The notes beneath the pieces were generated by a model, which saw only the letters and a program-made list of their open reading frames with translations, did no database searches and was not told where the DNA came from. From an uncultured Poribacteria bacterium (GTDB taxonomy: Bacteria > Poribacteria > WGA-4E > WGA-3G), in assembly GCA_951813565.1 (NCBI GenBank), contig OX638351.1, positions 1,344,001-1,408,000 on the forward strand: a stretch of 64,000 bases of DNA, given 5' to 3'. Shown piece by piece: positions 1-64,000 of this stretch. The translations under genes were made by a program, and so were the position numbers. Every line of letters begins with the position of its first letter. The stretch's first letter is position 1.

Positions 1-2758
1 CAACGTAAAAAATTCCCCCATCAATAGGAAATATTTGAATATTTCCGCGAACTTTAGGGTTTTGTGCCCAAACTTTATCAGCTAACTCATTAGTAATATC
101 TGCTTCAACCTGTTTTGGCCCAGCAACCCCTTCGGGATCTGACAAGACGTAGACGATACGTTCCCCGTAGTGATCCGGATCACAGCGGGCAACCAACCAT
201 GCCTTCATATTAAATTCTTTTGTTTCTGGTGTAAACGGAACCATGTTAACAAACTCTACTTGATCTTCTCCAGGTAATTTGAGCATGGCATAATACGGCA
301 TCATCTCCTGATCTGGGTTTTCAGAATAATAAATCTCAGATGGGATATGCCACCGATCACCTCTATCGAAGAATTGTTCAGGTTCTTCCACATGATAAAC
401 ACCGTAGATTTTGGCTTGAATACGGGTTAGATAATCTGGAAATCGAAGGTGTTCCTGCAGTCCTACGGGCATTTCGTCAAGCCCTTTAAATAGTTTCGGA
501 AATGCTCGATGATATGCTCCTGTAATGACCTCATTATTTCTTTTAATTGCATAAAAACTCACCTCACCAGAATAAGCATTCACGACAGCTACACCTGAAT
601 TTCGAATGTAATTAAACCGCTTAAACCGTTTAAATTGGGGTTCTACATAGTTGCTATCAGGTGTTGGTGATGTGTCATCTTCATAGAACTGTGCGTTAGG
701 ATAATGTTTACTTGTCACATAGAAATCAACAATCCACCACAATTTTCCATTATTAATAACAATATACGGGTCTGGATCGTAATCTAAGAAGGGAGCTATA
801 TGCGACAAGCGATCAGTAACCATTTTTTTTCCATGTCGCGTCCCAATCTTCCGCCAAAACATCAACCTACTATCTGGTTGCAGTGACTCATTCCTAAAAA
901 TTCTAAAAGTGTTGAATCTGATTGCAAAACAGAGTCGTCTAAACCATCCACCTAATCGAACCCCTCCTGTTCCACCATAGTGAAATTTATTTTTTTTACC
1001 TTCCGGTATAGTTGTATTCTCATCATTATTAATTCCGTTCTCTTTTTTCTTGTGCTCAAGGTCGTGTTCAGATTCTGTGGTATTAACAATAACATAATCG
1101 TATGTCATTTCCCCATAGTAAATCCAGGGTTGGGCAACCTTTAACTCAGGATATTTTTCATTATAGTGGACTCGGGATTCCGTTGTCTCATTCTTCTTTT
1201 CGGAATGTGGAACACCCTTTACCCAAAAAATTGGATTCTTGCCTTCTATATCATTCACAGGGGACACATAGACTCCATAACCGTGTGTAAAACTAAGTTT
1301 CTGAAGCCTCCATCCTTCCACTTTATCTGGGTCAATTTCCTGTGCGGCGATTAACACTTGTCTATACTGTTCGGTAGATTCAGTCTCCGTATCTATCTCA
1401 TTTGATGCCTCAATTTCGACACTTTCTGCAGATTCGTTGTTTCCTACTCGTCCTGTAGGTGCCTGTTCCTGTTGTGTTGATTTAGAGATGGTAGGCCGCC
1501 CTACACGATACCTATCAACATCTGTATAACGATGGAAGTTGTGATGTTTAACACGATGGTCTGCGCGTAGTAAATTATATAACACCTGTCGATCCCAGAG
1601 TTGAATATTTTCGACAACATCTGGGTTCTGATTGACCATATCCAACGTGGCAAGCTCTTCGTTATAAACCTCTTCCTTAATAGTGTTTAAATCAAAAGCT
1701 TCACGTGTGCTTTGAATGTGTGATTTCAGATATTCTCCCTCTTTAATGAGTTCAACAGTTCGAACGTTCCACCAATGATTCACAAATGGATAAACGTGAA
1801 TGAGCGTAAGATAACTTAAACCCCAAACTCCAATTGCCATGTACCATACGATGCGTTTCCGAGAAAAGAGATTAATCAAGATTGCAATACCTATACTCAC
1901 GATTATTGCAGAATAGATCCAAGTTGCCCCCGCAAGTTGGAAATCCATATAGAAGAATCCGTGCAATTCTGTAAGATTGTCTGTAATCGGAGAAGTGTAA
2001 ACCTTGCCCCACAGATAAACATAAATTCTCCAAATATTCACTGCCAACAACATCAACCACAAGGCAGAACCGTGAAAAGCAATATTTCTTTTCACAAATC
2101 CCATAGATCGTGCATCCCGACGGTAGTAGAAGTTGTAGAGTAAACCCACTACGCCGCAGGTTACCCATAGTAAAATCTCTATCCAAAGACTTACCGCTTG
2201 ATGTATAGGGAAGGAAAAGAGATAAAAATTCCGATCTTTCCCTAAAAGAAAAGGTTCAACTTTTTCAGTTGGGCGTTCCAGATAGCGGATAAAAATATCT
2301 TGTAGGGACATCATAGGAATAGCGAAGAGAATAGCAAGCAGAATCGTGCTGATAAAAAAGGTGCGATGGAAGGAGACGGTACGTTGGTGGGTCCAACGAG
2401 AAAACTCCCGCGGTTCCGGACACAGCCGTTTCGCTATTACTGCGTTCAAATTCATAAACGCTAACGCAACGAAGAAAAATCCAAAAAAGAGGCCCCATCG
2501 TATCTTTCGGAGTTTCCAAAAAATTTCGGCATAATTAACACTTACAAACCAGAGATGCTCCGTATAGAGGTAGGAAAACGGAATCATACTACTCAAAAGC
2601 GCAATACCACCTATCCCCCAAAGCAGATATGCCTGGATTTTCAACGAAAGTTTCCGATACCAAATCCCTCGCCGAAACCGGAAGATACCCCATATAAGGG
2701 TAATCGTGACAAGAATGACATTGAAAATTAGCCAAGCAATTGCAAGATCAGGACTCAT
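1..2758 (-). CDS. UPF0182 (COG1615) family membrane protein, 3' end beyond the window edge
   Basis: Not in the ORF track because it is open to the edge. Segments translated manually from ATG 2758: hydrophobic N-terminus, YTEHLWF, LWDRQVL, FTHGYG, WIYYGE, DPDPYIV, NYIRNSGVAVVNAYSGEV, matching UPF0182 motifs. Confidence 0.85.
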   Translation of the reverse strand, partial: MSPDLAIAWLIFNVILVTITLIWGIFRFRRGIWYRKLSLKIQAYLLWGIGGIALLSSMIPFSYLYTEHLWFVSVNYAEIFWKLRKIRWGLFFGFFFVALAFMNLNAVIAKRLCPEPREFSRWTHQRTVSFHRTFFISTILLAILFAIPMMSLQDIFIRYLERPTEKVEPFLLGKDRNFYLFSFPIHQAVSLWIEILLWVTCGVVGLLYNFYYRRDARSMGFVKRNIAFHGSALWLMLLAVNIWRIYVYLWGKVYTSPITDNLTELHGFFYMDFQLAGATWIYSAIIVSIGIAILINLFSRKRIVWYMAIGVWGLSYLTLIHVYPFVNHWWNVRTVELIKEGEYLKSHIQSTREAFDLNTIKEEVYNEELATLDMVNQNPDVVENIQLWDRQVLYNLLRADHRVKHHNFHRYTDVDRYRVGRPTISKSTQQEQAPTGRVGNNESAESVEIEASNEIDTETESTEQYRQVLIAAQEIDPDKVEGWRLQKLSFTHGYGVYVSPVNDIEGKNPIFWVKGVPHSEKKNETTESRVHYNEKYPELKVAQPWIYYGEMTYDYVIVNTTESEHDLEHKKKENGINNDENTTIPEGKKNKFHYGGTGGVRLGGWFRRLCFAIRFNTFRIFRNESLQPDSRLMFWRKIGTRHGKKMVTDRLSHIAPFLDYDPDPYIVINNGKLWWIVDFYVTSKHYPNAQFYEDDTSPTPDSNYVEPQFKRFKRFNYIRNSGVAVVNAYSGEVSFYAIKRNNEVITGAYHRAFPKLFKGLDEMPVGLQEHLRFPDYLTRIQAKIYGVYHVEEPEQFFDRGDRWHIPSEIYYSENPDQEMMPYYAMLKLPGEDQVEFVNMVPFTPETKEFNMKAWLVARCDPDHYGERIVYVLSDPEGVAGPKQVEADITNELADKVWAQNPKVRGNIQIFPIDGGIFYV

Positions 2759-3084
2759 AAGAAAAACCTCTTTTGGTTTTCGTAGGGAGTAGCATCAAGC
2801 AGTTAAGCAAGTTAACATATCTATCTCAACGCCGTAGTCCGTTTGGACACATTCCTATGCTGTGAAACGCTTTAATATAGAATACCATCATTTTTAACCG
2901 ATGTCAAGGCAATCAACATAAGTCGCTATTGTCAATCCTAATCTGAATATACGTTTTTGATACACAACAAATCCTCTCAAAATTTTGTTTTTCATTTTTT
3001 ACATTTTTGCTATAATGTGATAGTTGCAAGATGGACTTGCAAATTACGACTTATACTCACCCATAATAAGCAAGGAGGCTTGTT

Positions 3085-3540
3085 ATGTTTGGAAGAAAAA
3101 AGAAAACGACAATGATCCCCACAATTAGTTCTGGGGTCACAGGTCCCCTCGGTGTGTTACATCTCCCTCGATTTTGGTCAAAGGTGTTGATGGATGCCAA
3201 AGGGGTACTCCATGAAGATTATCCCGCATGTGGCGCGGGGTACGATCAGATGGTGTTAGACGGGCTCGGACTTGATAAAGACGCTACACTGGCGTATATC
3301 CGAGACAATTCACCCACCTATCCGCAATTTGAAGCGTGGGTTTTGGAGCAGAGCGGCGGTAGTCTTGATGCTAACGCTGTTGCTGAGTTGAACGCCGCAA
3401 TTGAGGGGTACCATCATGATGACGATACCCGTAAAGGCATTCTCGGTGCAAGCGGAATCGAAGACGATGGTAGTATTTTAGACGCGGTTAATCTAAATAA
3501 CCTTGATGATTGGTCCGAATTTCATGCAAGTTTAGATTAA
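3085..3540 (+). CDS. DUF5069-like protein
   Basis: GPLGVLHLPRFWSK...DYPACGAGYDQMVLDGLG pattern; AAGGAGG RBS. Confidence 0.6.
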   Translation: MFGRKKKTTMIPTISSGVTGPLGVLHLPRFWSKVLMDAKGVLHEDYPACGAGYDQMVLDGLGLDKDATLAYIRDNSPTYPQFEAWVLEQSGGSLDANAVAELNAAIEGYHHDDDTRKGILGASGIEDDGSILDAVNLNNLDDWSEFHASLD

Positions 3541-3647
3541 ATGTTCGCTCATGTAAAAAGTGTGTGCGGTTGTTTTTAATGAAGGCAATGGCCACGCGGG
3601 TTAAACCTTTTGATTAGCACTCATTCTTTACATGAGCCTAAATGTTT

Positions 3648-3694
3648 AGACATCTCTATGTAGGCACGGAAAGCAAACCTACATGGAGATGTCT
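3648..3694. terminator. Long hairpin between convergent genes, probable bidirectional terminator
   Basis: agacatctctatgtagg (3648-3664) pairs with cctacatggagatgtct (3678-3694); T-rich tail follows. Confidence 0.6.
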
Positions 3695-3708
3695 GTTTTG
3701 TCTTTTAC

Positions 3709-4767
3709 TTATTTGTCTGCCGCTGAAGTTAGTTCGATTGCTTTACCCGTTTCAGAGGATTTGAGACCAGCAAGCAGGATTTCAGTGACATGCCGCGCCG
3801 TGTAAACGTTAGAGAGAGGCGGTTGTGTTCCTGCTCGGATATGTTCGGCAAAATGTGCATGCATCCCGCTTGGTGCAACGTCGCCGCAGTCAATCGCTTT
3901 GGTATCAACCGGAGCATGTTCGCGGGTATAAGAGGTAGGTGTCCATTGCGTTAGTGCAGCACCATCTTTACCGGGCATTGTGAATTTGCCTGCTGTGCCG
4001 TGGACACTTGATTCACCTGTTCGCGCAGGATCGCACCAACTGGTTTCTGCTGTGACAATACCACCCGATTGCATCTCAAGCACAAGCGTTGCAACATCTT
4101 CTAACGCTGTTGGTTTGTCAAAAGTGGAAACGAAGCCCGTTACGCGTTTGAACGTTCCGAGCATCGCGACAAGTCCGGAGACAGCATAAACACCCATATC
4201 AAAAAGTGCACCGACACTTGCTTGTTTCGCATCGAAAAACCACAGATCGTCTCCAGATTCACCGAAAATATCGCGAATTTCAGCATAGTAAATCTCAGGG
4301 CCGCCATGACTGCTGCGCATTCTTGCACCTGATACACGTCCAATGGCATTTTCAGCAATAAGTTGGCGAACTTTATAGATACCAGCACCGAAATGCGGGA
4401 GACACATAACTGTTTTACCACTCGCTTCAGCAGCATCAACAAATTGGTTTGCTTCGTCCATAGCGCCGCAGAGCGGTTTTTGCATCAGCACATGCTTGCC
4501 CGCTTGCAATGCCTTAACACCCCACGAAACATGTAAGGGATGCGGGGTACCGACAAGGATAGCGTCAAGTGTGTCGTCAGCAATAATGGCATCATAATCC
4601 TGCGTCCAACGTGGAATATCAAATTCTTTACATTGATGTTTAAGACGGTGTTCGCGTCTACCCCCAATAACAGTGACCTCAAAATCGTCACCTTTTGTCA
4701 AATCAGGTAGATGCATTCGGCAGACGATACCACCGGCACCAATAATGCCGAGTTTAAATTTATCCAT
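3709..4767 (-). CDS. Gfo/Idh/MocA family oxidoreductase
   Basis: GIIGAGG Rossmann motif, GKHVLMQKP, GALFDMGVY. Confidence 0.9.
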   Translation of the reverse strand: MDKFKLGIIGAGGIVCRMHLPDLTKGDDFEVTVIGGRREHRLKHQCKEFDIPRWTQDYDAIIADDTLDAILVGTPHPLHVSWGVKALQAGKHVLMQKPLCGAMDEANQFVDAAEASGKTVMCLPHFGAGIYKVRQLIAENAIGRVSGARMRSSHGGPEIYYAEIRDIFGESGDDLWFFDAKQASVGALFDMGVYAVSGLVAMLGTFKRVTGFVSTFDKPTALEDVATLVLEMQSGGIVTAETSWCDPARTGESSVHGTAGKFTMPGKDGAALTQWTPTSYTREHAPVDTKAIDCGDVAPSGMHAHFAEHIRAGTQPPLSNVYTARHVTEILLAGLKSSETGKAIELTSAADK

Positions 4768-4788
4768 AGTTTTAATAATTCCTTCTAA

Positions 4789-5298
4789 ATGAAACAGTTA
4801 CGAAATAAAGCTCTTAAACACTTTTTAAAACAGTCAGGTTCTCCAGTTGCCGAACTCGTTTTTGTTCTGCAAGATGTTGAAGACCCGGTTAACGTTGGTG
4901 CAACCTTCAGAATTGCCGATGCGTGCGGCGTTCGCGAGATTGTGTTAGCCGGTATTAGTGCACATCCGCCGCACCCAACTATCGCGGGTATCGGACGCGG
5001 CACACATCGCCGCGTTCCATGGAACACAACAAAATATGCTGCCGATGCCGTTGAAAAATATAAAGAAGAAGGCTATCTCGCGTGTGCCTTAGAGGTCGCA
5101 TCGGATGCCGTGCCTTATAATACGGTTGAATATCCTGAGAAAGTGTGTTTAATTGTCGGAAATGAATACCGTGGCATTTCACGACGCACATTCGAGGTTT
5201 GTGATATGGCGATTTACCTTCCGATGTATGGAAAAGTCGGATCGTTGAATGTACACGTCGCATTGGCAGTCGCGACATACCATATTTTACATAAATGA
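4789..5298 (+). CDS. TrmH/SpoU family RNA methyltransferase
   Basis: DPVNVGATFR, IVGNEYRGI, LPMYGKVGSLNV SPOUT motifs. Confidence 0.9.
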   Translation: MKQLRNKALKHFLKQSGSPVAELVFVLQDVEDPVNVGATFRIADACGVREIVLAGISAHPPHPTIAGIGRGTHRRVPWNTTKYAADAVEKYKEEGYLACALEVASDAVPYNTVEYPEKVCLIVGNEYRGISRRTFEVCDMAIYLPMYGKVGSLNVHVALAVATYHILHK

Positions 5299-5305
5299 AA
5301 ACAAA

Positions 5306-5965
5306 TCAACCCTCAATCGGTGTCAAAACAACGTTGCGATACGCGACAGGACCGTGATCGCCTTGCAACAATAAAGGACCAGTAACCGCTTCATCTGCTA
5401 ACATTGCCCCGCGCGTAACCCCTGCCACTTCAACGTTCTCGTGAATTATTTGTCCATTCCACACGACTTTGACGAAAGTTGCATTAGCAGTTTTATTGTT
5501 GTTTGCATCATACCTTGGGGTGCGGAAGGTGATGTCGTACGTTTGCCATTCCCCTGGCGGTTTGCTCGCATTCACACGTGGTGGAACGCCATCTACAGGT
5601 TTATTGTCAATCCAGCGACAATACACACCGCCGCATGTCCCATAGTGTAGTTCCGTTGCGCCCCAACTATCTAATATCTGAATCTCATACCTACCCATCA
5701 CATAAACACCCGAATTTGATCCCTGAGGCACCATAAATTCAACGTGCAGTTCGCAATCACCATGTTCATATTCTGTGTAAAGATCTGTTGTTCGTCCTGT
5801 AGGACCGTTGTAAAAAATGCCTTCGCCAGCAGTTGCTGCTAACAACTTATGATCATCTGGATTGAGCGCGACATCACCGATAGCAGACCATGCGTGTTCC
5901 GAAGCACCGCCTCTCGCGTGCCAACCGTCCATGTTCTTACCATTAAAGAGAGCAATTTGGGACAT
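5306..5965 (-). CDS. DUF1080 / 3-keto-disaccharide hydrolase family protein
   Basis: LFNGKNMDGW, NSGVY, YEIQILDS, PGEWQTYDI, LQGDHG. Confidence 0.85.
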   Translation of the reverse strand: MSQIALFNGKNMDGWHARGGASEHAWSAIGDVALNPDDHKLLAATAGEGIFYNGPTGRTTDLYTEYEHGDCELHVEFMVPQGSNSGVYVMGRYEIQILDSWGATELHYGTCGGVYCRWIDNKPVDGVPPRVNASKPPGEWQTYDITFRTPRYDANNNKTANATFVKVVWNGQIIHENVEVAGVTRGAMLADEAVTGPLLLQGDHGPVAYRNVVLTPIEG

Positions 5966-6140
5966 ATATCCCTCCTATGTAAATGTGTTAGATACTTTGA
6001 TAAATTTACCAAAAATTTATCATTGACAAATTTTGAAAAATGACATACTCTATATGGATAATGTATGATTCAAATGCTAACTGAATATAATACGGAAGTA
6101 AGTGTCTTTAGGAAATTATATTGAAGGATAATTAAAGCCT

Positions 6141-7067
6141 ATGAAACAAGCGTTCTTATTTTTATTTTTATCCCTACTGATGGGATCACTCGTTGTTTTC
6201 AAAATTGCTACGATCCAAGCGGATACTACGAATAAGCAAGAAAGCACTTCAGAGACTATAAAAACACCTTTTGCTGAAGGTTGCAACAAATGTCACGGAG
6301 ATGAAGATGCTTACAAAGAATGGACGCAGGCGGGGCATTCACATGCACTTGTCAATCTCCTTGAAGGACCGTATGAGGTAAAAACGTCTTGTCTGAGTTG
6401 TCACTCCTCTGGGTATACCCTGTTTGCCGAGCGAGGGATTCCAGGACACCCGTATAACGAAAAGACAGCGGTCAATGCAGTTGCGTGCTCTTCCTGCCAT
6501 TCACATTCCAGCAAAGAAGAACATTTATTGGTAGTACCAGCAAAAAAATTATGTATCAGTTGCCACAAGATGGACTGTGGGTGTGCTGGCGCTGGTATTG
6601 TACACCAATCGCAAGCAGAGATGTTTTTAGGACGTGAAGGTGCAGGTGTTAAACGGATGCCATCACCGCACGTACGTGCTATGAAAAAACGTTGTGTCCA
6701 CTGCCACATGGCAAAAAATGACCCGAAAAAAGACGGCCAAGAAACTGTCGCAAAACATGGTGGTCATACCTTCAAGGCGGACTTCTCAACTTGTGGCAGC
6801 GCGGGATGCCATGATAGTGTTGACAATGATATGGCAACAAAACTACCGCTGTATCGTGCTGAAATTGAGGCAAAAATGAAGGAAGTCAAAACAATGCTGG
6901 ACAACGCAGCAGATAACACTTCGCAAGCCTATAAAGATGCAAAGTTAAACTATGACATGGTGAAAGGAGACAGCGGCTACGGGTTACATAATATCCCTTA
7001 TGCCCGCGCTTTATTAGAGCATAGCCTCTCTCTAAAACCACAATTAACCTTTGCCAAAGATCAGTAA
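6141..7067 (+). CDS. Exported multiheme c-type cytochrome (5 CxxCH plus 1 CX4CH)
   Basis: Signal-like N-terminus; CNKCH, CLSCH, CSSCH, CISCH, CVHCH, CGSAGCH; C-terminal helical region with GDSGYGLHN. Confidence 0.85.
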   Translation: MKQAFLFLFLSLLMGSLVVFKIATIQADTTNKQESTSETIKTPFAEGCNKCHGDEDAYKEWTQAGHSHALVNLLEGPYEVKTSCLSCHSSGYTLFAERGIPGHPYNEKTAVNAVACSSCHSHSSKEEHLLVVPAKKLCISCHKMDCGCAGAGIVHQSQAEMFLGREGAGVKRMPSPHVRAMKKRCVHCHMAKNDPKKDGQETVAKHGGHTFKADFSTCGSAGCHDSVDNDMATKLPLYRAEIEAKMKEVKTMLDNAADNTSQAYKDAKLNYDMVKGDSGYGLHNIPYARALLEHSLSLKPQLTFAKDQ

Positions 7068-7101
7068 ACGCTTCTACTAATGATTTAGCAGAGACAGAAT
7101 T

Positions 7102-7959
7102 TTAACTGCCACCATTCAGTGCCGATTTTAACGGAACATCCTTATCTTGCGGTATATAATAACTCAACGGGTCACTGACAACACCGATGAGCTGCTTTTG
7201 AATCGGAGTGCATTTGGCGACCAAGTTATCCGGCATCTGTATATAGTCCATCGGTTTGACCCAACGATAGGCATATCCCATAAAGATCGTTTTGCGCGGC
7301 AAACCTGACCAATTGTGTCCGATGCCATGATACGTCCGTTGTTCAAAGAGGAAGGCATCACCAGCATTGACGTTCATAGAAATCGCACCACGTGCCCAAC
7401 CTGTTTCAGGATCACGGGCAGGCATACCGGTTAATCGGTTACTTCCTGGTACTAACACCGTTGCACCTGAGGCAGGGTCAGACTGGTCACTGATAGCGTA
7501 CGCTATCTTGAGCAGGATACGCGGATGCGGTTCCTGCATCTCGCGATATGACGTTCCACCATCACGATGAAGTCCAATCTTCGTCTTGGCATCGTCAGCA
7601 GGTTCCTCTTTTGAAGGGAGAACAATCAGGTGTGACGTAATCATCTGGATGTTCCAATTCAACACACCGCAAGCGAGGGGAAAAGTATTGTCCCAGTCAA
7701 GCAGTTGGAGAAACGCTTCATGATGCGTAAGACAATTACGAAGATTCAGTTTACCGCCTTGTTCCAGATTGCCTGCTTCCTCTTGCGTGGCATAAACTTC
7801 GTCAACAGCAGCGTCAATTTCTGCCACGACATCTGATGGTAAAGCGTTTTTAATTAAGAGGTATCCGTTGTTATCAACAAACTGTTTTTGTTCAGACGAA
7901 AGGACTACCGCCTCAGACAAATCGTTCATCGTATCCATTTTTTCATCCTTTTTAGACAT
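7102..7959 (-). CDS. Phytanoyl-CoA dioxygenase (PhyH) family 2OG-Fe(II) oxygenase
   Basis: HRD motif, VLVPGSN, distal His in RTYHG; start codon uncertain. Confidence 0.85.
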   Translation of the reverse strand: MSKKDEKMDTMNDLSEAVVLSSEQKQFVDNNGYLLIKNALPSDVVAEIDAAVDEVYATQEEAGNLEQGGKLNLRNCLTHHEAFLQLLDWDNTFPLACGVLNWNIQMITSHLIVLPSKEEPADDAKTKIGLHRDGGTSYREMQEPHPRILLKIAYAISDQSDPASGATVLVPGSNRLTGMPARDPETGWARGAISMNVNAGDAFLFEQRTYHGIGHNWSGLPRKTIFMGYAYRWVKPMDYIQMPDNLVAKCTPIQKQLIGVVSDPLSYYIPQDKDVPLKSALNGGS

Positions 7960-8111
7960 GTCTAAATTCAATTATGTAATTCCGATTTTGGACGCTTGGC
8001 TTTCCTTTAGTTTTAAAGTATACAAGGATTTACAGAAAATCTCAAGATAATTTTAGACAATATCAGCACTCTGAAGCTTAAGGCTACAACGCGGAAAGTT
8101 CAGAATCAATT

Positions 8112-10064
8112 TTGAGACCTACAACTTCACAGCAATCAGGGAACGTTCAAGAAAGGGCGCATCGTGAACTAACAACACAGAGACGGCAACATTCCGGTGC
8201 GACATGGCGTGCTATCTTAATCGGCACCGGACTCATTATACCCAATGTTTATTGGATTTTAGATTCAGCGGGACAAGGGTATCCGACCACGATTTCGCTC
8301 TATTTCAATGTCATCTTCTGTATCTTTGTTATGACAGGTGCAAATTTGGCATTGATGCGGTTTTTACCCCGCATCGCGTTCCAGCAAGGCGAATTGTTGA
8401 CGATCTATGTCATGCTCGCTATTGCTTCCTCCTTGGCAGGACACGATGTTCTCCGCGTCTTAATCCCGATGATTCCCTACGCTTTCTGGTATGCTACACC
8501 TGAAAACGATTGGACGCATCTATTTCATCGCTATATCCCTGATTGGATAGCAGTCAAAGATAAAACATTTTTAACGGAGTATTACCGAGGCGAAACGAGT
8601 TTATATCGCTGGGAAATTATAGAAGGATGGATCACCACCACCCTAACTTGGGGTGGTTTTTTATGCGCGCTTGTGTTCGTCATGGTTTTCATCAATACTC
8701 TCGTTCGCAAACAGTGGACAGAACACGAAAAACTGAGTTATCCGATTATTCAACTACCGCTTGAATTGACAAACGTCGGTAAAACAAACCTGCTGACAAA
8801 CAAGATGATGTGGCTTGGCTTCGGAATTGCGGGTACGATTGATATTCTCAACGGGTTGCACTATCTTTTTCCAACCGTGCCGAGCCTTGGTGGTCGTCTC
8901 TACGATATGCGTCCATTTTTTACACAAAAACCGTGGAGTGCGATCGGATGGACTCCCGTTGCTGTATTTCCATTTGCTGTGGGGATGGCATTTTTTATCC
9001 CACTGGATCTATCGTTTTCTTGTTGGTTTTTTTATCTGTTTTGGAAGGCGGAACGGATTTTTGGAGATGCGTTGGGAATCAGAGGTATGCCAAGCTTTCC
9101 GTTTACCGATGAGCAATCGTTTGGTGCGTATATAGGTTTATTCGTTATTGCTGTAATTGCTACGCGAAAACACCTCGCACAGGTGGTACGTAAAATCTTT
9201 AGGCAGCACAGAGGCGACGATTCTGACGAACCGATGTCTTATCGCGGCATGATAATCTGCCTTATTGGTAGCCTGATGTTTATCGCTATCTTTTGTAATA
9301 CCGCTGGGATGTCTGTGTGGGCGATTGTAGTTTTCTTCGGAATTTATTACGCAATTTCCACTGCTGTGACTCGTATGCGCGCCGAACTTGGCTCACCGGT
9401 CCACGATTTGCATTTCATCGGACCGGATGAGATGATGCCTCGAATCTTCGGAACGCGCCTGCTCGGACCACGAAACCTAACGATGCTTGCCTACCTCTTC
9501 TCTTTCAATCGTGCCTATCGTGGACATCCAATGCCGCATATCCTTGAAGGCTTTAAACTTGCTGAACGCACTCAAATCTCCAATCGCAGACTTCTCATTG
9601 CAATGTGTATAGCAATTGTTATCGGAACATTCGCATCATTTTGGGCATTTTATCATATTTCATACATTGAAGGTGCACGCGATTGGTTTGCAGGCAGACC
9701 GTTTAACAGGCTTCAGAGTTGGCTCACTTCACCCAAAGTGCCGGACGTGCCTGCTATTGTCGCAATGTGTGTCGGATTTCTGATTACCGGGTTCTTGATG
9801 ATTATGCGGATACGTCTGTTTTGGTGGCCCTTTCATCCCGCGGGGTTTGCTATTTCAAGCAGTTGGTCAATGAATGTGTTTTGGTTTTCCATCTTCGTCA
9901 GTTCCGTTATCAAGTGGATTATTCTGAAGCAAGGTGGGATGAACTTGCATCGCAAACTTATTCCGTTTTTTCTCGGTTTGATTCTGGGAGAATTTATTGT
10001 CGGTGGTGTGTGGAGTCTTATCGGGATTACGTTGAATACACCGATGTATCGGTTTTTGTTTTAA
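8112..10064 (+). CDS. Large polytopic membrane protein (DUF6785/DUF6784-like, putative transporter)
   Basis: Many hydrophobic segments; QWTEHEKLSYPI, RMRAELG, WWPFHPAG, PFFLGLILGE. Confidence 0.65.
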   Translation: MRPTTSQQSGNVQERAHRELTTQRRQHSGATWRAILIGTGLIIPNVYWILDSAGQGYPTTISLYFNVIFCIFVMTGANLALMRFLPRIAFQQGELLTIYVMLAIASSLAGHDVLRVLIPMIPYAFWYATPENDWTHLFHRYIPDWIAVKDKTFLTEYYRGETSLYRWEIIEGWITTTLTWGGFLCALVFVMVFINTLVRKQWTEHEKLSYPIIQLPLELTNVGKTNLLTNKMMWLGFGIAGTIDILNGLHYLFPTVPSLGGRLYDMRPFFTQKPWSAIGWTPVAVFPFAVGMAFFIPLDLSFSCWFFYLFWKAERIFGDALGIRGMPSFPFTDEQSFGAYIGLFVIAVIATRKHLAQVVRKIFRQHRGDDSDEPMSYRGMIICLIGSLMFIAIFCNTAGMSVWAIVVFFGIYYAISTAVTRMRAELGSPVHDLHFIGPDEMMPRIFGTRLLGPRNLTMLAYLFSFNRAYRGHPMPHILEGFKLAERTQISNRRLLIAMCIAIVIGTFASFWAFYHISYIEGARDWFAGRPFNRLQSWLTSPKVPDVPAIVAMCVGFLITGFLMIMRIRLFWWPFHPAGFAISSSWSMNVFWFSIFVSSVIKWIILKQGGMNLHRKLIPFFLGLILGEFIVGGVWSLIGITLNTPMYRFLF

Positions 10065-10093
10065 CTATAACAGTTATACCAATTCAAGAAGTT

Positions 10094-11524
10094 GGGTGTG
10101 TAAAGTTTTTGTAGAAACACTGATGTCCAGAGAGGTTGCGGTTATAGTAAAAATAGGGTATCCTATCCTAATAACCTTAGAAACACAGGAAGGATACCGA
10201 TGTTTAGTATACCATTAGAAAACCCGGAAGTCAAAGAGATTTTAGAAGACATTGCTCAGGTGGCAGGAGAACTTTCGTCATCCCGTTGCGTATCATTAGA
10301 AGCAGCTGAGACTTGTGTGCGAGACTTGATGAATAGAACGGGTCAAAAGTTGTTGGAAGTGTGTGTATCCGAAGCAGCATCTCAACAATCAACAGCACCT
10401 GTTGCTTGTCCACAATGTGAACAAGCGTGTCGTCCGATACAGAAACGCGGCGTGACTATCACAACACTTTGTGGCAGGATCCGTGTGCAGCGTTGGGTGT
10501 ATAAATGTGTGTCGGGTCATTATCATAGACCTTGGGATATGCGCCAGAAGTTGAAAGGTATATATACGTATCGTGTTGCAGAGCGGATGTGTTATCTGGC
10601 AGCACATTTTGACTATAGAGCTGCTGCGAAAGAGTTGTCTTTTCAAGGGATAGAAGTGAACCACACGACATTGCACCAAAAAGTGCGTGAGTGGTTATCA
10701 GAACTGCACGCATCGGAACAAGTAGAACCGCAAAAACTTGTTGCTCATCAGCGTTGGTATGTGGGGTGTGATGGGTGCTACACGAACTCGCCGGATGGAT
10801 GGAAAGAAGTGAAAGTCGGTTGTGTTTATAGAGATTATCCACAACTGGGTTCGGGGGCGACACCGAGTGCGAGAACAGAAAGTATTCGTTATGTTGCGGG
10901 GCGTGAGAATGCGGAACAGTTTGGGAAAAAGTTATTTGCGTTAGCAACGCAAAGTGGCATTTACCGAGACGATATAGATACCCAGGATGTTGTGTTTATC
11001 GGGGATGGTGCTGCGTGGATATGGAACTTAGCCGATGAATACTTTCCGAATGCCATTGAGATTGTGGATTACATGCATGCGAAATCCCATTTATATGAAG
11101 TGGCAAAACAGGCATTTGGGGAACATCAGACAACAACGATTGAAAAGTGGGTAGAGGCAACAGACTTTTTTCTTTATGAGGGAGACACAGCAGAACTCGT
11201 TTTACGCATTCGGGGTTTAGGTATAGAAAATCCAGATGTTGTGAATATCTTAGACAGGGAAGCAGGCTATTTCGAAAAGCACGCTGAACGCATGCAATAT
11301 AAAATGTTTAGAGAAAAAGGGTATCAAATCGGGAGTGGCGTGATTGAGAGTGCCTGCAAACATGTCGTGGGGCAAAGGTGTAAACAAGCTGCTATGGGGT
11401 GGCAGGAGAAAGGTATCAATCCAGTGCTTTCCGCACGATGTTTGATAAAAAATGGAGCGTGGGACAGATATTGGAATGAACTCAAACAGGCAGCATGAAC
11501 TTATAACCAAAACTTTACACACCC
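10094..11524 (+). mobile_element. ISKra4/UPF0236-like IS, copy 1
   Basis: Terminal inverted repeats gggtgtgtaaagtttt / aaaactttacacaccc around a transposase; no clear target-site duplication. Confidence 0.85.
10200..11498 (+). CDS. ISKra4-like DDE transposase
   Basis: CPQC Zn motif, CDG, GDGAAWIW, VDYMHA, IGSGVIESAC. Confidence 0.85.
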   Translation: MFSIPLENPEVKEILEDIAQVAGELSSSRCVSLEAAETCVRDLMNRTGQKLLEVCVSEAASQQSTAPVACPQCEQACRPIQKRGVTITTLCGRIRVQRWVYKCVSGHYHRPWDMRQKLKGIYTYRVAERMCYLAAHFDYRAAAKELSFQGIEVNHTTLHQKVREWLSELHASEQVEPQKLVAHQRWYVGCDGCYTNSPDGWKEVKVGCVYRDYPQLGSGATPSARTESIRYVAGRENAEQFGKKLFALATQSGIYRDDIDTQDVVFIGDGAAWIWNLADEYFPNAIEIVDYMHAKSHLYEVAKQAFGEHQTTTIEKWVEATDFFLYEGDTAELVLRIRGLGIENPDVVNILDREAGYFEKHAERMQYKMFREKGYQIGSGVIESACKHVVGQRCKQAAMGWQEKGINPVLSARCLIKNGAWDRYWNELKQAA

Positions 11525-11609
11525 GAACATTGGTTTTCTATTGACAACATTCAAGTGAAATGTTAGTATGTTTTTACTGTATTTCATGCAATTGCATTTG
11601 GCTAAAATA

Positions 11610-11896
11610 ACGTGAGTTCGGCATAAGGAATTTTTTGTAGCGCAAACTGTATGAAGTTTAAAAAATAAATCGGTAATTTAGCGAGGTTAGGAAACCTCGC
11701 CAGCAGCGGGCACATCTGCCTCGTACGGACAGAAAATTACCGAATTAATAAATTAATCTTCATTCAGTTTGCGTTCCACGGATGCACAAACTAACAGTTT
11801 AATGCTCAAAGTGCAGTTAGAAACCGCACCTACCGTTGTTATTAGAGTAAAATTAAAAGCATTAAAAACTATATATCTCTTATACCGAGCTCACGT
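11610..11896. mobile_element. MITE (TIR ACGTGAGTTCGG) carrying a nested 113-bp ATGAAG...CTTCAT element at 11651-11763
   Basis: TIRs acgtgagttcggcataag / cttataccgagctcacgt; 7-bp TSD taaaata; related inverted copy at 27763-27999. Confidence 0.75.
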
Positions 11897-11921
11897 TAAA
11901 ATATATTGAGGGAGCATTGAA

Positions 11922-12314
11922 ATGAGTACGAAAAATCGAAACTGGAAACGCCATCTGACTAAAGCGTTAACTGTTTTATTGATATTCATGGTTTGCCTTT
12001 CGATTTTACAGTGGTTTATCATTGGTGCACTTTTCGAATTTGGTTCGGAGACTTTGAAAGATGCAATGGTTAGACAAGCCCCAGAAGGTGTAAACCGCAA
12101 TGATATAATAAATACATTTGAACGAGTCAAAAGTGCAGCGCAACAACTACCTTTTAGTTTTATCACAGGAAAAATCAATCTGCGAAAAATAAAAGCTGCC
12201 GGTGAATATGCTCTTGAAGCAAACGCTAATGAAACTTGGGACGCAGAAGAAATCAATACTCTCCTGGGGATGCTCAATGCTGCTGTAGGATATAAACAAG
12301 AATTGAGCAACTGA
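11922..12314 (+). CDS. Hypothetical membrane-anchored protein
   Basis: ORF with N-terminal TM helix; abuts the downstream methyltransferase gene. Confidence 0.65.
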   Translation: MSTKNRNWKRHLTKALTVLLIFMVCLSILQWFIIGALFEFGSETLKDAMVRQAPEGVNRNDIINTFERVKSAAQQLPFSFITGKINLRKIKAAGEYALEANANETWDAEEINTLLGMLNAAVGYKQELSN

Positions 12315-12319
12315 CATCA

Positions 12320-13072
12320 ATGCTACTAACACCGCCTTACGAAAAATTTGCTTATGCCTATGACCGAATGATGCGGAACGTCAATTACTCACGCTGGAGC
12401 GATTATATTGAATCACTTTTCAGGATGTACGATTGTGAACCGCGTAAGATCCTTGATTTAGCGTGTGGCACAGGAGCATTGACTGCCTTGTTAGCTTCTA
12501 AGGGATATGTAATGACCGGCATAGATAGAGCAAAGGGAATGTTGGACGTTGCTCGCGAAAAGGCAAAAGAACAAAATTTACAAATCACATTCCATCACGG
12601 TGATATGCTCAATTTCCGGTTAAACCAGCAGTTTGACGCAATCCTTTGCACCTACGATAGCATAAACTACGCCTGCGACGAAAATGAATTAAGTGGTGTG
12701 TTCAAAACTGTTTCAGAACATCTCGCGGAAGATGGGTTGTTTATCTTTGACGTAACAACGGAACGGAACATCGTTGAACATTTCCACAACAAGACTTTCT
12801 CCGAAAACCACGAAGATTATTCCTATATTTGGAAAAATAATTACCTCTATCATACCAAAATGTGCCGCACCTTCCTGACTTTTTTTATTCGAGAAGGTGA
12901 ATTGTTTAGACGTTATGAAGAGATGCACAAGCAACGAATTTATGAGGTAGATACGGTCAATAAATTGCTGAAATCTACAGGCTACAAAATGCTGAGTGCT
13001 TTCGACATGTATACCTTCAATAAGTGGAGTCGTACTTCAGATCGAATCAACTTCACTGCACAGTTGACATGA
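12320..13072 (+). CDS. Class I SAM-dependent methyltransferase
   Basis: ILDLACGTG, GDM, DSINY, GLFIFD. Confidence 0.9.
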   Translation: MLLTPPYEKFAYAYDRMMRNVNYSRWSDYIESLFRMYDCEPRKILDLACGTGALTALLASKGYVMTGIDRAKGMLDVAREKAKEQNLQITFHHGDMLNFRLNQQFDAILCTYDSINYACDENELSGVFKTVSEHLAEDGLFIFDVTTERNIVEHFHNKTFSENHEDYSYIWKNNYLYHTKMCRTFLTFFIREGELFRRYEEMHKQRIYEVDTVNKLLKSTGYKMLSAFDMYTFNKWSRTSDRINFTAQLT

Positions 13073-13108
13073 ATAGTGTCGTTGAAATCGTGGTTATACA
13101 AAACTCAA

Positions 13109-13259
13109 CAGGACTTACGCAAAATGAGCAGAAAAAGGAAATATTGGACTTAAAAAGCCGTAATTTCGGTATTTTATCTCCCCATACGCTATCGCTATGG
13201 GGGCCCGCCCCCTAAATCCCCCTTATCAGAGGACTTTAAGAAAAGGTGCGTAAGTCCTG
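13109..13259. mobile_element. MITE with CAGGACTTACGCA TIRs
   Basis: 13-bp perfect TIR; 5-bp TSD ctcaa on both sides. Confidence 0.75.
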
Positions 13260-13265
13260 CTCAAT

Positions 13266-14318
13266 TTACAAACCTTGTGCGATTAGGTCTCCGACTTCTT
13301 CAGTCGTGTAACCCATTCTTCCAGCCCCGAGGTCTTTTATTTTTCCGCTTGCGAGTAGATCACTGATAGATTTTTCAACTTTTGCTGCTGCGTCAGAATG
13401 CCCAAGATGTTCAAGCATCATACCTGCTGCGCCGACAGCAGCTATCGGGTTGATCTGATTTTTGCCGGTATACCGTGGCGCTGAACCGTGAATTGGTTCA
13501 AACATAGCGACACTCTCTGGGTTCAAATTACCTGATGCAGCTACACCCATACCCCCTTGAATCATCGCACCCAAATCGGTGATGATGTCTCCGAACATAT
13601 TACAGGTCACAATCACATCAAACCATTCTGGATTTTTTACCATCCACATCGTTGTCGCATCAACGATTGCGTATTCCCTTTTGATATCAGGATAGTCTTC
13701 TCCAACCTCGTCAAAGACGCGTCGCCATAAGTCGTGGGCATAGGTGAGAACGTTCGCTTTATCACATGAAGTTAAGGTATTCGTCTTGTTACGTTTTCGG
13801 GTGAGTTCATACGCATAGCGTACACACCTTTCAACACCTTTATAGGTGTTGATCATCTCTTGGATTGCGACTTCATCGCGTGTGCCGCGTTTCAAAAAGC
13901 CACCGATTCCGGAATATAAACCTTCCGTGTTTTCACGCACGATGATGAAATCAATATCTTCCGGACCTTTGTCCTTCAACGGTGTAGGCACACCAGGGTA
14001 GAGTTTAACAGGACGCAGGTTAATATAGAGATCGAGTTCAAACCGTACCTTTAGTAAAATCCCTTTCTCTAAAATTCCGGGTTTGACATCGGGATGTCCG
14101 ATTGCGCCGAGATAAATTGCATCAAGTCCGCGTAGTTCTTCAAGGACTGAATCGGGTAACACTTCACCAGTTTCCAGATATCGGTCTCCACCGACATCAT
14201 ACTCAACAGTTTCGTATTTAATACCTTCTTGTGCAGCTGCCGCCCCGAAGACCTTCATTGCTTCGCGCGTTACTTCGGGGCCAATTCCGTCTCCTGGAAT
14301 GAGACCGATTTTATACAT
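13266..14318 (-). CDS. leuB: 3-isopropylmalate dehydrogenase
   Basis: [50 protein letters not shown]. Confidence 0.85.
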
Positions 14319-14404
14319 GAATTCCCTCCACATGGTTGCGTCATAGTTTTTGACTCCTATATTTTAACATATTTGGGGTGAGATTGCAAATGTGGTATTT
14401 TGGG

Positions 14405-14498
14405 GGGTGTGTAATATTTGGTTACATAGGTTCAATTTGCAATGATTACGCGGCGTTTTCCACTGTAGGGCGGATTTCTACAAAAACTTTACACACCC
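14405..14498. mobile_element. 94-bp MITE derived from the ISKra4-like element
   Basis: Ends match the IS right and left ends; 8-bp direct repeat attttggg flanks it; near-identical copy at 35831-35926. Confidence 0.8.
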
Positions 14499-14505
14499 AT
14501 TTTGG

Positions 14506-15937
14506 GGGTGCGTAAAGTTTTGGTTATAAGTGTCATGCTGCCTGTTTGAGTTCATTCCAATATTTGTCCCAGTCCCCATTTTTCACTAAACACCGTAAGG
14601 CAAGCACCGGGTTGATACCTTTCTCTTTCCACCTCATAGCAGCTTGTGGACACCTTTGTCCGACAACCTGTGGACAGGCACTCTCAATCACACCACTCCC
14701 GATTTGATACCCTTTTTCCCGAAACTTTTTATACCGCGGACGAGCAGCGTGTTTTTCAAAATACCGTGCTTCTCTTTCGAAAATATCCGATACTTCCGGG
14801 TGCTGTGTGTCTAAGCCACGAATGCGTGCGGCTACTTCTGTAATGTTGCCATCATAAAGGATAGGTTCTGTCCTTTTTACCCAGTCTTGTATCGCCTCTG
14901 TTTCAGTCTCTCCGAAGGCAACTTTAGCAACATCGGACAGATGAGATTTCGCGTGCTTGTAATCCACAATCTCAACAGCATTGGGAAAGTATTCATCTGC
15001 TAAGTTCCAAATCCACGCAGCACCATCACCAAGAAACACAATCTCTTGCGTATCAATAGCTTCTTGGTAGATGCCACTATTGGTTGCTAACGCATATAAC
15101 TCCTTACCAAAATGTGCTGCATCATTACGCGTTGCAACATAACGGATACTTGTCTCTCTCGCACTTGACACCGCATCAGAACCACATTGTGGATAATCTC
15201 TGTAAACACAACCGACTTTTGTCTCTTGCCATCCATCAGTAGAGTTGGTGTAGCATCCATCACAACTTACATACCAACGCTGATTAGCCGCAAGTATTTG
15301 CGGTTCAACTTGTGCTGACACGCTCAAGTCTGATGACCACTCAAGCACTTTTTCGCGCACTATCGTATGGCTCACTTCTATCCCTTGAAAAGCCAACGCT
15401 TTCGCAGCAGCTCTATAGTCAAAATGCGCCGCAACATAACACATCCGCTCTACAACACGACGCGTCCATTTACCTCGCAACTTTTGACACGCATCCCAAG
15501 GTCTATGATAATGACCCGACACACATTTATACACCCAACGCTGCACACGGATCCTGCCACAAAGTGTTGTGATAGTCACGCCGCGTTTCTGTATCGGACG
15601 ACACGCTTGTTCACATTGTGGACAAGCAACAGGTGCTGTTGATTGTTGAGATGCTGCTTCGGATACACACACTTCCAACAACTTTTGACCCGTTCTATTC
15701 ATCAAGTCTCGCACACAAGTCTCAGCTGCTTCTAATGATACGCAACGGGATGACGAAAGTTCTCCTGCCACCTGAGCAATGTCTTCTAAAATCTCTTTGA
15801 CTTCCGGGTTTTCTAATGGTATACTAAACATCGGTATCCTTCCTGTGTTTCTAAGGTTATTAGGATAGGATACCCTATTTTTACTATAACCGCAACCTCT
15901 CTGGACATCAGTGTTTCTACAAAAACTTTACACACCC
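14506..15937 (-). mobile_element. ISKra4-like IS, copy 2 (inverted relative to copy 1)
   Basis: Same TIRs; left end and 5' coding region identical to copy 1. Confidence 0.85.
14533..15831 (-). CDS. ISKra4-like transposase, mosaic, possibly inactivated by Pro substitutions
   Basis: Same motifs as copy 1, but ARPRY and SACPQVVGQRCPQ near the catalytic Glu. Confidence 0.8.
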   Translation of the reverse strand: MFSIPLENPEVKEILEDIAQVAGELSSSRCVSLEAAETCVRDLMNRTGQKLLEVCVSEAASQQSTAPVACPQCEQACRPIQKRGVTITTLCGRIRVQRWVYKCVSGHYHRPWDACQKLRGKWTRRVVERMCYVAAHFDYRAAAKALAFQGIEVSHTIVREKVLEWSSDLSVSAQVEPQILAANQRWYVSCDGCYTNSTDGWQETKVGCVYRDYPQCGSDAVSSARETSIRYVATRNDAAHFGKELYALATNSGIYQEAIDTQEIVFLGDGAAWIWNLADEYFPNAVEIVDYKHAKSHLSDVAKVAFGETETEAIQDWVKRTEPILYDGNITEVAARIRGLDTQHPEVSDIFEREARYFEKHAARPRYKKFREKGYQIGSGVIESACPQVVGQRCPQAAMRWKEKGINPVLALRCLVKNGDWDKYWNELKQAA

Positions 15938-16009
15938 CGATCCATTTTTGTGCTTGCCTTACCCGTTAAAGTTGTGATAAACTATAACAAAAAACGCATT
16001 GGGAAACAG

Positions 16010-16384
16010 ATGTCATCTATAACAGACCCATCTAAAGTTTTAGCAGAGATATTGACAACAGAAAAACCGTGGGGACGTTTTATCCAGTACGTTCTTAATC
16101 AACCGGTAACTGTCAAGGTTTTGGAGATACATGCAGGTGAACGGGTCAGTTATCAGTATCATCACCATCGGAGTGAACTGTGGATACCGCTTGACGAAGG
16201 TGCGTGTGTTCGCATTGAGGAGGAAGTGATACATCCCGATCCGATGGAGCCAGTTTTTATTCCACAAGGTGCGAAACATCAGCTCATTGGCGAATCTCAA
16301 GATTATAGGATACTTGAAATTGCTTTCGGACATTTTGATGAGGAGGACATTGTCAGACTTGACGATAAATATGGAAGAGTTTAA
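16010..16384 (+). CDS. Mannose-6-phosphate isomerase type II C-terminal cupin protein
   Basis: EKPWG, SYQYHHHRSELW, FIPQGAKH, EEDIVRLDDKYGR. Confidence 0.85.
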   Translation: MSSITDPSKVLAEILTTEKPWGRFIQYVLNQPVTVKVLEIHAGERVSYQYHHHRSELWIPLDEGACVRIEEEVIHPDPMEPVFIPQGAKHQLIGESQDYRILEIAFGHFDEEDIVRLDDKYGRV

Positions 16385-16469
16385 AAGAGAGATGTGATTA
16401 TTGAGTCTAAACTTGAATTTCAGTGGTTTTGGAAAACCTTAACCCGAATTGACAATTGAGGAGACAACC

Positions 16470-17249
16470 ATGAATCACTTGAAACACTTTCGTTTATTGA
16501 TATGCGCTGTTCTGTTGTTTAACTTTATAATGTCAGGGTTTGGACAAGGAGAGAAAGCAGAAACCCTCGTAGGACATTGGACATTTGAGAAAGGTGTTGA
16601 ACTAGAAGATATAACGGGTAACTTTGCCGATATTACGCTCATGGGTGCTGAAATTGAGAATGGGCAATTGAATGTTGACCTCGGTAAGTGGGCAATAGCG
16701 AGTGGCTATGATGGTCCGGATATTGAGGAAAAAACGTTGGTGTCGTGGGTTATCATGGATAACCTTGACGTGCAGGAAGGTTCAATATTAACTGTTGATC
16801 GCCTCTCCGATCAAACTTTTGACGGAATTGTTTTTGGGGAACGTCAGAAGCATCGTTGGATGGCAGGGAGCGGGTGGTTTCATCGCACCCAAGACCCTGA
16901 ACCCGGTTTTGAGGAAAAGAAAACGGGGGAGTTGATTATGATGGCAATTTCGTATGAGAATGATAACGGCATTGCACGCGTGAGACTATACCGTAACGGA
17001 GACGAAATCGGTGACTACACATTTGGTCAATTTGTGTCTTTTGCTAAAAACGATGCTGAGGCTATTTGGGGTAAGCGTCACGGTGGTGTCGCTGGAGGTC
17101 CTGGCGATCTTGACGTCCATATTGAAGATTCACGAATTTATGCTGCTGTCCTCAGTCAGGCAGAGATTAAGAAGTTATTGCCAGACACGCTTGAAGTGGA
17201 AGCGCGCGGTAAACTCGCCACTACATGGGCAAGGCTAAAGACAAGATAG
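16470..17249 (+). CDS. Secreted LamG-like jellyroll protein with C-terminal KLATTW motif
   Basis: GAGGAG RBS, signal peptide, LVGHWTFE, RIYAAVLSQAEI, VEARGKLATTWARLK. Confidence 0.75.
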   Translation: MNHLKHFRLLICAVLLFNFIMSGFGQGEKAETLVGHWTFEKGVELEDITGNFADITLMGAEIENGQLNVDLGKWAIASGYDGPDIEEKTLVSWVIMDNLDVQEGSILTVDRLSDQTFDGIVFGERQKHRWMAGSGWFHRTQDPEPGFEEKKTGELIMMAISYENDNGIARVRLYRNGDEIGDYTFGQFVSFAKNDAEAIWGKRHGGVAGGPGDLDVHIEDSRIYAAVLSQAEIKKLLPDTLEVEARGKLATTWARLKTR

Positions 17250-17337
17250 ATATTTGTAGGTGCAATTAGGAAACCGAACTATAGGCGTCAATTTAGCGTG
17301 GATACACGCATTTTGGGTGTTGATTGCCATTTATCTT

Positions 17338-17428
17338 ATACCAAATTAACGAGTTTTGTATTGTTTTCACTGCCGAGAACACGGGCGGGCACAGAGACCC
17401 GCCCCTACGATTTTGGGTAATTTGGTAT
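17338..17428. mobile_element. 91-bp MITE (ATACCAAATT TIR) containing a GTAG-type REP hairpin
   Basis: TIR plus gggcgggcacagagacccgccc hairpin; inverted 91-bp copy at 28756-28846. Confidence 0.7.
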
Positions 17429-17615
17429 TAGCCTCAGCGGGGCGGAATGTTTATATTGTTATATGTCATTCCCGCTAAATGCTACACGCCAAATACCGGA
17501 AGCGCATTTGGCGTTGATTGGCAGTTTCAAACTGCGTCTAAAAAGATGGTGTTCACATGTTTTGGGATTTTCTATAAAAAAATGGGATTATTGGAGGTAA
17601 TAAAGAACAACATAA

Positions 17616-19049
17616 ATGAATTCAAGTTTAAAACAGATAGAACTGGGAAGCGATTCTGGTTTGAGACTCAAAATGCTTGTCTGTGCGGATACAGATGCAC
17701 AAGAGACAGATGAACTTGTTGATGCGCGTTTGGAAAATATTCAAGCACTCTTCAAGGCGGAGGTGGATGCACCACTATCCGTTTTAGAACAACATCTGCG
17801 TGCATGGACCCGCAGTCATCTACAAACAGAACATATTCAGCAAGTGCTTGACTTGTCTACCAAAGCAAGAAACGATTTCTCTGTTCTTGTAACTATCGGG
17901 ATAGGTGGGTCTGATTTAAGCGCGCGTGTTTTTCATGAAATTGCCAATCATCCGTATCACAATCTATTATCAATTTCCGAGCGGGGTGGTGCTCCAGAGG
18001 TTTACTTTACAGGTGATACGTTCGATCCGATTCGGTTGAAAGCATTACTTGAAATGCTGAAGTCTCGCAATTTGCTACACAAAACGCTTTTCAATGTCAT
18101 CAGCAAATCGGGGAAAACAGGCGAAACCCTCGCGACGTTAATGATTATTCGGGATAGACTCCAGCAAGAATTTGGGGAGTGGCAAAATCAGATCATCGCT
18201 ACTACTGGTTTGACGACAAAAAGTCTTCTCTATCAATTTCATCAGGAATCTTCGTTTTACGGTATACTCCCTGTTCCGGAAGGTGTTGGTGGTCGTTTTT
18301 CCGCTTTTTCACCAGTCGGTTTATTCTTTTTGGCGATGACTGCTGGGATTGGGAAGAGTCCAGAAGATAGTATAAACGCTGCGGTTGATGGTGTCCAACT
18401 TGCAGATGAGAACTTTCAACTGCCTTATGCGCATCCCAATAATATCGCATATCATCTTGCCCTATGGCTTGATTCTGTTGAGCAATATTACGGTGCGGGT
18501 AGCATTGTTTTCTATAATTACGCTGACAACAGTCGCCTTGGTGAGTGGTTTGTTCAGCTCTATACTGAATCGATTCAGGAACGCGGCTATGGGTCTAACG
18601 TTATTGCTGCGAAAGGTCCTACGAGTAATCATTCTATTCTCAACGGTATCCTTGCTGGGCCGAGAGATAAAGCAGTTATTTTTATCCATTGGGAAAACTT
18701 CGGCGCAGACTTAACAATCCCGTGTGGAAATGAAGGTAATGGATTAGAAGCGTTTGAAGGGCTTTCAATGAACGATAGTCAGACTGCATCCTATCAGGGA
18801 ACAGAGATGGATTTTACGGATAAAGACATTCCGAATGTTACGCTAACACTGCCCAGTCGAGATATTGGTAATGTGTGTCAATTGATGCGGACTCTAATGG
18901 ATACAGTGGCTATTAAAGGTAGGCTGCAAGAACTTCACCTTACCGATGGTATTTTGATGCCTGCAAAAGAGTTAACCTACCATCAATCGGCTGTTGAGGG
19001 ATATAAACAACGTACCGCAGAAATTGCTCGTGAAATGAAAAGGCGTTAA
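17616..19049 (+). CDS. pgi: Glucose-6-phosphate isomerase family protein (divergent)
   Basis: IGIGGSDL, ISKSGKTGET, GVGGRFS, QLYTES, NHS, QSAVEGYK. Confidence 0.75.
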   Translation: MNSSLKQIELGSDSGLRLKMLVCADTDAQETDELVDARLENIQALFKAEVDAPLSVLEQHLRAWTRSHLQTEHIQQVLDLSTKARNDFSVLVTIGIGGSDLSARVFHEIANHPYHNLLSISERGGAPEVYFTGDTFDPIRLKALLEMLKSRNLLHKTLFNVISKSGKTGETLATLMIIRDRLQQEFGEWQNQIIATTGLTTKSLLYQFHQESSFYGILPVPEGVGGRFSAFSPVGLFFLAMTAGIGKSPEDSINAAVDGVQLADENFQLPYAHPNNIAYHLALWLDSVEQYYGAGSIVFYNYADNSRLGEWFVQLYTESIQERGYGSNVIAAKGPTSNHSILNGILAGPRDKAVIFIHWENFGADLTIPCGNEGNGLEAFEGLSMNDSQTASYQGTEMDFTDKDIPNVTLTLPSRDIGNVCQLMRTLMDTVAIKGRLQELHLTDGILMPAKELTYHQSAVEGYKQRTAEIAREMKRR

Positions 19050-19125
19050 CTGATTTTAAAATCAATTATTTGGTTGAATTTGGTCAGTTGTTTTGAGCGG
19101 TGTGAAATTCAACAGGGTCAAATTT

Positions 19126-21057
19126 ATGAGATATGCTCAAAAAATGCTCAGCAAATTGTCCGCGCTTCGGCTTCAGAACAAGATTTTTTTTACTTATAGT
19201 CTTGTGTTCCTACTCATGTTTGCTGTTATCTTTGGGATTGCCAGTTTTCTGATTGACCGTGCTTTTAATACGCAATTTGAGAAAGACGTCGTTGAGTTGA
19301 GAACAAAAATTTCCAATTTGTATACGCTGTTTGTTGACTCTATTAGAATTGAGGTAAAAGCAATAGGTGAAGACCGAGACTTACGTAATGCAGTGCGGCG
19401 AGCAGAGAGAGGCGGCAGAGACATTCCACAAACTAATTTTGATGTTTTTGAATGTGGTAACACTGAGGGAATACTGGTGCTAAGTAAACGGATAGATGAA
19501 CCGCGCATCGGGCGAAAAGAAACTGAGATCGCTAATGTGAAAGTAGACGCATCATTCAAAGAGGGAAAAGGCACGATCCGTGAGCGGACTATCAAAACCG
19601 GTGAGGAACCGGAGTTAGTAGTTGAGGTGACGCAGTGGTTGGATTGGGGCTTTGTTACCGGAGGGCGGTCACTTGAAAAATGGTTAAAAGGTGAACTGCT
19701 CATCCAGCCGTCTGAACATCCGATTTTTCTTGTCAAAAGAAAGAATGAGCAAGAAGAGTGGATTCCTTTAAACAATATTGCGTACCACACACCGACTTTG
19801 AAAGCTAAATGGGAGCAGCAAAAGCAAACGAATGAGGAAGAGGACAAATCCGTTGAGGCGTTGGTGATCACTTTGAGGGATATTCAGCAATCTGAAGCCA
19901 CAGAAGCATCAGATAACGGCACTCGGACGTCCACATTTACAGTTATCCGTGCCGACATCTTAAGCTCACCTTTTTCGGATACGCAACGATTGCCTTTTGT
20001 AGAGTTAATTATCGCTTATTCGCATCAGTATCGTATTCAATGGCAAGAACAGATGATGATAATTTTGTTGTGGAGCATTGGTGGTGGTGCTGTATTGGTC
20101 TACTGCAGTAGTTATCTCGTGAGTCGGCGGATCACTCGTCCAATTGCCCAGCTCCAGCGAGGGGTAAACGAGGTCGGTGCTGGGAACCTTACTTATCAGA
20201 TCGCTGTTCAATCCAAGGGGGAAATAGGGGCGCTTGCTGATGGATTTAACCGGATGGCACTTGCGTTGAAACAGAGTTTAGAGGAGCATAAGGCAGCTGA
20301 AAGGGTCGCTGTATGGCGGGATGTCGCGCGCCAGCTCGCGCATGAAGTCAAAAATCCGCTATTCCCGATTCAGCTTTCCGTTGAGAACTTGCAAGCAGCG
20401 AGAGAACAACCAGCGATTTTTGAGAAAATCTTTGATGAATGTACAGAAACAATTATTGAAGAAGTTGACCGCATTCGTGGACTAATAGATGAGTTTCACC
20501 AATATGCGCGGTTACCCGTGCCTGACCGACATCCAGTTAATTTAAATGATATTGTAAATGCTGTTTTGAAATTGTATATGGAGTTATCTCAAGCACAAAA
20601 TATTAAGGTTGAAAAACAGTTGAGCCCGCTGCCACCTCTTTCATTAGACCAAGAGCAGATGGAACGTGCTGTGGGTAATCTTGTTAAGAATGCCATTGAA
20701 GCGATGCCGAACGGTGGAACGCTCATCCTTAGAACTTTTTCTACATCAATTGAAAAGGGAAGGAATATCTCGCTTGAAGTGAAAGATACTGGACACGGAA
20801 TGTCCGAGGAGACTCAACAAAACCTTTTTGCTGCTGATTATACAACTAAATCTTACGGGACTGGTCTTGGCATGGCAATTGTGCGCCGTATTATCACTGT
20901 CCATGGTGGAGAGATAGCAGTAGAATCGGAGGAGAACACCGGAACAACGATACGGATTACCTTTAACGAAACCTCATACCTTACCGAGACTGCACCTGTT
21001 TTGATGTTACCTGAAACTGCTCCAATGCGTATTCCGAATGGTGAGGAAGAGGGTTAG
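19126..21057 (+). CDS. HAMP-domain sensor histidine kinase (NtrY-like)
   Basis: Two TM segments, HAMP, WRDVARQLAHEVKNPL, NLVKNAIEAM, DTGHG, GTGLG; start uncertain. Confidence 0.9.
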   Translation: MRYAQKMLSKLSALRLQNKIFFTYSLVFLLMFAVIFGIASFLIDRAFNTQFEKDVVELRTKISNLYTLFVDSIRIEVKAIGEDRDLRNAVRRAERGGRDIPQTNFDVFECGNTEGILVLSKRIDEPRIGRKETEIANVKVDASFKEGKGTIRERTIKTGEEPELVVEVTQWLDWGFVTGGRSLEKWLKGELLIQPSEHPIFLVKRKNEQEEWIPLNNIAYHTPTLKAKWEQQKQTNEEEDKSVEALVITLRDIQQSEATEASDNGTRTSTFTVIRADILSSPFSDTQRLPFVELIIAYSHQYRIQWQEQMMIILLWSIGGGAVLVYCSSYLVSRRITRPIAQLQRGVNEVGAGNLTYQIAVQSKGEIGALADGFNRMALALKQSLEEHKAAERVAVWRDVARQLAHEVKNPLFPIQLSVENLQAAREQPAIFEKIFDECTETIIEEVDRIRGLIDEFHQYARLPVPDRHPVNLNDIVNAVLKLYMELSQAQNIKVEKQLSPLPPLSLDQEQMERAVGNLVKNAIEAMPNGGTLILRTFSTSIEKGRNISLEVKDTGHGMSEETQQNLFAADYTTKSYGTGLGMAIVRRIITVHGGEIAVESEENTGTTIRITFNETSYLTETAPVLMLPETAPMRIPNGEEEG

Positions 21058-21070
21058 CAGACAAATAAGT

Positions 21071-21327
21071 GAGGGTGTGCATAAATAATTTCGATGTTAA
21101 ATATGCGCTTAAAGGTAGTCCGCACACGCCGTGGGTTTCCCACAAGTTCAAAGAGGCGCAGCATGCCACACGGGGAATGCCATAAGGCATTCGGACCGTT
21201 GATTTGGCGCATGCTGCGTTGATTTGGCAATGAATTGCGCGACTACAAACGCATTTCTATAAATCAAGTGGTACCTGGCGTTTGTCCCTGTCTGTGTTGA
21301 TGCGCCAAATATTTATGCACACCCCTC
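21071..21327. mobile_element. MITE with GAGGGTGTGCATAAATA-type TIRs, filled with REP-like units
   Basis: gggtgtgcataaata / tatttatgcacaccc inverted ends; aaataag direct repeat in both flanks. Confidence 0.65.
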
Positions 21328-21367
21328 AAATAAGCTACGAACGTCCAAAATTCAGAGGCGGAGAGAT

Positions 21368-22747
21368 ATGAATACCATTCTTATTGTAGATGACGAAAAG
21401 AATATTCTGAAAATGCTTTCCCAAGGTTTAAGCATCAAAGGTTACAAAACCTTGACTGCAGCGAGTGGAGAAGAGGCGTTACAACTTTGTATGTCTGAGG
21501 ACATTGATCTTGTACTGTTAGATATTATGATGGAAAACGGCATAGATGGTATTGAAACGTTGACGAAATTACTTGAACAGCATCCTAATCTTAATGTCGT
21601 GATGATGTCTGCACAGCAGGATATTGAAATTGCTGTTAAAACATTGGAACTGGGTGCGAAACGCTACGTCACAAAGCCGATACGTATGGATAAAATTCTA
21701 TCCAATATTGAGCCGTTTTTAGAACTCGCGCGCTTAGCAAAAGAAAATGAAATACTTAAGTCCCAAATTGTAGTTGACGATGAAATGGTGGGTGAAAGCG
21801 CTGCCGTCTTCAAACTCCGCGCCGAAATTCGTCAGGTCGCATCAAGCGATCTTGGTGTGCTAATTTCTGGTGAAAATGGTACTGGTAAGCAGCTCGTTGC
21901 TAATGCAATACATAGATATAGCAAACGTTCTGACAACCCTTTTATTCCATTAAACTGCGCGGCGTTACCTGAAGAACTTGTTGAGAGCGAACTTTTTGGA
22001 CATGAACGAGGCGCGTTTACAGGTGCTGATTCTATGCGGCAGGGGCGGTTTGAACTGGCTGATGGCGGCACACTTTTCCTTGATGAAATAGGCGATATGA
22101 GTTTAAAAGCACAAGCAAAAGTGCTACGCGTGCTTGAATATGGAGAAGTGGAGCGGCTCGGAAGCCAACAGATTCGGAATGTGGATGTCCGAATCATCGC
22201 TGCAACTAACAAGGATCTTTCCGAAGAAATTGGGCGCGGGCAGTTCCGAACGGACCTCTATTATCGTCTCAAAATTGTTCCTATTGAGGTGCCACCACTA
22301 CGGGAAAGGTTAGACGATATCCCGATATTGGCGAAATATTTTGCTGAACGGCTACAGATGAATATGGCTTCTACACCGAAAACCTTTGCCGCGGAAGCAT
22401 ATCCTATTTTTCAATCTTATCGCTGGCCCGGCAACATCCGTGAACTCAAAAATATCGTTGAACGGCTACTCATCATGGTAAATCGGAAAATTATTTTGCC
22501 GACTGATGTTGCTGATGTCTTACCGATCAAAAAGAATGAAATGCAGATATTAGACGCTACAGCAGCTTATCAGTCGAATACGCCGCTGAGTACGATGGTT
22601 GATTCAGCCGAGGCACAATGTATTCTGGCAGCCTTGAAAGAGAATGATTGGAACATCCGTCGAACTGCCGAAGTATTGGAAGTAGAGAGAAGTAATTTGT
22701 ATAAAAAGATGAATAAATATAGTATTGCCCGTCCAGATTCAGGTTAA
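21368..22747 (+). CDS. Sigma-54-dependent response regulator (NtrX/NtrC-like)
   Basis: Receiver domain, GENGTGKQ, GAFTGA, LFLDEIGD, WPGNIREL, Fis-type HTH. Confidence 0.92.
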   Translation: MNTILIVDDEKNILKMLSQGLSIKGYKTLTAASGEEALQLCMSEDIDLVLLDIMMENGIDGIETLTKLLEQHPNLNVVMMSAQQDIEIAVKTLELGAKRYVTKPIRMDKILSNIEPFLELARLAKENEILKSQIVVDDEMVGESAAVFKLRAEIRQVASSDLGVLISGENGTGKQLVANAIHRYSKRSDNPFIPLNCAALPEELVESELFGHERGAFTGADSMRQGRFELADGGTLFLDEIGDMSLKAQAKVLRVLEYGEVERLGSQQIRNVDVRIIAATNKDLSEEIGRGQFRTDLYYRLKIVPIEVPPLRERLDDIPILAKYFAERLQMNMASTPKTFAAEAYPIFQSYRWPGNIRELKNIVERLLIMVNRKIILPTDVADVLPIKKNEMQILDATAAYQSNTPLSTMVDSAEAQCILAALKENDWNIRRTAEVLEVERSNLYKKMNKYSIARPDSG

Positions 22748-22941
22748 ATATTCATACGCAGTGGTAGGAGCGGTTTCCTAACCGCTCTGGGTCATATATG
22801 AAAACCGCATTCTACGCGCCGATCTCAGAAAATCTGTGTGCCGTTGTTTGGATAAGCCCGGTTCGGTTGGGAAACCGAACCTACCAGGGGCGGAGGTAAG
22901 TTACGCACTTGAGCTAAATTCACGTTAATTTGTATTATACT

Positions 22942-23096
22942 AACCTAAGTTGCTACGGACAAGATTTCAAGTTAGCAAACACTGCTTTTTACTGAAAAAA
23001 CAAGGCTTTTTCGCTGATTCTTATGTTTTTTGTTCTAAATCGGGGTTAGAAACCCCTCCTACAAGAGCATTTGCGAAATAGGTGGCAACTTGGGTT
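22942..23096. mobile_element. MITE (AACCTAAGTTGC TIR)
   Basis: aacctaagttgc / gcaacttgggtt ends with 5-bp TSD atact. Confidence 0.65.
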
Positions 23097-23141
23097 ATAC
23101 TATACCGATAGCCGATTGCTGAAAGCCAAAAGCCACAAAAT

Positions 23142-23561
23142 ATGAATGAAAACAGCGGCATGACCCGTATTCAACTTCTTATCTTGCTTGTAATTGTTAT
23201 TGTCATAGGAGTGTTCTCTTATCCGCCGTGGGCAGAATATCGCAAAGTTAGCCAAGCAGATGTAGATGTTGAAATGCTCGCCATAGCTATAAAGAAATAC
23301 TACAAACACACGCAGACGTATCCAGCAAATTTGGAGCAACTTGTAACCGATCCTGGCGTGGACGGTTGGCGCAGGACCTATCTAAAATCCGTCCCAAAAA
23401 CGCCTTGGGGTGGGAACTACGCGCTAATACAAGAGACCTATAAAGTCGGAATTGCGAAAAATCACCCGCGTGTACCAACAAAATATCAGATAGATGGGAT
23501 CGCTGAAATCAGCAGGGTTTATCACACGGACGCTGCACAAGGCGAAAAATACTGGTGGTAA
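23142..23561 (+). CDS. GspG-like pseudopilin / type IV pilin-like protein
   Basis: G|MTRIQLL prepilin-like site, hydrophobic helix, YP..LEQLV..W...YLKSVPKTPWGGNY. Confidence 0.7.
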   Translation: MNENSGMTRIQLLILLVIVIVIGVFSYPPWAEYRKVSQADVDVEMLAIAIKKYYKHTQTYPANLEQLVTDPGVDGWRRTYLKSVPKTPWGGNYALIQETYKVGIAKNHPRVPTKYQIDGIAEISRVYHTDAAQGEKYWW

Positions 23562-23564
23562 TCT

Positions 23565-24368
23565 GTGGACGAAATCTGGATACAAATCATCATTTTTTTC
23601 TTAGGTTTAGCAATTGGCAGCTTTCTCAATGTCTGTATCTACCGCATCCCTCGCTCAGATATGTCTATTTATTCGCCGCGCCGCTCCTTTTGTCCTGAAT
23701 GTAATCAATCAATAAAGTTTTACGACAATATCCCGCTTCTGAGTTATCTGCTTTTACGCGGAAAGTGTCGGCATTGCAAAGCGAAAATATCTGTCCTCTA
23801 TCCGATAGTTGAACTCGTTACGGCAGTGCTATTTCTCGCGATGTCCTACCAATTTGGAAGGACACTTGATTTTCTGCATGCACTCATTTTTGTGTCTGTG
23901 CTGATACCAATTTTTGTCATTGATGCGCAACACTATATTATTCCGAATGTCATAAGCCTTACAGGATTGATACTTGGCTTGGGAATAGTGTGTACAATTG
24001 CTTATCATGGTAAAGATTTAGATTATCTAAAGATGCGACTCATTGGGTTTGTAGCAGGCGGTTTGGTGTTGTGGTTAATTGCGTTTATCGGTAGTGCAGT
24101 TATGCGTAAAAAGGCGATGGGTGGCGGAGACGTGAAACTCATGGCGATCATCGGATTGTTTCTCGGTGCGTGGCCAGAGTTACCAATGGTGATAGCGTTA
24201 TCTGCTTTCGGTGGTGCAGTTATCGGGACACTGCTGATAGTAACTGGCAGAAAAAGTCGACAAAGTCCAATTCCTTATGGGCCTTTTCTTGCTGGTGCTG
24301 CTGTGGTTGTGTTGCTGTGGGGCGATCCGCTCTGGGAGAAATACTTGCAATTGACTGGATGGAATTGA
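23565..24368 (+). CDS. pilD: Prepilin peptidase (A24)
   Basis: GSFLNVCIYRIP, two CxxC, MGGGDVKL, IPYGPFL. Confidence 0.92.
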   Translation: MDEIWIQIIIFFLGLAIGSFLNVCIYRIPRSDMSIYSPRRSFCPECNQSIKFYDNIPLLSYLLLRGKCRHCKAKISVLYPIVELVTAVLFLAMSYQFGRTLDFLHALIFVSVLIPIFVIDAQHYIIPNVISLTGLILGLGIVCTIAYHGKDLDYLKMRLIGFVAGGLVLWLIAFIGSAVMRKKAMGGGDVKLMAIIGLFLGAWPELPMVIALSAFGGAVIGTLLIVTGRKSRQSPIPYGPFLAGAAVVVLLWGDPLWEKYLQLTGWN

Positions 24369-24460
24369 CATAGTAGTAGACACACGTTGTGGTGCCATAG
24401 TCGTAATAGATAAAGTTATACAGTATAGTGGAATTAGTTTGTGATCTAACAAGGAGGATT

Positions 24461-24524
24461 TTCATGGACGTAAAAGACGCAATACTTTCAAGACGTTCCA
24501 TTTTCAAATTCAAACAGGAACCCG
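24461..24524 (+). repeat. 64-bp direct duplication of the nitroreductase 5' end (other copy 25282-25345)
   Basis: ttcatggacgtaaaagacgc...caggaacccg occurs twice with one mismatch, each preceded by AAGGAGG. Confidence 0.9.
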
Positions 24525-24613
24525 CTCCATCGGAGCGTTATGTCAATTTACACGTAAGTTGCTATCAGCATCTTCTAATGTAATAAATATTAGTGCTTTA
24601 GAGAAGAAATCCT

Positions 24614-25092
24614 ATGGCAAATACATATACCCAACTCTATATTCATGTTGTATTCGCTGTTAAAGGGAGACAGTCCCTCATTCCAAAACACCACAAAGAG
24701 GAACTTCACCAATACATCACGGGCATTATTACCAATAGAAGGCAGAAGTCATACAAATCAATTCAATGCCCGACCACATTCATATCCTTATAGATATGAC
24801 TCCAGATTGTAATCTTTCTGATTTAGTAAGAGATATTAAGGTGAGTTCAACAAAATTTATCAACAAAAACCGTTGGGTAGTAGGCCAGTTCAAATGGCAG
24901 GAAGGATTTAGTGCATTTACCTATTCACATTCTCAGTTGGGAGATGTTGCAAGATACATCCGAAATCAAGAAAAACATCATTCTCATAGAACATTCAGAG
25001 AGGAATATCTTGAGTTATTGAAACGTTTTGATATTGCTTACGATGAGAAGTATGTTTTTGAGGGTGTTGATGAGAATGCTCCAGAAACATAA
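24614..25092 (+). pseudogene. tnpA: IS200/RAYT-like HUH Y1 transposase with 1-nt frameshift near 24745
   Basis: MANTYTQLYIHVVFAVKGR in one frame, continuing as MPDHIHIL...WQEGF...RYIRNQ in another; flanked by cgctcc-nnn-ggagcg hairpins at 24523, 25133 and 25182. Confidence 0.8.
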
Positions 25093-25284
25093 TGTTCTGT
25101 TGGAATGAGGACAGTAAGTAGGTAACAACATACCGCTCCGCTGGAGCGGAGGAGAGTGCATAACATTTTTCTATAAACATATCGCTCCGCTGGAGCGACT
25201 GAATGTCTCTGATGCTATATGTAAAGGCTCTAATACTTTGCAACCAACCACCTAATAAACTATAATCCAAAAAGGAGGGATTTC

Positions 25285-25854
25285 ATGGACGTAAAAGACG
25301 CAATACTTTCAAGACGTTCCATTTTTAAATTCAAACAGGAACCCGTGCCGAACGATGTCCTTGAACAAATATTCAGTTACGGGATATGGGCACCGAATCA
25401 TCACGTTACAGAACCGTGGCGGTTTACCGTCATCGGCGAAAAAACGAAGTTGGTACTTGCGCAACGTTACCGAGAAATCAAGATGGAGGACACGCCAGAC
25501 CACGTTGATGCGGAAAATCTTGCCAAGATAGGCGAATTGGCTTACGAAAAATTTATGTCTAAGCCAACGATTATCGCTGTGTCCTGTGTCCAAGATGGGG
25601 ACGAACAACGGCAACGTGAAGATTACGCCGCTGCCTGTTGTGCAATGCAGAACGTCCAACTCGCTGCATGGGATGCAGGAGTCGGTATGCAGTGGAGCAC
25701 CGGCAGAATCACGATGGAAGAAAAGACCTATCAGTTGCTTGGAATAGATTCATCGCAGGAATACATTATCGGTTTTTTCTATACTGGTTATCCTGCAGAG
25801 ATTAAAGAACCGAATCGGAAACCTGCTGCTGAATTTATCCGCTGGGTTGCCTAA
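25285..25854 (+). CDS. Nitroreductase family protein
   Basis: ILSRRSI, WAPNH..TEPWRF, QNVQLAAW..GVG..WSTG. Confidence 0.9.
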   Translation: MDVKDAILSRRSIFKFKQEPVPNDVLEQIFSYGIWAPNHHVTEPWRFTVIGEKTKLVLAQRYREIKMEDTPDHVDAENLAKIGELAYEKFMSKPTIIAVSCVQDGDEQRQREDYAAACCAMQNVQLAAWDAGVGMQWSTGRITMEEKTYQLLGIDSSQEYIIGFFYTGYPAEIKEPNRKPAAEFIRWVA

Positions 25855-26018
25855 ACCGATAACCATAAGTGTCAACTTAAGGATATATTTTGTTGTAGGA
25901 GGGATTTTCAACTCCGATAAATCTGCATGCAAAGTAGTAGGCACACTCCGTGTAAACAAGATAAGGCGGACGGAGTATGCCTGCTACCTTTAGATCACTA
26001 TTGACACTTGTGGGTGGC

Positions 26019-26855
26019 TTAAACTGATAGCTGATACGCAGTTTTTGCATTTTTCCAGAAGAACTTCGCCTTAACTTCATCGCCTTTTGGACTGAAGTAG
26101 TCGTTCACAATTTTTTGCACGACTTTATACTGTGCAAAACGTTCGGATACAGGCCAGTTGCTTCCGTAAATAAGTCTATCTTCACCAAACGCTTTCCATA
26201 AAACATCTATTGTTGGCGTGTAGTAGGCAACGTCTTCAGGGGCGGGAGTTTGTCCTGTATGCTCTGCCAAACCCGATACTTTACAGTAGACATTCGGATA
26301 GCGCGCAACTTCCTGTATGGTTGAAACCCATCCCGCATCGGGTGGATTACCATCGACTCGAACGCCAGCGATGTGGTTAATCACAACACGCATCGTTGGT
26401 GTATGTTCAACCAAGGCAGGCACGTTGCGTAATGCATCAGGGTTTATGAGCAGGTCTAAGGTGAGTTCCTTCTCAGCTAATTTCTCAATGTTCTTTAAGA
26501 AGTCAGCATCGCCGAGTGCTTGAAGATGACCGCCTCCGAGACGTATTCCTCGGAAAAGCGGATTGCCAGAAAACCGATTCAGGTTTTTCTCAAAGTCTGC
26601 ATCGTTAGGTGCTAAATTGCCAACGAACCCGACAATAAATGGTTCATTAGCCGCAAGGTCAAGGATCCATTGGTTGTCGTCAACCCACTTGCTTGCCTCA
26701 ACGACTACAGTTCCTGTTACGCCTTCAGGTACAGCGAGTTTTTTGTAATCGTTCGGCATAACGGTGCGGTAAAGTAAGTCATCATTAGGGTTTGGCCACG
26801 GCACACCTTCTGGTCGTGTCGGGTCATAAAAATGTGTATGTGTATCAATAATCAT
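26019..26855 (-). CDS. Amidohydrolase_2 family metal-dependent hydrolase
   Basis: IDTHTH, VINHIAG, CKVSGL, YGSNWPV. Confidence 0.88.
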   Translation of the reverse strand: MIIDTHTHFYDPTRPEGVPWPNPNDDLLYRTVMPNDYKKLAVPEGVTGTVVVEASKWVDDNQWILDLAANEPFIVGFVGNLAPNDADFEKNLNRFSGNPLFRGIRLGGGHLQALGDADFLKNIEKLAEKELTLDLLINPDALRNVPALVEHTPTMRVVINHIAGVRVDGNPPDAGWVSTIQEVARYPNVYCKVSGLAEHTGQTPAPEDVAYYTPTIDVLWKAFGEDRLIYGSNWPVSERFAQYKVVQKIVNDYFSPKGDEVKAKFFWKNAKTAYQLSV

Positions 26856-27758
26856 CAATACTCCTTTGTAAATACTGTAGGACAAGGTTTCCGTGCCTTA
26901 GTCCAGTTAGGTTTTCCCATTGTAGGACAAACTTCCTGTGTCTTAACGCTGTTATCCGTTCTACTGCTAACCTGTTTTCTATATGGATGTCCGGCTCCCG
27001 ATGAGGCACAACAGCAGCGGCGAGAACTCCAGCGCGATGCCTTAAAACTCAAAATGGGGCAAGAACTCAATCCCATTGATCCGGAGGGGCATGTTGCGTT
27101 AGGAAAAATCTATCATCAATTGGGTGAGCACGAGAAGGCGATAGAATCTTTTCAAACAGCAATTTCTCTTGACGAAAAACATCAGCATGCGTATAACAAT
27201 TTGGGTTTAATTTATATTGACCTCCGTCTATTTCTGCTGGCGATAGAAATGTTTCAAGCGGCGCTTGAAATTGAACCGGAGAACCCCGCTTTTTACAACA
27301 ATCTCGGCTATGCTTACGACATGTCGGACAGGTTTGATGAAGCACTGGAGGCTTATCGCAATGCCTTGGATGCCGACTCCGCGTTCGTGGATACCTATTA
27401 CAACCTTGCTGATGCCTATCTAAACCGAGAATCTTATCCAGAGGCCATTCAGTATTACAAAGCAGGTATAGAACTGGATGGTGGTGACGCGACAGTCTAC
27501 TTTAATATCGGTCTTGCATATCAAGAAACCGATGAACTGCTTAGTGCAATCCAAGCCTATGAAAAAGGTGTATCTCTGGATAGCGATGAGGTTGAGGCTT
27601 ACTATCGCCTTGCACTTGCCTATCAAAAAAAGGGTGATCACGTCATGATGCACCGTTATTTAGACACGTTTCTCAAAAAGGCTGAAGGTATCCATCGCTT
27701 TGAAAAACAATATCTCACTGCAAAGCGGATGCGTCAACAAGCATCGGGAGATAGGTAA
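26832..27758 (+). CDS. TPR-repeat (lipo)protein, true start uncertain
   Basis: Several TPR units (AYNNLG, FYNNLG, YYNLA, YFNIG, YYRLA); LYGC lipobox-like site. Confidence 0.8.
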   Translation: MCMCINNHQYSFVNTVGQGFRALVQLGFPIVGQTSCVLTLLSVLLLTCFLYGCPAPDEAQQQRRELQRDALKLKMGQELNPIDPEGHVALGKIYHQLGEHEKAIESFQTAISLDEKHQHAYNNLGLIYIDLRLFLLAIEMFQAALEIEPENPAFYNNLGYAYDMSDRFDEALEAYRNALDADSAFVDTYYNLADAYLNRESYPEAIQYYKAGIELDGGDATVYFNIGLAYQETDELLSAIQAYEKGVSLDSDEVEAYYRLALAYQKKGDHVMMHRYLDTFLKKAEGIHRFEKQYLTAKRMRQQASGDR

Positions 27759-27762
27759 ACCT

Positions 27763-27999
27763 ACGTGAGTTCGGTGTCCAAGATATGAAGTTCTTAATGT
27801 TTTGAATTCTGCTCACATAACCACACTTTGTAGCACAAACTTTATGAAGATTAATTTATTAATTCGGTAATTTTCTGTCCGCACAAGGCAGGTGTACCCA
27901 CCTGCTGGCGAGGTTTCCTAACCTCACAAAATTACCGGTTTATTTTCTTAAACTTCATAAAGTTTGCGCTACAAAAAATTGTTTATACCGAACTTACGT
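27763..27999. mobile_element. MITE (ACGTGAGTTCGG family) with nested element at 27844-27958
   Basis: TIRs plus 7-bp TSD taaacct; shares the nested module with 11610-11896. Confidence 0.75.
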
Positions 28000-28062
28000 T
28001 AAACCTATAAGTTGGGTTTCGCTATCGCTCACTCATAAATCAACGCTGTGAAATCCCATCGA

Positions 28063-28642
28063 TTATTCAGAGAGGGTTCGGATAAGCCTTTCCGCATAGC
28101 CGTTCTCCCAAGGGACACCCTCTGTGTGCCAACGAAATCTCAATTCCATAGCGGGTGAGTGTTGAAATATAGTCGGTTGATAATAGAGATTGCTTCGGTT
28201 GAAACCGAGTGTGTTACAAATCTGTCGCACTGAGTAATTGGTTCTCAAAACCTCTACTATTCCTCGTTTTTCATCTGGAGTCAACCCAGCCATGTTGAGA
28301 CTTTTTTTAGATGTCCAATTCCAGGGTCAACTTGCCAACGAGTTGCTCAAGTTGGGTAATTCGCTGTTGATAGGCATTGGTCTGTTTATCAGCAGGTTCA
28401 AAGAGTGTCGCCGTGTTATCAAGGAAGTGGCGTTTCCACCTTGTGAGTTGTTTTTTGCAGAGGTTATGTTGACGTCAGAGTTCCGCTTGTGAACTCTGAC
28501 CGCTAAGGGCCTCAATAACAACTTCAACCTTAAATTCGGAGTAAACTTTCGTCGTTTTGCCATCGGAAACTCCTTTCAATTATATTGTTATTATACCACA
28601 ATGTTGACTTAGAAAGTGGTCTGAAATTCCGATGGCAGTACA
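28063..28642 (-). pseudogene. Degenerate IS3-family element with internal deletion and frameshifts
   Basis: TG-initiated end at 28642; MAKRRKFTP OrfA start; YSVRQICNTLGFNRSNLYYQ joined almost directly to PWENGYAERLIRTL. Confidence 0.75.
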
Positions 28643-28755
28643 TGGCGTTGATTTGGCTGAATGCCAAAAGCGCATTCATAGCGTTGATTTAGGTTTCACG
28701 TTGTTCAATCCAACCTACAGGTTGTTTATATCGAAAACCGACAAAGAGACATTTT

Positions 28756-28846
28756 ATACCAAATTACCCTAAATCGTAGGGGCGGGTCTCTGTGCCCGCC
28801 CTTACCATCGGCAATGAAAACAATGCAATTCTCGTTAATTTGGTAT
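28756..28846. mobile_element. 91-bp MITE, inverted copy of 17338-17428
   Basis: Direct sequence comparison. Confidence 0.7.
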
Positions 28847-28857
28847 TACTCAAAATT

Positions 28858-29901
28858 ATGACACCACTACTCACCGTCAATTCAGTAACAAAACAGTTTG
28901 CATCGACACCTATTGTCAAGGATATCAGCTTTGAGGTATATCCGAGGGAAATCTTCGCGCTCTTAGGGGCAAGCGGCTGTGGCAAAACAACAACGTTGCG
29001 TTTGATTGCAGGGTTTGAAAAAGCGAACGCGGGCGTAATTGTTATGGGAGATCGCGTTCTTGAAGACGATGGAATACACATTCCGCCAGAATCACGTGAA
29101 ATAGGGTTTGTTTTTCAAGATTTTGCACTCTTTCCTGACAAAAACGTTCTGGAAAATGTTGCATTCGGACTTAGCCGAAAAATGCGAAAAAAAGAACGGC
29201 ACGCGAATGCTTTGGAGACCCTCGAAAAAGTCGGGATTGCTCATCTACACGCACGGATGCCACATCATCTCTCTGGTGGTGAACAGCAACGAGTCGCTTT
29301 AGCGCGATCACTTGCTACCCAACCGAAGCTGCTGCTGTTAGACGAACCCTTTTCAAGCCTTGATACTGGGCTACGCCAAGCAACAAGAGAAGAGGTGCGC
29401 GGATTGTTAAAAACCTACGGTATCAGTGTGGTATTGGTGACCCACGATCAAGAAGAGGCGTTGAGCTTTGCCGAACGGGTTGCTGTCATGAATAGCGGCA
29501 CAATTGAACAGATTGGCACACCTGAAGATGTATACCGACAACCCAAAACTGTCCATGTTGCGAATTTTTTGGGAAAAACGAACATTATTGAGACGGACAT
29601 CAGAAACGGTTTCGCTGAAACACCTTTCGGTGCATTGGAGATAGATTTCCCAAACGCAACCGATGTTCTTCTCTCAATTCGTCCAGAACATATCACCATA
29701 GAGAAACATGTCTCAGATACCAGTGATGAAAACCCAGGACGCATTGCTGCTCGTGAATTCAAAGGGCATGATTTTACCTATCGCGTTGAGGTAGATGGTA
29801 AATCTTACTTTGTCCAAACTGACTATCAACGGCATTTCCAAGTGGGTGAAGCGGTTACATTGAAACCACTTGAAGCGGTTGTTATTGAAAATGAGGACTA
29901 A
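28858..29901 (+). CDS. ABC transporter ATP-binding protein (FbpC/PotA-like, TOBE domain)
   Basis: GASGCGKT, LSGGEQQR, LLLDEP, VTHD. Confidence 0.9.
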   Translation: MTPLLTVNSVTKQFASTPIVKDISFEVYPREIFALLGASGCGKTTTLRLIAGFEKANAGVIVMGDRVLEDDGIHIPPESREIGFVFQDFALFPDKNVLENVAFGLSRKMRKKERHANALETLEKVGIAHLHARMPHHLSGGEQQRVALARSLATQPKLLLLDEPFSSLDTGLRQATREEVRGLLKTYGISVVLVTHDQEEALSFAERVAVMNSGTIEQIGTPEDVYRQPKTVHVANFLGKTNIIETDIRNGFAETPFGALEIDFPNATDVLLSIRPEHITIEKHVSDTSDENPGRIAAREFKGHDFTYRVEVDGKSYFVQTDYQRHFQVGEAVTLKPLEAVVIENED

Positions 29902-31967
29902 TTCTTTTTTGGTGTTTCTATCAAATATAGCTGCGCAATTATCCCATTAAGACCTTCAATCATTTGCTCAAACGCTTCAGCAAGTCGTGTAGCCTCCTCC
30001 TTTGCTTTTGCGACATCTCCCTGTTCAATCGCATCGCGTATCCCAGGAAAAACAACAGCAGCGTAGCCAGTATTCAAACCCGGTGCATATACAAGGTGCT
30101 TAAACCATGGACGCAAAGGTAACCCTGCTTCATCTGTCAATGTTCGTTCTAATTGATACAATCGCTGATTTATTTTTTCTATTTGTTCTTTGCTACCAGA
30201 CAATAAATATGTTTCAAGCTGTGCATTTAGTTTTGTCGCTGTTTGTTCCCATTCTGTAAGAAGATTGTGTAATCTATCTAATTCTATTGGCACACTGTTT
30301 TTGAACGTCTCCAATTCTAACAGTAGTGCTTTGGCATACACATCGTAATCAAAAGGCAAAATATCTGCATTTGAAAGGCGGAGCGCAATGATACCCCAAA
30401 TTTGTGCCATTGCAACCTGATACTGAAATGTCGGATCACCAAAATGTTCCATCCAATAATAATTGTCCTGCATCGCATGGTAAACACCATAGGGACCGCT
30501 AAATCCCATACTCACAGCAGATATACCGGCATGTCCAACAAATGGGGAATGATCTGAACCACTACCGAGATTACCGACTCTTGGTTCTGTAGCATTGTGC
30601 CGCTTTTTCCAGTTTTCATAAACCGGTTTCAAAGTTCTCGGATCAATTACCTCCTGTGTTGCTTCACGGACTAACTGTCTGAGCGTTGGAATCGCACTTG
30701 CATAAAAATTATTCCCTGTTGCGGCTATATCCACATTCAAGTAGGCTATCGCTTTCTCCTGTAATTCCAATTTTAGTTCCTCAACCCATTCAGTAGAACC
30801 GAGGATACCAAATTCTTCTGCATCCCATGAAGCGAAAATGATTGTCCTTTTCGGACGCATGCCTTGCTTTGCTAACGCACCTAAACATCTCGCCACTTCA
30901 AGCAAGGAGGTCGTCCCACTACTCGGATCCGCCGCGCCGTAAATCCAAGCATCGTGATGGTTACCTAAAATCACCCATTGGTCAGGATACTCCGATCCTT
31001 CTAAAGTTGCAATGACATTGTAAATCGAGCGGATGCTGTGTTCACATCGCACTTTGAGATGCACCTCTGCCGGCCCAGGTCCAATATGATATGCTAACGG
31101 CAAGCCTCCTTGCCAATTTGATGGCACATTTGGTCCAGCAAGTGCTTGTAACAAATGTTTAGCATCCTTATAAGCAATCGGGACAACGGGAATTTTGGGA
31201 AGGTCAGTTGCCTCATCCATTGGAAGTCTATCCGCATCTTCAATCGCTGCCCAACCTGGTGTTAACGGGTCGCTGGCATGCTGGAAAATATATTTTACCG
31301 TGCCACGTTGAATTGCATCGGCAGAACGCCACGGACCGCGCGGGTAAACATCACCCCGCGTATAACCGTCGTCCGCTGGATCAGAGTAAAAAATCAATCC
31401 AACCGCACCGTTATCTCCTGCCAACTTTGCTTTCACGCCACGGTAACTACCACCATATCGAGCAATACAGATTTTCCCTTCTATAGAGATACCACGTTCT
31501 CTCAGCACTCGGTAATCATCGGGCAATCCTCTATTGACATAAACTAACTCTGCCGTCACATCACCGTCAGGTGAGTAGGCATTGTATCCTGGTACAATAT
31601 CTGTCCGAAACGAATCTTTGTCCCATTCCCATCCCGATTCTTTGCTAACCGCTATATGTTTAGTCGGTGAGACGAGTTCAACATGCACTTCAAGCGGATG
31701 TGGAAGATACACCTGATATTCATATATCTTCACCTGCAAGCCGTAGCTTTCGTATTCACTGCGAAGATATTCTGCTACCTTACGACTATTTTCTGTTCCC
31801 GCGAGATGTGGTTCTTCTGTCAATCTCCGTAATTTTGTTCGACACATCTCTGGAGAAACCAGTTCTTTAAATGCTGCTTCTATATTTTGTTGTACCAATC
31901 CGTTTTTAGCAGTAAACCCACGAATGTCCGCGTCTGAATAAGCAAAAAGCGATGGAACCATTAACAA
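29898..31967 (-). CDS. M28 glutamate carboxypeptidase II-like peptidase (PA and TfR-dimer domains)
   Basis: GNHHDAW, GAADPSSG, WDAEEFG, GSGSDH, YH; the true start may lie upstream. Confidence 0.88.
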   Translation of the reverse strand: MLMVPSLFAYSDADIRGFTAKNGLVQQNIEAAFKELVSPEMCRTKLRRLTEEPHLAGTENSRKVAEYLRSEYESYGLQVKIYEYQVYLPHPLEVHVELVSPTKHIAVSKESGWEWDKDSFRTDIVPGYNAYSPDGDVTAELVYVNRGLPDDYRVLRERGISIEGKICIARYGGSYRGVKAKLAGDNGAVGLIFYSDPADDGYTRGDVYPRGPWRSADAIQRGTVKYIFQHASDPLTPGWAAIEDADRLPMDEATDLPKIPVVPIAYKDAKHLLQALAGPNVPSNWQGGLPLAYHIGPGPAEVHLKVRCEHSIRSIYNVIATLEGSEYPDQWVILGNHHDAWIYGAADPSSGTTSLLEVARCLGALAKQGMRPKRTIIFASWDAEEFGILGSTEWVEELKLELQEKAIAYLNVDIAATGNNFYASAIPTLRQLVREATQEVIDPRTLKPVYENWKKRHNATEPRVGNLGSGSDHSPFVGHAGISAVSMGFSGPYGVYHAMQDNYYWMEHFGDPTFQYQVAMAQIWGIIALRLSNADILPFDYDVYAKALLLELETFKNSVPIELDRLHNLLTEWEQTATKLNAQLETYLLSGSKEQIEKINQRLYQLERTLTDEAGLPLRPWFKHLVYAPGLNTGYAAVVFPGIRDAIEQGDVAKAKEEATRLAEAFEQMIEGLNGIIAQLYLIETPKKN

Positions 31968-32190
31968 GCATATAAAACAACAGGCAAAATTCCATCGCGA
32001 AAGTCTAAAAAGTTTAAATTTTATGATTGTAATTGGTCTCTACCTCTTCTGCAATTTATTTCAATAATAGCATGGATTCGGATTATTTTCACTATTTTTT
32101 TAAGTCTTAATGTGTTAAAATAGTACTGAAAAAGATACGGTTTTTAGTCCATTTTTTGACATTTTCAACGCGAAATGCGAGGAAATTCTG

Positions 32191-32886
32191 ATGGAAGCAA
32201 AAATACTAATTGTAGAGGATGAACGCGATATCGTAGAGTTGCTAAGATATAATCTGCGTGAAGCAGATTTTAAAGTTGATGCTGTTCGGAATGGTGCCGA
32301 CGCGCTACAACGTGCAGTAGATAATCCGCCCGATCTCATTTTGTTAGACCTCATGCTCCCAGAAGTTGACGGATTAATTGTCTGTCGTCTCCTAAAGAAC
32401 GACCCACGCACAAAAAATATTCCCATTGTAATGCTAACCGCAAAAACTGAAGAAAGCGACCGTGTAACTGGACTTGAATTAGGGGCTGATGATTATATCA
32501 CAAAACCATTTAGTCCGCGCGAGGTTGTTTTACGCATCAATGCTGTGCTGCGGAGACTCAGAGCAAGTGAGCAGACTGATGAGGAAAATCAGATAGAAAC
32601 GCATGGCGTAACAATTGATTTGGATCGGCATCAAGTGTTGACAGAAGTTGGCGCAATTGATCTTACTGCGACTGAGTTTAAACTTATCACGCTATTCGCC
32701 CGTTCTCCCGGACGCGTTTTTTCTCGCGATATTCTGATGGATGTTATCTGGGGACAAGAGTATTACGGCATTGACAGGACAGTTGACACACACGTCAGTC
32801 GGCTCAGACGTAAACTCGGTGATTTAGGTAAACATATTGAAACTGTGTACGGTGTTGGCTATCGGCTTAAGGAAGAGAAGCCTTGA
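32191..32886 (+). CDS. OmpR/PhoB-family response regulator
   Basis: Receiver domain, GADDYITKPFS, RTVDTHVSRLRRKL. Confidence 0.92.
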   Translation: MEAKILIVEDERDIVELLRYNLREADFKVDAVRNGADALQRAVDNPPDLILLDLMLPEVDGLIVCRLLKNDPRTKNIPIVMLTAKTEESDRVTGLELGADDYITKPFSPREVVLRINAVLRRLRASEQTDEENQIETHGVTIDLDRHQVLTEVGAIDLTATEFKLITLFARSPGRVFSRDILMDVIWGQEYYGIDRTVDTHVSRLRRKLGDLGKHIETVYGVGYRLKEEKP

Positions 32887-33029
32887 TGGTAAGTAATTCC
32901 TAAATCTATGGACAAACTCCGATAGGTGCGGGCGTATAAAGTTTTGTCAAAACCTACCCTACAAATGTAAGAGGCGCAATGAATTGCGCGACTACAAACG
33001 CCGTAAATCCAAAGAAATGGAGCCATTTT

Positions 33030-33800
33030 ATGAATTTAAGATTAAGAGACAAAGTTGTCGTTGTGACGGGTGCCAGCCGTGGAATAGGCAGAGCCATCGC
33101 AAACGGCTTTGCCGAAGAGGGCGCACGCCTCAGCATCTGTGGTAGAGACCCAGATACCTTACAAACCGTAACCGAGGAACTCACCGCACACGGTATAAAG
33201 GTATTGTCAAAACCTACCGATGTAACTGATGCTGCTCAAGTAGATACGTTTATAACAGAAACATTGTATCGTTTCGGTAGAATTGATGTTGTCGTTAACA
33301 ATGTCGGTGGAAGTCGGTGGACACCTTTAAACGAGATTTCTGATGAGGAATGGCACGAAATTATCGATCTGAATCTCGTTTCAGCAACGCGCATTAACCG
33401 ACTTGTTATCCCTGCGATGCAAGAGCAGGGAGGTGGCGTGATTCTCATGATTGCCTCTATTTATGGCAGAGAAGGCGGCGGACATATTACCTACAACGCA
33501 GCAAAAGCCGCAGAAATTAGTATGGCAAAGTCGTTGGCAAAAGAACTCGCACCTGACAACATACGTGTCAATAGTATTGCACCGGGGTCTATCCTTTTTC
33601 CCGGTGGCGGTTGGGATCGTCGTATCAAAGCGGATCCTGAAGGTATGAAAGCGTTTGTTGAAAGTGAGATGCCGCTCGGCCGTTTCGGGAAACCGGAAGA
33701 GATCGCAAATGTTGCTGTTTTTCTTGCATCTGAACGCGCAAGTCTTGTTACTGGGGCATGTATCAATGTTGACGGGTGTCAGTCGCGGTCAAATATATGA
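33030..33800 (+). CDS. Short-chain dehydrogenase/reductase
   Basis: TGASRGIG, NNVG, YNAAK. Confidence 0.9.
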   Translation: MNLRLRDKVVVVTGASRGIGRAIANGFAEEGARLSICGRDPDTLQTVTEELTAHGIKVLSKPTDVTDAAQVDTFITETLYRFGRIDVVVNNVGGSRWTPLNEISDEEWHEIIDLNLVSATRINRLVIPAMQEQGGGVILMIASIYGREGGGHITYNAAKAAEISMAKSLAKELAPDNIRVNSIAPGSILFPGGGWDRRIKADPEGMKAFVESEMPLGRFGKPEEIANVAVFLASERASLVTGACINVDGCQSRSNI

Positions 33801-33979
33801 GGACAATTGGCTGAATCGCAGATTATATGAATTTCGCTGATGCGGATTACTCATAATTATCGGTCGGTGCTTTCTAAACGCGCCGTTTTCTGCCTGAATG
33901 AATCAACGTCAAATACTATACGTGCATTTAGTGTTGATTCATAATCTTGAGAATCTTGGTTCAGACAATAAGTAATGTG

Positions 33980-35743
33980 TCAATCTCGCATTATTTTGGG
34001 ATGTGGGTTATACTTAAGCATCCCATCCGCATCAGTAAACCGCAGATATAGTGCCCACGTCCAACTGTTCTGCTCAACGCTACACACAACCTCGTTCCAC
34101 CCTGGTTTTAACTGACACGGAATCGTATCTGTATCTGGTGTTATACGACGGTAGATCCGTTTTTTATGGATTTCTGTTCCGTTTAGCCACACCGCAACCG
34201 TCTCATCGCTGCCTAACAGAAGAACAGTGTCCATAGTTTTTGGTGCATAGACGTAGGTAACCGCGTATCCAACCACGCCTGTGTTCATGCCGATGTTCGC
34301 GCGAAAATCCAGCATGCCGTTAGTTCTGGTATCAACTTCACGCCAGCGAATTGTTTTACCTTCAATCCCTTTGTAGGTTTTGTTCAGGTTGAGAGGATTT
34401 TCAGGTGAAATCGATGGCACAGTTGTGTTAGCGTCTGTTTTCGGAAACGGACCTAAAACCATATAATGTCGGACAAAGGGTGATGCATGTAATACTCGAT
34501 AAGAATCAACACCAACTTTATGGCCTGTCGCTTGGGTTGATTTACCGACACTTCTCAAGACAATCTGATTATCTCCTTGATTCAGCGGTATAGTGCCGAA
34601 TGTTACCAACGTTCCAGCAATAAGTTCCGGATGGTAGCAATCGTAAGGTTGCCCGATCTTCGTTCCGTTAACGGTGAATTCTGCATGTCCATATTCCGGT
34701 CCGCGAGTCAAAATTGCACTGATTTCATATAGGTTTTTATAGGGAATTTCAATTTTTTGATGAACTGATACGCCAGAGGCTTTGGCATTCAATGCAACAT
34801 GCCCACCTTCAATATCAATTCCTGCATCACGATAGTTTTCTAACTTATACCCCTCCGATTCTTGTTTGACTAACAAGGATATTGCCGATTGTGTATCCTT
34901 TGGTGGCAATTCCCACTGTTTTTCATACCAAAATTGGGGCAGTGTATAGATATCGCGAGCTTCGTTTGTCAGATAGAGATTGTAACCTTCAAAGCAGATT
35001 GCTTCTCCAAGAAAATTGTGCCGCAAAACCCGCGGTTTACCCTGAATCATTTGCGCTAAGTCGCCATCAGTGCTGTGATATACCCAGAGAGAATTGTAGG
35101 TGCAGACAGCAAGCCGTTTCCCGTCCTGTGAGATACCTGCCCCTGTTACTAATTTCGCTTCTGTGAACTCACCGACACGTTCCAAAACCTGTTTCTTACC
35201 GGCTTTCAATGCAGGAAAACGATAAAGCACGGCTTCTGATTGTTCTTTAGAGACAATATAAGGTATGTCGTTAGCGATAAATAGACCTTCCGCATCCACA
35301 TTATTATCGGGATAACGGTACGGATATTTCGCGATGACTTTTGCTTCTGTCTCAGTGTATGGGTTCGGTTCTTTCACAACAACTACATTTAAATCAAATC
35401 GCATTCTGCTATTATTGCCGATGTCGCCAATCCAGAGTTGCCCTTTGTTATCAATACCGAGTGCCTCCCAGTCGAAATTACGTGAGCCGCGTACCTTAAT
35501 TTCCTTGATTAATTCACCATTCCGTTTTGTTGCGTAAATTACCGATGAGTTTCCAGAATCGTTTAGTGTCCAATAGACCCCTTCAAACTGTTTACTTGCA
35601 ACAATACCAGAACTCTCACGTATATCGGGATGTATATACTTGCCGGTAGGTTGCCACGGTGGAGTACCAAATGAGGCGAGATCTTCAGCAGTAGCGATTG
35701 TGGTTGTGAGGATAAAAATAAGTGAGTAAAGTAGAAATTTCAT
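33980..35743 (-). CDS. Secreted protein: N-terminal beta-propeller-like domain plus carbohydrate-binding-like domains
   Basis: Signal peptide; ESSG, NDSG, DWE, GDIGNN motifs; C-terminal LLGSDETVAVWLNG...GWN. Confidence 0.6.
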   Translation of the reverse strand: MKFLLYSLIFILTTTIATAEDLASFGTPPWQPTGKYIHPDIRESSGIVASKQFEGVYWTLNDSGNSSVIYATKRNGELIKEIKVRGSRNFDWEALGIDNKGQLWIGDIGNNSRMRFDLNVVVVKEPNPYTETEAKVIAKYPYRYPDNNVDAEGLFIANDIPYIVSKEQSEAVLYRFPALKAGKKQVLERVGEFTEAKLVTGAGISQDGKRLAVCTYNSLWVYHSTDGDLAQMIQGKPRVLRHNFLGEAICFEGYNLYLTNEARDIYTLPQFWYEKQWELPPKDTQSAISLLVKQESEGYKLENYRDAGIDIEGGHVALNAKASGVSVHQKIEIPYKNLYEISAILTRGPEYGHAEFTVNGTKIGQPYDCYHPELIAGTLVTFGTIPLNQGDNQIVLRSVGKSTQATGHKVGVDSYRVLHASPFVRHYMVLGPFPKTDANTTVPSISPENPLNLNKTYKGIEGKTIRWREVDTRTNGMLDFRANIGMNTGVVGYAVTYVYAPKTMDTVLLLGSDETVAVWLNGTEIHKKRIYRRITPDTDTIPCQLKPGWNEVVCSVEQNSWTWALYLRFTDADGMLKYNPHPKIMRD

Positions 35744-35830
35744 ATATCGGCAATTCCTTGAATGGTCATGATTTTAATGTCATAAAGTATAACATATCCA
35801 ATCCCATCCGTCAAAACATTACAAGCAATT

Positions 35831-35926
35831 GGGTGTGTAAATATTTGGTTATATAGGTTCAATTTGCAATGATTACGCGGCGTTTTCCACTGTAGAGGCG
35901 GATTTCTACAAAAACTTTACACACCC
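35831..35926. mobile_element. 96-bp ISKra4-derived MITE, second copy
   Basis: Near-identical to 14405-14498. Confidence 0.8.
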
Positions 35927-36013
35927 CTTTAGAACAACAAATCTTGCCATTACACCACAAATATGTTAAAATTACCATAAATCAGTCTATAGTCCAAAAG
36001 AGTTTAGCAGAAA

Positions 36014-36370
36014 ATGGGAAATGCCTTTAAAAAAGCCGTAATCGTATTCATCGGATTTATTGTCATTTTGGTGGGTATCTTAATCGTTGTCATCCAACGT
36101 TATTCACAATACGGTTCAATCCCAGATACGATGGAGATGGTAGACTTTAAAGGGATTCTCTTAGCGTTTTTAGGGGCAGCAATCCTGAGTCTAATTAGCG
36201 TTGTCCTCACCTTCAACTTGGCACGGACATGGGTAAAGGAACAACCGGAATTAGCAGAACGAATCTTTCGACACGCTTTAATAATCAACATCAGTCTTAT
36301 CATCATATTTGGTGGTTTAGCGGGTGGGATTATCATTTTACGGACTTTATGGACGATTGGCTATTTTTAG
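36014..36370 (+). CDS. Small 3-TM membrane protein
   Basis: Three hydrophobic segments. Confidence 0.65.
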   Translation: MGNAFKKAVIVFIGFIVILVGILIVVIQRYSQYGSIPDTMEMVDFKGILLAFLGAAILSLISVVLTFNLARTWVKEQPELAERIFRHALIINISLIIIFGGLAGGIIILRTLWTIGYF

Positions 36371-36617
36371 TTTGCATTTGTGTTAGAAATGTGCTATAAT
36401 ATCTTAAATTAGTATTTGAACGAAACATTTCCGACACTGTTTTAGCAAGTGTTAGCATTTTGTAAGGCACGGTTTATTGTAATACAAGTACACATAATGT
36501 TCGGTGAATTTTAGCCATGTGTGGGAAAGGGATGTTGATTTTGCTTACAAAACCTTACTAATTTGTAGCCTGCACAACCGCTAATTGAGAACCAGCCACA
36601 ACTTGGAGGTGTGAAAA

Positions 36618-37163
36618 ATACACTATAGAGGTAAACGCACGCAGAAACCACGGGAAAGAAAAAGTCGTTCGAATTATCAGATTCGAGCTAAAGAGATTTT
36701 GCTTATTGATCATGAAAACAAGCAGATCGGTGTGATGACTCCGCGCGAAGCGATGGAACGTGCTGAAGAAGTCGGGTTGGACTTGGTCGAAGTTTCTCCG
36801 AATGCTGACCCTCCCGTTTGTAAGATAATGGACTATGGAAAGTATCAGTACGAAAAGAACAAACGTGAGCGAGAGGCTCGAAAGAAGCAAACAAAGATCG
36901 TTCTGAAAGAGATTCAATTCCGCCCTGATACAGCCGAGCATGATTATCAATTCAAGAAGCGCCACGTTGAAGACTTCTTGAAAAATGGATGGAAGGTGAG
37001 AGCAACAGTACGTTTCCGAGGTAGGGAGATGCTGCATACGGAGTTAGGCAGAAACATGCTTGCTCGATTAGAAAAGGATGTTGCTGAAATTGCAGAGGTT
37101 GAACAACCACCTAAGATGGAAACACGCACTATGTCCATGCTTTTGATGCCGAAATCTTCGTAA
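36618..37163 (+). CDS. infC: Translation initiation factor IF-3, predicted ATA start
   Basis: GLDLVEVSPNADPPVCKIMDYGKYQYE, FRGRE; frame open back to ATA at 36618, which follows a GGAGGT RBS and an in-frame TGA. Confidence 0.92.
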   Translation: MHYRGKRTQKPRERKSRSNYQIRAKEILLIDHENKQIGVMTPREAMERAEEVGLDLVEVSPNADPPVCKIMDYGKYQYEKNKREREARKKQTKIVLKEIQFRPDTAEHDYQFKKRHVEDFLKNGWKVRATVRFRGREMLHTELGRNMLARLEKDVAEIAEVEQPPKMETRTMSMLLMPKSS

Positions 37164-37351
37164 CTAAAGGTTTTTGTTGCAGGTATATGGCAAATCGTGT
37201 TCTCTTACGATTTGATGGCTTTTTGAAAGAGAATATCGTATGCGTGGAGATAGCGATTCTCCAAGTTGATTTTGTGCGTCTATGCCTACCTTTCGCTGAA
37301 AAAACCTCCAATAAAGTTCGTTAGATAAGCCATCAACAGAAGGATATTGTA

Positions 37352-37543
37352 ATGCCGAAAATTAAAACACATAAGGGCGCAGCAAAACGTTTTAAATTTA
37401 CTGCAAAAGGGAAGATCCGCCGCAATCGTGCGTATGCGGGGCACCTTTTTATCTCAAAATCCTCAAAACGGAAGCGTCGTTTAAGACAAAGCACGCTGGT
37501 AGATCCAAGTAATGAAAAACGTTTGAAACGTCTAATTTATTAG
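37352..37543 (+). CDS. rpmI: 50S ribosomal protein L35
   Basis: MPKIKTHKGAAKRFK; operon position. Confidence 0.95.
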   Translation: MPKIKTHKGAAKRFKFTAKGKIRRNRAYAGHLFISKSSKRKRRLRQSTLVDPSNEKRLKRLIY

Positions 37544-37552
37544 GAGTTCAGA

Positions 37553-37900
37553 ATGGCACGAGTAAAAACAGGGAATGTCCGTCGGAAACGGCGGAAACGG
37601 ATACTAAAGCACTCCAAAGGGTATCGCGGTGGACGTAACAACTTGAGACGTACCGCTATGGAGGCGGTTGAGAAGGGTTGGAATCACGCTTATGCACATA
37701 GACGTGCGCGAAAACGTGATTTTAGACGACTTTGGATTGTGCGTATTAATGCTGCCGCAAGACTACACGGACTTACATATAGCCGTTTTATGCACGGACT
37801 CAAAACAGCTGGTGTTGAGTTGGATAGGAAAGTCCTTGCCGATATTGCTGTGCATGATGCTGCAGGGTTTGGTCAACTTGCCGCCCTTGCCAAAGGGTAA
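37553..37900 (+). CDS. rplT: 50S ribosomal protein L20
   Basis: [27 protein letters not shown]. Confidence 0.96.
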
Positions 37901-37939
37901 GTTATACCGATACATTTGCCAATTAGATATTACATTATT

Positions 37940-38182
37940 AGAAGGTGATGAAGGGACACAGTAAGCCGTTGAGACCTCTCAACAAGAGAGACCACGCCAT
38001 CGGTTGGAAGCGCGGTTTTGAGAGCAACTGCCGAATTTCATTCTGGAGCCGATAAAAAATAATGAAGCGGACAGATTTCACAATCTGTCAAGCGGGGTGG
38101 TACCGCGGAAGTAGATGCCTATCGCTTTCGTCCCCATAAGGAATTAACCTTTATGGAGCGAAGTGATGGGTGTTATTTTTTT
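37940..38182 (+). promoter_or_regulatory. T-box riboswitch leader (Phe) for pheST
   Basis: GGGTGGTACCGCG T-box around 38095-38107, AGAGA and GGTTGGAA stem I motifs, TTC specifier at 38037-38039, tcgtccc antiterminator 3' side, terminator with U-run. Confidence 0.88.
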
Positions 38183-38193
38183 AAGAGGCAACT

Positions 38194-39210
38194 ATGAAAA
38201 CAGAATTAGAAGCGATTCAAGCAGAAGCTCTTGAGGCTTTGAAAGCAGTAAAATCTTCAGACGCGCTTGAATCGCTCAAAATAACATATTTTGGACGCAA
38301 GGGAAAGTTGACAGATGTTATGAAAGGAATGGGACAACTTTCGAATGAGGAGCGTCCGATAATTGGAAAACTTGCTAACGATGTGCGAACCACGCTAACC
38401 GAAGCGTTTGAAGAAACAAAGAACGTACTGGATAGCCAACAACAGGAACTGCAACTTGAGGCAGAATCAATTGACATAACACTTCCCGGACGAAAACCTG
38501 CGTATGGGAAAGCGCATCCGGTGATGCAAACGTTGGAACGGATTGAAGCGATCTTCACGCAAATGGGTTTTCAGATTGTGACAGGACCGGAAGTTGAGAC
38601 GGAACATTACAATTTTGACGCACTCAATACACCTCCCGACCATCCCGCGCGCGATTTACATGATACATTCTACTTAACGGACGGACATCTGTTGCGCACC
38701 CATACTTCTCCTGTCCAAATTCGCGTGATGGAGAACCAGAAACCGCCAGTACGTATTATTGTGCCGGGGAAGGCGTATCGTGTAGATTACGATGTCTCCC
38801 ATACACCAATGTTTCACCAAGTCGAAGGACTGCTTGTGGATAGGCATGTTACCTTCAGCGAATTGAAGGGCATGTTGGTATCCTTTGCGCGGCAGATGTT
38901 TGGTGATCAGACACAGATGCGTTTCCGTCCACACTTTTTCCCTTTTACAGAACCGAGTGCGGAGGCTGATATTTCTTGTACTGTGTGTCGTGGTAAGGGG
39001 TGTCGCAGTTGCGGACACACCGGTTGGATTGAAATCTTGGGCGCAGGTGCTGTTGACCCAGAAGTGTTCCGTGCTGTTAACTATGACCCAGAGGAGGTTA
39101 CTGGTTTTGCTTTTGGTATGGGGGTAGAGCGAATTGCAAACCTCCAGTTCCGCATACCGGATATCCGTACCTTCTATGAAAACGATCTCCGTTTCTTGCA
39201 GCAGTTTTAA
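38194..39210 (+). CDS. pheS: Phenylalanine-tRNA ligase alpha subunit
   Basis: HPARDLHDTFY, LRTHTSPVQ, FPFTEPS, GFAFGMGVER. Confidence 0.97.
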   Translation: MKTELEAIQAEALEALKAVKSSDALESLKITYFGRKGKLTDVMKGMGQLSNEERPIIGKLANDVRTTLTEAFEETKNVLDSQQQELQLEAESIDITLPGRKPAYGKAHPVMQTLERIEAIFTQMGFQIVTGPEVETEHYNFDALNTPPDHPARDLHDTFYLTDGHLLRTHTSPVQIRVMENQKPPVRIIVPGKAYRVDYDVSHTPMFHQVEGLLVDRHVTFSELKGMLVSFARQMFGDQTQMRFRPHFFPFTEPSAEADISCTVCRGKGCRSCGHTGWIEILGAGAVDPEVFRAVNYDPEEVTGFAFGMGVERIANLQFRIPDIRTFYENDLRFLQQF

Positions 39211-39267
39211 TAGTAGCGGGCATTCTTGTAGGAGGGGTTTGTAACCCCGATTTTTAAGGACTTATCT

Positions 39268-41694
39268 ATGAACGTAACCCTAAATTGGCTAAAGACCTAT
39301 ATCGATTTTGATTTTTCTCCAGATCAACTCGCGGAAAGATTAACGATGTTAGGCATTGAAGTTGAATCTGTCAAACAGCTCGGCGCAGCGTTAGAAGGCG
39401 TAGTTGTCGGCAAAGTAACTTCCATCAGACCACATCCAAATGCTGATAAACTTGTGCTTTGTCAGGTAGATATTGGTGAGACGGACGCACTTCAGATTGT
39501 TTGCGGTGCGCCGAACGTGTGTGAAGGAATGTTTGCACCTGTCGCAACAATCGGCACAGAATTACTGACCGGTATTACAATCAAACGTGCTAAATTGCGT
39601 GGAGAAGAATCGCACGGTATGCTCTGTTCAGAGAAAGAGTTGGGTTTAGCGGCGCAGCTTGCAAGCGCATATTCTAAGTCTGATGAAGCCGCAGGACTCA
39701 TGGAATTATCTTCTGATTTATCCATTGGCTCGTCACTTACTGAAGCGTTAGGTTTAGACGATGTGGTATTTGAATTAGAGATAACACCGAACCGTCCGGA
39801 CTGTCTCAGTATGATGGGTGTTGCCCGCGAAATACGCGCTGAAACAGGTAACGACTTGAAATTGCCACAAATTGACCTACAAGAAAGTGAAGCGGACATA
39901 AACAAACGGACATCCGTAACAATTGATGCGCCTGAATTGTGCCCACGTTATGCAGCGCGTGTAATCCGTGGTGTTAAGATCGGGGAATCGCCTACATGGC
40001 TAAAACAGCGGCTTGAATCTATCGGTGTAGGTGTTATTAACAATATCGTGGATGTTACTAACTTTGTCTTGATGGAATATGGGCAACCGCTGCACGCCTT
40101 TGATTATCACAAACTTGCTGAAAATCGTATTGTCGTGCGCTGTGCAGCAGAAGGCGAACAGATTACAACGCTTGATGAAGAGGAACGCAACCTGACTCCC
40201 GATATGTTAGTTATCGCAGATGCAGAAAAGCCTGTGGCACTTGCAGGGATTATGGGTGGCTATGACTCTGAAATCACTGAGACAACATGTGATGTGCTAC
40301 TGGAAAGCGCCAATTTCCAACCGTCAAGCGTCCGAGCAACCGCAAAAGCATTGGGAATACACACTGAGGCATCATATAGATTTGAACGTGGTGCGGATCC
40401 GGAGGCTGTTATTCCCGCGCTTGACCGTGCAGCACAAATGATTGTGGAATTAGCAGGCGGCACCGTCTGTAAAGGTATTATCGATGTCTATCCGGGTAAA
40501 AGTGAACTACTACAGATTCAACTTCGTTCCGAACGCGCCAATTTCATATTGGGAACCACGCTTGAAGCAGATGAGATAAAACAGATTTTAAGTCGGTTAG
40601 GGTTTGGTGTGGAAGCATTACAATCAGAGGAAAATGTCTATCAGGTCACCGTCCCATCGTTCCGATCAGATATTACACGTGAAATTGATCTGATTGAAGA
40701 AATTGCACGTGTCCACGGTTATGATAACATCCCGACAACGCTACCAAAGGGCGACATTCCTATCCCCGTGCCAAACATCTCAGCAGAAGTTCGTAAACGG
40801 ACAAAGCATTTCCTACTTGGATCCGGCATGATGGAGGCTATCAATTATAGTTTCAGCCATCCAAACTGTTTTGATAGGATACGGTTAACAGCAGGCAATC
40901 CGCTTCGCCAAGCACTACAACTGAAAAACCCGTTGAGTCCAGAGATGTCAGTACTTCGCACTACGTTGTTGCCGAGTCTGCTTAATAATGCACAGCACAA
41001 TCACAATCATCAGATAAATAATATTGCATTCTTTGAACTGTCTACCGTGTTCATCCAAGGCAAAGAGCCAGAACGCATTGCTGGTATCCTTGCAGGGGAG
41101 ATTGGCGGTGGTGTCTACGGCAATCCGTATCGTCATCCAGACTTCTTTGACGTTAAGGGTATTGTTGAAAGTATGCTTGAAGTCTGCGGTATTACCGATT
41201 ATTCGTTTAAGAAAACGGAAGATCCAACTTTCCACCCAGGTCGTAACGCAGAGGTGTTGTTGGATAAAAAACGCATCGGTATCCTTGGAGAGGCACACCC
41301 GAAAGTGCTGGAAAGTTATGAGTTGCCTTACAAAGCGTATCTCTTTGAACTTGACCTTGAAGCATTAGCGGGCGCAGCCGATTTTTCCAAACGTTTTGAA
41401 CCGATCCCAATCTATCCCAGCGTGCTACGTGATCTCGCCATTGTTGTAGATAAAAATATGCAGTCGGATGTGCCGATAGCGTTTATCTATTCCACAGGGG
41501 GAGAATTGGTTGAATCGGTCCGACTCTTTGACGTATACGTTGGGGATCAGGTGCCGGAAGGTAAAAAGAGTCTTGCTTACACGATCACATATCACTCTGC
41601 AACTGAAACCTTGACGGATAAAGCGGTTAACGATCTCCACGACAAGGTTGTCAAACGACTGAATCAAGAACTTGGTGCAGAGTTAAGAATGTAA
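39268..41694 (+). CDS. pheT: Phenylalanine-tRNA ligase beta subunit
   Basis: HPNADKL, ITPNRPD, ASYRFERG, DLIEEIAR, FDX-ACB C-terminus. Confidence 0.97.
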   Translation: MNVTLNWLKTYIDFDFSPDQLAERLTMLGIEVESVKQLGAALEGVVVGKVTSIRPHPNADKLVLCQVDIGETDALQIVCGAPNVCEGMFAPVATIGTELLTGITIKRAKLRGEESHGMLCSEKELGLAAQLASAYSKSDEAAGLMELSSDLSIGSSLTEALGLDDVVFELEITPNRPDCLSMMGVAREIRAETGNDLKLPQIDLQESEADINKRTSVTIDAPELCPRYAARVIRGVKIGESPTWLKQRLESIGVGVINNIVDVTNFVLMEYGQPLHAFDYHKLAENRIVVRCAAEGEQITTLDEEERNLTPDMLVIADAEKPVALAGIMGGYDSEITETTCDVLLESANFQPSSVRATAKALGIHTEASYRFERGADPEAVIPALDRAAQMIVELAGGTVCKGIIDVYPGKSELLQIQLRSERANFILGTTLEADEIKQILSRLGFGVEALQSEENVYQVTVPSFRSDITREIDLIEEIARVHGYDNIPTTLPKGDIPIPVPNISAEVRKRTKHFLLGSGMMEAINYSFSHPNCFDRIRLTAGNPLRQALQLKNPLSPEMSVLRTTLLPSLLNNAQHNHNHQINNIAFFELSTVFIQGKEPERIAGILAGEIGGGVYGNPYRHPDFFDVKGIVESMLEVCGITDYSFKKTEDPTFHPGRNAEVLLDKKRIGILGEAHPKVLESYELPYKAYLFELDLEALAGAADFSKRFEPIPIYPSVLRDLAIVVDKNMQSDVPIAFIYSTGGELVESVRLFDVYVGDQVPEGKKSLAYTITYHSATETLTDKAVNDLHDKVVKRLNQELGAELRM

Positions 41695-41729
41695 TACCAT
41701 TTCTGAATAATTGCTTTTTGTTAACAAAA

Positions 41730-41865
41730 ACGCGTTTGTAGTCGCGCAATTCATTGCGCCTCGGACATTTACTCTCAGATTTGTGGTTAGCAGACTCACG
41801 CGTTTGTAGTCGCGCAATTCATTGCGCCTCGGACATTTACTCTCAGATTTGTGGTTAGCAGACTC
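41730..41865 (+). repeat. Perfect 68-bp tandem duplication containing a GTAG-type REP
   Basis: 41730-41797 is identical to 41798-41865. Confidence 0.9.
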
Positions 41866-41879
41866 AGTTAAAAACTATT

Positions 41880-42581
41880 ATGCACGCGCACCGTATAAAA
41901 AACCTATTTTCAGCCATTGCACGTCACTACGATTTTCTCAACTCGTTGTTGAGTCTCCGATTTGATCGGGGATGGCGAAGGGAAACAGTCAAAGCGAGCA
42001 GTGTAACCCCAACAAGCAAGGTGCTTGATGTTTGCACAGGTACAGGTGAACTTGCACTTGCGTATGCCGATAAAATAGGTGCGGATGGTTCAGTGATCGG
42101 TTCTGATTTCTGCTTTGAGATGTTAGTTGTCGGTAAGCAAAAGGTAGAACGGCAGGATCGGACGCACGCCTTTGTCCCGATTGAAGCGGATACGCTCACC
42201 CTCCCGTTTTCAGACAACACTTTTGACATTGTCTCTGTCGGTTTTGGTATCCGAAACGTTTCCGACCTTGAATTGGGCATCCAAGAGATGACAAGAGTCG
42301 CTGTACCGGGTGGTAGAATTGCCATATTAGAATTTACGCAGCCTGTCAATCCGGTATTTCGTAGTCTCTACTATTTCTATTTTACAAAGATTTTACCTTT
42401 TATAGGCAATTGCATTTCGCGCAGCAAAGACGATGCGTACGGTTATCTTCCCCGTTCCGTCATGCAGTTTCCGAATTGTGATGCATTGAAAGTAGTTATG
42501 GAGCAGTGCGGATTGACAGATGTCCAGTATTTTCGGAAAACGTTAGGCATCGTTGCAATTCATGTTGGTGAAAAGGCATAG
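41880..42581 (+). CDS. ubiE: Demethylmenaquinone/ubiquinone methyltransferase (UbiE/MenG)
   Basis: FSAIARHYDFLN, LDVCTGTG, FGIRNV, AYGYLPRSV. Confidence 0.9.
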   Translation: MHAHRIKNLFSAIARHYDFLNSLLSLRFDRGWRRETVKASSVTPTSKVLDVCTGTGELALAYADKIGADGSVIGSDFCFEMLVVGKQKVERQDRTHAFVPIEADTLTLPFSDNTFDIVSVGFGIRNVSDLELGIQEMTRVAVPGGRIAILEFTQPVNPVFRSLYYFYFTKILPFIGNCISRSKDDAYGYLPRSVMQFPNCDALKVVMEQCGLTDVQYFRKTLGIVAIHVGEKA

Positions 42582-42614
42582 ATTTGTCTTGAAAATATAT
42601 TTATAGGAGAAACT

Positions 42615-43751
42615 ATGAAAACTTTGCTAAAGTTTTTTACTCTCATAGTAGTAGGAATACTCGCTGTTTATATGGTTGGTTGTGGAGAACGTGCTGAAGA
42701 TGATGACGTTGAAGCTGCCCACTTGATGCGTGCAAACCCAACACCCGGTAGCACAATTGCTGCGAATAGCACTATTACCGTGACTTTTGACAAAGACCCT
42801 GGCAGTGTGGAAGTGAATGTAGGTGCCGCCACAACATCTGGCGCAACAGTCACAATTACAGGACCATTCCAACAAGGGCAATTTACCTTGACACTTACTT
42901 GGGAGGGTGGAACCCGAGATTTAACATACATAGTAGGCACTTCCGAACCGCTTGACGTTGAGCCTGAGCAGATCCCTGAACTTGAACCCGTTGCACCTGA
43001 AGGGATGGTGCTGATACCTGAAGGAGAATTTCAGATGGGAAGTGAAGATGGTGACGCTGATAACGATGAACAACCGGAGCATGCCGTTTATATTGATGCT
43101 TTTTATATTGATGAAAATGAAGTAACCAACGCACAATTTAAGGACTTTGTTCTTGCTAACCCTGAATGGCAGAAAAACCGCATTGATGAAAAATTCCAAA
43201 ATGGCAATTATCTGCACGATTGGAATGGCAATAATTATCCTGACGAGGAAGGTGAGCATCCAGTGCGTTACGTCAGTTGGTATGCCGCAATGGCTTACGC
43301 AGTATGGGTAGATAAACGTCTACCGACAGAAGCGGAATGGGAGAAGGCAGCACGCGGTGGACTAAAAGGGAAAAAATATCCGTGGGGCAATCAGATTAAC
43401 TTAGCAGATGCCAACTACGGTAAAAATATCGGACATACGACACCTGTTGGTAAATACCTTCCGAATGACTACGGCGTTTATGACATGGCAGGGAATGTGT
43501 GGGAGTGGTGTTTAGACGCATATCAGAGCGACTTCTATGCAAATTCTCCAAAGCGAAATCCTGTTGCAGGTGCTGACAACGTTGCGGAAATTGTAAACGA
43601 CTTTAAGAATCTTGTAACTGATCGTGTCCTACGTGGCAGTGGATGGAACGGTAATCCAGAGTGGTTACGCGCCGCAAATCGCTATGGGGATAGTCCTGCT
43701 TATGCGGGGATTGGTGCACTTGGATTTCGTTGTGCAAAGGATGTTGAATAG
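42615..43751 (+). CDS. Lipoprotein with Ig-like and FGE-sulfatase (SUMF1) domains
   Basis: MVGC lipobox, EVTN, RLPTEAEWEKAARGG, DMAGNVWEW, GFRC. Confidence 0.88.
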   Translation: MKTLLKFFTLIVVGILAVYMVGCGERAEDDDVEAAHLMRANPTPGSTIAANSTITVTFDKDPGSVEVNVGAATTSGATVTITGPFQQGQFTLTLTWEGGTRDLTYIVGTSEPLDVEPEQIPELEPVAPEGMVLIPEGEFQMGSEDGDADNDEQPEHAVYIDAFYIDENEVTNAQFKDFVLANPEWQKNRIDEKFQNGNYLHDWNGNNYPDEEGEHPVRYVSWYAAMAYAVWVDKRLPTEAEWEKAARGGLKGKKYPWGNQINLADANYGKNIGHTTPVGKYLPNDYGVYDMAGNVWEWCLDAYQSDFYANSPKRNPVAGADNVAEIVNDFKNLVTDRVLRGSGWNGNPEWLRAANRYGDSPAYAGIGALGFRCAKDVE

Positions 43752-43947
43752 TTCGCGATACTATAGTGGATTATAAAATTGAGTGGACATTTTCTTAGAA
43801 TTTGTAGTGTTTGTAGTCGCGCAATTCATTGCGCCTCTTACATTAATCGGTAGTCGAGGTCTTCTAACCTCGACTGTTCACAGTATTTAACGCTCTTCCC
43901 GTCAAATCCCCATGCTTTAGCTTGTGGGATGTAGACAGGAAAAAACC

Positions 43948-43976
43948 TTGACATTGAAATGAAACCCTGATATACT
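43948..43976 (+). promoter_or_regulatory. Near-consensus sigma70 promoter of tnpB
   Basis: TTGACA-17 bp-TATACT; identical in element B. Confidence 0.8.
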
Positions 43977-44059
43977 AATTAGACCGTTCAGTGGTAGTTG
44001 TTGTAGCAGCTGCCACACCACTACAATGGGAAACGGACTCTTCATAGAAACGGCATATC

Positions 44060-45170
44060 ATGAGAAAAACCTATAAATATAAGATACAAAATCAAAAGAA
44101 CACACAAACTTGGCAACCTGCTTGACGACATGCACCAGATACATGTGCATATTATGCGCTTGCAGCGTAGGTATTACCGTCTGTTTGGTAAAAATATATC
44201 TGCTTACACAATGACCAGACATATTACGAAGTTGAAAAAGCGAACAAAATCGCAGTGGAAGTCGTTGCCAAGCCAAGTTGTTCAAGATGTTGTGTTGCGT
44301 ATGGGAAAAGCCTACGATGCGTTTTTCAGAAATATAGAAGAGCGCAAAGCAGGCAAAACGACAAAGAAAGTTGGCAAACCTCATATCAAGCCTCAACACA
44401 AATATAACTCTATGACCTTTACACAAGCAGGATACAAACTTGAAGGGAACCGTATCAAGATCACCTGTATAGACACGTGGTTTTCTTTTCATAAACATCG
44501 TGAAATCATAGGTAACATCAAAACAATAACTATCAAACGTGATATGTGCGGAGATTACTGGATATGCTTCAGTTGTGATAATGTTGACGATACCGAACCG
44601 ATGCCCAAGACAGGTAAGAGCGCAGGGTTTGACTTCGGACTGAAAACATTTCTCACAGGTTCTGATGGTAGCAAGATAGAGGCGCCGCAGTTTTTGAAAC
44701 AGTCCTTGAACAAGTTGAGAACCCTGAACAAAAACTTGAGCCGTAAAGTTTTCAAATCTAATAGCTGGTATCGTGCCAAGCGCGCAATAGCACGGCAACA
44801 CAGAAAAATAGCACGGCAACGCAAAGATTGGCACTGGCAACTTGCTACTCAACTTTGTGCCGAATACGATACATTGTGCTTTGAAACGCTCAACATTGAC
44901 GGCATGAAAAGACTTTGGGGCAGAAAAATATCTGACCTCGCTTTCTACCAATTTATTGAGATTTTGAAATATAAATCTATCAAACATGATCGTCAATTCC
45001 TACAAGTTGGGCAGTGGACTGCTACGACAAAGCCTTGTTCGGACTGTGGACATCATAACAAAAAACTTGAACTCAACGATAGACAGTGGCTATGTCCTCA
45101 ATGTGACGCTCTCCACGATAGAGACATAAACGCTGCTATAAACATATGTCAAGCAGGGATAGCTGCTTGA
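44060..45170 (+). pseudogene. tnpB: TnpB, frameshifted by loss of one AC unit near 44100-44106
   Basis: RuvC D/E/D (GFDFG, FETL, HDRD) and Zn finger present; aacacacaaa here versus aacacacacaaa in element B. Confidence 0.8.
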
Positions 45171-45284
45171 GGGTGGAGACAATGTCCGACGGGTTATCTC
45201 TCAGAGATAAACGCTGTTGTCTAAGAAACCGAAGCCCCTACCTTGAGGGAGTGGGTGCTATCACATAATCGTAAAACCTACTAT
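45140..45284 (+). ncRNA. Predicted omegaRNA/reRNA of TnpB element A (boundaries approximate)
   Basis: Position at the tnpB 3' end and right end with hairpins; predicted guide is the flank starting at 45265. Confidence 0.55.
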
Positions 45285-45288
45285 TCAT

Positions 45289-46227
45289 TTAGCTGTTCAA
45301 ACGTTCCACATGTGCCACAACAGATTCAGAAATACCTTCTAAGCTATACCCACCCTCCAATGCGGAAACGACATTGCCCGATGCAATCTCCTCTGCAACA
45401 TCAAGAACCAGATCGGTTAACTTCGCAAATCCTTCTGCAGTTAAGTCAATGTGAGCGAGTGGATCAAGATAGTGTGCATCGAATCCAGCGGATATCAGGA
45501 TAAACTCAGGCGAAAAATCTCTTAATGCGGGTCCGAGAACATCTTCAAAGACGGCAATGTATTCACTGTCGCCACTTCCGGGCGGCATCGGCACGTTTAG
45601 TATAGTGCCGCGTGCTTTGCCGCTGCCTTGTTCGTTTCTTGAACCGGTGCCGGGGTAAAGTGGGGATTGGTGAATAGAAAAGAAGAAAACCGATTCGTCT
45701 TCGTAAAAAATGTCTTGTGTGCCGTTGCCGTGATGCACATCCCAATCCACGATTGCAACCTTCCCCACGCTATGTTCCCGTTGAAGATAACGTGTTGTTA
45801 CGGCTATGTTATTGAACAGACAGAAACCCATGCTTTGCCCTGGAGTAGCGTGGTGTCCTGGCGGACGCACCATCGCAAAAGCGTTTTTTACTTTCTTTGT
45901 TACCACTGCCTCTGCTGCACATAACACCCCACCCGTTGAAAGAAGCGCAATATCAAAGGATTCTTGCACGACAGGCGTGTCGTAGGTAAGCGGAACTGCC
46001 GACTCACAGGACTGACGAATATGTTCGCTGTAGCCGGGGTTGTGCGCGTAAGCGATCTGCTCAACGGTCGCGGGTATCGGGTCAATATGGTGCAGTTGCT
46101 TCCACACATCGCTTTGTTGGAGTGCGGCGAGGCTGGCTCTGAGTCGGTCAGGTCGTTCTGGGTGTTCGGGACCTGTGTCGTGGTTTAGATAGTCTGGGTG
46201 ATAGACGAATGCAGTTTTTTGTGGCAT
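45289..46227 (-). CDS. Histone deacetylase family protein
   Basis: HPERPDRL, RPPGHHA, GFCLFNN, DWDVHHGNGTQ, SAGFDAH, LEGGY. Confidence 0.93.
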   Translation of the reverse strand: MPQKTAFVYHPDYLNHDTGPEHPERPDRLRASLAALQQSDVWKQLHHIDPIPATVEQIAYAHNPGYSEHIRQSCESAVPLTYDTPVVQESFDIALLSTGGVLCAAEAVVTKKVKNAFAMVRPPGHHATPGQSMGFCLFNNIAVTTRYLQREHSVGKVAIVDWDVHHGNGTQDIFYEDESVFFFSIHQSPLYPGTGSRNEQGSGKARGTILNVPMPPGSGDSEYIAVFEDVLGPALRDFSPEFILISAGFDAHYLDPLAHIDLTAEGFAKLTDLVLDVAEEIASGNVVSALEGGYSLEGISESVVAHVERLNS

Positions 46228-46246
46228 GTGTTTGATTTCTCCTATA

Positions 46247-47347
46247 TCAACCCCGTAATCGTCTAACCCGAGCAGGTGTATCATCACCCCGAATCTCAGA
46301 CGAAAGAATACGAAGGTTTCGGTTTTCAACCGGTAATTCTACCTTTACGCCGCCACGCCGATGCGATTCTCGGAGTGCAATAGCAACCTCTAAAGCCTCA
46401 CGTCCATCTTCACCTGAACATTTTGGCGAACCTCCGTTTTCAATGGCGTTGATAATGTCGTCAACAATGGTTAACCCCATCCCTTGCATCCGCACGGGCC
46501 ACGGGAACGGACACGTCGCAGGCACACCGCGTCCACGCCTGCCACCCGGAACCATACGGATTAACTCGAACGTTTCAGCATTGTTAATTGAGCGGATACG
46601 TCCCGTTGTGCCAATAACATCTACCTCCCACGGTGCAGCACCACACGCTGTGCTTCGAAGATATGCTCGGACACCGTTATCAAATACCATGTAGCCGTTT
46701 CCCATCAAGTCGTTTTCACCTGCGGCGGCTTCATCGGACTGCATCTCACCGAAAACCCATTCCACATTTCCGCCCGCCATATAGCGTAGAATATCAATGG
46801 CATGGCTACCATTATGTGAGAGACCACACTGTGCGTAAACAGTAACCTGCAGCACATTACCGATTTCCCCTTCGTCAATGAGTTTTCTTGCTTCGCTAAA
46901 GAAAGGATTCCAACGTCTTGCACAATTGATTGCTATTACCACACCGTTTTCTTGACAGACATCCACCATTGTATCCGCTTCGGCAAGACTCAGCGAAATC
47001 GGTTTTTCTGCCCAGATACCTTTGACACCAGCACGCGCCACATCTTGCACAATAGTTGATCTAACCCGTGCTGTTGTGCAAATGCTGACAATATCAAGGT
47101 TTTCCTTCTCTAACATTTCTTGATAATCGTTATAGATATGTTCCGAACTGAGTCCCCAACGTTCACCGAAAATTGAGGCTTGTTCAGCATGTAGGTCGGC
47201 GCCTGCGACCAATTCTGTTTTCGGTGATGCGTCATAACTTGGGGCATGACAGTAAGGCAGAAAGAGTGAACCTCCCTGCGTAATTTCATCGTCAAAGGTG
47301 CTCCCCATCCGTCCTAAACCGATTACGCCTGCACGATAAGTTGACAT
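46247..47347 (-). CDS. Gfo/Idh/MocA family oxidoreductase
   Basis: GVIGLGRMG, AEKP, HNGSHAID. Confidence 0.88.
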   Translation of the reverse strand: MSTYRAGVIGLGRMGSTFDDEITQGGSLFLPYCHAPSYDASPKTELVAGADLHAEQASIFGERWGLSSEHIYNDYQEMLEKENLDIVSICTTARVRSTIVQDVARAGVKGIWAEKPISLSLAEADTMVDVCQENGVVIAINCARRWNPFFSEARKLIDEGEIGNVLQVTVYAQCGLSHNGSHAIDILRYMAGGNVEWVFGEMQSDEAAAGENDLMGNGYMVFDNGVRAYLRSTACGAAPWEVDVIGTTGRIRSINNAETFELIRMVPGGRRGRGVPATCPFPWPVRMQGMGLTIVDDIINAIENGGSPKCSGEDGREALEVAIALRESHRRGGVKVELPVENRNLRILSSEIRGDDTPARVRRLRG

Positions 47348-47442
47348 CTTATCTCCTCCCAGAAAAGAAAAATATTAGTATTCGTCTGTAGGCGCACTTT
47401 GAAAACGCGCCTACCGCAGTGTATAGTAAGGTGTGAATTTTA

Positions 47443-48072
47443 CTAAGTATGTATTTTCTCGTAGACAAAGTCCAGCCATCTGTTTTGTGGAGACACAATT
47501 TCGGGTTTCGGTGAAAGTGGTGTCCAAAAAGGTTGAAAAATATGACCCCTATCGCTTTTCAATTCCCATATATCCTCTGTTTCTTCAGTTGTGCTCAATC
47601 GGAAGAAATGTCTCGTTTTTTGTTTACCCAAGTTTTTGTTCGGCACCCATCCCGATATATTATAGGCAACATAAGACGGATTGGGAAATTTATCATATTC
47701 AAAATATGTAACGTGAGTGAAGTCTTTATAGGTGGAATGGTGCTCCACAGTAAGTCCTCTGGTTAGCTTGTCTTTGTAAGGAATTGCGTTTAAATCGGGT
47801 TTGATATAGACCTTGGTTGTTTGTGTTATTATCCGTTCTTGTTCGTCTAATTCGTTTTCAATACAACCGAGATATTTTTCAATTTTTACGTTCTGTAGTC
47901 CGGTTTCTTCATGTGCCTCTCTCTTTACCGCAGTTTCAATATTTTCACCGACTTCAACTGTACCTGCAGGGATTTGGATGCCAGCGGTAGGGTGTTTGAA
48001 TACAAGCAACGCGTTGACTCCATTTCTTTCTTGTGTGATAAATGCGGTGACCTTTTCAATGGATTTGCACAT
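47443..48072 (-). CDS. NUDIX hydrolase
   Basis: PAGTVEVGENIETAVKREAHEETGL Nudix box. Confidence 0.85.
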   Translation of the reverse strand: MCKSIEKVTAFITQERNGVNALLVFKHPTAGIQIPAGTVEVGENIETAVKREAHEETGLQNVKIEKYLGCIENELDEQERIITQTTKVYIKPDLNAIPYKDKLTRGLTVEHHSTYKDFTHVTYFEYDKFPNPSYVAYNISGWVPNKNLGKQKTRHFFRLSTTEETEDIWELKSDRGHIFQPFWTPLSPKPEIVSPQNRWLDFVYEKIHT

Positions 48073-48126
48073 TTGTATATCTCTTAAGGTTTTTAAAGAT
48101 GCTGTCTGGGTTGGGAGGCAGCATGA

Positions 48127-48585
48127 TTACAAAACAGAATCAGCATATAGCGAGGAACTCGGTCCACGAATGCCGTTTTGCGCCAATCTTCTTTGATATC
48201 TAATATTTTTCCTAATTGCTGGGTCAGTCCTTCCACTGGAAACCTAATGGTATGAACTTAGCTCTTTCAAATTTTCAAGATTTCTTCCTGAAGATTCAAG
48301 CCATTGTCTTAACCACATAAATTTCTTTACGATATTTTCAACTTCACTCGCTTTTCCCTGATGAACTTCAACATAGCAAATCTTATGCTTATAGCCAAAA
48401 ACATAGTCCCAACGGGATGCATTTGGATATACGTTTTTTAGACAGGTATCTATATCAACGCTACCTACCAAAGCTCTTTTCGTAAGTGCTTTAATCTTAT
48501 TACTGTTTCTGCCAAGTGCTTGTAATCCATCTTTTAGGCAGTTTTTAATTTCTGGTATATTTTTAACGGCATCGCGAAAATTCAC
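48127..48585 (-). pseudogene. Small putative PD-(D/E)XK-like nuclease partner of the ATPase, with in-frame TAG at 48244-48246
   Basis: RWDY...YVEVH...KK motif; frame continues past TAG (VSSGRTDP...) to TAA at 48127; start overlaps the ATPase stop. Confidence 0.55.
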
Positions 48586-49730
48586 AAGTCAGACCTCCAT
48601 ATAGCCGAAGAGACAACTTCAGCAGCTTTAGTGCTAAATGCTGTCAATCCCCCAAAATCCGATACTGCTTCATCTGGATCTTCCGCATCTAATGTAGAAA
48701 TATCTTTGACATTTACAGCCTCATCCTGTCGGGAAAAATAATAGGTCTTGAATGTTTTTTTAAACACCGTTTCTACTAAAGGTTTGGAAAAGTAATTTGA
48801 TTTTAGCTCCAACACCTTCAATAACTCCTTTGGGTCAGCATGTGCTTTAATTAAAAATTGAATTGACCATACTAATTCAAGGATTTGTGCAGAATGGGTT
48901 GAGATAATAACCTTGTAACCGCGTCTCATAAGTTCTAAAAAGACAGTTAGCATAGATGAAATCGCCTTTGGATGCAATCCCATTTCTGGCTCTTCAATGA
49001 CAACCCAGTTTATTTCATTTTTTTTGTCTGTTTTACCTGAAGGCATTAACCAGTAAAGTCCGAGTAAGAGCGGAGTGAATTCTCTTTGTCCAGTTGACCA
49101 AGCCATGAACGGTAGTTGACTACCAGCGATATCCAAAACAATGCGTTTCCGTAAACCGGATCTATCAATTTTTACTTCACCCTTTCCAAATACGCTCTCT
49201 CCAATTGCATCACGCATTGTTTTATTCATACGGCCTGCCTGCGGAAAAATCATCCCTTCACCTGAACGGAATCCCCTTTCCATAAGAAGTCTTAACTTCT
49301 CACTAAATTGCTTTACAACATACGGATCGCCAATATTGTAATCTGTAAATGCTCGTGGCCATCCATCTTTAAGCGTTACAACCCGATGTGCCGGTATCAG
49401 AAAAAGACTCTCATCTTTCTTTCTCCTTAATAACGCGTTTCGAGGTGTAAAATCCATCTTATTAAAGGTGACTATTGTCTCATCCTTGTTCCATATTCCC
49501 TCCATCCCTTCACCGAAATAAAGGGATAAAAAATTCTCAACTTTTTTTTGCCAATCAAAACCGTGTTTTTTGAGAGTTTGCGTAATATCGCCTGCGTCTA
49601 AAATTAACTTTACAAGTTGGAGTAGAATGCTCTTTCCACTCGCTTGTTCACCGACAAATACCGTCAGATCACCAAAGGCTATATCGGCTTCACGAATTTG
49701 TCCCAGCGATGTTAGTGTGAGACGTTTCAT
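48582..49730 (-). CDS. ABC-type (AAA_15/AAA_21-like) ATPase
   Basis: Walker A GEQASGKS, signature WSTGQRE, Walker B IEEPEMGLHP, ISTHS. Confidence 0.85.
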   Translation of the reverse strand: MKRLTLTSLGQIREADIAFGDLTVFVGEQASGKSILLQLVKLILDAGDITQTLKKHGFDWQKKVENFLSLYFGEGMEGIWNKDETIVTFNKMDFTPRNALLRRKKDESLFLIPAHRVVTLKDGWPRAFTDYNIGDPYVVKQFSEKLRLLMERGFRSGEGMIFPQAGRMNKTMRDAIGESVFGKGEVKIDRSGLRKRIVLDIAGSQLPFMAWSTGQREFTPLLLGLYWLMPSGKTDKKNEINWVVIEEPEMGLHPKAISSMLTVFLELMRRGYKVIISTHSAQILELVWSIQFLIKAHADPKELLKVLELKSNYFSKPLVETVFKKTFKTYYFSRQDEAVNVKDISTLDAEDPDEAVSDFGGLTAFSTKAAEVVSSAIWRSDL

Positions 49731-49756
49731 GGCTTCTTACTCCTTTATGCTTTTTA

Positions 49757-50664
49757 TAGTAGATATTGAAAATAAGTTTACATTTTCTGGGATTTATGCT
49801 AGCCTTTATAATTATGGCATATTCAACAGATTTACGCAAACGCGTGCTTGATTTCATCAATAATGGTGGCAGTAAAGCCGCCGCAGAACGCACTTTTCGT
49901 GTCTCAAGAAGAACGATCTATAACTGGTTGGAAGCAGAAGACCCCTTCGCCTGTGAAAAACCGGGACCCAAAGGGCCCCGAGATATTGATTATGACGCAC
50001 TTCAGCAACATGTTGCCGATTTCCCAGATTCCACACTCGCCGAACGTGCTAAACACTTCGGTGTTTCAACAAATGGCATCTTTTATGCCTTCTCAAAACT
50101 CAATATCACGCGAAAAAAAAGACCACGACCTACAAAGAACAGTGTCCGATAAAACGCCAAGAGTATCTTTCGGCACTTCAACAAGAGACACAGGCGCATG
50201 GCAAAACACCGGTTTATCTTGACGAAAGTGGTTTCACTGAAACCACTTTCCGTCGGTATGCTTATGCCCCGAAAGGTGTCCGTGTTGAAGATAAAGTGCC
50301 AAGCCATCGGTATACCACCACGACGCTGATTGCTGCAAGGCTTGATGGATGTTTCACAGCACCTGTGCTTTTCGAGGGCAGTTGCGACGCGGTCGCCTTC
50401 AACAGTTGGCTTTCGGAAATGTTGTGTCCATTGCTTGACGATAGCCATGTTGTGATTATGGATAATGCGTCTTTCCACAAAGGTTCACAGACGGCGGCAT
50501 TGATCCGGGATTGCGGTGCGAGTTTGTTGTTTTTACCGCCGTATTCACCGGAGTTGAACCCGATTGAGAAGGATTTCGCCAACATCAAGCGGATACGTCA
50601 ATACAACGCTGAGACCTCTATTGATGATATTATAAAAGTGTATAAGTAATTACGGGATTTACTA
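49757..50664 (+). mobile_element. IS630-family element, transposase in two ORFs (49814-50152 and -1 frame to 50649)
   Basis: TA flanks; MAYSTDLRKRV HTH; A8G slippery run near 50113-50121; LDESG, MDNASFH, LPPYSPELNPIE. Confidence 0.88.
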
Positions 50665-50672
50665 TAAAATTA

Positions 50673-52080
50673 CGCAATAAGTAGTTTTGGACTTGCAAAA
50701 AGCCCTTAAGCGTTATGGAAATTTATACTTAATAGGGTATGAGAATTCGGAAAAGCACTAAACGGCGAAGACTAATGTCTAACTCTAATCTGTGAGAACT
50801 TCTGCCCCTCCAACTCACATCGGTATAAAAGTTGAGCGCGCTTGATAGATACTTTGCAACGGCAGACAATTCTTCTAATCGTTTTGCCGTTGTGATATTA
50901 GTGTGGTCCAGCTTGTCAAGACCTTATTCTTTAAGTTTTTCTGCCATCGTTGAGTGAGTCTTCATCTCATACTCTCATTGACAAACTTATCAAAAATGCT
51001 CTCAATGCTCCTATAGTTGTATTTATAGCACGCCTCTGCGACATATAGGGGCGTGTATTCAGTCCAATAGTGGTGATGACTTCCATACCAAGCACGTTTG
51101 AGAAGTGACCAGAAGCCTTCAATCGTATTGGTATGGACATCACCGTCAACAAATTGTTCTTGATGATCAATGATATGGTGCTTCATCTCTTTACCGAGTG
51201 TGAGATAAGCTTTATACTCATCAGTCATCAACTGCGATTTATCTACTTTAACAACTTCGCGAATAAAATTTAAGATAGTCCGTCCCGTCAAATCTTTTGC
51301 GAGTCTTGCCACAACTTTCCCACCGCGTTCAATCGCTCCGATGATAGCATCTTTATCAGTGCCACGCCCACGCTTAGCAGGATCCCTGTCCTCTTTTTTG
51401 TTCGCTTTGCGAGGTTTACCCCCGACATAAGTTTCGTCAGCCTCTATGATACCTTGTAAGAGGATATTATCTTTAGCCATTTCAGCACGGATACATGTTC
51501 CCATACGCCACGCAGTCTTTTGATCCAAGTCCAAATCTCTTGCCAACTGATGACTTGAAAGGCTCTTTTTAGCATTCATCATCAACGAGATAGCCAAAAA
51601 CCACTTCTGAAGTGCTATCTTTGTCCCGTGAAACACCGTGCCACAAGTAACCTTGAAAGTAGCAGTGCAATCGTGGCATTGCAAGCGTCCGATGCGTCCC
51701 AATTCCGTTTCTGTTCGTCTTGCCACGTTTAGGCAATCACAATGTGGACACTTCGGTTTACCCTTCCACCGAATACTCTCTAAATGTTCAATACAACTCT
51801 CTTGATCAGGGAATCGTTCCATCACTTTCAACAAATCCATCAGAAAACTCCTTTTTAGGAGTTGCTTTTTCTGACAGGTTTCTGATACAATAACTAGATA
51901 AGACAGAATGCCAGAAAAGCAACTCGCTTTTTTGTGTTCAATTAGGGGGTTAACAGCCCTCTAATTTCTTATCTAAATTGTATCATATTTTCACAATTAA
52001 AACAAGCGAAAAATGTAGTCTAAACAAGGATTTAGAGCGATTTTTAAAATTTTGTTGCAAGTCCAAAACTACTTATTGCG
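50673..52080 (-). mobile_element. IS1595-family element
   Basis: 26-bp perfect TIR cgcaataagtagttttggacttgcaa; 8-bp TSD taaaatta. Confidence 0.92.
50962..51840 (-). CDS. IS1595-family DDE transposase
   Basis: Zn ribbon CPHC/CHDC, EADETYVGG, TDE, HTNTIEGFWS. Confidence 0.92.
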   Translation of the reverse strand: MDLLKVMERFPDQESCIEHLESIRWKGKPKCPHCDCLNVARRTETELGRIGRLQCHDCTATFKVTCGTVFHGTKIALQKWFLAISLMMNAKKSLSSHQLARDLDLDQKTAWRMGTCIRAEMAKDNILLQGIIEADETYVGGKPRKANKKEDRDPAKRGRGTDKDAIIGAIERGGKVVARLAKDLTGRTILNFIREVVKVDKSQLMTDEYKAYLTLGKEMKHHIIDHQEQFVDGDVHTNTIEGFWSLLKRAWYGSHHHYWTEYTPLYVAEACYKYNYRSIESIFDKFVNESMR

Positions 52081-52117
52081 TAAAATTATCATGAAATTGT
52101 TCATCTTATTTATCTTT

Positions 52118-52270
52118 TTACTTCCCTTCCGGATATTTCAATTCTTCCCAAATAGAGTGCATCTGCCACACATCCATTGAAACAATCTTCGCCTCGCCAC
52201 CAATAGCAAATAGTGAGATGCCGTTGCTATCATCCTGCAGCAGATAGGCACGAGCAACAGCACATTGCCG
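52118..52270 (-). pseudogene. C-terminal remnant of a GH32 paralog
   Basis: RQCAVARAYLLQDDSNGISLFAIGGEAKIVSMDVWQMHSIW aligns by eye with the C-terminus of 53314-54870. Confidence 0.6.
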
Positions 52271-52472
52271 TGAAAATAGCGGAAATAGCTTATCAATAAC
52301 GTGAGTTTAATAATATAATTCAATAACCACTGTCCGTTGGGTAGAACGGAATACACAATAAAATCGGACATAAAAGTGTGTGAAACCCAACTCTTAATTA
52401 CTTCCAATACGGTTGAATTGTTGGGTTTCGCTGCGCTCTGCCAAGTTTCACGGACAAGTAGAGCTTAAAGGT

Positions 52473-53129
52473 TTAAAAACCGCTACTTTTTACAAACTTA
52501 ACGAATTTCCACTTATTTCCAACAGGTTTTATGGATATTTTGTCAAGAATATTAAACATCCCATTAGGGGGTAGAGGGTCTATAAATGTTACGTGCATCT
52601 TTTCTCCAGATGCCTTTTGCACTACAGCGTCACTGATGTATGCCTTGCCATCTTTAATAGTAAAATTCGGTATCGTCACCAATTCTACCGTAATCGCACC
52701 AGTGGTAGGCTTAACAATGGCATTTGTAGTTTTTGAAGGGCTGTCTGAAGATCGAATTTGCTTCTCTCCAGATGCATCTATTATACGAACCAAGTTGTGT
52801 TCATTGCTGGACAAAAGGGTAACACCTCTATCGGTGTTTTTATTTCTTGTAGATATCATTGAACCCTTTTCATCTGTGGTAAGGGATACTATATTCTTTG
52901 CAGGTGGAAAGGGTTCGCTAATGAGGGTGATGTTACATGTTTTGCCATCTACGGAAAGGACGATATTATTCTTCTGATTTGCATCTCCAATAAGAATGCT
53001 TTCCTCAACATGTAATTTTTTCACACTTTGCCAATCATTGTCTGCGCCTATATTGTCTATACTACCAGCAATATATCCGATAGTAGCTACGAATCCTCCC
53101 AAAAGGATATATCCAATTTTCTTCAACAA
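52473..53129 (-). CDS. Hypothetical exported protein
   Basis: GGAG RBS, TTG start, N-terminal hydrophobic segment. Confidence 0.6.
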   Translation of the reverse strand: MLKKIGYILLGGFVATIGYIAGSIDNIGADNDWQSVKKLHVEESILIGDANQKNNIVLSVDGKTCNITLISEPFPPAKNIVSLTTDEKGSMISTRNKNTDRGVTLLSSNEHNLVRIIDASGEKQIRSSDSPSKTTNAIVKPTTGAITVELVTIPNFTIKDGKAYISDAVVQKASGEKMHVTFIDPLPPNGMFNILDKISIKPVGNKWKFVKFVKSSGF

Positions 53130-53313
53130 GAGTTAATCTCCTTATTTTTATGGCATGTTATAAGAGTTTTTCCGTACAGTCAACTGCGGTTTAGAGTTGA
53201 ATTTTTATATCACAATGCGTCTCTCACATGGCTATTCAATTCGAAATTTTGGTAGTCGCAATTAAGGCACGACTACCAAAACTTCTTGGGCGAACTAAGA
53301 CAGCGGAAATTTC

Positions 53314-54870
53314 CTACGCATAAATGTTTTTCATCTGCCAAGCATCCAGCGATTTGAGTTCACTGTCTTGCCCTTGAGAACGCAAAGATACACCAACACT
53401 ATCTTCTCTGTCGGGATAGACGCGCATCGCGACACATTGCCGTCCATTAGCGAATACTTCCACAACACTCTTGTCAACAAACACACGCAATTTGAGCGTT
53501 TCGTCTCCCAGAATTGAAAGTGTACCAGTTTCGGGCGCACGCGAACGCACATCCGGTGCTATAGATGAATACGAAGAATCAATCGTTAGCAGGCTATCGC
53601 GAACATTTCTGTCTGAATTGAGGTTTCGCATACCGCGTTCTCTGAAGAAGGCGATACGTGTAAATTCCTCTTTCTGAGGGGAACGAAGAATGTTCAGTTC
53701 AACCATTGGTGCGCTTTTCGCGTCAATTTCAAACTCAAGTTCCATGGCGTTGCCCTTTATGTTTTCTAACACAACTTCTTCGTTAGCAGGAAGTGTTGTC
53801 GCATCAACATGCTGGTGGTCATATCGCAACGATTCAATATCGCCTGCAGGTTCAATACCGATTTCATCTTTAGAGAGAAGTGTCAAACGGCGCGGCAACG
53901 TCATAATCTGATTCCAACCCTTCGTGGGTTTTGCGGGGTTCATGTTATAGATTACGATGATACCACCTTCACCATCAGGTGTCGCAGAAGGTGCGTGGAC
54001 ACCAGCGGGCGATGCCGCCCCGAAATTGTTTTTCGCACCTGCTGTTACAACGAACTTGTCGCGTGCTTTGTCGTAATCACCAAGTAGGTATTGCCCACCG
54101 CTCATGTGGCTAAAAAATAGAAGCATGTGTCGGTCACCTATCGGCCAAAAATAGGGACAAGCACCATCATCGCCGACCAACGTGTATTGATCATCTTCAA
54201 CGAATGGATGCAGATAGACCCAGTTCGCCAAGTCTGCTGAGCGGAGTAGGAAGTTGGCGCGAACCGGTTTACCGCCAGGGCCGTTCGGCAGCGTTCCACC
54301 CGATAGCGAGTAATACATGTCATCCTTCTTCCAGATGCATGGATCAAAGACACGATAAACAGGTGTTGTGCCATCAGCATGTCTTGAGGGAATGACTGCC
54401 TTACCAGATACCTTCTCCCAATTCAGAAGGAGTGGATCACTTGAAACTGCTACCATATTGCCGACAACCGTCCCATGATACATCGCAATCACGCGGTCTT
54501 CTTCCACAAAGGTTGAACCGGAGAAACAGCAGCGTTCCGGATTCGGATAAATAGCGTAGGGTAGATCACGCCAATGGATAAGGTCATCGCTAACGGCGTG
54601 TCCCCAGTGCTGCCGTGTATCTTCAGGTGGATATGCTTGGTAGAAAAGATGCCATTGTCCCTGCCAGAAGCAAAGCCCATTTGGGTCGTTAAGCATCGCT
54701 TCTGGGTTGATGTAGTGGTAGATTGGACGATGTGGGTCGCCTTCGTAAGTCTTCCGATAATCATTCAACCGTTGCATCAACGGATTTGTCTTTAACTGTT
54801 TTTCCTGTTCTTCCAACGTTTCCGCGAAAGTATAGTGCGGTACTTTAGAGGTGAAGTCTTCGTTAGCCAT
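53314..54870 (-). CDS. Glycoside hydrolase family 32 protein
   Basis: LNDPNG, HLFYQ, WGHAVS, FSGS, FDP, DKSVVEVF; the usual EC acid/base motif reads GACP. Confidence 0.88.
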   Translation of the reverse strand: MANEDFTSKVPHYTFAETLEEQEKQLKTNPLMQRLNDYRKTYEGDPHRPIYHYINPEAMLNDPNGLCFWQGQWHLFYQAYPPEDTRQHWGHAVSDDLIHWRDLPYAIYPNPERCCFSGSTFVEEDRVIAMYHGTVVGNMVAVSSDPLLLNWEKVSGKAVIPSRHADGTTPVYRVFDPCIWKKDDMYYSLSGGTLPNGPGGKPVRANFLLRSADLANWVYLHPFVEDDQYTLVGDDGACPYFWPIGDRHMLLFFSHMSGGQYLLGDYDKARDKFVVTAGAKNNFGAASPAGVHAPSATPDGEGGIIVIYNMNPAKPTKGWNQIMTLPRRLTLLSKDEIGIEPAGDIESLRYDHQHVDATTLPANEEVVLENIKGNAMELEFEIDAKSAPMVELNILRSPQKEEFTRIAFFRERGMRNLNSDRNVRDSLLTIDSSYSSIAPDVRSRAPETGTLSILGDETLKLRVFVDKSVVEVFANGRQCVAMRVYPDREDSVGVSLRSQGQDSELKSLDAWQMKNIYA

Positions 54871-54974
54871 AGTTTCTCCTCTGCATAATGTCTATGAGAT
54901 ATATAGTTTTAACATAGCATAGTATTGGTTGCATGTCCAGAAAAATTGTCGCTTATACAGAGGGATTTAGATTA

Positions 54975-55084
54975 TAGTGAAATCCATAATTATCTGGACA
55001 TTGGCGAGGTTAGGAAACCTCGCCAGCGCGAGTGTATGGGGATTGTTATTCATTGAAATGTGAACATATTTTCGGATTTTACTA
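54975..55084. mobile_element. TA-flanked (IS630/Tc1-type) MITE with internal REP hairpin
   Basis: tagtgaaatcc / ggattttacta ends flanked by TA; internal ggcgaggttaggaaacctcgcc. Confidence 0.65.
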
Positions 55085-55294
55085 TAAACAGAAAGGGGTT
55101 TTCGGCGGGAAAAGTAGAAGAGAATTGATTTCTTTGAGATTAGGAGATAGGAGTTCGTTGTAGAAAATGATTAAATATTCATCATCAAACGGGACTTGGA
55201 ATTGGCTTCAAGATGTGGTCTCTGCAGAATTAAATTTAACGATTTCTTCCCAAAGTATGTTACCGTCAGCATTGCAAAATTTTGTAGGCATAAT

Positions 55295-56142
55295 TCAAAT
55301 AGTTGTCCTCATCTCGTGCTCAATCTTAAATTGTGTCGGTTTGATGTTCTCTTTGGCAACCTGATAATACTGAGGAAAAATTTCAATACCAGCGGAATTC
55401 CTTAACAACTTTTGAGCAACCTGACAAGTCGTCGCTGAACCTGCAAATGGGTCAAGCACCCAATCATTTTCTTGCGTAAACAATTTGATAAACCATTCAG
55501 GCAATGTCTTGGGAAAAACAGCACTATGTTTCCTATTTCCTGTTTCTGTTGCTAAGTGCAAAACATTTGTCGGATACGCCATTTTTCGGTCTAACCAATT
55601 TGAAACGTTTTTACCAAACCCGCTGCCTACCTTTGACGTATCTCGACTCTGATCTGTCTCGCTGAGATTTTTCAATCTTTTTTGTGCCCAATTTCCCATC
55701 GGTACCATAACAGCCTCTTGATACATATTGAACTTTTTGGTTTTGTTAAACTGTAGACATCTTTCCCAAGCATCTCTGAATCGGTTCGGCCATTTGCCCG
55801 GATAGCTATTTTTTTTGTGCCAGATAAACTCTTCTGTCCACAACCAACCCTGTTTTTCATTTCAAGTATCAACTCAATAACATAGGTATGCCGTTCTCCG
55901 TTGACGGCTTTCTCTTTAATGTTTAGGATGAATGTGCCAGATGGCTTGAGGACCCTTAAAAATTGTTCAGCGCGAGGCATAAACCAATTCACATATTCAT
56001 TAGGATTGATCCCACCGTACGTTTTTGATCGGCGGTCCGCATACGGAGGAGAGGTCACAATCAGGTCAAATAAATCAGTTTCAAAATTGGACAGGACCTC
56101 TAAACAATCTCCAAGATAAAGGTCTGTTTTTATTGCTGTCAT
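55295..56142 (-). pseudogene. Beta-class N4-C/N6-A DNA methyltransferase, frameshifted in an A5 run at 55853-55857
   Basis: TSPPY in ORF 55672-56142; HSAVFP and LDPFAGS in ORF 55295-55843; one extra A fuses them. Confidence 0.8.
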
Positions 56143-56356
56143 TGCATGAGCTGCCTTTTACTATCCATAAATGCCATTACAGTGTGCGGGAGAACATTGT
56201 AGAACAAGTATCTATCAAATAGTACCATATTTCCTCTGAAAAGGTCAAGTCAAAGATTTTAGTGTAAGGCACACTATGAATTACGCCACTACAAGCAATT
56301 ATGTTGCATCAATTAATTGTTGCGAAAAGCACGGATAATTGGTATTCTCTCATGAA

Positions 56357-57832
56357 ATGAAAAGGCAGATTGGACAAGTTTTTACCCCCATAAAATGGGC
56401 AGAATGGCTCATCAATAAGTGGAACATTTTTGATGCGTGGCTTGACGGCGCACATATCTGCGACCCGACAGCGGGGCAGGGTGCGTTTGTGCTTACGATG
56501 CTCCATATCGCGCGAAGCAGAGGAATTCCTATTACTACCGAACGTTTGTCCCGTCTGACGCTTATTGAGATAGTTCCCTCACATCTTGATCAGTTCAGAA
56601 AAAATGTGCAACAAGAATTTGGTGTTGATTTTCCAACCTCTCAAATCTTCTGTCAAGATGTTATCACGGAGACGCATACGCAACAATATGACATTCTCAT
56701 TGGGAATCCGCCGTGGGCAAACTTCGGAGACTTACCTACGGCTTACAAAACAGAAATTAAACCCTATTTTGTTCAAGAAGGACTTGTTTCGGATACGCAA
56801 CGGACGCTTTTGGGTTCTTCTCGCGTTGATATAGCTGCATTAGTGTTGAAAGTTGTTTTGGGGAAACTACTCAGAAAGAACGGTTTGGGATTTTTCTATC
56901 TTCCCACGTCTCTCTTTTTTGGTGATGGTGCGCATAACGGATTTAGAAATTACAATGCCGATCTCCGTAATTTTGCTGTGGATACTGTCTATGAATTTAC
57001 ATCTATTAAAGTGTTTGATGGGGTTAACACTGCATACTGTTGTGCCAAGTTTCAAGGTGATACACAACAGAAATTTCCTGTCACATATTTCAAAGAGTTG
57101 GACAGAAATTGGGTTGAACATAAGGCTTTACCGCTCAAAAATCCTGCTGACCCCTGGCGGATCGTTCAAAACCTTGACGAACTCAAGGCAGGCGCAACAC
57201 TTGAAATCAGATTGACATCTGAACAAAAGCCACGACAAGGCGTGAATACATGCGGCGCGAATAGTGTCTTTATCTTTGACCACAAACCTTCGCATCTCCC
57301 CCAAGGATTTCTATATCCTCTTGCCAGCAAGGAGATGTGGCGGCAAAATGTATTATCGCCTCACAAATGGATTCTGCTGCCGTATCATCGGGAAATCGGA
57401 AAACCGCTCACATGGGATCAAATCAAAAAATATGACGCATTGCGGAACTATCTTCAGCGCTACCAAGACCAACTACAAGCAAGGAAAGGCACGATGCTGC
57501 GTGCGTCTATGAATAGAGGGAGTTGGTGGGCGATGCTTGGTGTTGGTCCCTATTCGTTTGCACCTTTCAAGGTGATATGGCAGGCGTATGGGAAGAATCA
57601 ATTTAACCCGATTATATTAAGCAGTGTAGATGGGCAGATGTGGCAAGGCAATCAGGCGATGCATGCGTTTATTCCATGCTGGTGTGAAGATGATGCACAT
57701 AGGATAAAGACAGCGCTTGAGAACCCTGAAATTCCGATATTGTTGCGGCAACTCAATGGGGCAGGAAAGTGTAACTGGGCACAACCGGGAAAGATAAAGA
57801 AGATGCTATCGTTTGATGAGGTTGAAAAGTAG
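56357..57832 (+). CDS. Gamma-class N6-adenine DNA methyltransferase (TaqI/Eco57I-like)
   Basis: GQVFTP, DPTAGQG, GNPPW, followed by a TRD-like region. Confidence 0.8.
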   Translation: MKRQIGQVFTPIKWAEWLINKWNIFDAWLDGAHICDPTAGQGAFVLTMLHIARSRGIPITTERLSRLTLIEIVPSHLDQFRKNVQQEFGVDFPTSQIFCQDVITETHTQQYDILIGNPPWANFGDLPTAYKTEIKPYFVQEGLVSDTQRTLLGSSRVDIAALVLKVVLGKLLRKNGLGFFYLPTSLFFGDGAHNGFRNYNADLRNFAVDTVYEFTSIKVFDGVNTAYCCAKFQGDTQQKFPVTYFKELDRNWVEHKALPLKNPADPWRIVQNLDELKAGATLEIRLTSEQKPRQGVNTCGANSVFIFDHKPSHLPQGFLYPLASKEMWRQNVLSPHKWILLPYHREIGKPLTWDQIKKYDALRNYLQRYQDQLQARKGTMLRASMNRGSWWAMLGVGPYSFAPFKVIWQAYGKNQFNPIILSSVDGQMWQGNQAMHAFIPCWCEDDAHRIKTALENPEIPILLRQLNGAGKCNWAQPGKIKKMLSFDEVEK

Positions 57833-57934
57833 ATTCAATTGAAAATTAAGACGGAAAGTTGCTTTTACAGCGAAAGCGAATGTTTTGTATATTTGGGGAT
57901 ACAACTGCATGGTATCCCCAAACATTGATTCAAA

Positions 57935-58675
57935 TTATCGTAAAGATTTCAGTTGTGCCCATGTTGTTGCTAATTTTCCTTCAGGTTCAACATCAAACGC
58001 ATTGTCCCAGCCGTGTGTCAGTTGCTGAATCTCTTTTTGGTCGAGAGCGCGACTGAGAATGACAATCTCATCAATGCCACCGTGGTAAGTCTCAGAAGCA
58101 AATTTGAGTTGAAGCGGTGAACCTTTGGCGATCTCACCATTCCACTTTGGATCCCATGCTGCCTTACCAGCATCCAGTGCTCCGTTAGCGCTTTCTGGTT
58201 CACCATCAATATACATCTCCATAGTTTCCCCATCGTATGTCGCAGCGACATGGTACCATTTTTTCTGTTCTAACTCTGTTTTGCCATAAAAACCAGGTGA
58301 GAGCCCTGGTGTCCAGATTCTAAACGAAAAACTGTTAGGGACAGGTTCACCAGCAGATTGGTCTTCTAACAAATATGCACCATTTTTTCTAATACCTGTA
58401 TCTGAGTCTGCATCAACTCGGAACCATGCAGCAATTGTCAAACCTGTTTTGATGCTTAAGATGCTGTCCGAATCTTGAACATCAATACTGCCTCCACCTG
58501 CAGCAACGACAGCCTGACCGAACTTACCATCTTCAAATTTGAAATCCCCGTTAACCTTTCCATCATTTTTGTTTCCTGACGAATCGTCAGCATTGCCTTC
58601 AAACAGCCATACACCAACGATCGCTTCGTCGTTTTGCTCAAGTGACCATGAAACAGCACAGAGACATAAGAGCAA
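57935..58675 (-). CDS. Secreted LamG-like protein with C-terminal KLATTW motif; 5' end abuts TnpB element B
   Basis: VGVWLFEG, WYHVAATYDG, GGIDEIVILSRAL, VEPEGKLATTWAQLK. Confidence 0.8.
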   Translation of the reverse strand: MLLCLCAVSWSLEQNDEAIVGVWLFEGNADDSSGNKNDGKVNGDFKFEDGKFGQAVVAAGGGSIDVQDSDSILSIKTGLTIAAWFRVDADSDTGIRKNGAYLLEDQSAGEPVPNSFSFRIWTPGLSPGFYGKTELEQKKWYHVAATYDGETMEMYIDGEPESANGALDAGKAAWDPKWNGEIAKGSPLQLKFASETYHGGIDEIVILSRALDQKEIQQLTHGWDNAFDVEPEGKLATTWAQLKSLR

Positions 58676-58689
58676 CGCTATACTTATAC

Positions 58690-60064
58690 GTCATAGGTAC
58701 CCACTACCTAAAGGTAGGGGCTTGTGCTTCCTCGCGACTGCGGTTTTCGCTTAGCGTCCACCGTCTTATTGTCGCTCCACTTTAGGCAGCCAAGCCTGCC
58801 CGTTTGATATTGATAGCAGCATTGATGTCTCTGTCGTGGTGTGAGCCACATTTGGGGCATGTCCACTGTCTATCTGATAGAGAGAGTTCTTCGTTATGGT
58901 ATCTACATGCACTGCAAGGTTTTGTCGTTGCTGTCCATTGACTGATTTTCGCCAGTTTTTTGCCGTGCTTCGCACACTTCTGTTCCAATATCTGAAGAAA
59001 CTGGTAGAAAGAATGGTCAGAAACTTTACGCCCCCATAATCGTTTCATACCGTCAAGGTTCAGCGTTTCCAAAATGAGTGTGTCAAACTCTACACAAAGT
59101 TTTGAGGCAAGTTTCCATTGCCAATCTTCTCTTTGTCGGGCAACTTTTCTGTGTTGTCTTGCCAAAGCACGGCACGCACGATAATAGTTGTTAGAACCTT
59201 TGACTTTACGACTGAGTGCTTTGTTGAGAGATCGCAACGTGTTGAGTGATTGTTTGAAAAACTGCGGGGATTCTATTGTGTCCCCTTCGTCGCTTGTGAG
59301 GAATGTTTTGTTTCCGTAATCAAATCCTGCGCTCTTACCCGTCTTGGGTTTGGGTTCGGAATCGTCAACATTCTCGCACGAAAAGCATATCCAATAGTCA
59401 CCGCACCTGTCACGTTTGATGGTGATCGTCTTGATGACACCTTTGATTTCACGGTGTTTGTGAAAGGAAAACCATGTATCTATACAATTGATTTTGATAC
59501 GCTTATCTTCCAATGTATAGCCAGCTTGAGTGAATGTCATAGAATTGTATTTGTGTCTCGGTTTGATTTTCGGTCTACCGACTTTACGCGTTGTTTTGCC
59601 CGCTTTTCGGTCTTCGATATTCTCAAAGAAAGCGTCTTGAGATTTACCATAACGCAGCACAACGTCTTGCACAACTTGGCTCGGCAAGTCTGCCCAATGC
59701 GGTTTTGTCCGCTTTTTGAGTTTCGCAACATGTGCGTTTATACGATACGCGGATAGGTTCTTTCCAAATATAAGGTAATACCTACGTGCCAAACGCATGA
59801 TATGCACGTGGATTTCCCACATATCGTCAAGCAGGTTGCCAAGTTTGTGTGTGTTCTTTTGGTTTTGTATCTTATATTTATAGGTTTTTCTCATGATATG
59901 CTGTTTCTGTGAAGAGTCCGTTTCCCATTGTAGTGGTGTGGCAGCTGCTACAACAACTACCACTGAAACGGTCTAATTAGTATATCAGGGTTTCATTTCA
60001 ATGTCAAGGTTTTTGCCCGTTTACATCCCACAAGCTAAAGCATGGGGATTTGACGGGAAGAGCG
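58690..60064 (-). mobile_element. IS605/IS1341-type TnpB-only element B
   Basis: TTTAA 5' of the left end (60065-60069, minus strand); same left end and promoter as element A; right-end hairpin ending in TGAC. Confidence 0.8.
58782..59894 (-). CDS. tnpB: RNA-guided endonuclease TnpB, intact, 370 aa
   Basis: GFDYG, LETL, CSAC/CPKC, HDRDINAAINI. Confidence 0.9.
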   Translation of the reverse strand: MRKTYKYKIQNQKNTHKLGNLLDDMWEIHVHIMRLARRYYLIFGKNLSAYRINAHVAKLKKRTKPHWADLPSQVVQDVVLRYGKSQDAFFENIEDRKAGKTTRKVGRPKIKPRHKYNSMTFTQAGYTLEDKRIKINCIDTWFSFHKHREIKGVIKTITIKRDRCGDYWICFSCENVDDSEPKPKTGKSAGFDYGNKTFLTSDEGDTIESPQFFKQSLNTLRSLNKALSRKVKGSNNYYRACRALARQHRKVARQREDWQWKLASKLCVEFDTLILETLNLDGMKRLWGRKVSDHSFYQFLQILEQKCAKHGKKLAKISQWTATTKPCSACRYHNEELSLSDRQWTCPKCGSHHDRDINAAINIKRAGLAA

Positions 60065-60118
60065 TTAAAGTGTGGCATATCTTGACAAAAAATAGATCAT
60101 GGTATGTGCGCTTTTTTA

Positions 60119-61036
60119 CTATTTGTGCGTATGTGTTTCAGATAGGACTTTTTCAAAAGCGTAGGTCCAGTCAACAACTTTATAACCACAGTTGCTGTAA
60201 AAAAGCAATGCGAGATTATTGTCCCAACTCGTGCTGAGCGACGCGTGGCGGTAGCCGACTTTGTGCATCTCTTGAAGTGAGTACTGAAGTAGGAATTTAC
60301 CTAAACCTTGTCCCTGAAACGCATCTTCAACACCGATCCAGTCGGTATAGACCCAGTTTTGTGCGTCCGGATGGGTAGAATACTCACCACCAGAAACGGA
60401 CCAACAAACACCAACTTCTTCACTATCTCGGTGTGCTGTTATGTTACAGTTCGGCAGTTTTCCACGACCTTGCTTCCAATCAACAGTAAGCGTTACCAAC
60501 AAACTTGGAGGTGTTGGTAAAACAGTGAAGTTTTCCCAATCTAAAAAAAACTGTCCATTGCAACGTTGATAACCGTTGAGTCCAAGTAGTGCTTGAACGT
60601 GGTCAAGCCTGTCCGATAAGTGTGCATATTCAAAGTGGTAGAAACGATATCGATAGATTTTAGAAAAAGCGATTATTCGAGAAACGTTATACGTTTTTAG
60701 ATAGGTTTCTGCCTTTTCAAGCACGGTTTGCCCAGCATTTCGCATACCACGTTCGTAACCTACAAAACAGATTACACCTATGCTGTCTCCATCATCTCCA
60801 TTCTGATAATAACCTACGTGAACAAACGCCTGTACCACACCATTTTGCATCGCGACGAGCACCATCTCTGAATCAAGATCACCATGAACATTGTCAGTTT
60901 GATCAGTAACACCGTTTAACGCAAAAGCCAATTCCTTTTCCTTAACCGTATAACAATGGGGAACGTTAGCGGTCAAGCGATTATAAAATTGTGTTGTGGG
61001 TGTAAGGAGGTCGGGCGTATATTGGAGAATCTTCAT
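60119..61036 (-). CDS. GNAT family acetyltransferase
   Basis: FQGQGLGK acetyl-CoA motif, N..AL.FY...GY. Confidence 0.8.
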   Translation of the reverse strand: MKILQYTPDLLTPTTQFYNRLTANVPHCYTVKEKELAFALNGVTDQTDNVHGDLDSEMVLVAMQNGVVQAFVHVGYYQNGDDGDSIGVICFVGYERGMRNAGQTVLEKAETYLKTYNVSRIIAFSKIYRYRFYHFEYAHLSDRLDHVQALLGLNGYQRCNGQFFLDWENFTVLPTPPSLLVTLTVDWKQGRGKLPNCNITAHRDSEEVGVCWSVSGGEYSTHPDAQNWVYTDWIGVEDAFQGQGLGKFLLQYSLQEMHKVGYRHASLSTSWDNNLALLFYSNCGYKVVDWTYAFEKVLSETHTHK

Positions 61037-61054
61037 CTGTTTTCCTATTTCTTT

Positions 61055-61280
61055 TTATGGAACCTCCCATAGCAGGATTGTTCCGTCAGTACTACCACTG
61101 GCAAGTGTTTTCCTATTTGGACTGAACGTTAAAGAATTGACAATCCATTTATGCCCGGCGAAGGTTTGCTTATGCTTCCCGGTTTCTACATCCCATAATC
61201 TTATTTTACCGTTCTTACCCACACCAGCTACTGTTTTTCCATTAGGAGAATACGCAATAGAATCAACCGTATTACTAAAC
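61055..61280 (-). pseudogene. WD40-repeat C-terminal fragment
   Basis: Two WD40 units (SIAYSPNGKT...IRLWD; GH...FSPNRKTLASGSTDGTILLWE), too short for a full propeller. Confidence 0.65.
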
Positions 61281-61447
61281 ATTTCTCTATGATAAGGATT
61301 ATGATCGCGATTTCGCACCAGAACCAGAATAGGAGGAATGAGACGAAAACTTACCACCTATTCCACAGGCAGGTATCCGTTTGGGTATCTGCCTTTACTT
61401 TTGCCCACCTTCACTCTTTTACCACTCTTTTGTTCCCTAAATCTCTG

Positions 61448-62140
61448 CTATAAACTCACAAACGATTTCGCCCGCCGCACAATACCAGAAAAATAGCAGA
61501 GTCGATCATAATATTCTATCACCCGTTTCACATACTGGCGCGTCTCGTTGTAACCTCTAAAATACCCGTGCGGTGGTACACCCGCTTCCCAAACTTCGCT
61601 GTGTAATTTCTTATCTTTTTCTGTGAGTAGACTGAGACTTGTCCTAATAGATTCCCACTGATGTGGTTGATCCTTGCGGTGCGTCGCAATTTTCTGTGCA
61701 TCCTTGATATGTCCACGTCCGCCATTATAACTGGCTAATGCAATACGCACACGATTCGGATGTGAACTCTCTGGATAGAGATCGTATAAACTGCGAAGAT
61801 AACGGGTTGCGCCAGCAATGCTTTCATGAGCTTCAAAAGGATCGGTTACACCAAGTTCTTTTGCTGTTTCAGGCATCAGCTGCATCAATCCCTTCGCGCC
61901 AGCAGGACTCACGGCATTTTCGTTAAATCCAGATTCTTGGACAATCAGGGCAGTAATAAGCCGCCAATCCAACTGATGTGTTGCAGCATGTTTTTGGATC
62001 ACCGGACGGTACTTTAGAATCTTTGGGGAAACAGCGAGAAGACGAACACCGTTCCAATCACGGACGAATACGGTAAAGCCTCCAATCAGTAGCGTACAGA
62101 TGATAATTCTCACAAGAATGCGTCTTGTCATCTTTACCAT
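61448..62140 (-). CDS. Lytic transglycosylase (SLT/MltF-like catalytic domain)
   Basis: QESGF, GAKGLMQLMP, ASYNGG, ETRQYV. Confidence 0.9.
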   Translation of the reverse strand: MVKMTRRILVRIIICTLLIGGFTVFVRDWNGVRLLAVSPKILKYRPVIQKHAATHQLDWRLITALIVQESGFNENAVSPAGAKGLMQLMPETAKELGVTDPFEAHESIAGATRYLRSLYDLYPESSHPNRVRIALASYNGGRGHIKDAQKIATHRKDQPHQWESIRTSLSLLTEKDKKLHSEVWEAGVPPHGYFRGYNETRQYVKRVIEYYDRLCYFSGIVRRAKSFVSL

Positions 62141-62503
62141 GTGAGTCCAACCCTTTCTCGTCAATGTGCGGTAGGTTCGGTTTCCTAACCGAACCGAATG
62201 TACCCGAGTCCGTAGTTTTAGGTTGGGTAGAGCGAAGCGAACCCCACAACTGTCAACTTAAGTTAAGGCACCTTACGTGCTAAATACGCAAACGGTAGGC
62301 GCTGAATGCCATAAAGGTATTCACAGCGTCGATTTTGCGTTTTGTAAACGCGCCGAGACCAGACCTAAAACGAGAGAAACAGAGCGTTTACAAAACGCCC
62401 GTACCAGGGTGAAAAAAACTTGTAAGCCCGATTTAACGATATTCAATCAGAAAAATCGGGGTTGAAAACCCCTCCCACAAGAAGATATATCCTACATTCC
62501 GCA

Positions 62504-63961
62504 GGGTGTGTAAAGTTTTTGGCATGAAATTGAAATGAATGGAGTTCTTGTAGAAAATGTATATAACTGGTATCCTACCCTAATAATTATCACACTATTA
62601 TAGGAGAGGATACCAATGCCAAGTATATCATTAAGTCCTTGTGAAGGCAACGATTACAAAGCAGATTTTAACGAGTTTGTAAAAGAGATCAACGATCTTT
62701 ATGTAGACATCAATTCTGACGAGGGTTTATCTTTAGGTGATGTTGAAGTCCGTGTTTCCGAAGCATTTTGTTCTTTTAAACAAAAGTTTTTAGAAATGTG
62801 TGTTTCTAAAAAGTCAAATAAGAAAGAGCGTGAACCAGTTGAATGTCCAGCGTGTCAAGAACTTTGTCGTCCATTGCGTATGCGTGCGCGTTATTTCACA
62901 ACACTTTGTGGAAAAACAAGCGTAAATCGTTGGGTGTATTGTTGTGAACAAGGACATCGTCACGCGCCGTGGGAGGTCAAACAGAAGTTATTGGGTCAAT
63001 ACACGCGTCGTGTTGCTGAAGCGATGTGTCGTCTGTCTGCCCTTCTTGACTATAGAGAAGCGGCATCGGAGTTGTCGCATCAAGGTATAGAAGTCAGCCA
63101 CACGACGCTCCAACACAAAGTGAGTGAATGGTCAGAAGATTTGAGCGTCTGTGAACAAGTGGCACCTCAAAAACTCGCAGAAAATCAGCGTTGGTATGTA
63201 AGTTGTGATGGATGCTACACCAACTCTACTGATGGATGGCAAGAGACAAAAGTCGGTTGTGTTTACAGAGATTATCCACAATGTGGTTCTGATGCGGTGT
63301 CAAGTGCGAGAGAGACAAGTATCCGTTATGTTGCAACGCGTAATGATGCAGCACATTTTGGTAAGGAGTTATATGCGTTAGCAACCAATAGTGGCATCTA
63401 CCAAGAAGCGATAGATACGCAAGAGATTGTGTTTCTTGGTGATGGTGCAGCGTGGATATGGAACTTAGCAGATGAATACTTTCCCAATGCTGTTGAGATT
63501 GTGGATTACAAGCACGCGAAATCTCATCTGTCCGATGTTGCTAAAGTTGCGTTCGGAGAGACTGAAACAGAGGCGATACAAGACTGGGTAAAAAGGACAG
63601 AACCTATCCTTTATGATGGCAACATTACAGAAGTAGCCGCACGCATTCGTGGCTTAGACACACAGACCCCGGAAGTATCGGATATTTTAGAAAGAGAAGC
63701 GCGGTATTTCGAAAAACACGCGAAGCGAATGCAGTATAAAGCGTTTAGAGAAAAAGGGTATCAGATTGGCAGTGGTGTGATTGAAAGTGCGTGTAAACAT
63801 GTTGTCGGACAAAGAGGCAAACAAGCTGCTATGAGATGGGAGAAACCGGGTATCAATGCTGTGCTGAAGTGGAGGTGTTTGTTGAAAAATGAAGCATGGA
63901 ATAATTATTGGTATACAAACACAAAAGCAGCGTGATATTCATGCCAAAAACTTTACACACC
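62504..63961 (+). mobile_element. ISKra4-like IS, copy 3 (transposase 62616-63935)
   Basis: TIR gggtgtgtaaagtttttggcatgaa / ttcatgccaaaaactttacacacc; DDE motifs as in copies 1 and 2. Confidence 0.85.
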
Positions 63962-64000
63962 GGGTGTGTAAAGTTTTTGGCATGAAATTGAAATGAATGG
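63962..64000 (+). mobile_element. Left end of a further ISKra4-like copy directly abutting copy 3
   Basis: 39 bp identical to 62504-62542. Confidence 0.8.

Follow-up and report, generated by a model that had tools for sequence, protein, structure and literature searches.

Recurrent two-base change of GTAA, GTAG and GTAT to GTCC in sponge-dwelling Poribacteria, and its possible origin in a PabI-family restriction-modification system

In sponge-dwelling Poribacteria, the tetranucleotides GTAA, GTAG and GTAT (GTAD, where D is A, G or T) recurrently become GTCC, with two neighbouring bases replaced together. The coupled change has been fixed in several species of one genus, and it occurs on both strands, in repeats, intergenic DNA and core genes. 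Among repeat copies of the Candidatus Poribacteria genome that contains our 64,000-nucleotide window, the conversions of these three tetranucleotides hold ranks 1 to 3 of 1,152 doublet classes and account for 61 of 917 doublets, or 16 to 28 times background. Per 1,000 opportunities the rates are 6.3 for GTAT, 6.0 for GTAG and 5.9 for GTAA, where the class means are 0.40 and 0.21; the counts per class are 23, 18 and 20, and the events fall in 61 distinct contexts. Across 177 kb of single-copy DNA for which three or more genomes could be aligned, with direction decided by outgroups, we counted 24 GTCC gains against 2.6 expected (p = 1e-15) and 6 losses against 3.8 expected. These gains are spread over seven genomes, and GTCC gain is seen in five close species. 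The initial annotation of the window had proposed a directional, motif-specific tandem change to GTCC/GGAC on either strand, and the alignment of repeats and the polarised doublets both uphold this proposal with a clear enrichment over expectation. No earlier account of such a mutation, and no matching double-base-substitution signature, was found in the literature searched, and this kind of mutation seems not to have been described before.

The source of the change is narrower than the GTNN originally suggested. The product is indeed GTCC, but only GTAA, GTAG and GTAT are converted, with a preference for T or C on the 5′ side (51 of 61 in repeats, replicated by 66 of 86 in orthologues). Partners with G or T after GT number 15 over six classes, 0 to 5 each, as with other prefixes, so GTNN is wrong. 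On the 3′ side, the purine preference of repeats (46 of 61) did not recur in orthologues (36 of 86). Single changes between GTCD and GTCC are at background (11, 8 and 31 against 10.2, 7.2 and 30.7 expected; 50 against 48 in total), and longer patches do not seem to be fixed, as the third bases of the 6 triples are mixed. In unique non-coding DNA, the doublet is about as frequent as the single A-to-C transversion at the same sites.

Several conversions lie in the transposase ORF of IS copy 2 (14533..15831, minus strand, 432 aa), which belongs to a family whose copy 1 has a weak UPF0236 match. All motifs listed by the initial annotation are present where it placed them, and alleles of other genomic copies bear out the conversion of GTAD at 14648, 14672, 15464, 41763/41831 and 21118. 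At 14648..14651 (minus strand), GTAA has become GTCC and Lys has become Pro; IS copy 1 retains the ancestral GTAA at 11380-11383, and the alleles across genomic copies are TGTCCA (4), TGTAAA (5), TGCAAA (11) and GGCAAA (2). The same change, again Lys to Pro, falls within the GSGVIESACK motif at 14672..14675 (minus strand; GTCC form 5, TGTAAA 14, TGCAAA 3), and at 15464..15467 (plus strand) a GTAT-to-GTCC change has turned a coding-strand Tyr into Trp (TGGACG 5, TATACG 2, TACACG 14). Two further substitutions are compatible with the rule but need an extra synonymous step unseen in the copies. One is Met to Pro at 14738..14741 (minus strand), where other copies read CGAATG (13) or CGCATG (3) and the putative direct GTAT ancestor is absent from every copy; the other is a weak case, Tyr to Ser at 14935..14938 (minus strand) and also at 63530, where 15 other copies read TATATG. 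The GTCC near the tnpB end (45184..45187, plus strand) had been compared with element B, which is not alignable there, and it has no second copy; it was left out of the events.

Other conversions lie in REP modules. GTAG has become GTCC at 21118..21121 (plus strand; 24 CC and 15 AG genome-wide), with an unconverted GTAG counterpart at 25937..25940 (plus strand), and a module at 22957..22960 (minus strand) carries GTCC in a family of 56 CC and 2 AG copies. A REP arm at 41763..41766 (minus strand), with a tandem duplicate at 41831-41834, shows GTAA to GTCC, the aligned site in the congener G006 being GTAA. The unconverted GTAA stands at 43838..43841 (minus strand) and at 32967..32970 (plus strand), the latter in an arm whose predicted hairpin partner is a GTAG foot; genome-wide there are 55 CC and 44 AA copies. 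At 21193..21196 (minus strand), the reported event holds, but it derives from ATAC (equivalent to GTAT) and not from ATAG or ACAG, with 100 CC and 138 AT among 238 copies. The CC allele at this type of site is found in 9 of 2,868 copies in 39 congeners, and its 42% share is confined to this species. In the single-copy core gene for PheT, codon 214 has changed from CTT AC to CGG AC (39908..39911, minus strand; L214R), in keeping with the earlier claim that damaging changes become fixed; among 20 genomes, GTCC occurs in 2 (G000, which is the genome studied here, and G008), GTAA in 8 and other alleles in 10. The PheT event itself is absent from the initial annotation.

The frequencies of 20–56% in some REP families appear to result from later copying and shuffling of converted modules, and not from the per-site rate. 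The markers that flank REP sites show mutual linkage equilibrium, as expected of shuffled modules, and mixed haplotypes by the four-gamete test are no proof of recurrence because these markers mix too. Majority-rule polarity within repeat families (10 gains, 7 apparent losses) was likewise misleading, since converted copies have been amplified. The IS and tnpB trees were too mosaic for event counting, a 10-mer REP test was too near chance level for use, and GC skew was too flat for a reading of replication-strand bias. From 60 metagenome loci we kept only those that match the genome over a long stretch at >95% identity, 212 kb in all; the loci had been chosen by GTCC-form pattern and are circular for site 21193. 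One REP site had suggested that the signature is species-specific, a view overturned by alleles in other assemblies and by the single-copy gains. When G000 was compared with G017, only 4 of 2,795 sites had events on the G000 side; the corresponding counts are 19 of 3,100 for G006 and 15 of 2,669 for G052, a regional difference. Val-Leu and Val-Arg codon pairs gave no sign of saturation: GTA-TTR (1.15) and GTA-AGR (1.37) are not depleted, and hence the process is far from saturation.

GTCC is barely enriched genome-wide (O/E 1.10 under a Markov null, 0.98 from base composition; 1.02 and rank 112 of 256 in unique non-coding DNA), so the HIP1-like accumulation once envisaged did not materialise. 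The Gly codon counts offered alongside it, with GGA before C in 7 of 7 cases in pheS and 6 of 7 in 8112-10064, are correct yet unrelated to the signature. Genome-wide the GGA fraction before C is 0.51 and that of GGC is 0.048, and the bias arises because GGC before C, which creates GGCC, is avoided; the GGA fraction is 0.44–0.58 in six relatives, one of which lacks the signature.

The most likely mechanism, to which we give a probability of roughly 40%, is that the change arises as a side effect of the PabI-family restriction-modification system for GTAC that the clade carries, although the link is unproven. The candidate component lies outside the window and is an orphan, full-length PabI-type methyltransferase (G000:1,589,699-1,590,865; 389-aa ORF with an NPPY motif), which is 80% identical to the methyltransferase (M) genes adjoining R in G006 and G010 and matches PADLOC MTase_II (E 6.5e-89). 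From homology and gene adjacency we infer GTAC specificity and GT(m6A)C methylation. This methyltransferase is present in 32 of 40 genomes of the genus, including this one; among 16 genomes from other families, none has it. R.PabI (HALFPIPE/PF09522 family) was not found in G000; it is above the cut-off in 3 of 24 congeners, intact in G006 and decaying beside M in others. The congener R.PabI matches R.CcoLI (E 4.6e-41), and 8 records named Poribacteria are among the best 80 of 302 matches. Residues R23, E51, Y56, H233 and D236 are invariant in 28 homologues and align to PabI R32, E63, Y68, H211 and D214, the last two correspondences being read off the alignment end. According to the portion of PMC4357717 available to us, R.PabI excises and M methylates the same A that changes here, and the glycosylase has very stringent specificity. 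High mutation at the A of GTAC in H. pylori is described in the available text of PMC12366791, whose main text does not contain the terms GTCC or GGAC.

In the proposed pathway, a replication error would place a C in one strand at the fourth position of GTAD, and the erroneous strand would then read GTAC with an unmethylated A beside the mismatch. The PabI system would act on this A, through excision by the glycosylase where present and otherwise through flipping or methylation by the methyltransferase, and the damaged position would be fixed as C; the new site would thus exit as GTCC and never become GTAC. That the changed A is the R.PabI target base lends support. We favour the PabI reading because GTAD-to-GTAC singles are missing (38 against 97 expected; 5 against 28 for GTAA and GTAG alone; 16 against 44 for the matching singles in repeats) while position-3 gains of GTAC are near normal (174 against 198), because existing GTAC exits to GTCC in excess (24 against 8.9 expected in the single-copy comparison, and 5 of 514 SNPs among conspecific contigs), and because M-positive species gain GTCC in excess and the M-negative G007 does not. 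Five close M-positive species have 3–7 gains each against 0.13–0.34 expected, G053 is equivocal and G007 has 1 gain against 0.93, a single-clade contrast of low power.

Nevertheless, several observations count against PabI. R.PabI was not found in G000 or most signature-bearing species, and G006, with an intact R, is not above signature species that lack it. The presence of M roughly coincides with one clade, and M-negative genomes supply as control just one genome chunk and some 27 kb in which no event was seen. Nor do REP copies discriminate: CC is carried by 0 of 356 in M-negative genomes and by 9 of 2,512 in M-positive ones excluding G000. GTAC is equally depleted in G007 (O/E 0.60), and outer-position gain deficits occur also at GGCC (8 against 54) and CCGG (31 against 99), where no doublet class stands out. 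The model must assume that just one heteroduplex orientation is productive, and opposite abasic sites it is usually A, not G, that is inserted; moreover, no Y-family polymerase was found in the one genome searched. The stringency reported for R.PabI also tells against the model. In the 3.3-kb PabI loci of 22 Helicobacteraceae genomes, 0 of 43 doublets were of the GTAD-to-GTCC class, in a sample of only 52 GTAD sites with little power.

Alternatively, and we hold this tentatively, the A of (T/C)GTAN suffers a lesion or nick, and error-prone repair then fills in a 2-nt patch with CC (GG on the other strand), irrespective of N. PabI star activity or another enzyme might cause the lesion, and a polymerase or nucleotidyltransferase might supply the patch. 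The repeat classes are equal and, for GTAA and GTAG, outnumber the missing singles. This suits such a D-independent one-step event, as do 27 conversions of GTAD in majority-polarised repeat families against 8.9 expected D-to-C singles. GTAC follows the same rule (GTCC in 3 of 18 such families, 0.1 expected), and the background level of GTCD intermediates, the lack of longer patches and the replicated 5′ pyrimidine preference fit as well. Against this, no candidate writer was found: a Y-family polymerase (PF00817) was not found in the one genome searched, an AEP primase (PF01896) was found in none of five genomes, and a second DnaE is absent from signature-bearing G003 and present in signature-less G007, and none of the three tracks the signature; all 5 genomes examined encode MutS. 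Moreover, single-copy events are GTAT-heavy (55 of 91), the depletion of GTAD-to-GTAC singles is not needed by a patch model, and repeat counts are inflated through module shuffling. It is rather unlikely, though conceivable, that an enzyme activity rewrites (T/C)GTAN to GTCC in one sequence-directed step with untemplated CC. This would be a new activity of the orphan methyltransferase, of its lost glycosylase partner or of an unknown repair enzyme, and, if real, would mean that nature has a two-base editor programmed by a motif, with an influence on the evolution of genomes and proteins.

Two independent mutations, GTAD to GTAC and then fast loss of methylated or restricted GTAC to GTCC, are improbable as a general explanation. 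GTAC is depleted (O/E 0.57) and unstable, with its exit to GTCC in excess, and the mirror product GTAT to GGAC occurs 7 times in single-copy DNA (4 of 4,047 sites in frame-matched controls, about 1 expected); some of the GTAT events probably arise in this way. A palindromic intermediate, however, predicts GGAC as often as GTCC, and the mirror product was seen 1 time against 61 in repeats and 0 against 13 for GTAA and GTAG in single-copy DNA; hence a free GTAC intermediate fits poorly. In addition, the chief exit of GTAC is GTGC (48 versus 24) while GTAD to GTGC is at background (7 against 6.6), and about 7,800 GTAC sites remain in the genome. For GTAA and GTAG, the two-mutation route is largely refuted.

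IS607-type serine transposases use a 2-bp GG/CC core, and insertion at GTAD with a mismatched core followed by excision might leave CC, a core swap being in principle a length-neutral dinucleotide replacement. G000 has 3 copies and G003 has 16 matches, but this source is very improbable: the transposases do not track the signature, being not found in strong-signature G017 and present in signature-less G007, and inspection of the sequence downstream of all three copies in G000, with element ends placed approximately, showed no GTAD/GTCC junction. Least credible of all is an artefact of sequencing or polishing, or a handful of ancient events that repeat amplification and gene conversion have multiplied; REP modules are shuffled and the 42% share is limited to one species, but the single-copy gains in seven genomes and the 61 repeat contexts oppose it, and an artefact is unlikely given alleles in independent assemblies (independently assembled contigs with GTCC at 21118 and 22957; CC in 54 of 149 copies in G019, 18 of 70 in G045 and 10 of 51 in G014, all fragmented assemblies; and, for runs X1, X2 and X6, contigs with a difference at 14668 but none at 14648 or 14672 among the differences listed).

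Adjacent double substitutions in bacteria are normally rare and are taken as noise. Here, a doublet class has about the rate of a single transversion at its motif and reaches amino-acid changes beyond single steps (Leu to Arg, Asp to Gly, Tyr to Trp, Lys to Pro), which are fixed in core genes; such doublets may mislead codon models of positive selection. If PabI is the cause, then a restriction-modification system mutates sites before it can recognise them and keeps new ones from arising, which would provide a mutational path to palindrome avoidance beside the selective one.

Methylation-induced hypermutation at methyltransferase sites, which Cherry reportedly described in 2018 and 2021 (cited in PMC10333322), likewise involves excess mutation at a specific motif, linked to a methyltransferase that the genome carries. 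Its counterparts here are the 2.7-fold excess of GTAC to GTCC and the raised single-base change at the A of GTAC (81 losses against 44.9 expected; 21 against 7.3 to C). That process destroys a methylated site by one base, whereas here non-sites change at two adjacent bases, strand-coupled and without a lasting GTAC intermediate; the pattern is neither cognate-only nor palindrome-symmetric, since the doublet arises from GTAD and has a mirror ratio of 1 to 61. Double-base-substitution signatures, such as CC to TT under UV, also comprise changes of two neighbouring bases in what amounts to one event, but GTAD to GTCC needs a context of 4–5 bases and yields CC from three different dinucleotides. 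Bacterial spectra of this kind are given in the available part of PMC10625568. The HIP1/GmeC-directed repair model (Elhai 2015, PMC4390886), as far as the accessible text goes, similarly has a replication error near or completing a methyltransferase site bias fixation. HIP1, however, is modelled as built by single steps and is a palindrome enriched 15–300-fold (available text of PMC5861425), whereas GTCC is non-palindromic, its GTCD neighbours are not drawn in, and this genome shows neither a strong GTCC excess nor single-step conversion apart from the raised GTAC to GTCC. HpPabI (PMC12366791, PMC10273834) shares with our case the GTAC motif core and the same adenine, and the PabI family is present in the genus, where M is kept, R decays, and GTAC is scarcer than expected and subject to mutation at its A. 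In the available text, the HpPabI report concerns a single substitution at cognate GTAC; here, the chief outcome is a two-base change at near-cognate GTAD, with one fixed product.

We conclude that the replacement of GTA[A/G/T] (GTAD) by GTCC, a change of two adjacent bases read as GGAC on the other strand, is a real, directional and motif-specific double substitution (probability roughly 0.93). When 1,716 repeated regions (691 kb) were compared against the Poribacteria genome under study (G000), 917 distinct isolated adjacent doublets were obtained, the three most frequent being GTAT/GTCC (23), GTAA/GTCC (20) and GTAG/GTCC (18). Out of 1,152 classes they hold the first three ranks, with rates per 1,000 opportunities of 6.3, 5.9 and 6.0, respectively, against background class means of 0.40 for doublets with one transition and 0.21 for those with none. 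The initial annotation had proposed that any GTNN is driven to GTCC, but the other six GT-NN partners yield only 0–5 events each in repeats, and the source must therefore be narrowed to GTA[AGT]. A 5′ pyrimidine, mostly T, precedes 51 of 61 repeat events and 66 of 86 orthologue events; a 3′ purine bias seen in repeats failed to replicate. Intermediates are scarce, with AD and CC the sole alleles at many sites in short repeat modules (REPs). No earlier report of the doublet was found in the literature searched, a search with most subscription journals outside its coverage, and as far as it extends the doublet is new.

The direction of change is evident across the genus. The GTAT form of one REP 12-mer occurs in all 40 genomes (138 copies in G000 and 2,859 elsewhere), and its GTCC form has 100 copies in G000 and nine in the other 39 genomes. 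Within 177 kb of single-copy sequence for which three or more of the seven genomes could be aligned, with expectations taken from other prefixes, a GTCC singleton stands against a GTAD majority at 24 of 2,899 sites (2.6 expected, p 1e-15), and the reverse loss of GTCC to GTAD is seen at six of 809 (3.8 expected). Gains observed and expected are 7 and 0.32 in G000, and in its relatives 5 and 0.14 (G017), 4 and 0.34 (G006), 3 and 0.29 (G052), 3 and 0.13 (G003), 1 and 0.41 (G053) and 1 and 0.93 (G007). Because several genomes show gains, and because 17 of 19 genomes having at least 10 copies of a second REP site carry its GTCC allele (share 0–56%), the process is clade-wide. In G000 the resulting amino acid changes comprise, among others, Y>W, D>G (3), I>G, Y>S (3), L>R and E>Q (3); the window itself contains PheT L214R (position 39908), common to G000 and G008 among 20 genomes.

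Every motif listed in the initial annotation was located at its stated position in the window (positions 1,344,001–1,408,000 of the single 5.43-Mb contig), and alleles of other G000 copies bear out GTAD to GTCC at 14648, 14672, 15464, 21118, 21193 and 41763/41831. At 14738 and 14935/63530 GTCC is indeed present, but an origin from GTAD requires a synonymous step seen in no copy, and for the tnpB end at 45184 no counterpart could be aligned. Counts of GGA among Gly codons preceding C (7/7 and 6/7) were correct, but they are not evidence for a drive toward GTCC: GGA accounts for 0.51 of such codons across the genome owing to avoidance of GGC|C (0.048), and its share is 0.44–0.58 in six relatives, one of them the signature-free G007. 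The insertion sequence (IS) copies at 10094–11540, 14490–15937 and 62504–64000 are mosaics, the first two identical in their 5′ third and the last two nearly identical in the middle; a further copy directly follows the third. A 68-bp perfect tandem duplication (41730–41865) duplicates a converted REP arm.

In unique intergenic DNA, seven conversions at 1,017 GTAD sites on the G000 side compare with 18 at 22,866 sites for other prefixes, and single A>C changes at the same GTAD sites number nine. Also converted were five of 149 aligned repeat sites (G000 side) and four of 70 synonymous Val-Leu/Val-Arg pairs (control pairs, 7 of 751). By these counts the doublet arises roughly as often as a single transversion and is nowhere near saturation, and the high GTCC share in some REP families is the result of copying and shuffling of modules. 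Conspecific contigs (212 kb) differ by 514 SNPs and 25 isolated doublets, among them two clean GTAT/GTCC differences, both in repeats, and five GTAC/GTCC singles; no GTAD/GTCC difference was found at their 3,890 unique GTAD sites. G000-side events number four in 2,795 sites against G017, but 19 in 3,100 against G006.

As a cause, our best guess, offered tentatively, is a mechanism coupled to a PabI system. A new C would complete GTAC on one strand, the system would act on the unprotected A of that GTAC, and the site would exit as GTCC. The A-rule and the influence that methylation has on rates of single-base change are general background to such a scheme. In single-copy DNA, GTAD to GTAC gains are in deficit (38 versus 97 expected) and GTAC to GTCC is raised (24 versus 8.9 expected), which, together with the distribution of PabI genes, suggests that new GTAC leaves as GTCC. 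PMC4357717 and PMC10273834 describe excision of the unmethylated A of GTAC by R.PabI. In a profile search this glycosylase family (PF09522) exceeded the cut-off in three of 24 congeners; G000 had no such hit, nor did any of the 16 genomes from other families. For the G006 protein a match to R.CcoLI was obtained (E 4.6e-41), and its catalytic positions are invariant across 28 homologues. The putative cognate methyltransferase occurs in 32 of 40 genus genomes, and G000 retains an orphan copy with 80% identity to that adjoining the glycosylase gene elsewhere in the genus. The evidence against the PabI link is considerable: the glycosylase is missing from most signature carriers, GTAC is equally depleted in methyltransferase-negative G007 (itself a weak control), and gain deficits are comparable at GGCC and CCGG. 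In 3.3-kb PabI loci of 22 Helicobacteraceae genomes, 0 of 43 doublets were of this class, a comparison of little power in either direction, with only 52 GTAD sites.

Alternatively, and in our view only slightly less probably, the motif may be rewritten to GTCC in one step, as favored by the equal rates of the three GTAD classes in repeats. A step through free GTAC INTERMEDIATE is largely rejected: GTAC is palindromic, so two independent steps should yield GGAC from GTAD as often as GTCC, but GGAC is outnumbered 61 to 1 in repeats and, for GTAA and GTAG in single-copy DNA, 13 to 0. GTAD to GTGC, the product of the main exit from GTAC, is at background (7 versus 6.6 expected). From GTAT the mirror product does occur in single-copy DNA (7, with about 1 expected by frame-matched controls), and thus some GTAT events are probably two-step. 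Separately, GTAG to GTCG is raised in single-copy alignments (41 versus 16.5 expected) and not among repeat copies (12 versus 10.6). The tnpB element end (58690–58710) has about 37 near-identical copies; at a GTAC site within it, one copy has GTCC and another GGAC, two mirror single changes.

A sequencing or assembly artefact is rejected, as independently assembled contigs that match the window at about 99% identity have GTCC at 21118 and 22957, and a GTCC allele is also present in other species with fragmented assemblies. Runs X1, X2 and X6 yielded contigs that differ from the window at 14668, with neither 14648 nor 14672 among the differences listed, which speaks indirectly against an artefact at those two sites. 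At 14546–14547 these contigs read TT>GG (coding strand AA>CC, preceded by TC and not by GT), which is an IS allele missing from the window. Close protein homologues bear the source name Ca. Poribacteria, and runs containing G000 sequence are mostly sponge-related. In the genomes searched, a Y-family polymerase, an AEP primase, a second DnaE and IS607 all fail to track the signature; the second DnaE domain (G000:3,820,634–3,821,404, in a 1,435-aa frame) also occurs in G006, G017 and, shorter, G007, and was not found in G003.

Many palindromes are avoided in G000 (observed/expected: CTAG 0.04, CATATG 0.08, GGCC 0.26, TCGA 0.43, GATC 0.54, GTAC 0.57); the ratio for GTCC/GGAC is 1.10 genome-wide. 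Avoidance of CTAG is extreme in G000 and six relatives (0.02–0.14), and changes creating it are nearly missing from single-copy alignments (8 versus 222 expected). GTAC is much scarcer in multi-copy elements of G000 than in unique DNA (18 repeat families with a site, versus 234–302 for GTAA, GTAG, GTAT and GTCC), which may be a trace of past restriction of mobile DNA. The window also encodes an adenine/N4 DNA methyltransferase (55295–56142, minus strand) in which a frameshift leaves two overlapping ORFs (156 and 182 aa). At 56339–58675 a 497-aa type II-like adenine methyltransferase faces a 246-aa ORF, without NCBIfam or PADLOC match, that is possibly its unrecognised restriction partner. PabI loci show decay, with a partial glycosylase gene beside the methyltransferase in G014 and a broken one in one G011 copy (loci L030 and L042), and a split second methyltransferase in G009 (L048). 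Among the matches listed from 302 hits, glycosylase genes of this family occur in Patescibacteria, Verrucomicrobiota, Rickettsiales, Clostridia and DPANN archaea (L241–L310), a spread across phyla that exceeds the range stated by the abstract of PMC10273834.
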